From Chiloscyllium plagiosum (Eukaryota): a stretch of DNA of 52,826 bases. The stretch spans positions 3,481,851 through 3,534,676 of the forward strand of contig NC_057757.1 of the NCBI RefSeq assembly GCF_004010195.1, written 5' to 3'. This document shows positions 1 to 52,826 of this stretch, piece by piece. The notes below the pieces were generated by a model, which was not told where the DNA came from, ran no database searches, and was given only the letters and a program-made list of their open reading frames with translations. Position 1 is the first letter of the stretch. Every line of letters starts with the position of its first letter. The position numbers and the translations under genes are program-made.

Positions 1-346
1 GAGACATACAAGATAATCAGAAGGTTAGATAGGATGGACAGGGAGTGCCTTTTTCCAAGTATGGGAACAGCAAACACGAGGGGACACAACTTTAAAGTGA
101 GGGGAGATAGGTATAAGACAGATGTCAGAGGTAGTTTCTTTACTCAGAGTGTAGTAAGGGTATGGAATGCTTTGCCTGCAATGGTAGTAGATTCGCCAAC
201 TTTAAGTACATTTAAGTCGTTATTGGACAGGCATATGAACGTACATGGAATAGTGTAGGTGGGATGGGCTTCAGATTAGTATGCAGGGTGGCGCAACATC
301 GAGGGCCGAAGGGCCTGTACTGCGCTGTAATGTTCTATGTTCTATA
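1..346 (+). mobile_element. CR1-type LINE 3' end (ORF2 C-terminus + 3'UTR)
   Basis: Encodes TRGHNFKVRGDRYKTDVRGSFFTQSVVRVWNALP, the typical CR1 ORF2 C-terminus, and ends in a (TGTTCTA)n tail. Same family as 12011-12352, 24305-24598 and 40510-41770. Confidence 0.9.
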
Positions 347-349
347 TTA

Positions 350-840
350 ACCTCAATAAGGCCACCCCTCAGCCTCCGACACCGAGCCTATTCAATGTCT
401 CCCTATAGCTCAAAACCTCCAAGCCCAGGAACATCCTTTTAAATCTTTTCCACACCCTTTCAAGTTTAACAACATCCTTCCTTTCTGGGGGAGGGGGTGA
501 GATTGGAATTGAACACTGTATTACAAAAATAGCCTACCCAGCCTCTTCCTGTAGCTCAACCATCACTGCGCCCCTCCACCCCCACCGCCCCCCCCCCCAC
601 CTGCCCCCCCAAACCCGGCAACATCCTCGCAAATCTTTTCTGCACCCTTTCAAGTTTCACAACATCTTTCCTATAGCAGGGTGACCAGAATTGAATGCTG
701 GTGAGGACCAGAATAGGTGAGGACTGTATTCCAAAAGTGGCCTCACCAATGTTCTGTACAGCCACAACATGACCTCCCAACTCCTATGCTGAACACCTTC
801 TTCACTACCCTGTCTACCTGCGACTCCACCTTCAAAGAAT
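350..840 (-). mobile_element. CR1/HER1-like LINE fragments
   Basis: Minus-strand peptides LYRTLVRPLLEY and QFWSPCYRKDVVKLERVQKRF; rearranged. Confidence 0.8.
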
Positions 841-1754
841 GCTTGCACTCTCATCAAAAACATTGAAATGGGATGCCCCAAAAAGAATACAGCTGCGGTC
901 TAACCCAGGTTTTTTAATGGAAGATTTCAGGAGCCATTTAGTCCGGCAAGTGTTTGGTAAAGTGAATGGAATGTTGTTGATTGTTGCAAGAGGAATGAAA
1001 GCTAAAAGCAGAGAGATGTTGTTACATTTGAGCAGGCTATGTGTGAGACCACATCTGATGAGTTGCAATATGAATCATCCATTTCATATTCAAGTCCAGC
1101 AAGTGAATGACAAAGGCAAATGGAGCCTTGCCATTTATTGAATGGGCAATGGAAAGGAAATGTTATTTCCTTCGGCCCACTGAATCTGGGTTAGTCAAAG
1201 ATAATCATCTGATTATCCCCATTTTCCAGCACTTGACCCATAGCCTTGGCGCTCCTGACTTGGGGAAATATATCTTCAACATCACTGGGTCAGATTTCCA
1301 GAACTTCCTCCCAAATGGTACCTTGGGAGTTCCAATCATCCCAGAAGGCAGTTATTCTCAAATTAAATAATGGCGGACAATAAATTACACCCCCCCCCCC
1401 CCCCCTACCCAAACTAAGCGTCTACCCTACACCAAATGGGCTGCAGCAGTTCGAGAAGGCCGCTCGCAATCGCCACCTCCAGGGCAACGGAAGATGGACG
1501 ACAAATGGTGGCCCAGCCAGTGACGCCTAAGATGCATGGGATATATGCTATTGTGCGTTTATAAACATTAGTGAGAGTCATTGTGGACATGCTGAATTTC
1601 CTTAGCTTCCTGAGGATGTAGAGGTTAAAAATTAGATCGAGTCTTGGTTGATGAGAGATTCAAGATTGGCAGAGAGGAGGTGGAGGCCAGGCAGTAGAGC
1701 TGAGACCAAGTCGAATCAGTCATGTTCTTACAAACAGCAGAGTACACCGACTCA

Positions 1755-2650
1755 TTGAGTCATCAGGATGCACATCACGGAAACAGATCCTTTGGTCCAA
1801 CACATCCATGCCCACCAGATATCCTAACCTAATCTAGTCCCATTTGTCAGCACTTGACCCATATCCCTCTGAACCCATCCTATTCATATACCCATCCAGG
1901 TGCCTTTTAAGTGTTGTCATTGTACCAGCCTCCACCACTTCCTCTGGCAGCTCATTCCTACAGGTACTACACCCTGTGTGAAAAAGTTGCCCCTTAGGTC
2001 TCTTTTATATCTTTCCCCTCTCACCCTAAATCTATGCCCTCTAGTTCTGGACTCCCCCACCCCAGGGAAGAGACCTTGTCTATTTACCCTATCCATGCCC
2101 CTCATGATTTTATAAACCTCTATAAGGTCACCCCTCAGCCTCCAACGCTCCAGGGTAAACAGCCCCAGTCTATTCAGCCTCTCCCTGTAGCTCAAATTCT
2201 CCAACCCTTGCAACATCCTTGTAAATCTTTTCTGAACCCTTTCAAGTTTCATAACATCCTTGTGATAGGAAGGAGACCAGAATTGCATGCAATACTTCAC
2301 AAATGGCCTAACCAATGTCCTGTACAGCTGCAACATACCTTCCAACTCCTATACTCAATACTCTGACCAATAAAGGACTGCATACCAAATACCTTCTTCA
2401 TTATCCTGTCTACCTGTGACTCCACTTTCAAGAAAGTATGAACCTGCATGCCAAGATCTCTTTGTTCAGCAACACTCCCCAGGACCTCACCATTAAGTGC
2501 GTAAGTCCTGCTCTGATTTGTTTTTCCAAAATGCAGCACCTCGCATTTATCTAAATTAAACTCCACCAGTCATTCCTCAGTCCATTGGCCCATCTGATTA
2601 AGATCCCGTTGTAATCTGAGGTAACCTTCTTCGACGCTCACTATACCCAC
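1755..2650 (-). mobile_element. CR1/HER1-like LINE 3' fragment
   Basis: ORFs 2297-2566 (MEFNLDKCEVLHFG) and 1917-2345 (LYRTLVRP...TRGHRFRVRG), frameshifted, followed by the 3'UTR. Confidence 0.9.
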
Positions 2651-3029
2651 CTACTTCATCTCCTGTTTCTAATAGACTTGTTGATTGTAGTAAAAGGTAG
2701 ACTTGCACAAACCATTCACACGACACACGCCCTGGCACTAGGACCCTGCATCTAGAAGGCAGTCTGGGAGGCCTGGAATGTTTACCCTCTGTCTGGAAAC
2801 AGGGAGGGATGGCCTCTGACATGAATATTCCCCACTGTGGATTCTTGCGTTGCCAGATTTGTCACTTGGAGTGCTAACAAATGGCAACATTACTCATGGT
2901 CACAATATGTCCTGACTTAGCAAGCAAACTGATTCACTCTTGTACACAGCCCCTGGCTCACTGACTCTCAACATTTATCCCACGAAACAATATTATCGAA
3001 ATGCATCAATCCCCAGAAACGAGACGACT

Positions 3030-3655
3030 GAAGAAGGGGTTTGCCTTTGTTGGTCAGTGCGTTGAGTATTGGAATTGGGAGGTCATGTTGCAGCTGTACA
3101 GGACATTGGTTAGGTCACTTTTCAAATACTGCGTTCACTTCTGGCCTCCATGCTGGAGCAAAGATGTTGTGAAACTGAAAAGGGCGCAGAGAAGATTTAC
3201 AAGGATGTTGCCGGGGTTGGAGGGTTTGCCTTATAAGGAGAGGCTGAATAGTCTGGGACTTTTTCATTGGGACGTCGGAGGCTGAGGGGTGACCTTATAG
3301 AGGTTTATAAAATCATGATGGGTACAGATAAGGTGAAGGGCAGGTGTCTTTTCCCTAGAGTGGGGGGGATTTCAAGACTAGCAGGCATATTTTTTAAAAT
3401 GAGAGGGGCAAAGATTTTAAAAAGACATGAGGGGGAAACATTTTTACACCGAGATTGGTTCATGTGTGGAATGAACTTCCAGAGGAAGTGGTGGATGCAA
3501 GTACAGTTACAATGTTTAAAAGGCATTTGGATAAGTTTACTGAATAAGAAATGTTTGGAGGGATACGCTGGGGCAGGACTAGTTTAGTTTGGGATTATGG
3601 TCGGCATGGACTGGTTGGATCAAATGGTGTGTTTCCATGCTGGACAACTCAATAA
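3030..3655 (+). mobile_element. CR1/HER1-like LINE 3' fragment
   Basis: EVMLQLYRTLVR...[14 protein letters not shown], frameshifted, with 3'UTR. Confidence 0.85.
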
Positions 3656-4264
3656 GATCATCCGCACATGCACAAACGCAGGTAATGATGGTTATTTTAA
3701 GAACGGAGATTGACACAGACAGAACAAAATGAAGTCATGATGTTTAAGGCTTCTTAAAGTTTATAATGTATTAGAACTTAGGCTATGGTCCTAAAGCAGG
3801 AAAGTGGGACGAGTGTAGGTAGTTGTATACTTTTGGCAGTACAGTCTCAATGGGTCGAAGGGTCCATTCTATACTGTATGATTCTAAACTTGATGCTGCA
3901 GTTGATTAATTGTTGACTCCTGTCTGCAGCATTAGCAGATTCTGGAGTGATGTTTTCCCAGAAATAAAACCAGCAAGTGTTGCAGAAACCCAGCAGGTCT
4001 GGTAGCATGTGTGGAGAGAAAGCAGAGTTAACGTTTCATGTCACTTTTTCACGTAGAGAGTCTTACCGCAACTGTACAAGGTGCTGGGGAGACCACATCT
4101 GGAGTTTTGCTTCCCTTGTTTAAAACAAGATATCATTTCATCGGAGGTAGTTCAGATAAAGTTCACTCAGGTGATCCCTGGGATGGAGGGATTGTCTTAT
4201 GGGTAAAGGCTAAGCAGATTGAGTCTCTACTCTCTGGAGTTTAGCAGAATGAGAGGTGTCTTTA

Positions 4265-4610
4265 AAGTCATACAGCACAGAAACAGACCCTTCATTCCAA
4301 CTCGTCCACAATGACCAGGTTTACTCAACTTGAGTCCCATCTGCCAGCACTTGGCCTCTATTCATGTACCTGTCAAAATGCCTTTTAAATGTTGTCATTG
4401 TCCCAGCCTTCAGCTTTTCCTCTGACAGTTCATTCCATTAGCGTCACTCTCCAAGTGAAAATGTTGCCCCTTGGGTCCCTTTTAAATCTTTCCCCTCTCA
4501 CCTTAAACCTATGCCCTCTAGTTTTGACCCCGGGGAAAAGACCATGGCTGTTCACCCAATCCATGTCCCACAGGACTTTATAAACCTTGATGAGGTTACC
4601 CCTTAATCTC
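4265..4610 (-). mobile_element. CR1/HER1-like LINE 3' fragment
   Basis: RLRGNLIKVYKV...TRGHRFKVRG plus 3'UTR. Confidence 0.8.
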
Positions 4611-4719
4611 ATTTAAGGGGTTTGACAGGGTCAGTGCTGAGAGGATGCTCCACCTCACAGGGGAGTCTAGGACCAGACGGCACATTCTCAGAATAAAGGG
4701 GCACCGATTTAATCAGAGA

Positions 4720-5098
4720 ATTGCTACAGTGTGGCAGCAGACCAGTCGGCCTATCAAGTCCACACTGATCCTTGTAAGACAATCCCATCCAGACCCACCC
4801 CTCCCCCTTACCCCTGCACTTCCCCATGGTTAATCCACCCTAAACTGCACATCTCTGGGTACTATGGGACAATTTAGCACGGCCAATCCACCCAAACCTG
4901 CACATCCCTGGATATTATGGAGCAATTTCCCATGGCCAGTCCACCCTGACCTGCACAACTTTGGTCTGTGGGAGGAAATCAGAGCACCCGGAGGAAACCC
5001 ATGCAGACACAGGGAGAATGTGCAAACTCTATATAGACAGTCGCCCGAAGCGGGATTGAACCTGGGTCCCTGGCAGCAGTGCTAATCACTGAGCCACA
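4720..5098 (-). mobile_element. HE1 V-SINE with internal 53-bp duplication
   Basis: tRNA-like A/B boxes, V-domain GGGTTTCCTCCGGGTGCTC, LINE-like tail. Confidence 0.85.
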
Positions 5099-5131
5099 GT
5101 ACTACTCCCCCAACCCTGAAAAATTCCTCTA

Positions 5132-5192
5132 CGGCCCCAGTGAGAATCAAACTCATGACCATAGGTTTTCAAGACCAGTTCTCTTTGGAGCC
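5132..5192 (-). pseudogene. Degenerate tRNA-Thr(UGU)-derived pseudogene
   Basis: The minus strand reads GGCTCCAAAGAGAACTGGTCTTGAAAACCTATGGTCATGAGTTTGATTCTCACTGGGGCC. This is collinear with vertebrate tRNA-Thr(TGT) as I recall it (GGCTCCA...AGAGCACTGGTCTTGTAAACC...CTCGCTGGGGCC). The D-arm is mostly deleted and the anticodon now reads TGA. A T5 run lies just downstream (5119-5123). Confidence 0.75.
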
Positions 5193-5479
5193 TATGATGG
5201 AGCACGCTTCCCATTGGCTTGGTTTATTTTCTCTTTCTCTGAATGTTTAAGGCAAACAGACAAGCCTTTATTTAGTTTCCTAACCCTGATTGTATTAACA
5301 GCTGCATTTGACAGCACGCCCTTAGCAACCAGTTGAGTAGACCACTGGAGAGACTAAACATCAACAACAACGATGGAATGCTTTCCCAATGTGCGGTGGC
5401 AAATATAGGAAGAGATGAAGACCATTCAGCGCCTACGCTCCTGTCTAGCCATCCAGTTGGATAGTCCCTGACTCTTCCT

Positions 5480-5816
5480 CATAGAATCCCTACAGTGTGG
5501 GAACAGGCCCTTCGGCCCAACATGTGCACACCAACCCTCTGAAGAGAATCCGCCCAGGCACATTCCCCTCCCCTATTATCCTACATTTACCCCTGACTAA
5601 TGCACCTAACCTACACATCTCTGAACACTACAGGATAATTTAGCCATAACCTGCGCATCTTTGGACTATGGGAGGAAACCAGAGCACCCGGAGGAAACCC
5701 ACGTAGACACAGGGAGAATGTACAGACTCCGCACAGTCGCCCGAGGGTGGAATTGAACCTGGGTCCCTGGTGCTGTGAGGCAGCAGTGCTAACCACTGAG
5801 CCACTGTGCCACCCCA
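5480..5816 (-). mobile_element. HE1 V-SINE
   Basis: Full-length HE1 pattern: tRNA head, V-domain, tail. Confidence 0.9.
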
Positions 5817-5974
5817 CTTCGTTTCCTGAGTTTGTTTCTTGCTTTCTCAGAAATCTGATAAGGTTGGCATCTGTACCCTGCCTCCGTCTACGGCCTGGGC
5901 AAAGGTGGCTCCATGTCAAACATTGGGAGCAGGATTAGGCCATTCAGCCTCTCGCTCTGCCCTTCAATATTTGA

Positions 5975-6368
5975 CTTGTTTATTTATTATCAGGTACGGG
6001 TCCCCTTGGCTGCTGGAGCGATAGTTGCCATCTCCAGTGCCCGCTTCCCCTCCACCAACCACGAGTCCTTGCTGGAGCTCACCAACGCAGACGCCCATCG
6101 GGTACTGCACCAACCCAAACCCGGCTCCATCACTGCCCCCCACCCCGGGATGCCTTGTCGGGGGTGGGTGGGCACTAGGATCACCCCATCAATGCAGAAG
6201 CTTCTGAACACACTTCTGACCAATACCGTCATTGCTCTTCGACAAGAGGCGAGTGAGATAAAAGGAAAGAGGAAAGAGAAAGGAAAAAGAGACGAGGGTG
6301 AGAGAAGAAACATGGACAGAGCAGACGGGTACCATGCTGGGAAGCGTTCCTCCACCGCCATCTTTGGG
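5975..6368 (-). mobile_element. Putative non-autonomous element (AAGATGGCGG head, Rex/Babar-like tail), short copy
   Basis: Head AAGATGGCGG...GTCTGCTC...ATGTTT followed by a pyrimidine tract, matching 18300-18390. GC-rich body; ends GTACCTGATAATAAATAAAC. Confidence 0.4.
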
Positions 6369-6444
6369 ACCATGGCTGACCATTGGGTGCTGTACCCTAA
6401 CCCTTCCCTCCACCTCTCCTCTCCAAATCTCGACCAGATACAGC

Positions 6445-7215
6445 CAAACAAAAAGACCTTGGAAAGCATGTACACTGTTCCTTGAAAGTGGAGTTGCAGG
6501 TAGACAGAATAGTGAAGAAGACGTTTGGTATGCTTTCCTTTATTGGTCAGAGTATTGAGTACAGGAGTTGGGAGGTCATGTTGTGGCTGTACAGGACATT
6601 GGTGAGGCCACTTTTGGAATACAGTGGGTTCAGATATAACGTGATCATTTCATTCTCGTGCGATCCCACGTTATAAGAAAATTGCACAATAGCTGTGCCT
6701 ATTAAACTAACCGGGGGCAGAATCACATTATGGCCAATACAGGTAAGGAAAATTCACATTCTGCAAATAATGGTCTAAACTCTTCAATCGTGTTAAAGCT
6801 GATTCACATTGAAGAAACACCCGTTATAGCAGAACTGACTGTACTACATTCAGTTCTGGTCTCCCCGCTATAGGAAAGATGCTGTGAAACTTGAAAGGGT
6901 TCAGAAAGGATTTACAAGGATGTTGCCGGGGTTGAACGGTTTGAATTATAAGGAGTGGCTGTTTTACCTGGAGGGTCAGAGGCTGAGGGGTGACCTTATA
7001 GAGGTTTGTAAAATCATGAGGGGCATGGATAGAGTGAATAGCCAAGGTCTTTTCCTGGGGTGAGGGAATCCAGAACTAATGGGCAAAGGTGAGAGGGACA
7101 AGATATAAAAGGGACCTGAGTGGCAACTTATTCACGCAGAGGATGGTGCGTGTATGGAACGAGCTGCCAGAGGAAGTGGTGGAGGTTGGTACAATTACAA
7201 CATTAAAAAGGCATC
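6445..7215 (+). mobile_element. CR1/HER1-like LINE fragment split by a MITE
   Basis: KVELQVDRIVKKTFGMLSFIGQSIEYRSWEVM...PLLEY, then resumes at QFWSP after 6843. Confidence 0.9.
6622..6841. mobile_element. Tc1/mariner (Tigger/pogo-like) MITE, 220 bp
   Basis: TA TSD at 6620-21 and 6842-43. 20-bp TIRs CAGTGGGTTCAGATATAACG and (reverse complement) CAGTCAGTTCTGCTATAACG, 4 mismatches. Removing it restores the LINE sequence. Confidence 0.85.
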
Positions 7216-7367
7216 GGAATGGGCTGAATGGCCTTTATCTGCACTGTAAGGATTCTAGAAGGATAGGTTTGTGATAAACACAAGGGATTGGGCAAGAATG
7301 TGGGGAGATCAGACCAGTCATGATCTTGTTGGATGATGTGTGCAGTTCTGGTCTCCCTGTGATGAGA

Positions 7368-7520
7368 AGGTCAAAAATCACATAACGCCAGGCTATAGCC
7401 CAACAGGTTAATTTGAAATTGTGAGCTTTCGGAGCCTCACTCCTTCTTCAGGTGCTAATGAGAGAGGAGACATCCGACACAGAATCTATAAGTAAAAGAT
7501 CAAAGAGTCATACAAGTTAG
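7368..7520 (-). mobile_element. Penelope-like terminal-repeat fragment (family 2)
   Basis: Homologous to 9293-9470; contains a hammerhead-like motif. Confidence 0.6.
7423..7451 (-). ncRNA. Minimal hammerhead ribozyme motif (family 2)
   Basis: CTGAAGA-A-GGAG(tgagg)CTCC-GAA-AGCT-C: both catalytic boxes, a 4-bp helix II and a palindromic AGCT in place of helix III. Confidence 0.6.
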
Positions 7521-8134
7521 AGTGAGAGGCGAAAACTTTAAAAGGGACCTAAGGGGCAACATTTTCACACAGAGGATGGTGCGTGTATGGAATGAGCTGC
7601 CAGAGGAAGTGGTGGAGGCCAGTACAATTACAGCATTTAAAAGGCATCTGGATGGGTATATGAATAGGAAGGGCTTAGAGGGATATGGGCCAAGTGTTGT
7701 CGAATGGGACTAGATTAGGTTCGGATAACTGGCCAGCATCCACGCTGGACATCTCTAAGGCTCTGTGACTCATTGAGTGTGTGGGTCCCCCTGTCATGCA
7801 AGTAGAGTCCCAGCAGATTGACCTGTTTAAAAATAAGGAAACATCCATTTTTTCAATCATATTGAGTCTTTGAAATTCCCTTCTTCAAAAGGCGATGGAT
7901 GCAGAAACTTTAAATATTTATTTTTAAGGCAGAGACAGATAGATTCTTGTCGACTGAGAGGATGAAGGACTATTGGGGGTGGGGATGTGCAGAGAATGTA
8001 GGGTTGAATCCCAAATCAGATCAGCCAATGATCTTATTGAATGGCGGGGCAGGCTCGAAGGGCTGAATGGCCTAATGCTGTTCCTTGTTCATATGTTTGA
8101 ATGTACCTTGAAAGGAACAGCTAAAAAAGAATCA

Positions 8135-8698
8135 TAAGGATGTACAGCACTGAAACAGACCCTTTGGAGCAACTCGTCAATGTCGACCAGATATCCCAAC
8201 CTAATCTAGTCCCATTTGGCAGCATTTGGCTCATATCCCTCCAAACCCTTCCTATTCATATATGCATCCAGATGCCTTTTAAATACTGTAATTGTACCAG
8301 CCTCCACCACTTTCTCTGGCAGCTCATTCCATACATGCACCATCCTCTGTGTGAAAATGTTGCCCATCAGGTCCCTTTTAAATCTTCCCCCTCTCACCCT
8401 AAACTCTCTAGTTCTGGACAGCCCCCACCCCAGGGAAAAGACCTTATCTATTTACCCTGCCCATGCCCCTCATGATTTTGTAAACCTCTATAAGGTCACC
8501 CCTCAGCCTCCGATGCTCCAGGGAAAACAGCCCCAGCCTGTTCAGCCTCTCCCTATAACTCAAATCCTCCAATCCTGGCTACATCCTTGTAAATCTTCTT
8601 TGAACCCTTTTAAGTTTTACAATATCCTTCCAATTGGAGGGAGACCAGAACTGCACGCAATATTCCAAAAGTAGCCTAACCAACATCCTGCACAGCCG
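8135..8698 (-). mobile_element. CR1/HER1-like LINE 3' fragment
   Basis: RFKRDLMGNIFTQRMVHVWNELPE plus 3'UTR. Confidence 0.9.
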
Positions 8699-9331
8699 AG
8701 ATGTATTTTCAAGTCAGGATAACGCCTATTGTGGGGTGGTCTTCATAGGGTTGAGTGCCTCTCAACGTTCATTGCCCGTCCATGAACTGGGTGCCTTGCT
8801 GGGCCATCATTCAGTGGGCGGAAAGGAGATGGCTCCGTCACTGTGGGTCTCTCAGCCTGGCGTGGACTTCCACCGTGATTCCAGAGCCATTTCCCAACCT
8901 CCAGTCTGGGGTCAGTGCTCAGTGTAGGTGCTGGTGTGGGCTCGGTTGGAAGGATGGTTATTCTGAACTTTTCATTTCTCTATATTATAATTTATTCCCA
9001 CCATCTGCAATGCTTGACCTTTTTTCTGCCCCCTAAGAATTTGCATTGAAGAATCTGTACCTTGAGACCTTGTACCTGAGATGGCACCATGCAGTTTGTT
9101 TTTATTCACTGGATGTGCACATCGCTGGCTCGGCTAGCATTTATTGCCTGGAGGGCAGTTAAGAGTCAACCACATCGCTGTGGGTCTGGAGTCACATGTG
9201 GGCCAGAACAGCAGTTTCCTTCTCTAAAGGGCATTAGTGAACCAGATGGGGATTTTTTTTCCAACAATGGATTCATGGTTATCCTTAGACACAGTTAAAA
9301 ATCACACCACACCAGGTTATAGATTTGGAAG

Positions 9332-9366
9332 CACTAGCTTTCAGAGCGCTGCTCCTTCATCAAGTG
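9332..9366 (-). ncRNA. Minimal hammerhead ribozyme motif (family 2, C3 mutated)
   Basis: CAC-TTGATGA-A-GGAGC(agc)GCTCT-GAA-AGCT-A-GTG; helix I is CAC/GTG. Confidence 0.55.
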
Positions 9367-9476
9367 GTTGTGGAGTATAAGATCGTAATACACAGAATTT
9401 ATAGCAAAAGTTTACAGTGTGCTGTAACTGAAATTATATCTTGAAAAGACCTGTAAGTTGTAAGTTCTTTTAATGG

Positions 9477-9778
9477 GGGTGGCACAGTGTCTCAGTGGTT
9501 AGCACTGCTGCCTCACAGCACCAGGTACCTGGGTTCGATTCCTGCCTTGTGTGACTGTCTGTGTGAAGTTTGCACATTCTCCCTGTGTCTGCGTGGGCTT
9601 CCTCCGGGTGCTCCGGTTTCCCCCCACAATCCAAAGATGTGCAAGCCAGGTGAATTGGCTAAATTGGCCATAGTGATAGATGCATGAGTTAGGGGAATGG
9701 GTCTGGGTGGGTTATTCTTCGGAGGATCTGCGTTGGGCTGAAGGGCCTGTTTCCATATTGTAGGAAATCTAATCAAAT
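9477..9778 (+). mobile_element. HE1 V-SINE
   Basis: Full-length pattern, nested in the PLE insertion. Confidence 0.9.
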
Positions 9779-9995
9779 GAGCTTTAACAATTGGTGTCAT
9801 GTCAACCCAGATAATGCATTTAAGGTGTGAGCTGGTGTTTTGTGATTTTTAACTTTGTACATCCCTGTCTAACACCAGCATCTCCAGATCATCCTTCGAC
9901 ACTTGCTTCCAGATTTTACTGAGTCCATGCTTCACCATCTGTCGTGGTGTTTGAATCCAGGTCCCCAGAACATTAGCTGGGCCTTTGCATTAACA

Positions 9996-10124
9996 TTCCT
10001 GAAGAAGGGCTTGTGCCCGAAACGTCGATTCTCCTGTTCCTTGGATGCTGCCTGACCTGCTGTGCTTTTCCAGCAACACATTTTCAGCTCTGATCCCCAG
10101 CATCTGCAGCCCTCGCTTTCTCCT
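9996..10124 (+). mobile_element. 129-bp Penelope-derived insertion (family 1)
   Basis: 14-bp TSD CCTTTGCATTAACA (9982-95, 10125-38). The sequence matches the 3' end of the PLE at 21407-22226. Confidence 0.8.
9999..10026 (+). ncRNA. Minimal hammerhead ribozyme motif (family 1)
   Basis: CTGAAGA-A-GGGC(ttgt)GCCC-GAA-ACGT-C: intact core with a GUC cleavage triplet. Confidence 0.7.
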
Positions 10125-10239
10125 CCTTTGCATTAACAATCAAGTGACAATACCACAAGGCCATTGTCTCCCCAGTGGGGATGTGTGAACTTTTCACTGC
10201 ACTCAAGTGACAACGAAGCTAATTCAACTCTTTGGCCAG

Positions 10240-10363
10240 GAATGGAGCTTTGCCTCCACCACATAACCTTGATTGGACGGTGGGGGAGGGGTCATTGGCC
10301 AATAGAACTCCACTGCAGTACCTTCGTGAGACCATCTCCTCCATCAATGGTTTCATTGTCACG
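10240..10363 (+). CDS. Candidate internal exon, unidentified gene (NGALPPPHNLDWTVGEGSLANRTPLQYLRETISSINGFIVT)
   Basis: Unique sequence. Branch-like CTAAT plus ...ctctttggccAG acceptor, ACG|GTGAGA donor, open frame in phase 2 to 0. No homology recognised. Confidence 0.3.
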
Positions 10364-10664
10364 GTGAGAAATTTCCCAACCCACCGTCAGATTCCAATGA
10401 CCTGGCACATCCTGCCATTTTCCGAGAATCCGGCTCATTCGTAAATATGCCACGCGACAGGCATGTTGAAAGCAAACGGAATTGTGGCTCTGTTTGCTTG
10501 TGATGACATGCTATTGATCCGGAGAGTTAAGCTTTGAACTCGAGGTTAACTCTCCACCGGGAATATGCAACACGGAGGATAGTAGGGTTTTGAGGATCTC
10601 TCGCGGTTGACAGATTGAGTAGATTGGGGCTATAACTCATTGAAATTTAGAAGAATAGGGGGCT

Positions 10665-12352
10665 TATGTTAGGATGAGATGTGAAGGCTCAGTTAGGGCG
10701 CCTGAGGATTACAAGTAGCCAGGAAAGACCTAAAGAGAGAGCTCAGAAGAGCCAAGAGGAGACATGAGAAGTTGTTGGTGGATAGGATCAGGGTAAACCC
10801 TAAGGCTTTCTATAGGTATTTAAGGAATAAAAGAATGACGAGAGTAAGATTAGGGCCAATCAAAGATAGTAGTGGGAAGTTGTGTGTGGAGTCAGAGGCA
10901 ATAGGGGAAGCACTAAATGAATATTTTTCAACAGTATTCACTCTAGAAAACAACAATGTAGTCGAGGAGAATACTGAGATACAGACTACTGGACTAGGTG
11001 GGATTGAGGTTCACAAGGAAGAGGTATTAGAAATCCTGCAGAGTGTGAGAGTAGATAAGTCCCCTGGGCCAGATGGGGTTTATCCTTGGATCCTCTGGGA
11101 AGCCAGGGAGGAGATTGCCGATCCTTTGGAATTGATCTTTAAATCGCTAATGTCTACAGGAATAGTGCCAGAAGACTGGAGGATATCAAATGTGGTTCCC
11201 CTGTTCAAGAAGGGGAGTAGAGACAACCCTGGTAATTATAGACCAGTGAGCCTTACTTCAGTTGTTGGTAAAGTGTTGGAAAAGGTTAACAGAGATAGGA
11301 TTTATAATCATCTAGAAAAGAATAATTTGATTAAGGATAGTCAGCACGGTTTTGTGAAGGGTAGGTTGTGCCTCACAAACCTTATTGAGTTCTTTGAGAA
11401 GGTGACCAAACAGGCAGATGAGAGTAAACCAGTTGATGTGGTGTATATGGATTTCAGCAGGGAATTCAATAAGATTCCCCACAGTAAGCTATTGTACAAA
11501 ATGCGGAGGAATGGGATTGTGGGAGATATAGCAGTTTGGATCAGTAATNNNNNNNNNNNNNNNNNNNNNNNNNNNNNNNNNNNNNNNNNNNNNNNNNNNN
11601 NNNNNNNNNNNNNNNNNNNNNNNNNNNNNNNNNNNNNNNNNNNNNNNNNNNNNNNNNNNNNNNNNNNNNNNNNNNNNNNNNNNNNNNNNNNNNNNNNNNN
11701 NNNNNNNNNNNNNNNNNNNNNNNNNNNNNNNNNNNNNNNNNNNNNNNNNNNNNNNNNNNNNNNNNNNNNNNNNNNNNNNNNNNNNNNNNNNNNNNNNNNN
11801 NNNNNNNNNNNNNNNNNNNNNNNNNNNNNNNNNNNNNNNNNNNNNNNNNNNNNNNNNNNNNNNNNNNNNNNNNNNNNNNNNNNNNNNNNNNNNNNNNNNN
11901 NNNNNNNNNNNNNNNNNNNNNNNNNNNNNNNNNNNNNNNNNNNNNNNNNNNNNNNNNNNNNNNNNNNNNNNNNNNNNNNNNNNNNNNNNNNNNNNNNNNN
12001 NNNNNNNNNNNAAGATAATCAGAGGGTTAGACAGGGTGGACAGGGAGAGCCTTTTTCCCCGAGTATAGTGATGGCAAGCACAAGGGGGCATAGCTTTAAA
12101 TTGAGGGGTGATAGATATAGGGCAGATATCAGAGGTATTTTCTTTACTCAGAGAGTAGTAAGGGTATGGAATGCTTTGCCTGCAACGGTAGTAGATTTGC
12201 CAACTTTAAGTACATTTAAGTCATCATTGGACAAGCATATGGACATACATGGAATAGTGTAGGTTAGATGGGCTTCAGATTGACATGACAGGTCGGCGCA
12301 ACATCGAGGGCTGAAGGGCCTATACTGCGCTGGAATGTTCTATGTTCTATGT
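10665..12352 (+). mobile_element. CR1-type LINE ORF2 (reverse transcriptase) to 3' tail, spanning an assembly gap
   Basis: Open frame with KSPGPDG, VVPLFKKG, NYRPVSLTSVVGK, SQHGF, DVVYMDF. After the gap come the C-terminus and the (TGTTCTA)n tail. Confidence 0.95.
11549..12010. other. Assembly gap (462 N)
   Basis: Run of N. Confidence 1.
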
Positions 12353-13269
12353 TCTTATAGAAACATGTAAAATTATGAAGGGAATGAATAAGATAGAAAC
12401 AGGGAAGTTGCTGGCAGGTGAAGTTAGAACTAGGGGGGATAGCCGCAAACTAAGGGGGAGCAGATTTCAGACTCAGTTGAGGAGGAACATCTTCACACAG
12501 AGGCCTGTGAATCTGTGGAATTCCCTGCCTAGGGAAGCAGTTGAGGCCACCTTGTTGAACATTGATAGATAGGTTTTGGAACAGGAAAGGAATTAAGGGC
12601 GAGTGAGTGGTAAGGGGAGCTGAGTCCACAAGAAAGATCAGCCATGATCTTATTGAATGGTGGGGCAGGCCCGAGGGGCCAAATGGCCTACTCCTGCTCC
12701 TGTTCCTCCTCTGACCACAGATCTGTTGCAGTCCAAAACGTAGGCCATTAGGCCCATCGTGTCTGCTGCTAGCTCTCCGGATGAGGAAATTACCGCCACG
12801 CCTTTCTCGCTGGGGGTAGCTGCGTGTGTGTGCCCTTGCTTTCTCACGAGCGTCCTTCATCCCTTTTCAATCGAACACATCCCCTCCACACTCGCAGGCA
12901 GCACATCCCCAAACCCAACCACTCGCTATGGTGGTTGAAGAAATGTTTCACCTTGCGAGGCCGAGACTGTGGGTGATGGGACTGGAAGTTTGCATCCTCA
13001 TATTCCAGGCCTCTGGATATCAAAGCCAGCATTCCATTAGCTTCCTTTCTAGATTGCAAGTGAATTGCAAGAGGCTAAATTCGAGGCTAAACTTTAAGAA
13101 TTCCTACTGTGTGGAAGTAGGCCATTTGGCCCATCAAGTCCACACTGATGGAAAGTAACTGACACTTGGCCCCACTCAGCACTCCACGTTCTTCCCCAGT
13201 CGATGTTTAACCACTGCAGTTTTTCCCGTCCTATGCCTCATGCCAGCTTCCTGCCCTCTGCAAGATACC

Positions 13270-13900
13270 ATTCCCATTCTCTAAAGTTAAGGGGAAATCC
13301 TGTCTGACCAACGTGATTGAACTTTTCAATAAAGCTGGCCACGCCTGAGGAGTTGGGAGGTCATATTGCAGCTGTACAGGACATTGGTTAGGCCACTTTT
13401 GGGATACTGCATTCAATTCGGACCTCGCTGCTACATGAAGGATGTTGTGAAACCTGAAACGGTGCAGAAAAGATTTACAAGGACGTTGATGGGGTTGGAG
13501 GGTTTGAGCGATAGGGAGAGGCTGAATAGGCTGGGGCTGTTTTTCCTGGATTGTCAGAAGGATAACCTTATTGAAGTTTATAAAATCATTAGGGGCATGG
13601 ATAGAGTAAGTAGACAAGATCTTTTCCCCAGGGTAGGGGAATCCAAAACTAGAGAGCATACGTGAGAGGGAAAAGACTTAAGGGGAACTTATGGGGCAAC
13701 TTTTTAATGCAGAGGCTGGTGTGTTATGAAATGAGCTGCCAGAGGAAGTGGTGGAGGCTGGTACAATTACAGCATTTAAAAGGCATCTGGATGGGTATAT
13801 GAATAGGAAGTGTTGAGAGGGATATGGGCCAAGTGCTGGTAAATGGGACTAGATTAGGATGTCTGGTCACCATGTTCGAGTTGGACCAAAGGATCAATGA
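13270..13900 (+). mobile_element. CR1/HER1-like LINE fragments
   Basis: QLYRTLVRPLLGYCIQF...NLIEVYKIIRGMDRV plus 3'UTR. Confidence 0.85.
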
Positions 13901-14152
13901 CTGAGGACATAGATTGAAGGGAAGGGGCAGGAGGTCTTGAGGGGATTTAAGGATAGTTTCACCAGAGGGTGGTGGGGATCTGGAACTCACTGGTTGTGAA
14001 GATGGGGGGAAGCACTGTACTGGAAAATGGAATTAGAATTAGGTGGTTGCTTATGACCAGCAGAGACTGGATGAGTCGAAGAGTCTTTGTCTGTGCTGCA
14101 GACCTATAAATCAATGACTGCACCTCGATCAAGCCTCCTTTCTCTCCTCCAG

Positions 14153-14199
14153 GAAAAACTGATGGAGAACGTTGGAAAAGCGAAGACTAAAGAGCAAAG
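14153..14199 (+). CDS. Candidate short internal exon (EKLMENVGKAKTKEQ)
   Basis: Strong acceptor cctcctttctctcctccAG and donor AAG|GTTAGT. Its phase-0 start is compatible with 10240-10363. Confidence 0.35.
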
Positions 14200-14794
14200 G
14201 TTAGTTGGCAACGGTTTCCCCACAATGAGCTCACACACCAAGGAATTCCTGACCACAGTCACTGGAAGAAAGCCAACCCATAATCCAGAGAAATACTTGA
14301 CAAAGTGCAATCGCAGAGCAGGGAAAAGGCAACGGACTGAGGCTGAAGATTGTCGGACAGGGGGAGGTGGGAAATTGGAGAGGAAGGAGCAGAGGCAAAG
14401 TGGCGACACGGTCTGATGGGCCAAATGGCCTCTGTCAGTTCTAAAACCGGACTCTCCTCCACGCAGAGTGACAACCTCCGCTAACTGTAATAGCATTCGA
14501 AATGATCTACTCCCTATGGAAGTAATCAAGGGAAGCTTGGAATAGCTGAATCCTTGAGCGCCATGGAATGGGCTTGCATCAGACGTATGAAATGAACCAC
14601 GTGTGAGATGAGTGGAGCCTGTGAATTTGGTAGATCATCTCTCTACGAGCGCTGGAGTGGAATATTTCTCTTCTTACATTCCAAATTCCAAATTGATGAA
14701 GAAACCAGCCTGGCTGACTGGTTTGTGTGGGCCCCTTGCCAGCATTGTTTAGTATCCCACGTTGTTAACCTTTTCAATGCTCACATCCCATTAC

Positions 14795-15075
14795 CCAGGC
14801 CTCACTGCTAATGTTCTGGGGAGCTGGGTTCAAATCCCAGCACGGCAGATGGCAGGATTCAAATTCAATAAAGGTCTGGAATGAGAGGCTGATGGTGACC
14901 ATGAATCCATTGTCGGAAAACCCCATCTGGGTCACTAATGTCCTTTAGGGAAGAAAACTGCCATCCTTATCTGGTCAGGCCTACATGTGACTCCGGCCCC
15001 ACAGCGATGTGGTTGGCTCTGAACTGACCTCTGGGCAATTAGGGGATGGGCAATAAATGCTGGGCTTGGCCACAC
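14795..15075 (+). mobile_element. tRNA-derived SINE family 2 (SlmI/MetaSINE-like)
   Basis: B-box GGTTCAAATCCC, core AAAACCCCATCTGG...GACTCC, tail GGCAATAAATGCTGG. Confidence 0.75.
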
Positions 15076-15679
15076 CCTGAACCCCCAGCCTCAGTGTGGA
15101 CTTGACCTGAAACCCAGAGTCGAGAGTATTGTGCTGGAAAAACACAGCCAGCATCCGAGGGGCAGTAGAGTTGACATTTCAGGCATAAGCCTTTCTTCAA
15201 GGATTAGCCCATTTTATCAGATTCCCCACAGTGAGATTTGAACACATGCTCCTCGGTATTAGCTGGGGGTTTTGAGCTGCTAGTCCAATGTGTTACCACT
15301 ACACCATTCCCACTGCAGTATCCAGCATCTGCAGTCCTCACTTTCTCCTAGTCTGGTCTGGATTGGCAGGACTGTTATTCCAAACTCTCATTTCTCTATT
15401 TTTCTAATTTAATGCTGGAATTCTTATTACTTTACCTTTCTCATTCCTTTCTCGAAGAATTTGTAACTTAAGAGTCGTGTACCTTGGCATCTAAGAAGGC
15501 ACCTTAACTGGCGACTTGTCAACCTTTCACTGTACTCCAGTAACAGTAAAGTAAATTCTAATTCTAAAAATAAACATCCCCCCTGCTTCAGAGGACAAAC
15601 AATTCTGAACGGGTTGGTTAGAAAACTTGGTTAAATTAAAAAGAATAAAAGGCCCATGATTGGCTGTATCTGTTAATAA

Positions 15680-16165
15680 TCACAGAATCTCCTACAGTGT
15701 GGAAACAGGCCATTCAGCCCATGTCCACCCTCCACCCTCCAAAGAGTAACCCACACAGACCCATTTCCCTACATTTATCTCTGACTAATGCACCTAACCT
15801 TCACATTCCTGGACACTATGGGACAATTTAGCACAACCAATTCACCCTAACCTGCACATCCCTGGACACTATGGGACAACTTAGTACGGCCAATCCACCC
15901 TAACCTGCACATCCCTGGACACTATGGGACAAATTAGCACGGCCAATCCACCCTAACCTGCACATCCCTGGACACTATGAGACAATTTAGCACAGCCAAT
16001 CCACCCTAACCTGCACATCCTTTGGACTGTGGGAGGAAACCAGAGCAAACCCATGCAGACACGGGGAGAATGTGCAAACTCCACACAGACAGTCGCCCAA
16101 GGTTGGAATCAAACCCAAGTCCCTGGTGCTGTGAGGCAGCTGTGCTCACCACTGAGCCAAGGTGC
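15680..16165 (-). mobile_element. HE1 V-SINE with ~4 tandem copies of the internal 53-bp unit
   Basis: Repeated CCTAACCTGCACATCCCTGGACACTATGGGACAATTTAGCAC...CCAATCCAC. Confidence 0.9.
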
Positions 16166-16261
16166 ATAGTGAAAAATCAAGAAAGGACATGCAAATTACA
16201 ACAGGCAACTTGCCAGAGCTTCAAGGCTATGTGAAATGTCAGCAACGTTTGCTTTATAATA

Positions 16262-16790
16262 TTTTGATTTGATTTATTATTGTCACATCCACCTCGGTAC
16301 AGTGAAAAGCTTTGTTTTGCATGCAGCACAGGCTGATTATACTGCACAAAGGACTTTGGGGACATAGAAGAGAGTGAGGAATATAATGGTACAGCTGCAG
16401 AGAAGGTGCACAAAGATTAAGGTCAAAATTAAATTTAAAATTTGAGAGGTCCACTCAGAAGTCTAATGACAACGAGGAAGAAGCTGTACCTGAAACTGTC
16501 AGTACGTGGGTATAAGCTTCAGTATCACCGGGGCAAGAAGGTCTTTGATGATGTTGGCTGCCTTCCTGAGGCAGTGGAAAGTGTAGATGGAGTCAATGGA
16601 AGGAAGGTTGTGCGATGGACGGGCCTGTGTTCACAACTCTCTGACGGTCCTGGGCAGAGCCATATCAATCTGTGACACTTCCAGAAATAATGTTTTCTGT
16701 AAATATTGTTAAGAGTCCTTACAGACATTTCCTAAACCTCCTGAGAAAGCAGAGGTATTGTTATGCTGTCTTAACCATTGCAACAATGTG
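16262..16790 (-). mobile_element. Rex1/Babar-like LINE 3' fragment
   Basis: Tail CTTTTCACTGTACC...GTGACAATAATAAATCAAATC. The body is similar to 46725-47255. Confidence 0.65.
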
Positions 16791-17361
16791 GTTGGGGCCG
16801 GGTCACAGAGTTGGTGTCTTAAACATTGAGAGGAAGGATTGTATCAGATAGAAGGAGACTCGGAAATGTTTCATGGACTTTCATGTGAAGATAAAGCTCA
16901 ACAAATTCAGAGGCAGCCGTTGTTGGCCAATGTTTCTTCCTCAAGGATTTGGGTTCAAGTCCCGCCTTCCTCAGGCATGAAGACATTGGTTAAAAATACC
17001 TACCAGACAAGTTTAAACCAAATTTTAATGGTTTTTATTCAGGGAGTGCAATTGAGGAAAGAACACATAATGATACTTAGTGTAGCAGTGTAAACACATG
17101 AACACATTCATTAGGTGTAAGTAGAGGGTGATGGTGTGATAATGCCATATTATAGAGAACTAATTAACTTCGCAATTATACAGGCCACCAGAGCTTACTG
17201 AGGGGTTTTTAGCACATCTTCTTGAGGTTACCTTGAGCAGCTAAGACAACAAACCCACTTCCAACACTGAGTGCATGCAATTCAGGACTCACTCTCATTG
17301 ACCCAGTTTATAATGGGATCTTTCAGTGCTTATTAACCAGGTGGCTCAAAATGTGGATGAG

Positions 17362-18395
17362 TGATTTTATTGTCACGTGAATTTTACAGCGAGAAAAATA
17401 CAGTGAAGTTTCATCACTGTTGCCATAATCAGATGCCATTTTGTACTGTTGCCATGATCTAACACCATTTTACACTGTTGCCATGGTCTGATACCATTTT
17501 GTACTGTTGCCATGATCCAACACCATTTTGTACTGTTGCCGTGGTCTGACACCATTTTGCACTGTTGCCATGATCTGACGCCATTTTGTACTGTTGCCAT
17601 GATCCAACGCCATTTTGCACTGTTGCCATAATCCGATGTCATTTTGTACTGTTGCCATGATACAACACCATTTTGTACTGTTGCCATGATACAACACCAT
17701 TTTGTACTGTTGCCATGATCTAACACCATTTTGTACTGTTGCCATGATCTAACACCATTTTGCACTGTTGCCATGATCTGACGCCATTTTGTACTGTTGC
17801 CATGATACAACACCATTTTGTACTGTTGCCATAGTATGACACCATTTTGCACTGTTGCCATGATCTGACCCCATTTTGAATAGTTTTAAGAAAAGGGAAG
17901 AAATCGGAAAGAGATAGCTGAAAGAGAGTCCGTTGGTCATGAGCCAGCTCAGTAGCAACAATGTGTGCACCACCATTCCATCCTCCGCCTCGCCGCCATC
18001 TACTCCGGATCCAACCAACATCGGAGGTGCCATTCTTTGGGTGCCATCTTTGCCCCAAGGCTGATTCCCCTCCACCACTGTCTGACCCGCTGACATCAGA
18101 GGTGCATCTCCCACCGCTGGGCCCACCTCACTGATAGGTGTGTGACACCCTCCCACCGCCAAACCCAGTCCCAACCAACGCTAAAGTCACCATCGCCATT
18201 GAGCCTACCCCACCCCTGCCGATTCTGACACCAGGGTCCCGTGCTCGCCCCAGGTAAGTAACTAGGGGCCCACTCACTGCTGCTGATGCTGTGTGCGCTC
18301 AGGACAGGAGGTAGGTAAAGGAAAGGAGAAGCAAAGAAAACATTGGAGCAGACATGCCCCTGATCAGGAGCCCTACCCTGCTGCCATCTTGATGC
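17362..18395 (-). mobile_element. Putative non-autonomous element (AAGATGGC head, GC-rich body, Rex/Babar-like tail) carrying a 29-bp minisatellite
   Basis: Head matches 6300-6368. Tail TTCACTGTA...CACGTGACAATAAA matches the Rex/Babar tails at 16262 and 46745. Confidence 0.5.
17415..17878. repeat. 29-bp minisatellite, ~16 copies
   Basis: Unit CCATTTTGTACTGTTGCCATGATCTAACA. Confidence 0.95.
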
Positions 18396-18545
18396 CAACT
18401 TGAAAATTACTAGGAACAGAGGCAGGTAGCTGACACTTTCTCTCTTCCATTCTTCAGGCCGGTGAAAGGTTTCAAAACAGTTTATCCAACAGGAGGCTGA
18501 TTTCCATTTTTTATTCATGAGCGGGACACATTGGCAATGCCAACT

Positions 18546-18845
18546 GGGATGGCGCAGTGGCGCTCCTGCGGTTAGCACCGCTGCCTCCCGGCGCCAGGCA
18601 ACCCGGGTCTGATCCCACTCTCAGGGTGACTGTGTCGGTGCGGAGTGTGCACATTCTCCCCCATGTCTGCTTCCTCCAGGCACTCCGGTTTCCTTCCACA
18701 GTCCAAAGGTGTGCAGGTTAGGGCGGATTGGCCGCACTACATTGTCTCTGAAGCATTCAGGGACATGCGGGCTGTGTGGGTTGGTCATGGGTGAAATGCA
18801 GTGTTACAGGGATAGGGTGAGTCTAGGCGGGATGCTTTTTGGAGG
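18546..18845 (+). mobile_element. HE1 V-SINE (diverged)
   Basis: tRNA head and V-domain are recognisable. Confidence 0.8.
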
Positions 18846-19314
18846 CTATAGTAGCATCAGCTGCAAGGTATGTGCATCCTGACTGTTGGGTTTCTCTGTA
18901 GCCTGCCTCCCGAGAGTATTTGGCCACTCAATATTCTGAGAGTCAGCTGTGGTTGATAAGCACTTTGCCTGAGGCGAACATCCAATTGGCTGCAGTGGAC
19001 CGGTTTCACGAGCTGATACAGTGTGATGTTCAGGACAGGAAACAAGATAATTGGAACTAAACAGCAAACAACAGGAAAGAGGCAATGAGCAGCAACTAGA
19101 ATGGTACGCAGAGTCTTGCCTATTGATATATATAGAAAGAAATGAGGTGTCCCTCAGGAATGGGCACAGGATGAAATCACATCAAGAAATTCTGAAACAA
19201 AAATGCTGGCAAGACTCAGCAACACCTGTGGAGACAGAGAGAGAAAAACAAAGTTAATGTTTCCAGTCCATCCTCATAACACTTTCTGTGTTCCTTTCAG
19301 CTTCCCAGTATCCA

Positions 19315-19900
19315 TAAGACCATGAGAGGTAGGGAACAGGCTATTCGGCCCCTCCAGTTTGCTCTGCTATTTGATTGCATCGTGGATGGGCTGATATTCC
19401 CCACATCCATTTTCCTGCTCTTTCCCTGTAACCCTTGACCAAGAATCTGTCTCAGCCTTCAATATACACAAGGACTCTGTACCCAACACCCCCCCGAACC
19501 CCACCCCTCCACAGCTCTCTGTGGCAAGGAGCCCCAGAGGCTCTCAACCCTCTGAGGGAAGAGATTCCTCCTCACCTCAGGGGCCCATTTATTCTGAGAC
19601 GGTGTCCTCTGGTGTTAGACTCCTCCATGAGGGGAAGCATCCTCTCAGCACTGACCCTTAAGAATCCGATATGTTTCCATGAGATCACCCTTCTCATTCT
19701 CCTCAACTCCAGGGAGTACAGTCCCAACCTGTTTAGCTTTTGCATGTAAGACACTCCCTCCATCCCGGGGATCATCTCAGTGAACCTTCTCTCTGACTTG
19801 CCTCCCATGAACTGATATCTTTCCCGAAATAAGGAACTGCTCACGGCACACCAGATGTGGTCTCCCCAGCACCTTGTGCGGTTGCAATAAGACTTCCCTT
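19315..19900 (-). mobile_element. Older CR1-type LINE 3' fragment
   Basis: RRFTEMIPGMEGVSYMQKLNRLGLYSLELRRMR...TRGHRLRI. Confidence 0.8.
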
Positions 19901-20115
19901 CTGCAGTACTTTCCATCAAGAAATTCAGATGTTTCTCATGTCGTCTGTTCTCAACCTGTAGCCAGTCCCTCAGCTCATCGTCTACTGATGCCGTGTCCGG
20001 AAGTGTTTTTCTATTCATGGTGTGGTTTTCCCAGAGTTTGCCAGTCTCAGGGTCTCAGTCTAACAGGCAGAATAGGCATTAAACCTCTACCAATGGTTTC
20101 TCTCCAAACTACACA

Positions 20116-20720
20116 GGAGTGAGTTACAGACTGGAATCTAATCGAGGGTTTCAGGGTGGTTTATACACAGAATAACAGATACCCGGGAGTGAGTTACAGA
20201 CTGGAATCTAATCAAGGGGTTCAGGGTGGTTTATATATGGAATAACAGATACCCAGGAGTAAGTTACAGACTGATATCTAATCATGGGTTTCAGGGTGGG
20301 TGATATATAGAATAACAGATACCCGGGAGTGAGTTACAGACTGGAGTTTAATCAAGGGGTTCAGGGTGGGTTATGTACAGAATAACAGATTCCCGGGAGT
20401 GAGTTACAGACTGGGATCTGACCGAGGGGTTCAGGGTGGTTCATATACAGAATAGCAGATACCCGGGAGTGAGTTACAGATTGGAATCTAATCGAGGGGT
20501 TCAGGGTGGTTCATATACAGAATAACAGATACCCGGGAGTGAGTTACAGACTGGAATCTAATCGGGGGATTCAGGGTGGTCTATATACAGAATAATTGAT
20601 ACCTGGGAGTGAGTTACAGATTGGAATCTAATCGAGGGTTTCAGGGTGGTTTATACACAGAATAACAGATACCCGGGAGTGAGTTACAGACTGGAATCTA
20701 ATCGAGGGATTCAGGGTGGG
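20116..20720. repeat. 70-bp minisatellite, ~8.7 copies
   Basis: GAGTTACAGA recurs every 70 bp from 20121 to 20681. Unit GGGAGTGAGTTACAGACTGGAATCTAATCGAGGGGTTCAGGGTGGTTTATATACAGAATAACAGATACCC. Confidence 0.95.
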
Positions 20721-20809
20721 TGTGGTATATCTCCTGCCTGGCATTTTTGATACAAACTTCAATCTGTGTGAACCGCTTATGACTGCCTCCTTGCCAGCGA
20801 TGCACAGGG

Positions 20810-21100
20810 GAGGAGGTATCCTGGTGACTTTATCGCCAGACTATTCACTGACAGACCCTGGTTCTGTTTCGGGGACCTGAGCTCCAACCCTGCTGGGGCA
20901 GGGAGTGGAATTTGAATTCGCCAGCGAGAGTCTGGCCATGACCGTTACTGGGTAACAATCCAACTGGCTCCTTTCCGGGAAGGAAATCTGCTCTTCTGGC
21001 CCACACATAGGACCCACAGCCAATGTGGCCGAGCCTTAACTGTCCTCTGGCCTGTTCAGGTGGGCAATAATTTCTTGGTCTGCCACGTCCAGTGAATGAC
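20810..21100 (+). mobile_element. tRNA-derived SINE family 2 (diverged)
   Basis: GGAATTTGAATTC...GGGAAGGAAATCTGC...GACCCACAGC...GGGCAATAA. Confidence 0.6.
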
Positions 21101-21677
21101 TAAAAAATTTTATGATCGTTTTCACTTCCTTGACGTTCCTGAAGAAAGACAATATGCACTTTGTCCAGGCTGCACTAAGGCCGAGAGCAAACGCTTCCAG
21201 GCACTCAGCCAGCTAAGCAGGGAAGCTCAGGTTCTTTCCTAACACATCTGGCTGTTTGCTGTCTGTGATGACCTTCCCTACGTTGTCCAACTTCCACATT
21301 CCTAACCATCCCCAACTACCCCCAGATCCCCTGTTTAGCAGGAATCTATTTTAGTGGCACCTTAACAATACTTAAGGGTCCCGGGTAGACAGGGTAGTGA
21401 AGAAGGAATGCCTCATCTTCTGCCTCGGAACACTTCAACCCCATGGCATCAATGTGGATTTCACCAGTTTCCTCATTTCCCCTTCTCCCACCTCACCCCA
21501 GCTCCAAGCTTCCAGCTCAGCACTGCCCTCATGACCTGTCCTACCTGCCTATCTTCCTTTCCACCTATCCACTCCACCCTCCTCCTTGACCTATCACCTT
21601 TATCCCCACCCCCATTCACCTGTTGTACTCTTTTCTACCTTCCCCCACCGTTCTCTCTGGCCTATCACCTCCATCTC

Positions 21678-21999
21678 TGGGCGGCACGGTGGCACAGTGG
21701 TTAGCACTGCCGCCTCACAGCGCCAGAGGCCCGGGTTCAATTCCCGCCTCAGGCAACTGACTGTGTGGAGTTTGCACGTTCTCCCCGTGTCTGCGTGGGT
21801 TTCCTCCAGGTGCTCCGGTTTCCTCCCACAGTCCAAAGATGTGCAGGTCAGGTGAATTGGCCATGCTAAATTGCCGGTAGTGTTAGGTAAGGGGTAAATG
21901 TAGGGGTATGGGTGGGTTACGCTTCGGCGGATCGGTGTGGACTTGTTGGGCCGAAGGGCCTGTTTCCACACTGTAATGTAATCTAATCTAAATCTAAAT
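21678..21999 (+). mobile_element. HE1 V-SINE, young CpG-rich copy
   Basis: Intact A and B boxes, CpGs retained, (AATCT)n tail; nested in the PLE. Confidence 0.95.
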
Positions 22000-22097
22000 C
22001 CCCACCCCCATTCACTATTGTAATCTATGCTACTTTCTCCCCACATCCAGCCCCCTCTCATTTATCTCTCCACTCTGCAGGCACCCTGGGTCTATTC

Positions 22098-22125
22098 CTG
22101 ATGAAGGGCTTTTGCCCGAAACGTC
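22098..22125 (+). ncRNA. Minimal hammerhead ribozyme motif (family 1)
   Basis: CTGATGA-A-GGGC(tttt)GCCC-GAA-ACGT-C in the PLE terminal repeat. Confidence 0.7.
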
Positions 22126-23344
22126 AATTTTCCTGCTCCTCGGATGCTGCCTGAACTGCTGTGCTTTTCCAGCACCACTCTAATCTAGACTCTGGTTTCC
22201 AGCATCTGCAGTCCTTGTTTTTACCTACAGGGTAGTGAAGAAGGCATTTGGAACACTTGCCTTCATTAGTCAGTGTATTGAGTTAGGAGGTCATGTACAG
22301 GACATTGGTTAGGCCACTTTGGGAATACCATGTTCAGTTCCGGACTCCCTACTATATAAAAAGATGTTGTTAACCATGAACGGGTTCAGAAAAGATTTAC
22401 AAGGATGTTGGAGGATTTGAGCTATTGGGAGAGACTGAGTAGGCTGGGTCTGTTTTCCCTGGACCGTCAGAGTGTGAGGCGTGACCTTATAGAGGTTTAT
22501 AAAATCATGAGGGGCATAGACTGGGCGAATAGGCAAGGCCTTTTCCACAGGGTCGGTGAGAAGGGAGAGATTTAAAAGGGACCTAAGGGGCAATGGCTTC
22601 ACGCAGAAGGTGGTGCGTGTATGAAATGAGCTGCCAGAGGAAGTGATAGAGGCTGGTACAATTGCAACATTTAAAACGCATCTGGAATGGTTAGCATTTG
22701 GAAAGCTTTAGAGGGAAATACTGGCAAATGGGAGTAGATTAATTTAGGATATCTGGTCGGCACAGACGAGTTGAACCGAGGGGTCTGTTTCCCTGCTGTA
22801 CAAGTCTCTGACTCAATAATCTAGATAATCAGGTCTTTGGGTCCTGGGTATAAGTCTCATCATATGTCCACAGAGTCCAACCTTTGGAACTGAACTGATT
22901 TCATGGGTGGGGGTGGGTAGGCAGAGGCTGCTTCTGAGACAAAGTGATCTCTATTTCCTGAATGGGGTGTTGGGAAGGGGGGCATAGTGAAGGAGGCATT
23001 GAACAAGGAATTGTTCCCTGATACTGCTTCCTGTTTCATTTCCCCCACTCTAGCCCCCACTCTCTTCCTCATTGTTCAGGAGTTAGGTGGCTATCTCTGC
23101 AGTTTTAAGCGTTGAGAGGAAGTCGTCAGGAAGTTTTCTAAGACCGTTTGTCGGAAAATCCCGGAGTTAGTCAGCATTCTGAAATGAATCCATCGATGAA
23201 AACAATTGGCACATTGACAGCCGGTTGCTGTCAGTGACTCAACGGACAGTACTCTGAATCAGAAAGTCACAGGTTCAAATCCCTCTTGAGACACACTAAG
23301 ATGATCATGCACTTTGTCTCACAGCTCCATATCAGTCAGTGAAG

Positions 23345-23575
23345 GTGCCATGGTGGCTCAGTGGTTAGCACTGCTGCCTCACAGCGCCAGGGACCCAGGT
23401 CGATTCCACCCTCGAGTGACTGTCTGTGTGGAGTTTGCACGTTTTCAGCGTGTTTAACTCTGGCTTCGCCCCCACAGTCCAAAGATATGCAGGTTACCTG
23501 GACTGGCCAGGCTAAGTTGTCCATAGTGTCCAGGTATGGATTTGGTAGGTCTTGGGTGGGACGCTCTTCAGAAGG
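23345..23575 (+). mobile_element. HE1 V-SINE (diverged)
   Basis: tRNA head and partial body. Confidence 0.8.
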
Positions 23576-23799
23576 TGGGCTATCGTCCTGGAAACAATCC
23601 CTTTACCCATTCAACCTTTGGTAATCAGGAATGAGTGACAAAGGCTGGCCTAGCCTGTGGCAGCGCAACCCCAAACCCAATAAAATCCTTCCAGTTGCAG
23701 TTCAAGAATTGAGATTCATTACAGGGTTCAACCTGTTTTACTGAAACATGAAATAAGCTTTGAACAAAACATTCTGAACAAATTAACTAGACACAAGTG

Positions 23800-24078
23800 A
23801 GATTAGAGTCCATACAGTATGGAAACAGGCCCTTTGGCCCAACAAGTCCACACCACCCCTCTGAAGAGTAACCTACCCAGACACATTCACCTATCGTATA
23901 TTTACCCCTGACTAATGCACCTAACACTATGGGCAATTTAGCATGATCAATTCACCTGGCCTGCACATCTTTGGAGTGGGGGAGGAAACCCATGAAGACA
24001 CAGGGAGAACATGCAAACTCCACCCAGACAGTCACCCAAGGCAGAGAATTGAACCCAGGTCCTGGTGCTACGAGGCAG
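23800..24078 (-). mobile_element. HE1 V-SINE
   Basis: Body and tail; head truncated. Confidence 0.85.
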
Positions 24079-24304
24079 GGAGCCACCAGGCCTCATTGGG
24101 ATGCTACTTACTGAAGAGCAAGAGGGTGATCCCATCGGAACATATTGGATTCTTAATAGTCAATGCTGAGAGGGAGTTTCCCCCCTCAAGACCAGAGGGC
24201 ACAGTTTCAGAATAAAGGGGCCTTCTGTAGATTGAAGGCTGAGACAGAGAAATTCTTACACAAAAACAGAAATTGCCAGAGAAACATGTGAGGGAGAATT
24301 TCCT

Positions 24305-24598
24305 CAGATGGAATTGGCTAGCACAAGGAGACATAGCTTTAGATTGAGGGGTGGTAGATATAGGACAGGTATCAGGAATGGTTTCTTTACTCAGCGAATA
24401 GTTGGGGCGTGGAATTCCCTGCCTGCAACAGTAGTAGATTCGCCAACTTTAAGGGCATTTAAGTGGGCATTGGATAGACATATGGACGAAAATGGAATAG
24501 TGTAGGTTAGATGGGCTTCAGATTGGTTCCACAGTTCGGCGCAACATTGTGGGCCAAAGGGCCTGTACTGCACTGTAATGTTCTAAGTTCTATGTTCT
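24305..24598 (+). mobile_element. CR1-type LINE 3' end
   Basis: TRRHSFRLRGGRYRT...WNSLPATVV plus (TGTTCTA)n tail. Confidence 0.9.
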
Positions 24599-24599
24599 T

Positions 24600-25260
24600 T
24601 GAAACGCAGCAAGTCTGGAAGCATCAGTGGAGAGAAAGCAGAGTTAATTTTTTAGCCCAGCGACCCTGCTTCAGAAGGGTGAGTCAGTAGGAAAATACAC
24701 TGAAGAGAGGGGTTGGTCACATGGAAGGGGGAAGAATGAGGAGGGAAGAAGTGCAGATGGAGGTCAGAAACAGTGAGAAACAGTTAGACAGATAAACAGA
24801 TGGATGGTAAAATGCCAGAGGAAAAGAGAAGCCAATAATTAGGTGACCTTGGTTTGGCTGTGTTGACAGCAGGCCATGGAATGCCAATGCCTGGCATGTG
24901 GGCTTGGCTGCTAGGACATGGGAGAAGACACTCAGGTCTTGAAAGGATTGAACTCGACATTGAAGGGTCCCCGAGTGGAAAATGAGAAGGTGCTCTTCCA
25001 GCTTGCACTGAGTTTCGCTGGAGCACTACAGCAAACCTGAGATGGAGATGTGGACCAGGGACCAGATTGGGGCGTTAAAGAGCCAGGCAACTGGAAGCTC
25101 AGGATGTTTTTTTTGGCGGGCAGAAAGGAGGGGTTTCGCGACGTGGTCACCCGGTCTATGCTTCGTTTCCCCAGAGGAGATGACATTGTGAGCAGCACGT
25201 GGAGTTGACCGGATTGAGTGAAGCTCAGGAAAGGATTGTCTGGGATCCTTGGATAGTGAG
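24600..25260 (-). mobile_element. Older Penelope-like element fragment (family 3)
   Basis: Decayed ORF end (GLL*CSSETQCKLEEHLLIFHSGTLQ / NVEFNPF), pyrimidine-rich UTR, terminal repeat. Confidence 0.65.
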
Positions 25261-25627
25261 GAGGCAAATATTTATTGTAAACCTTCTATAATCGCATGGG
25301 AAGGTGCAGTGGGGGGATGTGGGAGGCATTAGGACTGCACCAGGATGTCTCTAAACAGGATCATAAGCCACCATTTTCATCAGCTCCAACGAGATGCCAC
25401 CATCAGACGCATATTGCCCTCCCCTCCTTCCGCAGGGAGCATTCCCTCCGGGACACCCTGGTCCTCTCCTCCTCCATTTCCAACGCCTCCCATTTTCCAA
25501 CTCATTCTCCGTCCACTCATTGGCATCATCCCTTTCTCCTTACCTCTCCATTATCCATCCCTTTGTCTGGCTATCTTTCCCTTTCTCTGGATTTCATCTC
25601 CATCGATCCTCTTCTTCCTCTCTTAGA

Positions 25628-25932
25628 GGTGGCTCAGTGGTTAGCACTGTTACCTCACAGCGCCAAGGACCCGGGTTCGATTTCCGCCTCGGATGACTGT
25701 CTGTGTGGGTTTCCTCCGGGTGCTCCGGTTTCCTCCCTCAATCCAATGATGTTCAGGTGAGGGTGGATTGGCCATGCTAAATTGTCCCATAGTGTCTAGA
25801 GATGTGTAGGTTAGGTGCATTAGTCTGGGGCAAATGTGGGATAGTAGGGAACAGGTCTGAGTGGGTATCCTTCAGGGGGTCAGTGTAGACTTGTTGGACT
25901 GTTTCCACAGTGTAGGGATTCTATGATTCTAT
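25628..25932 (+). mobile_element. HE1 V-SINE
   Basis: Head, V-domain (internal deletion), tail. Confidence 0.9.
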
Positions 25933-27124
25933 TCCCTGACATCCTCTGTCTTCAGTCAACAGTGTGGTGCTGGAAAAGTACCGCAGGTCAGGAAGCATCC
26001 GAGGAGCAGGAGAATCGATGTGCCGGGCACAAGCCCTCCAGCAGACACGCCAATGTTTCTAGGCTACTATGAATTCCGAAGAAGGGTCACTGGACCCAAA
26101 CTGTTAACTCTATTTCTCTCCCTGGAAGATATTGCCAGGCTGGTGAGCTTCTCCAGCAATACCTGTTTTAGTTTCAAATTTCCAGTGTCCGAAAGATTCC
26201 ATTTTATTATAGAGGGATTCTTGATCAGTCGTGGAATCAAGGATTATGGGAAAAAGGCAGGAAAGTAGATGTGAGGATTGCCGGATCCACCATGACTCTA
26301 CTCCTGTTCCTATTCCTAATGCCTGTATGATCTGTATTTCCAGCAATTACCAGCTGTACACCAGTCTCGAGACGGAATTGTTTGGTGAAATCCATCAGAA
26401 CTGTACTCCAAACCAACACAGGGAGTGCTGGAGGAACTCAGCAGGTCTGGTAACATCCGTGAAGCGAGAAACAGAGTTAATATTTCGAGTCCAGAGCCAC
26501 TGACCCATAGCATTGAATTCCGCTCTGATAGAGACACACCCTTGAGTTATCTGAACTGAGGCTGCACGATCACAATTGCTTGACATTCTGACCTGTTCCA
26601 AACTGAATGATTTACAAGCCAGTATGTAACCAGGAGTTGGTGGGGACGGGGGGAACGTTCCCACAGAAAATAATGCGACAGACTTTGAGACCCCAGTGGT
26701 TATGGGATAAGATGGACCCACAGCTCGGGCGACTTTAGTGAGATCATGTCAAAACAGGTTTATGAAATCTTCAAGAAAATCTATAGCCATAAATTCAGGC
26801 AGTGACTGAAAGGGAAAATGATTTAGACCTTGGATCCCTTAAAGACTCAGTCTAGGCAGTTAGTCATGCATGCATAAAAGGTGTAACCATTGTAAATGGC
26901 ACACACTGAACTCTTACAAAACAATGGCTTTACATTTTTTTTCAGGATAATGATTTCCAATTAAAAAATGGTTACACGTTTGCAAACCCTTATCTCTATC
27001 CGACTGTTTATACAACTTACATTCCCAGTGCGTACCCATGATTCATGTGATTTAAATAAATCATTACAAGTTCCCATAAGAATGCAGTTTGTGATTACCA
27101 AACTTGCAAGCAAAATCAGTCGCT

Positions 27125-28222
27125 TAGTGGCTAGCACTGCTGCCTTACGGCACCAGGATCCCGGCTCCAATTCCAGCCTTGGGCGATTGCCTGTGTGGGG
27201 TTTGCACATTCTCCCTGAGTCTGCATGGGTTTCCTCTGGGGGCACCAGTTTCCTCCCACTAACCAAAGATGTGCAGGAATAGGGTGGATTTGCCATGCTA
27301 AATTGTCCCATAAGGTACAGGGGTATGCATGTTTTCTGAATTGGTTGTGCTAAAGTGTCCCTTAGTGTCCGGCGATGTGCAGATTTGGGTGGATTGATCG
27401 TGCTAAATTGTCCAATAGTGCCCAGGTATGTGCAGGTTAGGGTAGGTTGACCGTGCTAAATTGTCCCATAGTGCCCAGGGATGTGTAGGTTAGGGTGGAT
27501 TGGCCCTGCTAAATTGTCCCATAGTGCGCAGGGATGTGCAGGTTAGGGTGGATTGGCCATGCTAAGTTGTCCCAATATGCCTAGGGATGTGCAGGTTAGG
27601 GTGAGTTGGCCATGCTAAATTGCCCCACAGTGTCCAGGGATGTGCAGGTTAGGGTAGATTGGCTGTGTTCAATTGTCCCACAGTGTGCAGGGATGTATAG
27701 GTTAGGTTGGATTGGCTATGCTAAATTGTCCCACAGTGTGCAGGGACGTGTAGGTTAGGGTGGATTGGCCGTGCCAAATTACTCCATCGTGCTCAGGAAT
27801 GTGCAGGTTAGGGTGGATTGGCCATGCTAAATTGTCCTATAGTGCCCAGGGATGTGCAGGTTAGGCTGGATTGGCCGTGCTAAATTGTCCCATAATGTCC
27901 AGGGATGTGCAGGTTAGGGTGAATTGGCCGTGCTAAATTGTCCCATAGTGTCCAGGAATGTGCAGGTTAGAGAGAATTGGCCTTGCTAAATTGTGCCATA
28001 GTGCTCAGGAATGTGCAGGTTAGGGTGGATTGGCCGTGCTAAATTGTCCAATAATGTCCAGGGATGTGCAGGTTAGGGTGGATTGGCCATGCTAAATTGT
28101 GCCATAGTGCCCAGGCATGTGCAGGTCAGGGTAGATTGGCCATGCTAAATTGTCCCATAGTATCCAGGGATATGCAGGTTGGGGTGGATTGGCTATGCTA
28201 AATTGTCCCATTGTGCTCAGGG
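27125..28222 (+). repeat. HE1 SINE head followed by ~18 tandem copies of its internal 53-bp unit
   Basis: Unit GGGATGTGCAGGTTAGGGTGGATTGGCCATGCTAAATTGTCCCATAGTGTCCA from ~27270 to 28222. Confidence 0.95.
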
Positions 28223-28257
28223 CATTACCTGGGTCTACTGGATTAATAACGACCAGG

Positions 28258-28545
28258 TTATAGAATCCCTACAATGTGGAAACAGGCCCTTCGGGCCTAT
28301 AAGTCTACACTGAGTCACACCACCAAAGAGTATCCCACTCAAACCCGTTCTGCATTATTTTACATTTGCCAACACAACACTATAGGCAATTTAGCGTGTC
28401 CGATTCACCTAACCTGCACACGTTTAGACTATGGGAGGAAACCCATGTGACATGGGGAGAATGTGCAAATTCCACACAGTCACCTGGAATTGAACATGGG
28501 TCCCTGGTGCTGAGAGGCAGCAGTGCTAACTACTGAGCCACCATG
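28258..28545 (-). mobile_element. HE1 V-SINE
   Basis: Full-length pattern with deletions. Confidence 0.85.
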
Positions 28546-28547
28546 CA

Positions 28548-28790
28548 CAATCCTGGACACGATGGAACAATTTAGCACAGCTAATCTACCCTAACCTGCA
28601 TATCCCTGGACACTACGGGACAATTTAGCACGGCCAATCCACTCGATTCCTGCACATTCCTGGACATTGTGGGACAATTTAGCTCGGCCAATCCACCCTA
28701 ACCTGCACATCCCTGGGCACTATGGGACAATTTAGCAAGGCCAATCCACCCTAACCTGCACATCTCTGGGCGCTATGGGACAATTTAACA
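28548..28790 (-). repeat. HE1-derived 53-bp array, ~4.5 copies, no head or tail
   Basis: Reverse complement of the unit at 27270-28222. Confidence 0.9.
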
Positions 28791-29444
28791 TATGTCCTTG
28801 CCTCACTGGCTATCCCCTGATAATCTTTCATCCTCCTGTTCATTTGGAGTATGCCTTGGAAGAATAATTTGAAGATATTGCATCCACTGCCTTTTGAATT
28901 GCAATGACTTCCTTCTCTAAAAGAGGGTGTAACTTTGGGGGAAGGGTCTGCAAGGCGGGAGAGATGGTCTTCTTTAACTGCAGGAAGAAGGCACAGCCTG
29001 AAGGAGCCTCAAGGGCCCCGAGGTGCTGCCGGACGAGGGGGGGGGGGGGGAGGGACTGCCAAAGAGGTTAAAATGATTGCCGCTTAACACTTCCCTTTTT
29101 TAACCACTTCTGGGAAAATGTGTGTTCAGGAACTGCACCATCATTCCGCCTGTGTCGGAAGTAGTCATGGTTACGCAGAAGCGTCTATCATATGATTTTG
29201 TTTTTGGGATTAGTTGGAAGAAATGTGTCATACGAGGTGTGCGGACTCTCCTGCTGATCACCGTTTCACTACAGGCTGGTGCATGTAGGGAACGAGCTGC
29301 CAGAGGAAGTGGTCAAGGGCAGTATTGTATAATCATACAGTCCCTAAAGTGGAGTAGCAGGCTATTCGGCCCATCGAGTCTGCACCAAACCATCTGAAGA
29401 GCATCTTACCTGGACTCACTCTATAACCCTTCATTTCCCATGGC

Positions 29445-29900
29445 TAACCCACCTAGCCTGCACATCCCTGGACACTATGGGACAATTTAGCATGGCCAAT
29501 CCGCCCTAACCTGCACATCCCTGGACACTATGATGCAATTTAGCACGACCAATCCACCATAACCTGCACATCCCTGGGCACTATGGGACAAAATAGCATG
29601 GCCAATCCACCATAACCTGCACATCCCTGGGCACTATGGGACAAAATAGCACGGCCAATCCACCCTAACCTGCACTTCCCTGGACACTATGAGACATTTA
29701 GCACAGCCAATCCACCCTAACCTACACACCCCTGGGCACTATGGGACAATTTAGCACGGCCAATCCACCCTAACCTGCACATCTCTGGGCACTATGGGGC
29801 AATTTAATACAGCCAATCCACCTTAACCTGCACACCTCCCTGGACACTATGGGGCAAATTAGCACAACCAATCCACCCTAACCTGCACATCCCTGGACAC
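29445..29900 (-). repeat. HE1-derived 53-bp array, ~8.5 copies
   Basis: Reverse complement of the same unit; an HE1-type tail lies at ~29335-29445. Confidence 0.9.
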
Positions 29901-30101
29901 TGGCGGTATGGTGATTTAGTGGTTAGCACTACTGCCCCACAGCACCAGGCATCTGGATTTGATCCCAGCCTCAGGCGAGTTTGCACATTTTCCCCATGTC
30001 TGCATGGGTTTCCTCCAGGTGCTCCGGTTTCCTCCTACAATCCAGAGATGTGCAGGTTAGGGTGGATTGGCCATGCTAAATTGCCCCATAGTGTCCAGGG
30101 A

Positions 30102-30900
30102 TGGCATCCTTCTTTAGAGATCGCAATTTTCCTTCCCATGTAGTTGAAGATGCCCTCCAACGCATCTCGTCCACATCCCATCCCTCCGCCCTCAAACCCC
30201 ACCCCTCCAACCGTAACAAGGACTGAACCCCCCTGGTGCTCACCTTCCACCCTACCAACCTTCGCATAAACCACGTCATTTCCGCCACCTCCAAATGGAC
30301 CCCACCACCAGGAATATATTTCCCTCCCCACCCATTTCCGCTTTCCGCAAAGACTGTTCCCTCCATGACTACCTGGTCAGTTCCACGTCCCCCAACAACC
30401 TACCCTCCCATCCTGGCACCCTCCCCTGCCACTACCGGAATTGCAAAACCTGCGCTCACACCTCCTCCCTCACCTCCATCCAAGGCCCCAAAGGAGCCTT
30501 CCACATCCATCAAAGTTTTACCTGCACATCCACTAATNNNNNNNNNNNNNNNNNNNNNNNNNNNNNNNNNNNNNNNNNNNNNNNNNNNNNNNNNNNNNNN
30601 NNNNNNNNNNNNNNNNNNNNNNNNNNNNNNNNNNNNNNNNNNNNNNNNNNNNNNNNNNNNNNNNNNNNNNNNNNNNNNNNNNNNNNNNNNNNNNNNNNNN
30701 NNNNNNNNNNNNNNNNNNNNNNNNNNNNATTGTGCTCTTTGCTATCTTCTCCCCAGCCCCACCTCCCCCATTTATCTCTCCACCCTGGAGGCTTCCTGCC
30801 GTTAATCCTGATAAAGGGCTTTTGCCTGAAACGTCGATTTTCCTACACCTCGGATGCTGCCTGACCTGCTGTGCTTTTCCAGCACCACGCTGATCTAAAC
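30102..30900 (+). mobile_element. Penelope-like element fragment (family 1) spanning a gap
   Basis: DPTTRNIFPSPPISAFRKDCSLHDYLV...CRNCKTC-like ...HQSFTCTSTN (PLE linker / start of GIY-YIG). The terminal repeat has a mutated hammerhead motif at 30808-30835 with helix I AATC/GATT. Confidence 0.85.
30538..30728. other. Assembly gap (191 N)
   Basis: Run of N. Confidence 1.
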
Positions 30901-31289
30901 TCCAGGAATGTGTGGGTTAGGGTGGATTGGTTGTGCTAAATTGTCCCGTAGCGTCCAGGAATGTGTGGGTTAGGTGCATTAGTCAGGGACAAATGTAGAG
31001 TGGTAGAGCAATAGGTCCGGGTGGGTTACTATCCAGAGAGTCGGTATGGACGTGTTGGGCTGAATGGCCTGTTTTCACACTGTAGGGATTCTATTCTACT
31101 TCCCCGGAGTGTCGGAGGCTGAGGGACGACCCTATGCAGGGTTATAAAATTCATGAGTGGCATGGATAGGATGAATAGCCAAGGTCTATTCCCTGGGGTA
31201 GGTGGAGGGGGATAGGTTTATGGCGAGAGGGAAAAGATTTAAAAGGTACCAGAGGGACAACATTTACACGCAGAAGGTGGTGCGTGTGT

Positions 31290-31830
31290 GGAATGAGCAA
31301 GACTAGGCCATTCGGCCCCTTGATCCTGCTCTGCCATTGAAAAGCATCACGGCTGAGCATTCAACACAGCCCCCTGTTCCCTCTTCTCTCCCCCCATACC
31401 CTTTGATCACTTTCGCCTTAAGAACTACATCTAACTCCTTGGTTGAAGATATTTCTCCTCATCTCAGTTTTACCCCATCTTCTTTAGACTGTGATTCCCT
31501 GGGTGTGGTCTCTTCAGTCATCTGGAATATCCATCCTGTGTTTACCCCTGTTTAGTCCTTTTAGAATTTTATTGGGTTCTATGAGATGTCTCTCACCCTC
31601 TTCAAAACTCCAGTGAACATGGTCCTAACCGATCCAGCCTCTTTTCCTATGTCAGCCCTGCCGTCCCAGGATTCAGTCCAGTAAACCCTTCTTTTCACTC
31701 CCTCCATTGCCAGGACATCCTTCCTCAGGTAAGGAGACCAAAACTGCACACTATACTCCAGGTGTGGTCTCACCACTGCCCTGTACAATTGCAGCAAGGC
31801 ATCCCCGCTCCTGTACTCAAAATTCTTGTG
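31290..31830 (-). mobile_element. CR1-type LINE 3' fragment
   Basis: FEYRSGDALLQLYRAVVRPHLEYSVQFWSPYLRKD. Confidence 0.85.
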
Positions 31831-32009
31831 TCCTGTGTGACATAATAGCTCAATTTCTCTCCTTTCTATATAATCCAAACTTGGGCACTGCCCCTTAATG
31901 AGCCCCTTCCCAGTGCCAATGATTGTCCCTCAGCTATTGTGTAAATTGCAAGAATTGCGAGTCTTGGATTCTTGCATGCATGCTTGCTTGAGTTATCATC
32001 AGTAAATTC

Positions 32010-32700
32010 GATTGGATTTGATTTATGTTTGTCACATGTACTGAGATACTGTGAAAAGTATTATTATAGAAATCCTGACAGTGAGGAAACAGGCCCTTCG
32101 GCCCAATAAATCCACACCGACCCTCTGGAGTAACACACCCAGACCCATTCCCTGACTAACGCACCCAACCTACACATCTCTGAAGACTATGGGACAATTT
32201 ATCACAGCCAATCCACTCTAACCTGCATATATCTGGAGACTAAGGGCAATTCAGCATGGCCAATCCATCCTAACGTACACACCCCTGGATAATATGGCAC
32301 AATTTCGGATGACCAAATCACCCTAACCTGCACATCTTTGCACTGTGGGAGGAAAGGGGAGCACCCAGAGGGGACCCACGCAGTCATGGGGAGAATGTGC
32401 AAACTCCACACAGACAGTCAACTGAGGCTGGAATCGAACCCAGGTCCCAGCATTGTGAGGCAGCAATGCTAACCACAGAGCCACCATGCCACCCGTGTTT
32501 TGTATACTATCCAGGTAGATGATACTTTACGCAAATACATCAGGTAGTAGAACAGAATGCAGAATACAGTGCAGCAGCTACAGAGAACGTACAGAGCAAG
32601 ATCAACTCTAATATATGAGCGGTGCATTCAGTAAAGTCTGATAACAGTGGGGAAGAAGCTGTTCTTGAATCTGTTGGTACGTGTTTTCAAACATTTTCTT
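32010..32700 (-). mobile_element. Rex1/Babar-like 3' fragment containing an HE1 (32065-32495, ~3 internal units)
   Basis: Tail TTTTCACAGTATCTCAGTACATGTGACAAAC...AAATCAAATC; HE1 nested inside. Confidence 0.7.
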
Positions 32701-32709
32701 GATCAATTG

Positions 32710-33400
32710 CGTCAATGGTGTTTAATTTGGATAAGTGTGAGGTGTTGCATTTTGGTAAAACAGGCAAAGGCAGGACTTATATAATTAACGGTAGGTCTTA
32801 GTAGTCAGATACATAATTCTGTGAAATTTGCGTCACATGTAGAAGTTTAAGAAGGCATTTAGTACGCTTGCCTTTATTGCTCAGCCCTTTGAGTACAGGA
32901 GTTGGAACGTCATGTTGAGGTTGTACAGGATATTGGTGAGGCTGCTTCTGGAAAACTGTGTCCAGTTCTGGTCACCCTGTTATAGGAAGGATATTATTAA
33001 ACTGCAGAGGGTTCAGAAGAGATTTATCAGGACGTTGCTGGAAATATAAAATTAGACTGGAAAGGCTGGAACCTTTTTCACTGGAGTGTAGGAGGTTAAG
33101 GAGTGACCTTGTAGAGGTTTGTAAAATCATGAGAGGCATGGATAAGGTGAATGACAAGGGTCTTTTCAACTAGGGTGGGGGGGAGTTCAAAACTAATGGC
33201 CATATGTTTAAGCTGAGAGGAGAAAGATTTAAAAAGGATATGAGGGGCAACTTTTTTACAGAGTACGGTTCGAGTGTGGAATGAACTTCCAGAGGAAGTG
33301 GTGGATGCAGATACAGATACAATATTTAAAAGACATTTGGTTAAGTTCATGAATAGGAACGGTTTGGCGGGATATGAATCAAGAGCAGGCAGGTGGGACT
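32710..33400 (+). mobile_element. CR1/HER1-like LINE fragment
   Basis: FNLDKCEVLHFG through to the 3'UTR, decayed. Confidence 0.85.
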
Positions 33401-33718
33401 AGAGTCATAGAATCGCTATAATGTGGAAACAAACCCTTTGGCCCAACAAGTCCACACCAACCCTTCGAAGAGTAACCTACCCAAACCTATTTCCATACCC
33501 TATGTTTACCCCTGAGCTAACCTACACATCCCTGAACACTTTGGGAAATTTAGCATGGCCAATTCACCCGAACCTGCATACTTTTGGCTTGTGGGAGGAA
33601 ACCCATGCCGACACTGGAGAACGTGCAAACTCCACACAGACAGTCACCTAAGGCTGGGATCGAACCCAGGTCTCTGGCGCTGTGAGGCAGTAGTGATAAC
33701 TACCAAGCCACCGTGCTG
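33400..33718 (-). mobile_element. HE1 V-SINE
   Basis: Full-length pattern. Confidence 0.85.
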
Positions 33719-34864
33719 CTCAGTCATAGAGTCATACAGCATGGTCTGATGCTGACCATAATCCCAAACCAAATTAGTCCCATCTGCCTGCGCTTGGCCC
33801 ATATTCCTCCAAACCTTTAGTTTAGTTTGGGAATGTGGTCAGCATGGACCAGTTGGACTGAAGGGTCTAATTCCATGACTCTGTAACCAGGTGGGAGGGG
33901 TCTTTGATGATGTTGGCTGCCTTCCTGAGGCAGTGGGGAACTGTATGCAGAGTCAGTGGATGGGAGGCTGGCAATGGACTGGTCTCTGTTATTTCTCATG
34001 GTCTTGGGCAGAGCAGTTGCCATCCAGATAGGATGGTGCATCTATCAAAATTGTCAGCATCACGAGCGATGCAGTTTTGCCCAACTCCATTCCCACCCTC
34101 CACCTCCATCCCCTGAGCCCACTTCATCCTTTCTTTCTAACGTTGGGCAGCCCAAGAGATTTACTGTTGACTCTGTCTGCCTTCTTCCCCACCCCGCCCC
34201 CCCACGCCCGATTATGCAGAGTCATGTACACACTCCTAATCTGCTGGGTCATTTTCTCCAAGTGATGTTGTTGCCAAGCTGAGGCGAAAAAAAACAGGAT
34301 CTGGCATCCTTCCCAAAAACCTGGCATCAAACCTTGAGCTCCCACATCATTTATTTTAACCTTAACCTTCCGATCTATGCAAAGGCAAGATCCAGTAACT
34401 CTTCCAGTCAACATCCAGGCAATGATTAATTGTGGGTCCTTTTTGTTGTTATTTTTCAGCTCATTTTCTGTCAGGATGTTAGATAAGGTTCCAGCCTTAT
34501 CACAGCAGTCACAAAAAAGTTATTTTTATAAGGCAGTGACTGACAATGAGGCTTATCCTGGCTATGTTTATAGAAGTCAACACATTGGTGTTGGGGATTT
34601 TTGTTTTGTTTATGAGGAGACGGGCTCTCTCCCAAAGCTGAGGGGAAACTGTGCATGATACTCCCGAGTTTCCATCCTTAGCTATCTCTGTCTGAAGCAC
34701 TTCACTCCCCCAGCGTGACGTAGGGAGCTTCGCACACGTCAAGACACCGCTGAGGACAACAAAGGGGGTCTGCCGTTCTGAAAGAGATTAACGTTGGACT
34801 CGAAATGTTAACTTGACTCCTCTCTTCCGCAGTTGCTGAGTTTCTGAAGCGCTCTTGGATTTCC

Positions 34865-35480
34865 TAAGGTCATAAGATATAGGAACAGAATTAGGCCATT
34901 CGGCCCATCGAGTCTGCTCCACCATTCCATCATGGCCGATTTGCTCCTCACCCCCATTATCCTGCCTTCTGCCTATATCCCTTCAACCCATTACCGATTA
35001 AACATTCGTCTAACTCCTCCTTAAATTGACTCAATATCCCAGCATCCACTGCACTTTGGGATCGCGAATTCCACAGATTCACAATCCTTTGGGAGAAGTC
35101 GTTTCTCCCCAACCCTGTTTTAAATTTACTTCCCCTTTATCTCAACCCAGAATGCCCCCACAAGAGGAAGCATCTGCTTCATGTCTATTTTATCCGTGCT
35201 TTTTACCATCTTGAATACCTCCATTTGATATCCCCATATTCATCTAAATCACAGAGAGTATAGGCCTAGTCTGTTCAATCTATCTCCATACGACAAGCCC
35301 CTCATCTCTGGGATCGATCTAGTGAACCTCCTCCGAACTGCCTCCAATGCCACTACGTCTTTCCTCAAACAAAGAGACCGAAACTGTGCACAATACTCCA
35401 GGTGTGTTCTCTGCCTTGTATAGTTGCAACAATACTTCCTTATCTTTACATGCTATTCCATTAGCTATAAAGGCCACCAT
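34865..35480 (-). mobile_element. CR1-type LINE 3' fragment
   Basis: Minus-strand HLEYCAQF...VRRRFTR motifs plus 3'UTR. Confidence 0.8.
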
Positions 35481-35481
35481 T

Positions 35482-35820
35482 CATAGAATCCCTAAAGTGT
35501 GGAAACAGGCCTTTCAGCCCAACAAGCCCACACCAACCCTCCAAAGAGTAACCCACCAAGACCCATCCCCCTACCCTATTACTCTACATTTACCCCTGAC
35601 TAATGCACCTAACCTACACATTACTGGTCACTATGGGCAATTTAGCATGGCCAATCCACCCTAACCTGCATATCTTTGGAGTGTGGGAGGAAACCAGAGC
35701 ACCGAAATGAAACCATGCAAACGTGGGGAGAATGTATAAACTCCACACAGTCGCCCGAGGATGGAATCAAACCCAGGTCCCTGGTGCTGTGAGGCAGTAG
35801 GGCTAACCACTGAGCCACTG
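35482..35820 (-). mobile_element. HE1 V-SINE
   Basis: Full-length pattern. Confidence 0.9.
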
Positions 35821-35974
35821 TATCAGCCAGTCCATTGGCTTGCTTTACTATCAGCTGTACCTGAGCGATAGTTTGATGCATTGGGGAGCACAGCGGAGTG
35901 GTTGCTCTGTGATGTGTTAACGGTTCATATGGAAGCCACGTGGGTGCCAAATCCTTCGACTTTGTCGACGATTT

Positions 35975-36298
35975 GACACAGTGGCTCAGTTAGCACTGCT
36001 TCCTCATAGCGCTAGAGACTTAGGTTCAATTCTTGCCTAGGGCAACTGTCTGTGTGGAGTTTGTACATTCTCCCCGTGTCTGCGTGGGTTTTCTCCGGGT
36101 GCTCCGGTTTCCTCCCACAATCCAAAGATGTGCAGGTTAGGTGAATTGGCCATGCTAAATTGCCTGTACTATTAGGTGCAATAGTCTGGGGTAAATGTAG
36201 GGGAATGGTTTGCATGGGTTGCTCTTCAGAGGGTCGGTGTGGACTTGTTGGGTTGAAGGGCCTGTTTCCACACTGTAGGGAATCTAATCTAACCTAAT
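35975..36298 (+). mobile_element. HE1 V-SINE
   Basis: Full-length pattern. Confidence 0.9.
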
Positions 36299-36907
36299 TT
36301 GCAATCATCGCCTCTGTAAGCTGTCACACTATCAGGTCTCGGGTTGGCCCTGATCCCACGGGATGGTGGGATAGGAGCGAGGGTGGCCTGCTCCCGATCC
36401 TATGCAGCAACTTAGTTCACACCCACCATATAGGGAAGTGAGCCTGGCTCCCTTACCCTGTCCGGGCCTCCACGTGACTCCAGGCCCTACAAGTGATTCC
36501 AGGCCTATGGCCAACAAGTGTGGGCCCAGTCAGCCAAGCCCACGCGTCAAGAACAAGTGCAGATACATTTTGGATTCCCAGCTCCGGGAGAATGTACACC
36601 TCTTACAGCACATTCACGGCGCTGGAGGAGGGTGTGTGTCCAACTTCCACATTCGAGAGCTGTTGCCAGTTCTCCCGGCGTTCCAATTGACTGCTCCATC
36701 CGCAGAGGAATCACACCAATTTCGAAAATGTAACCCTGTGTCTCCACAGATGCAGCCAAACCTGCTGAGTTTCTCCAGCAGTCCATGTCTGGTCCACCTT
36801 AATTGTCTAATTCGTTGCTGGAAAAGGGGTCTGGAGAAAACAGGATAGGATCTTAGCAAAAGCTGCATCTGTTACATAGGCCCAGAGTGATATATTGATC
36901 GAAGCAT

Positions 36908-37212
36908 AGATTAGATTCCCCTACAGCGTGGAACCAGGCCCTGCAGCCCAACCAATTCACACTGGCCCACCGAAGAGTAACCCACTCAGACCCATTTCCC
37001 TCTGACTAATGTACCTAACACTATGGGCAATTTAGCATGGCCAATTCACCTGACCTGCACATCTTTGGACTGTGGGAGGAAACCAGAGCACCCGGAGGAA
37101 ACCCACGCAGACACGGGGAGAACGTGCAAACTCAACACAGACAGATGCCCGAGGCTGGGATCAAATCTGGTTCCCTGGCGCCGTGAGGCAGCAGTGCTAA
37201 CCACTGAGCCCA
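36908..37212 (-). mobile_element. HE1 V-SINE
   Basis: Full-length pattern. Confidence 0.9.
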
Positions 37213-38221
37213 CCCTGGTGCCTGCTCTGTGGATGGCAAGTCAGCGATTGGTAGTAATCCTTCGTGGGGTGTAGGTGTCACTGCCTGGCTCACCATTTGC
37301 CGCCCAACCTTAATTGCCCCTTAAGGAAGTAGGAATGCCACTCCCTTCAGTTCCCCTCTGAGCCACTCTCTCATCCCGACTCAGATATATGTCGGCTGTT
37401 CCTTTAGTGTCAAAATCCTGGATGCCTGGATGGGTGGGAGAGGGCGCTCCAATGACACTCCAGAAGCTCATCATCCAGGGACAAAGCAGCCCCCCCACTT
37501 GATTCACATCACATCCACTCCCTCCCCACCAACGCTCAGTAGCAGCAGAGTGTGCCATCTACAAGACACACTGCAGAAACTCACCAAAGCTCCTTAGACA
37601 GCACCTTTCCAAATCCAAACTTGCAGGGGCTGATGTTCCCACCTACCTGCTGACCTTGTCCTTCTGGATGGAAGTGGCCGTGAGTTTGGAAGGTGCTGTC
37701 TGAGGATCTTTGTGTGCATCTTATAAATAGAGTCATAGAGTCATAGAGATGAACAGCATGGAAACAGACACTTCGGTCCAACCTGTCCATGCCGACCAGA
37801 TATCCCAACCCAATCTAGTCCCACCTACCAGCACCCGGCCCAAATCCCTCCAAACCCTTCCTATTTATATACCCATCCAAATGCCTCTTAAATGTTGCAA
37901 CTGTACCAACCTCCACCACATCCCAAACACTGCTGCTACTGAGTGTCGGTGGTGGAGGGAGTGAATGTTTGTGGATGTGGTGCCAATCAAGCAGGGGCTG
38001 CTTTGTCCCTGGATAGTGTTGAGCTTCTTGAGTGTTGTTGGAGCTGCCCCCATCTAGGGACAATTGGGGAGTATTCCCTTACATTCCTAACTTGTGCCGC
38101 CAATGGTGGGACAGGCTTTGGGGTTAATCGCCTTCTCTTCAGCTGTGAAATAAGATGGTGAGGGTTTCTTGAGGATAAACTTTGCTTTCCCAGAAAAGCA
38201 GAGGTGGTATTTCCTTATTAC

Positions 38222-38500
38222 TGGTGACTCAGTAGTTAGCGCTGCTGCCTCACAGCATCAGGGACCTGGGTTCAATTCCTGCCTCGGGCGACTGTCTGTG
38301 TGGAGTTTGCACATTCTCCCCGTGTTTGTGTGGGTTTCCTCTGGGTGCTCCGGTTTCCACCTGTCAGGTCAGGTGAATTAGTCATGCTAAATTGTCCATA
38401 GTGTTAGGTGCATTAGTGAGAGGAGGGGTGGTCTCTCTTTGAAGGGTCAGTGTGGACTCGTTGGGCTGAAGGCCCTGTTTATGGAATCTAATCTAATCTA
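38222..38500 (+). mobile_element. HE1 V-SINE
   Basis: Head, V-domain, (AATCT)n tail. Confidence 0.85.
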
Positions 38501-38514
38501 ACACTGGGTTTTGA

Positions 38515-39550
38515 CTTGAAAGTGGAGTCGCCGGTCGATAGGATAGTGAAGAAGGCATTTGGTATGCTTTCCTTTATTGGTCAGAGTATTGAGTACAGGA
38601 GTTGGGAGGTCACGCTGTGGCTGTACTGGACATTGGTTAGGCCACTGTTGGAATATTGTGTGCAATTCTCGTCTCCTTCCTATCGGAAAGATGTTGTGAA
38701 ACTTGAAAGGGTTCAAAAAAGATTTACAAGGATGTTGCCAGGGTTGGAGTTATAGGGAGAGGCTGAACAGACTAGGGCTGTTTTCCCTGGAGCGTCGGAG
38801 GCTGAGGGGTGACATTATAGAGGTTTACAAAATTATGAGGGTCATGGATAGGGTAAATAGGCAAAAGTCTTTTCCCTGGGGTGGGGGAGTCCAGAGCTAG
38901 AGGGCATAGGTTTAGGGTGAGAGGGGAAAGATATAAAGGAGACCTACAGGGCAACTTTTTCACACAGAAGGTGTATGGAATGAGCTGCCAGAGGAACTGG
39001 TGGAGGCTGGTACAATTAGCTGCCAGAGGAACTGGTGGAGGCTGGTACAATTGTAACATTTAAGTGGTATTTGGATGGGTATATGAATAGGAAGGGTTTG
39101 GAGGGATGTGGGCCGGGTGCTGGCAGGTGGGACTAGATTGGGTTGGGTGGCACGGTGGCACATTGGTTAGCACTGCTGCCTCACAGCGCCAGAACCTGAG
39201 TTCAATTCCCGCCTCAGGCAACTGTCTGTGTGGAGTTTGCACATTCTCCCTGTGTTCGTGAGGGTTTCCTCCGGGCGCTCTGGTTTCCTCCCACAATCCA
39301 AAAATGTGCAGGTTAGGTGAATTGGCCATGCTAAGTTGCCCATAGTGTTGGGTAAAGGGATAAATGTAGGGGAATGGGTCTGGGTGGGTTGCGCTTCAGC
39401 GGGTCGGTGTGGACTTGTTGGGCCAAAGGGTCTGTTTCCACACTGTAATCTAATCTAATCTAACCTAACCTAATCTAATCTAATATCTGGTCGGCATGGA
39501 AGGGTTGGACCAAAGGGTCTGTTTCCATGCTGCACATCTCTATGATTCAA
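38515..39550 (+). mobile_element. CR1/HER1-like LINE 3' fragment with an HE1 (39144-39482) in its 3'UTR
   Basis: KVESPVDRIVKKAFG...RRLRGDIIEVYKIM; the UTR resumes after the HE1. Confidence 0.9.
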
Positions 39551-39684
39551 TGACCCTATGACTTTCCTGCTGGTGACAACTAATTCAAAGGTATTTCTTA
39601 ATCATGCCAGGTCCTTGTGACTATTAACAAGCATCTGAGGCATTGGATGGGTCCGATGGCTGAATGGACCCCCATTTAACATCA

Positions 39685-40200
39685 GCAGAAAGACCTTGGC
39701 CAGTGGTCTTTCCCCACTGTGGCTGCCCCAAGCTTTAGTGTGACCCTCAGCATGTAGTCCTGGACCTTCTGAAATGTCCCAGTCTGCAACACTGAGTCCG
39801 GGTCAACTCTTTCAAATGGAAGGCCAACACGTTTTGGGCAGACCATTGCTGTCTTCCACCCAGTTGATGGTCCTCCAGGCGCAGTCAATGTTGGTCTCGC
39901 TCTGTGTCCTGGGGAACAGAGTCCTGTGTCACGGAACTGCTCAGGGACAAACCTGGACAAAAACCACTGCACCTTCCTCCAGACTTCCTTCGCAAAGGCA
40001 CATTCCAGAAAGAGATGTGTATGACAGTCTCTACCCTCTACACAGCGAAGGCAATGTGCAGTGGTGCAGAGAGTCTGGGCTTACAGGAAGGATCTGATTG
40101 GCAGTGCCCACCTCAAAACCAGCCAAGTGACATCTTGGTGCTTGTCAGGCAGTGTTGGGGATGAGGCGCTCTGCCAGATGCGAGTCAGAGGTGGAGAGCA
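39685..40200 (-). mobile_element. L1/Tx1-like LINE 3' fragment
   Basis: C-terminal KVQDYMLRVTLKLGAA...WGKT and an upstream Cys/His-containing segment (HLFLEC), typical of fish Tx1-like ORF2. Confidence 0.65.
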
Positions 40201-40509
40201 CCTCATCTCGATTGCACCCTCCGGCAACTCGCTGTCATTGCAGAGGTAAAGTGGTCACTTCCTCGAAATGAGGGCGCCTGCTCACTTATCAACACACACA
40301 ACTTCCTTCTGACCCGCAGATATGTGATGACTGTCCCTCCCTCCATCCTGCTTTTAAGGAAGGACATCGTTATCTCAACTTGCTGTTGGCACAATTACAA
40401 CACCCCGACTTGCGTGATTTGAGTGATGACTGCATATTTTCCTCTCTGTCTCATTTGTCCCTTGTTCTGCTCTGGACCTCCAGACTCAGGGAAATCATGT
40501 TGATTTCAT

Positions 40510-41770
40510 CGAATAAGTTGATTCAGGATAGTCAACATGGTTTTGTGAAGGGTAGGTTGTGCCTCACAAACCTTATTGAGTCCTTTGAGATGGTGACCAA
40601 AGAGGTGGATGAAGGTAAAGTAGTTGATGTGGTGTATATGGATTTCAGTAAGGCATCTGATCAGGTTCCCCACGGTAGGCTATTGCACAAAATATGGAGT
40701 CATGGGACTGAGGGTGATTTAGTGATTTGAATCAGACTTTGGTTAGTTGGAGGAAGATAGAGGATGGTGGTTGATGGGAAATGTTCACCCTGGAGTACTA
40801 GTGGTGTACTGCAAGGATCTGTTTTGGGTGCACTGCTGTTTGTCATTTTCAGAAATGACCTGGATGAGGGTGTAGAAGGATGAGTTAGTAAATTTGCGGA
40901 CAACACTGAAGTCGGTAAGTTGTGGATAGTGATTAAAGATGTTGTCGGTTACAGAGGGACATAGGTAAGCTGCAGAGCTGGGCTGAGAGGTGGCAAATGG
41001 AGTTTAATGCAGAAAAGTGTGAGGTGATTCAGTTTGGAAGGAGTAACAGGAATGCAGAGTACTGGGCTAATGGCAAGATCCTTGGTAGTGTAGATGAGCA
41101 GAGAGATCTTGGTGTCCGTGTACATAGATCCTTCAAAGTTGCCACCCAGGTTGTTTGGGCTGTTAAGAAGGCATACGATGTGTTAGCTTTTATTAGTAGA
41201 GGGATCGGGTTTTGGAGCCACGAGGTCATGCTGAAGCTGTACAAGACTCTGGTGCGGCCGCACTTGGAGTATTGCGTGCAGTTCTGGTCACCGCATTATA
41301 GGAAGGATGTGGAGGCTTTGGAAAGAGTTCAGAGGAGATTTACTAGGATGTTGCCTGGCCTGGAGGGGAGGTCTTACAATGAAAATTTGAGGGAGGGGTT
41401 GAGGCTGTTTTCGTTAGAGAGAAGAAGGTTGAGAGGCGACTAAATTGAGACTTATAAGATAATCAGAGAGTTAGATAGAGTGGACAGTGAGAGCCTTTTT
41501 TCTTGGAAGAGGGGGCATAGCTTCAAACTGCGGATTATAGATATAGGACAGATGTCAGAGGTAGTTTCTTTACTCAGTGAGTAGTAGGGATGTGGAATGT
41601 CCTGCCTGCCAACTCGCCAACTCTACGGGCATTTAAATGGTCATTGGATGGGCATTTGGACGAGAATGAAATAGTGTAGGTAAGATGGGCTTCAGATTGG
41701 TTTCACAGGGCAGTGCAACATCGAGGGCTGAAGGGCCTGTAGTGTGCTGTAATGTTCTATGTTCTATGTC
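40510..41770 (+). mobile_element. CR1-type LINE (RT core to 3' tail), decayed
   Basis: [43 protein letters not shown], (TGTTCTA)n tail. Confidence 0.95.
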
Positions 41771-41907
41771 TTCCATCTTCCCACTCACCTCTTTCCATCT
41801 CAGTGATAATTGGATGGCAAACAGCTTGGGTATAGATCAAGAGTTATTCCTGGCTGGCACTGAAGGCCTGCAGGATATAGATTCCTACAGTGGGCAACTC
41901 ACCTCCA

Positions 41908-42265
41908 GGGGAGGCAATGTCCTAGTGGTATTTTCACTGGACTGTTAATCCAGAGACCCAGGTAATGTTCTGGGGACCCCGGTTCGAATCCTACCATGGC
42001 AGATGGTGGAATGTGAATTGAATAACAAACCTGCAATTAAGAGTCTAATGATGACCATGAATCTATTGTCGATTGTTGAAGAGTCCCATCTAGATCACTA
42101 ATGTCCTTCAGGGATGGAAGCTGCCATCCTTACCTGGTCTGGCCTCCAGGTAACTCCAGACCCACAGCAATGTGGTTTACCCTGAACTGCCTTCTGGGCA
42201 ATTAGGGATGGGCAATAGAATGCTGGAGCCAGTGACACCCACATCCTGTAACTGAATAAGAATAA
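41908..42265 (+). mobile_element. tRNA-derived SINE family 2 (SlmI/MetaSINE-like), near full length
   Basis: A-box-like TGTCCTAGTGG, B-box GGTTCGAATCC, conserved core, tail GGGCAATTAGGGATGGGCAATA. Confidence 0.8.
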
Positions 42266-42419
42266 AGGTTCACCTGACCCTGCTCACCAGCTACAAGTCA
42301 TAGAAACATACAATACAGGAGCAGGTGTAGACCTCTCTGCTCTTCGGACTTCCTCTCCTGGTCAATCATGTAACTCACTTCCGCTTCCATACCCTTTGAT
42401 CTTTATGGTGTTATACTAG

Positions 42420-43230
42420 GAGAGTCATACAGCACAGAAACAGACCCTTCACTCCAACCCCTCCAAGCAGACCATTATCCCAAATTAAGCTAGTCCCACC
42501 TGCCTGCTCCTGGCCCATATCCCTCCAAACCTTTCCTATTCTTGTAATTATCCAAATGTCTTTTAAACATTGTAACTGTACCCACACCCACCACTTCCTC
42601 AGGAAGTTCATTCCACACCCGAATTACTGTCTGTGTAAAGAATTTGCCTCTCACGTCTGTTTTAGATCTCTCACTGGAAACATATACCCCCTAATTGTGA
42701 AATGCCCCATCCTAGGGGAAAACCACCTGCCATCAATCCTATCCATACCCCTTGTGATTTTATAAACCTTTATAAGGTCACTTCTTAACCTCCGACACTC
42801 CATTAGGAAAACTCTCAGTCTATCCAGCCTTATTTTATAACTCAACCATCTATTCCTGGTAACACCCTGGTAAATCTTTTCTGAATCTTGTCCAGCTTGA
42901 ATAATATCCTTTCTAAAATAAGGTGACCAGAACTGAACACAGTTCTCCAGAAGAGACCTCACCAACATTCTGTACAACCTCAACATGACATCCCAACTCC
43001 TATACTCAAAGGTCTGAGCAATGAAGGCAGGCAAGTTAAATGCCTTCTTAACCACCCTGTCAACATGTAACATGATCTTCAAAGAATGATGTACCTGAAC
43101 CCCTAAGTCCCTCTAGCCTACGGCCCTACCATCCTGCTCTTGTCTGTCACTCTTCAGCCCATTGAGCTATTTGATCAAGATCCCTTTATAATCTTAGATA
43201 ACTTTCTTTTATGTCTACTATACCTCTGCA
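42420..43230 (-). mobile_element. CR1/HER1-like LINE 3' fragment
   Basis: ORF 42651-43082 VDRVVKKAF...RRLRSDLIKVYKI. Confidence 0.9.
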
Positions 43231-43795
43231 GTGGACAAGGATGTTGCCAGGGTTGGAGGGTTTCAGCTACAGGGAGAGGCTGAATAGGCTGGGGCTGTTT
43301 TCCCTGGAGAATCGGAGGCTGAGGGGTGACCTGATAGAGGTTTATCGTGAGGGGCATGGATAGGGTAAATAGACAAAGTCGAAGAGTCTGGTGCTAGAAA
43401 AGCGCAGCCAGTCAGTCAGCATCCGAGGTGCAGCAGAATCAACGTTTCGAGCATACACTCTTCATCAGGACACTCCTTTCCCTGAGGTGGGGAAGTTGAA
43501 AAGTAGACGGCATAGGCTTAGACTGAGAGGGGAAAGAATTACAAGTGACCCGAGAGGGATATTTTCTACGCTAAGGGTGGTGCCTGTAAGGAATGAGCTA
43601 CTAGAGGAGATGGTAGAGGCTGGTACAATCACAACAGTTAAAAGGCATCTGGATGGCTCCATGAATAAGAAAGGTTTAGAGGGAAATGGGTCAAATACTG
43701 GCAAATGGAACAAGATGAACTTAGGATATCTGATCAGCACGGATGAGTTGGACCGAAGGGTCTGTTTCCGTGCAGTATGACTCTATGACTCTATT
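43230..43795 (+). mobile_element. CR1/HER1-like LINE 3' fragment with a short PLE insert (~43381-43472)
   Basis: [21 protein letters not shown]...SRRHRLRLRG plus UTR. Confidence 0.85.
43441..43468 (-). ncRNA. Minimal hammerhead ribozyme motif (family 1 variant)
   Basis: CTGATGA-A-GAGT(gtat)GCTC-GAA-ACGT-T. Helix II has a compensatory G-C to A-U change relative to the other copies. Confidence 0.6.
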
Positions 43796-44270
43796 GAAAG
43801 TCTTCAAATGTTTCTAACATCCAGAGATAGTGGAGACAAAGATAGACATGTGGAATGAGGTTATTCCACAACTGGAATATAGCTGGAGGTTGCTAAGAAT
43901 ATGCATCCAGTGGTTTGTGGTGTGTTGCATTTGTTTAGCTGCTAAGTCCAAAAAGGATAGGCTGTGGATCCACATTGAGAGATTCGGACAATGATTCAAC
44001 ACCAATTAATGATGAGCTATTCTTTAAAAAGACTTGGCCCTGATATAGACCCTTATCAAATTTCTCAGCAGTTTCCATTCAGTGAATCATTTCAACTTGC
44101 TCATTTCAATTCTCGCATGGATTGTATCTGCATTCCCAGGCAGTGTGTCTCTTTCTCCCCCGCTATGTCTCGCTCCTTCCCTCAATAAAGAGAAAACAAT
44201 TAACAATCTAAAGCCTGCTTTCCTGAAAAGAACTGAAATATGGCCCAGGGATTCTCAGTAGAACTGGCCG

Positions 44271-44361
44271 AGGTTGGGATGTTAGCCAGGGTTGGAGTTA
44301 GGATTGGCATTAGTGTAGGGATGGAGTTAGAGTTAGGATTAAGTTTAGGGGTGGTTTAGGA
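44271..44361 (+). repeat. Highly degenerate (TTAGGG)n-like hexamer tract
   Basis: GGTTGG AGTTAG GATTGG CATTAG...AGTTAG AGTTAG GATTAA GTTTAG. Confidence 0.55.
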
Positions 44362-44542
44362 GGAGAGAAGGTTCCAGGATAGTGCTGTGGGCTCTTTGAA
44401 ATTCAGCCAAAGTTTGTAATTTCAACCACAGCATAGCACCTCCACTTTCACTTGTACTCCAAGACACAATCTCTGGAACTGGGCCTTGCCCCCCACATAG
44501 ACTCTGACTCGACTGAGCACTGTTCGTTGCTTGTTCAAGGAA

Positions 44543-44850
44543 CTTTGGCTAGGGTTGACCTTTGGTCTGGGTTGACTTTTGGCTAGAAGTGACCTTTGCC
44601 CAGGATTGACATTTGTGCTGGGGTTGATCTTTGTGCCGGGATTGACCTCTGGCTGGGGTTGACCTTTGCACTGGGGTTGACCTTTGCACTGGGGTTGACC
44701 TTTGTGCTGATGTTGATCTTTGGCTGGGATTGACCTTTGGTTAGAGTTAACCTTTGGCTGGGTTTGACCTTTGGCTATGGTCGACCTTTGGTTAGGGTTG
44801 ACCTTTGACGAGGGTTGGTGTCTGGCTGAGGTTAACCTTTAGCTGGGGTC
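44543..44850. repeat. 17-18-bp minisatellite, ~17 copies
   Basis: Unit ~TTGACCTTTGGCTRGGG. Confidence 0.9.
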
Positions 44851-44914
44851 GCTCAGGAGCTCCAGCCAGGAGAGAGAGAGAGACAGAGAGCTGGACAAAC
44901 TTCAGCTGGTAACT

Positions 44915-45045
44915 AGTCTCCATCTCATTGCTATTGATGGGATCTTGCTGTGCTCAATCTAGTAGCGATAATTCCCACGTTGCAACAGGCAAAGAACAAT
45001 TCAAAATTGCCTTCCATTGGCCATGCAGTGCTGGGAGACAACCTT
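44915..45045 (+). mobile_element. DeuSINE (SacSINE1/AmnSINE1-like) remnant
   Basis: CTCATTGCT...TGGGATCTTGCTGTGC...TTCAAAA...TTCCATTGGC matches the Deu-domain/tail pattern as I recall it. Confidence 0.6.
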
Positions 45046-45904
45046 GGTTTGGGAAGGGTGAGGCAAGAACAAGGGCTTCTCCAGTTTCTGAACCTTTATC
45101 TCGAACCCCCTCGGCCCTAGTTTCTTTCATTTTCCAATTCAGCTCCACATGCTGACTCGGTTAACTCATGCCCACATCCTTGTCCCTCACAACAGCGAGC
45201 ATTTTGAAAGAAAGAAATGGACATATCAACCGCAAAAGAGGTCCCAACCCCCGATTAAAACATCTGGAAGATACGGGGACCTAGGAGCTGCAAACTCAGC
45301 CTTATGTTTCAAGCTGAAGAGGAAGAGGGGCTCGACATAAACATGAAGCAACAGGTAACCACCACAAGCGTCTTGACTCAGTTGGCAGTTTGCCCCGTCA
45401 GGAAACAAAACATTCCACACATACCAGTCTACTCTACAGGAAAGCGGTTCTTTTCAGATGTAGCGTGCCTAACTGAGCTGTGAGAGACCGATTACTCACG
45501 GACACGCATCTCTGCAGAGTCAACCCTGGAAACTTTCTGACACAGAGAGCAGTGGGTCACAGAGTGCATGACCTGTTACTGACTTCGATAGAATCTTGCC
45601 CGCGGGCAAGAGAGTTAATGACGGGTGGGGAAGTGGAGCCATGGTCTTGATAGAACAGGGCCAAATGGCCGTGTCCCCCCTGGTCCATTCCTTTCCAACA
45701 TTTGTCCCTGGGTGAGGTGGGACTCATCATGCCATCCCTACTTTGCCTTGGGAAGTTGGCGATGACGATATTAGCAGAGTTGAGATGGTTTGAGTGGATA
45801 CGTTGGTACTTATGGTGACATGAGTCCACCTGGGGGAGGATACCTAAAGGCTTGGCTAAAGGAGACTCAACCTTCATGAACATAAAACAGGACTAATACA
45901 AGTT

Positions 45905-46407
45905 AGAATTGCTTCAGTGAGGAAACAGGCCATTCAGACAGTTGAGTCCACACCCTCCACCTGAAGATCATCCCGCCCAGACCCCATCCTATCCCTGTAA
46001 CTCTTACATTTCCCCATGGCCAATCCACCCTAACCTGCACATTCCTGGACATTATAGGGCAATTTCCCATGGCCAATCCACCCTAACCTACACATCCATG
46101 GACATTATGGGACAATTTCCCATGTCCAATCTACCTTAACCTGCATATCCTTGGACACTATGGGACAATTTAGCATGGCCAATCCACCCTAGCCTGCACA
46201 TTCCTGGACACTGTGGGACAATTTAGCATGGCCAATCCACCCTAACCTACACATCCCTGGACTGTGGGAGGAAACTGGAGCAACCGGAGGAAACCAATGT
46301 AGACACAGGAAGAATGTGCAAACTCCACACAATTGCCCAAGAATGGAATTGAACCCAGGTTCCTGGTGCTCTGAGGCAGCAGTGCTAACCACTGAGCCAC
46401 CATGCCA
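45905..46407 (-). mobile_element. HE1 V-SINE with ~5 internal 53-bp units
   Basis: Tandem units at 46010-46260 between head and tail. Confidence 0.9.
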
Positions 46408-46724
46408 TCTTAGTTACTGACATATTAGCAACATTACATCTGAATTACAGAATGAGACAGCATGCTCAGTGTCAGGGCGAATCATATTGCAGCTGGAATA
46501 GCATTGATAAGTATGCAGAGTCAATGGGTCAGTGCTCCCTGACTCTGTAACTGCTGAAACAGGCTGGTGTAGCTTTAGTAAACACAGCAGTGGGGTTAGC
46601 CCCTGACAATACTGTGGCATTACGAGGTGTATTTTGTCCTGCTTTTGTTTTTAAAGAGAGATTTTGAGGCAGAGATAGAGAGCTGCCTATCTGAATCCAA
46701 GAAAGTAAACAGCTTGTGAGGCCA

Positions 46725-47255
46725 TGAATTGAATTGAATTGAATTGAGTTTATTGTCACGTGTACCGAGGCACAATGAAAGGCTTTGTCTTGCGAGCAAT
46801 ACAGGCAGATCACAGAGTTAAGCAACATAGATAGGTAAATGATAGATAAACAGCGGCAAAATCAAAAACACAGGTACAGGTGAATGTTAAGAGTTTGTGA
46901 GTCCATTCAGTATTCTAACAACAGTAGGGTAGAAACTGTTTCGAAACTGGCTGGTGCGTGGTTCAGGCTTCTGTACCTTCTCCCCGATGGTAGAGGTTGT
47001 AGAAAACCATTGCCAGGCTGGGGTGAATCTTTGAGAATGCTGGCGGCCTTTCCTTGACAGCGGGCCTGGTAGATGGATTTTATAGATGGGAGGTTGTGAT
47101 TGTCCCGGGCCGAGTTCACCACTCTCTGTAACCGTCTCCGATCTTGAATGGTACAGTTAACATGCCAGTTAGTGATACACCCAGACAGAATGCTCTGGAT
47201 AGCGCACCTATAAAAGTTGGCAAGGGTATTCGCCGCCATGCCAAATTTTCTTAGG
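46725..47255 (-). mobile_element. Rex1/Babar-like LINE 3' fragment
   Basis: LRKFGM...LANFYRCAIQSILSGCIT.W...DRRRLQRVV...PLPSGRRYRS; (TTCAA)n tail. Confidence 0.85.
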
Positions 47256-47259
47256 GTTT

Positions 47260-47789
47260 TCATTAAAAGTTGGAACAATAGAAGCAACCTGGCTGGGTGG
47301 GGTTAAGCTCACCCAGAACCAGGATTTTTAGTTTTAGTTTCTTAGTAGCAGTTGCTGGGGTCTTGAAGCTGGGGGTCTGAAAGCTGCAGCACCTCACTCC
47401 CTGCTAATCTCTCAGAGTTTTGTCTTGGCGGTTTTTTTCCCCTCCTGGATTGGAGAATTGCCTGTGAGACAATCTGTTTTACTGAATTTGCCTTTGCCAT
47501 GGGTGTGTTGTGGGATGTTACTGGATCGAACAGCTACTATTTAGCAATTAAACAATCGATTATTCTGTTAAGCTTTCTCAATTGGGTTACATTATTCCAA
47601 TTTCTTTCACCTTTGTTTGCATTTTAACGGCAGTGTTTGAATGAAGTGTTTTGCCTGAAGCCTGGTACTTTGACCAATTGAATTGCACCCAGAATGCAAT
47701 GCTCTACACTTGCCTTTGAAATAAGAAAAAGTTCGGTTCTATACTATCTTCTGAATATATTTTGAGGGGGCTTGGTCTGATCCAGAACA
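47260..47789 (+). mobile_element. Probable partial solo LTR
   Basis: T-rich LTR-like composition with no ORF, ending ...TTGGTCTGATCCAGAACA. The 5' TG end and a TSD were not found. Confidence 0.35.
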
Positions 47790-48079
47790 TTCCTCACAGG
47801 AATCTGCATGTTCAGTTCTTCACGTTTTGAGGCGTGGAGATCTCTCGTGATCCTTTCAGGTCCTAAAGGTGTTCTGCCAAAGCTCCCACATGGTGCAGAG
47901 GGATTGTATTTGCAGTGAAAGGGGAGGGAAGGCTAAACCAATCAGGCCACACTCACTTCTCATCTTCATCCCTGAGCCACAGATCTCCATCCTTGGTTAG
48001 GCCGAGATTCCGGTCTGAGATCCACGCCAGGCAGAATGGGAGGTTTGCTTTGATTTATTATTGTACTGAGATACAGTGA

Positions 48080-48492
48080 TTTACTCTGTATCCAACTCCT
48101 TTCATGGGAGTATTTGTTGGGTTTAGTGTAGAGGCATCTTTCCTCTGCATCTAACCCCATGCTGTCCCTGTCCTAGGAAGTGTTCGATGAGGGACAGTGT
48201 AGAGCATGCATTACTTTGTATCTAACCCCGTGCTCTCCCCGTCCTGGGGAGTGCTTGATAGGGGACAGTGTAGAAGGAGCTTTACTCTGTATCTCACCCC
48301 GTGCTGTCCCTGTCCTGCGAGTGTTTGATGGGGGACAGTGTAGAAGGAGCTTTACTCTGTATCTCATCCTGTACTGTCCCTGTCCTGGAGAGTGTTTGAT
48401 GGGGGATAGTGCAGAGGGAGCTTTACTCTGTATGTAATCCTGTGTTGTCCCTGTCCTGGGAGTGTTTGATGGGGGACAGTGTAGTGGGAGCT
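48080..48492. repeat. ~70-bp minisatellite block 1 (~6 copies)
   Basis: Unit CTGTATCTAACCCCGTGCTGTCCCTGTCCTGGGAGTGTTTGATGGGGACAGTGTAGAGGGAGCTTTACT. Confidence 0.95.
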
Positions 48493-48772
48493 TGTTGGGA
48501 AAAAGTAAATCTTGTGCAGCATCGTTTAAAACAAGTATCGAGGAGATGGGACCTTGAGCAATTAATTAGCTTTATCATGGCCGTGGTGAATACATCTTTG
48601 TTCAAGGACATCTGACACATTCCAATGAAATACACAAGTTATATCGTATAACACAAGCCCACTGGCCCTTAACTACGCAACCTCGGGGCAGTCGTAAGGT
48701 CCACGTACTTTGCCCGGACCTACATTTTTTAATATTTACAAAACTGAATGTTATCTGATACTGCACATTCAG

Positions 48773-48875
48773 CTCGGCTCAACAACCGATAAAGGACATA
48801 GAGACACAATACATCATCTATGAAGCAGAATGGTCTGAGGGGCCAGAGGTGCAGAGGGAACCATACCACTGCAAG
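48773..48875 (+). CDS. Candidate internal exon (SAQQPIKDIETQYIIYEAEWSEGPEVQREPYHCK)
   Basis: Unique spacer between satellite blocks. Acceptor ctgatactgcacattcAG, donor AAG|GTCAGG; only one frame is open (phase 2 to 0). Confidence 0.3.
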
Positions 48876-48954
48876 GTCAGGCTAGCAAAACAGACTTCCT
48901 CAGCCAGGCCTCACACAGCACTTTGCTAGCAAGCTACATCTTACTGCAAACATT

Positions 48955-49770
48955 GCTAACCCCTTACTGTCCCTGCACTGGGAGTGATTCACGGGGGACA
49001 GTGTAGAGGAGGCTTTGCTCTGTATCTAACCCAGTGCTTTCCCTGTCCTGGGAGTATTTGATGAGGACAGTGTAGAGGAAGCTTTACTCTGTATCTCACC
49101 CCATGCTGTGCCTGTCCTGGGAGTGTTTGATGGGTGAAATTGTCAAGGGAGCTTTACTCTGTATCTAACCCGGCTGTCCCTGCCCTGGGAGTGATTGATA
49201 GGGGACAGTGTAGAGAGAGCTTTACTCTGTATCTAACCCCGTGCTGTCCCTGTCCTGGGGAGTGTTTTATGGGGGACAATGTAGAGGGAGCTTTGCTCTG
49301 CATTTAACCCTGTTCTGTCCCTGTCCTGGGGAGTGTTTGATAGAGGACAGTGCAGAGGAAGCTTTATTCTGTCTCTAACCCCGTGATGTCCCTGTCCTGG
49401 TAGTGTTTTATGGGGTCAGTGTAGAGGAAGCTTTATTCTGTCTCTAACCCCGTGCTGTCCCTGTCCTGGTGAGAATTTGATGGGGGGACAGTGTAGAGGA
49501 AGCTTTACCCTGTATCTAACTCCTGCTGTCCCTGTCCTGGGAGTGTTTGATGGGGGACAGTGTAGAGAGAGCTTTACTCTGTCTCTAACCCTGTGCTATC
49601 CCTGTCCTGGGAATGTTTGATGGGGGGACAGTGCAGAGGGAGCTTTACCATGCATCTAACCCCGTGCTGTCCCTGTCCTGGGAGTGTTTGATGGGGGACA
49701 GTGTAGAGGGAGCTTTACTCTGTATCTAACCCCGTGCTGTCCCTGCCCTGAGAGTGATTGAGACGGGACA
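48955..49770. repeat. ~70-bp minisatellite block 2 (~11.5 copies)
   Basis: Same unit as 48080-48492. Confidence 0.95.
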
Positions 49771-50923
49771 CTGGTTAAAGTTGTGGTGTTACTCGAACAT
49801 TTTCTAGAACGATCTGCATGGGAACATGGAGGAAAACCAAATAAGACACAACAAAATGAGGTCAGCAGGAAGGCAAGTGAAAGCCCACAGACAAAATGTG
49901 TTCTGCGGCAAGACTCAACAGATCGTGGTTTTGTTTATGTACATTTGCTTCCAGCTCACTGTAGGCAAAGAAATCCCTGACCTGTGCTGTCTGATGGCTG
50001 CTGCTACTGCGTCTTGTCTGAATGTGTCATCTGGCTGTATCAGCATGTGATCCTGTGTCTGTGTATTCCTCCTGGTGATAGTTACAGCCCATAAATAAAA
50101 ATCTAGCAGCCAACCTTAAGGTCCCTGTGGGTTTAACTCCTCCCTGTTGGTTCCTGCGTGTAGATCTAATCTGCACGGTACACATTCCAATACCTCTTCA
50201 TCTTGGACACAGGAATCTCACCCTGTTCATTTCACCCATCCCACACCCTGTTCCTGATGTGCTGTGGAATCTAAAGCCTTGTCCCAAGTTTTATCAATGC
50301 GCCATTCTATCTGGGTGCATTTTGGCAAGGCAACTGGATTACTCCCGGTGCTGCGAGCTACCGAGGGTAGGAATAAGAGGATAGAGCAGACGAATGCACA
50401 GCTGAGGAGCTGGTGTTTAGGAGGAGGATTCACATTTTTGGATCATTGGATTCTCTTCTGGGGTAGAAGTGACCTGTATAAGAAGGACGGATTGCACCTG
50501 AATTGCAGGGGGAGTAATATACTGGTAGGGAGATTTGCAAGAGCTGCTTTGGAGGATTTAAACTATTAAGTTGGGGGGAAGGGACCCAATGGGATAGGAA
50601 AGAGATCAATCTGAGACTGGTACAGTTGATAAAAGAAGCAATTCAAACTGTCAGGGCAGGCAGGGACAAAGCAGAGAACAAGGTAGGACTGATAAATTGA
50701 TCTGCATTTATTTCAATGCAAGAGGTCTAACAGGGAAGGCAGATGAACTCAGGGCATGGTTATAACATGGGACTGGGATATCATGGCAATTACAGAAACA
50801 TGGCTCAGAGATGGACAGAAATGGCAGCTTAATGTTCCAGGACACAAATGCTACAGGAAGGATAGAAAGGAAGGCAAGAGTGGAGGGGGAGAGGTGTTTT
50901 TGATAAATGATAGCATTACAGCT

Positions 50924-51128
50924 ATTGAGAGTATGTTGCCGGAAAAGCACAGCAGGTCAGGCAGCATCCGAGGAGCAGGAAAATCGACTTTCAGGCCTCA
51001 TTCCTGATGAAGGGCTCCTGCCCGAAACGTCGTTTTTCCTACTCCTTAGATGATGCCTGACCTGCTGTGCTTTTCCAGCAACACACTCTCAACTCTGATC
51101 TCCAACATCTGCAGACCTCACTGTCTCC
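50924..51128 (+). mobile_element. 205-bp fold-back Penelope-derived insertion
   Basis: 13-bp TSD TAGCATTACAGCT (50911-23, 51129-41). Inverted arms at ~50925-50996 and ~51020-51092. Confidence 0.85.
51004..51031 (+). ncRNA. Minimal hammerhead ribozyme motif (family 1)
   Basis: CTGATGA-A-GGGC(tcct)GCCC-GAA-ACGT-C. Confidence 0.7.
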
Positions 51129-52520
51129 TAGCATTACAGCTGTACTGAGGGAGGATATTCCCGGAAATACATCCAGGGAAGTTATTTGGGTGGAACTGAG
51201 AAATAAGAAGGGGATGACCACCTTATTGGGATTGTATTATAGACCCCCTAATAGTCAACGGGAAATTGAGAAACAAATTTGTAAGGAGATTTCAGTTATC
51301 TGTAAGAATAATAGGGTGGATATGGATGGGGATTTTAACTTTCCAAACATAGACTGGGACTGCCATAGTATTAAGGGTTTAGATGGAGAGGAATTTGTCA
51401 AGGGTGTACAAGAAAATTTTCTGATTCATTATGTGGATGTACAAAACTTGACCTACTCTTGGGAAATAGGGAAGGCCAGGTGACTGAGGTGTCAGTGGGG
51501 GAGCACTTCAGGGCCAGTGACCATAATTCTATTCGTTTTAAAATAGTGATGGAAAAGGATAGACCAGATGTAAAAGTTGAAGTTCTAAATTGGAGAAAGG
51601 CTAATTTTGATGGTATTAGGCAAGCACTTTCAAAAGCTGATTGGGTGCAAATGTTTGCAGGTAAAGGGATGGCTGGAAAATGGGAAGCCTTCAGAAATGA
51701 GATAACAAGAATCCAGAGAAAGTATATTCCTGTCAGAGTGAAAGGGAAGGCTGGTAGGTATAGGGAATGCTGGATGACTAACGAAATTGAGGGTTTGGTT
51801 AAGAAAAAGAAGGAAGCATATGTCAGGTATAGCCAGGATTGATCGAGTGAATTCTTAGAAGAGTATAAAGAAAGTAGGAGGGAAATCAGGAGGGCAAAAC
51901 GGGGACATGAGATAGCTTTGGTAAATAGGGTTAAGGAGAATCCAAAGGGGTTTTACAAATACATTAAGGACAAAAGAGTATCTAGGAAGAGAATAGGGCC
52001 CCTCAAAGATCAGCAAGGCGGCCTTTGTGTGGAACCGCTGGAGATGGGGAGATACTAAACGAGTATTTTGCATCAGTGTTTACTGTGGAGAAGGACATGG
52101 AAGATATAGAATGTGGGGAAATAGATAGTGACATCTTGAAAAATGTCCATATTACAGAGGAGGAAGTACTGGATGCCTTGAAACGGATAAAAGTGGATAA
52201 GTCCCCAGGACCTGATCAGGTGTACCCAAGAACTCTGTGGGAAGCTATGGAAGTGATTGCTAGGCCTCTTGCTGAGATATTTGTATCATTGATAGCCACA
52301 GATGAGATGCCAGAAGACTGGAGGTTGGCTAATGTGGTGCCACTATTTAAGAAGGGTGGTAAGGACAATCCAGGGAACTATAGACCTGACGTGGAGGGCA
52401 CGTTGTTGGAGGGAATCCCGAGGGACAGGATGTACATGTATTTGGAAAGGCAAGGATTGATTAGGAATAGTCAACATGGCTTTGTGCGTGCGAAATCATG
52501 TCTCACAAACTTAATTGAGT

Positions 52521-52810
52521 AACCTTAACCAAGTCCCTAACCCTGACTCTGATCCTTACCCTAACCCTGACTCTGACCCTAACCCTAACCCTGACTCTGA
52601 CCCTAACCCTAACCCTGACTCTGACCCTAACCCTGACCCTAACTCTGACCCTAACCCTAACCCTGACTCTTACCCTAACCCTGACCCTAACTCTAACCCT
52701 GGACCCTAACCCTAACCCTGACCCTGACCATGACCCTAACCCTAACCCTAACCCTGACCCTCACCCTGACCCTGACCCTAATCCTAACCATGACCCCAAC
52801 CCTAACCCTA
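52521..52810 (-). repeat. Telomeric/variant repeat array (C-rich on + strand), ~48 hexamers
   Basis: CCCTAA interspersed with CCCTGA, CTCTGA, CCATGA, CCCTCA and CCCCAA. Confidence 0.95.
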
Positions 52811-52826
52811 GGCATAAGCCTAGCTC

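Follow-up and report, generated by a model that had tools for sequence, protein, structure and literature searches.

Minimal hammerhead ribozymes (min-HHRs) have been described in the pseudo-LTRs of metazoan Penelope-like elements (PLEs), fishes included, and their palindrome has already been reported as well (Cervera and de la Pena 2014, PMC4209133). The motifs described there share with those presented here the CUGANGA-H box, a G-C pair opening helix II, the GAAA box, a palindromic 15.2-16.2 and a short helix I, and they also share a genomic setting: several families per genome, mostly solo copies of truncated elements with some opposite-strand pairs, and ACGU and AGCU families within one genome, as in S. 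mansoni (PMC4209133). Other PLE hammerheads do not cleave as monomers and cleave weakly as dimers (PMC4209133). In the Poseidon element PAc of Anolis carolinensis, cleavage by the hammerhead requires the element's protein, and insertion in vitro does not depend on the hammerhead (PMC11167929). Related to PLEs are also the non-LTR retrozymes, which have been proposed to be non-autonomous PLE derivatives and were found in the one chondrichthyan sampled (PMC7229834; bioRxiv 10.64898/2026.07.22.740005). The role of PLE hammerheads is still debated (PMC8557442, PMC11167929). Our literature search, which covered sources other than subscription journals, found no papers devoted to shark PLE hammerhead families, and cartilaginous fish are absent from Table S1 and the Fig. 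S3 alignment of the 2014 study (PMC4209133).

We analyzed a whole stretch of 52,826 nt of Chiloscyllium plagiosum DNA (hereafter, the window). A descriptor scan (CTGANGA, one base, a helix II of at least 4 bp, GAAA) revealed a full hammerhead core with such a helix II at five sites, i.e., with C3 at 9999, 22098, and 51004 on the plus strand and at 43468 and 7451 on the minus strand. The expectation by chance is 0.05 sites (mean of 200 dinucleotide shuffles; maximum 1) and drops to 0.015 if the palindrome is demanded, a significance that is overstated because same-family copies are not independent. Eight sites had been named in a first-pass annotation, and the motif pattern is present at all of them; the positions given for its minus-strand sites mark the low end of each motif, C3 actually lying at 43468, 7451, and 9363. 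The accompanying claim of constant catalytic boxes does not stand, as the boxes are intact in just 5 of these 8 sites and damaged at 30808, 9363, and 26076. Two further copies, at 15200 and 26044 on the minus strand, had been overlooked. Collectively, our census includes ~18 end-pieces of three families (A, B, and C), and the core boxes CUGANGA/GAAA, U16.1, and H17 are intact in 5 of the 14 sites with recognizable boxes, the other 9 being damaged. This local density (~18 remnants, 5 of them core-intact, in 52 kb) looks far above the 4,000-9,000 motifs per genome of coelacanth and Xenopus, and it makes a high genomic copy number plausible.

A covariance model trained on six family A copies yielded two matches at E <0.05 beyond its training set, both already known; it uncovered no further family and missed family B. 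Outside the window, a pattern scan of viral contigs gave 120 loci, 13 of them with at least 3 helix II pairs, and none fit the family A or B profile, so these were considered unrelated; a tail scan of metagenome contigs gave 14 loci, none with an upstream hammerhead, which were set aside as chance matches.

The hammerhead likeness itself might be a product of chance inside a repeat family. The non-independence of the copies inflates the shuffle test, an Rfam scan of the window (E up to 10) returned 8 weak matches with none to hammerhead families, and the covariation score was attained by 29 shuffles out of 500, on a MAFFT alignment whose B and C rows were out of register and give unreliable pair counts. 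However, the flanks of A and B are unrelated, and their helix II, palindrome, and helix I differ, yet the core layout is equal. Moreover, the motif occupies the documented PLE hammerhead position and matches the published consensus, by which the chance reading is largely refuted; we consider it extremely improbable.

Within family A, the solo insertion at 9996..10124 (+; C3 9999) carries helix II GGGC/GCCC, the ACGT palindrome, a GUC triplet, and a tail with the long-form extension; it begins 3-4 nt ahead of C3 and is flanked by a 14-bp target-site duplication (9982-9995 / 10125-10138). The long copy at 21407..22226 (+) comprises a PLE ORF C-terminus (to 21519), a 3' UTR, a hammerhead (C3 22098) with an intact core and a broken first helix I pair, and a long tail, between 18-bp duplications (21389-21406 / 22227-22244). 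A SINE-like repeat is nested in its 3' UTR. The other long copy, at 30101..30898 (+), contains an RT end, a Cys linker, a GIY-YIG start, a 3' UTR, a hammerhead (C3 30808) with G8>A in the core and a perfect 4-bp helix I, and a short tail; its ORF part (30101-30537) carries one stop and one frameshift and is followed by an N gap (30538-30728). An inverted partial copy starting within helix II (50925..50998, -) and the copy at 50999..51128 (+; C3 51004), which combines an intact core with a weak helix I and a long tail, lie head to head and form a hairpin insertion, and the unit is flanked by a 13-bp duplication (50911-50923 / 51129-51141). It sits within a LINE endonuclease region. The copy at 43378..43470 (-; C3 43468; core intact, short tail), with helix II GAGT/GCTC (one double change), a GUU triplet, and 3 contiguous helix I pairs, had been read as a separate lineage and is instead a family A variant, with 75-80% identity over 82-88 nt to 9999, 22098, 30808, and 51004; it is found in a LINE-like repeat. 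Two degenerate copies are located at 15110..15205 (-; C3 ~15200; box A damaged, palindrome ATGT) and 25954..26044 (-; both boxes damaged, helix II intact, ACAT), the latter facing the 26076 copy of family C head to head. In addition, a far-tail fragment at 15313..15347 (+), opposite in orientation to the 15200 copy, gave a weak profile match (E 0.47) and 93% blastn identity over 28 nt to the 9999 tail.

Family B is represented by two copies with the AGCT palindrome and by a tail fragment without a hammerhead at 9814..9859 (+; E 0.0026). The copy at 7370..7498 (-; C3 7451) has an intact core, helix II GGAG(T)/(G)CTCC, and a CUC triplet but has lost the 3' strand of helix I; in that at 9294..9410 (-), a U occupies the C3 position (9363), the triplet is CUA, and helix I (CAC/GTG) is intact. 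Paired with the 3' strand from 9363, the 5' strand from 7451 gives a helix I of 5 bp. Family C includes a degenerate copy at 26070..26185 (+; C3 26076; helix II GGGTC/GACCC, 5 bp; U4>C; GAAA box garbled) and a degenerate hammerhead with tail at 24602..24675 (-; C3 24674), located ~285 nt downstream of a broken same-strand PLE ORF remnant (24960..25329, -) that spans the linker and the GIY-YIG endonuclease region. An inverted piece of this ORF, encoding the directly preceding residues, is found at 25339..25472 (+) and represents a 5' inversion. The other family C remnants are at 26406..26505 (-; helix II onwards, E 5e-8 with the 26076 query), 3959..4051 (-; GAA-ACGT-T readable, beyond the span covered by the first-pass annotation), 34778..34851 (+; highly degenerate, a weak match with E 0.04), and 36701..36790 (+; tail). 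The palindrome is ACGT in the sole family C remnant with an intact site (4051).

RT/GIY-YIG remnants are found upstream of the motif in family A (30101-30537 and 21407-21519) and in family C (24960-25329), and the order of ORF remnant, 3' UTR, hammerhead, and tail is kept on a single strand at 22098, 30808, and 24674. The family A remnant is 82% identical to a Chiloscyllium punctatum RT + GIY-YIG protein; most of the 119 further relatives listed are likewise RT/GIY-YIG proteins, and C-x(2,6)-C-xx-C occurs in 117 of the 120. More specifically, the ORF part of 30101..30898 matches P0001 at 82-83% (E 1.7e-60), that of 21407..22226 matches P0002 at 67% (tblastn, E 5e-11), and the remnant at 24960..25329 matches P0075 and P0002 at 49% (E 1e-11 to 5e-11) and is matched by 41 of the 120 proteins, while Pfam gave no match for these short PLE remnants. 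The Cys linker CHYRNCKTC in the family A remnant (30274-30537) fits the CX2-5CxxC of Neptune/Nematis and is degenerate in the family C remnant. The remnants thereby resemble endonuclease-bearing (EN+) PLEs of Neptune/Nematis type (Craig et al. 2021, PMC8557442), of which the window contains no full-length copy; at none of the three insertions whose duplications are clear was microsatellite targeting apparent. The helix II of an Acropora Neptune motif, GGGC/GCUC, resembles that of family A; compared with the published min-HHRs, helix II is short here, at 4-5 bp (PMC4209133). Inverted partners and an optional 30-40-bp tail, as described for PLEs, are both present, with inverted units at 50925-51128, 15110-15347, and 24960-25472.

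The initial assignment of the motifs to minimal type I hammerheads of PLEs is thus upheld by the remnants adjoining A and C and by the published consensus. The link to EN+ PLEs is shown for families A and C and is likely for family B, where it comes from motif anatomy alone because no ORF remnant lies in the window, a point that weighs against extending the explanation to it. The suggestion of independent lineages is sustained for family B, for which no DNA similarity to A or C was detected, but not between A and C, which have a downstream tail in common (A-profile matches on C remnants, E 3.5e-7 to 6.5e-5).

The boundaries of the copies are informative with respect to their origin. Target-site duplications of 13-18 bp flank three copies. 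Five of the seven family A copies start 0-11 nt ahead of C3, and no start at the cut site was seen among nine family A remnants. On the 3' side, four family A copies end near +88-95 and three near +124-128, two classes 35-40 nt apart. PAc likewise has its hammerhead immediately ahead of the tail from which reverse transcription is initiated, ends at either of two 3' positions, and inserts from uncut RNA (PMC11167929). It differs in lacking the Cys linker, as a member of the Penelope/Poseidon clade. Its ORF starts inside the hammerhead, and its activity has been measured (PMC11167929). The starts close to C3 and the clean solo insertion at 9999 with its 14-bp duplication could also fit a separate, non-autonomous SINE- or retrozyme-like mini-element of ~90-130 nt, transcribed on its own from the hammerhead onwards and dependent on the PLE enzyme for copying, and non-LTR retrozymes are proposed PLE derivatives seen in the one chondrichthyan sampled. 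Retrozymes, too, consist of short non-coding repeats that are related to PLE pseudo-LTRs and contain type I hammerheads. They are, however, tandem arrays with a hammerhead per unit, whereas the window has no such arrays: its copies are solo or inverted, some are joined to PLE ORF remnants, and the closest copies sharing both family and strand are separated by 1.8-20.6 kb (in family A by 8.7 kb or more). Furthermore, the short copies share 83-88% identity with the ends of ORF-bearing copies, so that a separate master is unnecessary, and run-off copying from the 5' pseudo-LTR of a full-element RNA gives the same boundary. We therefore regard a distinct mini-element as unlikely.

With respect to folding, G10.1-C11.1 in helix II and an unpaired base after A9, both part of the published consensus, are found in all five core-intact copies. 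The predicted pairing probability of helix II is 0.96-1.0 in 5 of 6 family A copies and 0.38 in 43468; in the two family B copies it is 0.02-0.11, an alternative fold being preferred. The proposed covariation of helix II is suggestive within family A, where 28 of 28 cells pair and all six stem II changes keep pairing, two of them double changes, although these are too few and the variation otherwise lies mostly among the three families; pair 10.4-11.4 takes four forms across copies. A palindrome at 15.1-16.1 replaces a stable helix III in 7 of 8 parsed copies. It had been said to be always present, which is true of the seven main named sites (ACGT in five, AGCT in two) and not of 26076, 15200 (ATGT), or 26044 (ACAT). 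Helix I reaches 4 bp in 30808 and 3 bp in both 9363 and 43468, and the remaining five parsed copies show 0-2 contiguous pairs (2, 0, 1, 3, and 0 in the five core-intact ones, 22098 included), a pattern consistent with decay of an ancestral helix that is mostly broken today. In the commonest family A helix I, ATTC faces GATT with a U-U mismatch, and even the parent element may thus be a poor ribozyme.

Decay proceeds at similar rates in cores and tails. Changes relative to the family A majority number 6/77 in the core, 6/56 in stem II, and 16/140 in the tail (Fisher p 0.49 and 1.0), in a test of seven copies with little power. This bears on whether some copies have been co-opted by the host and cleave host transcripts, as do the conserved intronic hammerheads of amniotes. 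Five copies are core-intact, and 43468 also has three contiguous helix I pairs, but the core is conserved no better than the tail, no same-strand partner was found nearby, 24 Pfam queries gave no convincing host domain and no host gene was identified, and several copies lie within other repeats. Co-option is therefore very improbable.

A forced active dimer is predicted to be less stable than two summed monomer folds in 28 of 28 pairs, energies that are pessimistic because the folding model has no term for the hammerhead tertiary core. Lunse, Weinberg and Breaker (RNA Biol) reportedly describe dimer cleavage. The predicted energies of the forced double hammerhead are -1.2 to -11.5 kcal/mol for A-A (15 pairs), -2.9 to -12.5 for B-B (3 pairs), and +0.7 to +8.3 for A-B (10 pairs), the mixed helix III retaining 2 of 4 pairs. 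Such values favor a strong form of the idea raised in the first-pass annotation, in which ACGU and AGCU act as a selected code limiting dimers, and hence cleavage, to same-family RNAs. Nevertheless, helix I is likewise intermolecular and differs between families, which would produce incompatibility even without the palindrome; the family C remnant at 4051 reads ACGT, like A; and only four A-N-N'-U palindromes are possible, with ACGU the commonest across phyla in the 2014 alignment. A full element would also be expected to find its partner in cis, on the other pseudo-LTR, leaving little need for discrimination in trans. Mixed A/B dimers are predicted to be unstable, but the palindrome is no family barcode, given the contribution of helix I and the ACGU that is apparently common to A and C; a selected code seems quite doubtful to us.

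Taken together, the copies are very probably dispersed 5'-truncated end-pieces of endonuclease-bearing PLEs with the minimal type I hammerhead of the pseudo-LTR, an origin shown for A and C and likely for B; the genomic copies are likely inert and decaying. In an active parent, two motifs would pair via the 4-nt palindrome and helix I, probably aided by the protein of the element. The copies would be reverse-transcribed from RNA uncut at its own hammerhead, since the core is retained and family A remnants do not begin at the cut site. Selection on the fold would act in master elements only, with copies drifting once inserted. Pure neutral decay poorly predicts that 6 of 6 family A stem II changes keep pairing; these may reflect active subfamilies. 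As a more tentative extension, which is possible though on balance we would not favor it, the element RNA would start ~4 nt ahead of the core and the 90-130-nt copies would be strong-stop-like run-off cDNAs of the leader, with the 5' hammerhead pairing through helix I and the palindrome with that of the 3' pseudo-LTR in a family-specific clasp of the transcript ends.

As a class, these motifs add little, because PLE minimal hammerheads, palindromes included, were described in 2014; the record is extended to shark families. A genome so rich in copies is suited to a proper covariation test and to asking why insertions end at the front edge of the ribozyme and not at the cut site. If transcript ends are indeed clasped, the role of the PLE hammerhead would be end-joining or template jumping rather than simple cleavage.

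Both strands of the window were scanned with a descriptor of the minimal type I hammerhead (the box CTGANGA followed by a single base, a helix II with 4 or more pairs, and then GAAA), which yielded 5 matches: 9999, 22098, and 51004 on the plus strand, and 43468 and 7451 on the minus strand (sites are numbered by core base C3). Dinucleotide-preserving shuffles (n = 200) averaged 0.05 matches and never had more than 1; since copies of the same family are non-independent, the result should be counted as two to three families rather than five events. Allowing one mismatch in box A (CUGANGA) added 30808 on the plus strand (G8>A) and two sites on the minus strand, 9363 (C3>U) and 15200, the latter being a copy absent from the list of the first-pass annotation. 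All eight sites that the annotation had named from sequence alone contain a hammerhead-like motif; the motifs are real and were correctly recognized. A 3-pair match at 10100 on the minus strand was dropped because it corresponds to the tail of 9999 read on the opposite strand. A search of Rfam with E values up to 10 returned 8 matches, all of them weak and none a hammerhead.

The motif is found in three repeat families, A, B, and C, at the ends of Penelope-like elements (PLEs; for family B, this origin is likely). Profile searches of the window with a family A profile (E up to 1) gave 15 matches, comprising 9 family A and 6 family C pieces, and a family B profile gave 8, of which 3 were kept and 5 were discarded because flanking repeat sequence had been included in the profile. 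Overall, ~18 end-pieces occur in 52 kb, with recognizable boxes in 14 and an intact core in 5. Family A is characterized by helix II GGGC/GCCC and the palindrome ACGT in place of helix III, and the copy at 43468, at 75-80% identity, is a variant of this family. In family B, the corresponding sequences are GGAG/CTCC and AGCT; family C has GGGTC/GACCC, with ACGT in 4051, the sole remnant in which that site is intact. The downstream tail common to families A and C indicates that the two are related, whereas no DNA similarity of family B to either was found. A family A covariance model run on the window found no additional family and missed family B. One copy of family A and one of family C lie head to head at 25954-26185 with ~30 nt between them; no duplication was found around this pair, which could represent one insertion joining the RNAs of two families or one PLE end targeted by another.

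The 30808 motif is preceded by a reading frame (30274-30537) with 82% identity to P0001, a Chiloscyllium punctatum reverse transcriptase (RT) and GIY-YIG protein whose RVT_1 and GIY-YIG matches are weak, both falling under the Pfam cut-offs. The best 120 of its 808 relatives are mostly RT/GIY-YIG proteins, several of them from sharks and rays; these protein matches point to a shark-like genome. When these 120 were used as tblastn queries against the window, same-strand ORF remnants were revealed upstream of three motifs, i.e., at 30101-30537 (plus strand) before 30808, matched by 118 of the 120 proteins; a plus-strand ORF C-terminus before 22098, matched by 25; and at 24960-25329 (minus strand) before the family C motif 24674, matched by 41. 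An inverted piece at 25339-25472 (plus strand, tblastn) adjoins the last of these, and its residues immediately precede the minus-strand ones, so that 24960-25472 is the remnant of a PLE ORF whose 5' part is inverted. No ORF remnant was found for family B in the window. Assembly gaps occupy 11549-12011 and 30538-30728, the latter masking the endonuclease region in the best PLE copy. The family A remnant contains a CX4CxxC linker, a type that the available text of PMC8557442 assigns to two clades, Neptune and Nematis, but not to Penelope/Poseidon.

Ten units were examined for target-site duplications, and exact ones were present at three: 14 bp at 9999, 18 bp at 22098, and 13 bp at 51004 together with its inverted partner. 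Similar repeat units lie on both sides of 30808, and no duplication was found at the remaining six. The 3' ends of family A fall into two classes ~35-40 nt apart, matching the optional tail of PLEs (described in parts of PMC8557442 and PMC11167929). At the other end, 5 of the 7 hammerhead-bearing family A copies cease to resemble the two long copies 0-11 nt before C3 (starts at 9996, 50999, 43470, 15205, and 26044), and none of the 9 family A remnants starts at the cut site. The probability of at least 5 of 7 is ≤0.006 under geometric truncation with a mean extra length of 50-400 nt, for a boundary interval chosen post hoc. Only 9999 and 51004 have sharp upstream boundaries among the family A copies. 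At -4, the copies 22098, 30808, and 51004 match the initiator-like consensus YYANWYY, which is highly degenerate. The cluster of starts could plausibly reflect run-off at the 5' end of an RNA that begins immediately upstream of the core, given that reverse transcription of PAc, the Poseidon element of Anolis carolinensis, initiates in the tail, on the 3' side of the hammerhead (PMC11167929, in part) and that the promoter in D. virilis lies within the pseudo-LTR (PMC2377424, in part). Alternatively, a 3' splice site just before the core could produce the same cluster, as the intron end coincides with the start of helix I in D. virilis (PMC4209133, in part). The family A starts may mark either an RNA 5' end or a splice site.

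Every feature of the window motifs is already present in the 2014 description by Cervera and de la Pena (PMC4209133), the available parts of which report a minimal core, an unpaired base after A9, G10.1-C11.1, and the palindrome, as well as several covarying families per genome, solo shortened copies, and opposite-strand pairs. That work covers fishes, coelacanth, Xenopus, and reptiles, and neither its Table S1 nor its Fig. S3 was found to include a cartilaginous fish. The accessible text of a 2026 preprint (10.64898/2026.07.22.740005) describes tandem retrozymes from a single chondrichthyan, whereas the window copies are not tandem; further comparison is offered by parts of PMC6765202 and of PMC7229834, the latter on animal non-LTR retrozymes. 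Judged by title or the start of the abstract, none of the papers listed by literature searches on shark or Chiloscyllium Penelope elements or ribozymes was devoted to such hammerheads.

Several PLE ends sit inside LINE fragments, which extend over 10706-11545, 40272-41443, and 51235-52522 along with many shorter pieces, have RVT_1 and Exo_endo_phos_2 matches, and are presumably of CR1/L2 type by their motifs. Further retroelement remnants lie on the minus strand at 39682-40080 and 46907-47302; one has a weak zf-RVT match, and an ORF piece among them, with no Pfam match, resembles the C-terminus of a Rex1-type LINE. Arrays of a 53-bp unit (27231-28325, 15676-16126, 29388-29906, and 45965-46309) have apparently grown from a segment of an abundant SINE-like repeat, and a tRNA-like sequence at 5132-5192 on the minus strand (24.6 bits, under the Rfam cut-off) is probably a SINE head. 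Other tandem arrays, at 17329-17966, 20046-20815, 48112-49761, and 52497-52826, have units of 29, 70, ~71, and 12 bp, respectively. The long inverted repeat at 33750-33845 (arms of ~27 bp), with a weak microRNA-model match under threshold, is possibly a small DNA-transposon relic.

On known hammerhead chemistry, cleavage would come after H17, with GUC as the expected cleavage-site triplet in family A and CUA or CUC in family B. In the absence of loop III, two motifs would be needed for pairing: their palindromes would anneal into a helix III of 4 bp, and the 5' helix I strand of each motif would join the 3' strand of the other. Contiguous helix I pairs in the core-intact copies number 2 (9999), 0 (22098), 1 (51004), 3 (43468), and 0 (7451), and the best helices I belong to 30808 and 9363, both with damaged cores, so that 1 of 14 sites combines an intact core with three contiguous helix I pairs. 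A perfect 5-bp helix I results when the 5' strand AGCAC of 7451 is matched with the 3' strand GTGCT of 9363; it is identical to that of the Marsupenaeus japonicus motif (Fig. S3 of PMC4209133). These two minus-strand sites are 1.9 kb apart and give the best-scoring forced dimer, although 9363 has C3>U.

Departures from the family A majority amount to 6/77 in the core, 6/56 in stem II, and 16/140 in the tail (Fisher p = 0.49 and 1.0), a comparison of low power that gives no sign of selection on inserted copies. Against this reading, all 6 stem II changes preserve pairing, two of them being double changes (43468 and 15200); 3 of the 6 are C>T, two at CpG, and all 3 leave a G-U pair. The proposed covariation may or may not go beyond family history: 29 of 500 shuffles attained the covariation score, and in the underlying alignment the family B and C rows were mis-registered.

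Forced double-hammerhead folds ranged from -1.2 to -11.5 kcal/mol for 15 A-A pairs, from -2.9 to -12.5 kcal/mol for 3 B-B pairs, and from +0.7 to +8.3 kcal/mol for 10 A-B pairs. The first-pass annotation had suggested that ACGU and AGCU palindromes restrict dimerization to RNAs of the same family. Mixed A/B dimers are indeed predicted to be unstable and not to form, but the incompatibility arises from helix I too, ACGU seems to be common to families A and C, and in Fig. S3 of PMC4209133 ACGU is the commonest palindrome across phyla and coexists with AGCU families in Schistosoma mansoni. We regard the strong form of this idea as very improbable. None of the papers listed by a literature search concerned heterodimer tests; the work of Lunse et al. 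on dimer cleavage may bear on this point.

The summed monomer folds were more stable than the forced dimer in 28 of 28 pairs, under a model without tertiary terms. Helix II was predicted in 5 of 6 family A monomers, where the palindrome region tends to be taken up by pairing with box A; family B monomers prefer another predicted fold. These predictions agree with published behavior, as far as the available text of each source goes: monomers of PLE minimal hammerheads are uncleaved and dimers weakly cleaved (PMC4209133), and in PAc a protein assists cleavage, which is dispensable for insertion (PMC11167929). Same-family, same-strand copies are spaced 1.8-20.6 kb apart, leaving relics without a nearby partner. 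Most likely, the motif is selected in active parent elements and is predicted to be inert in the window copies.
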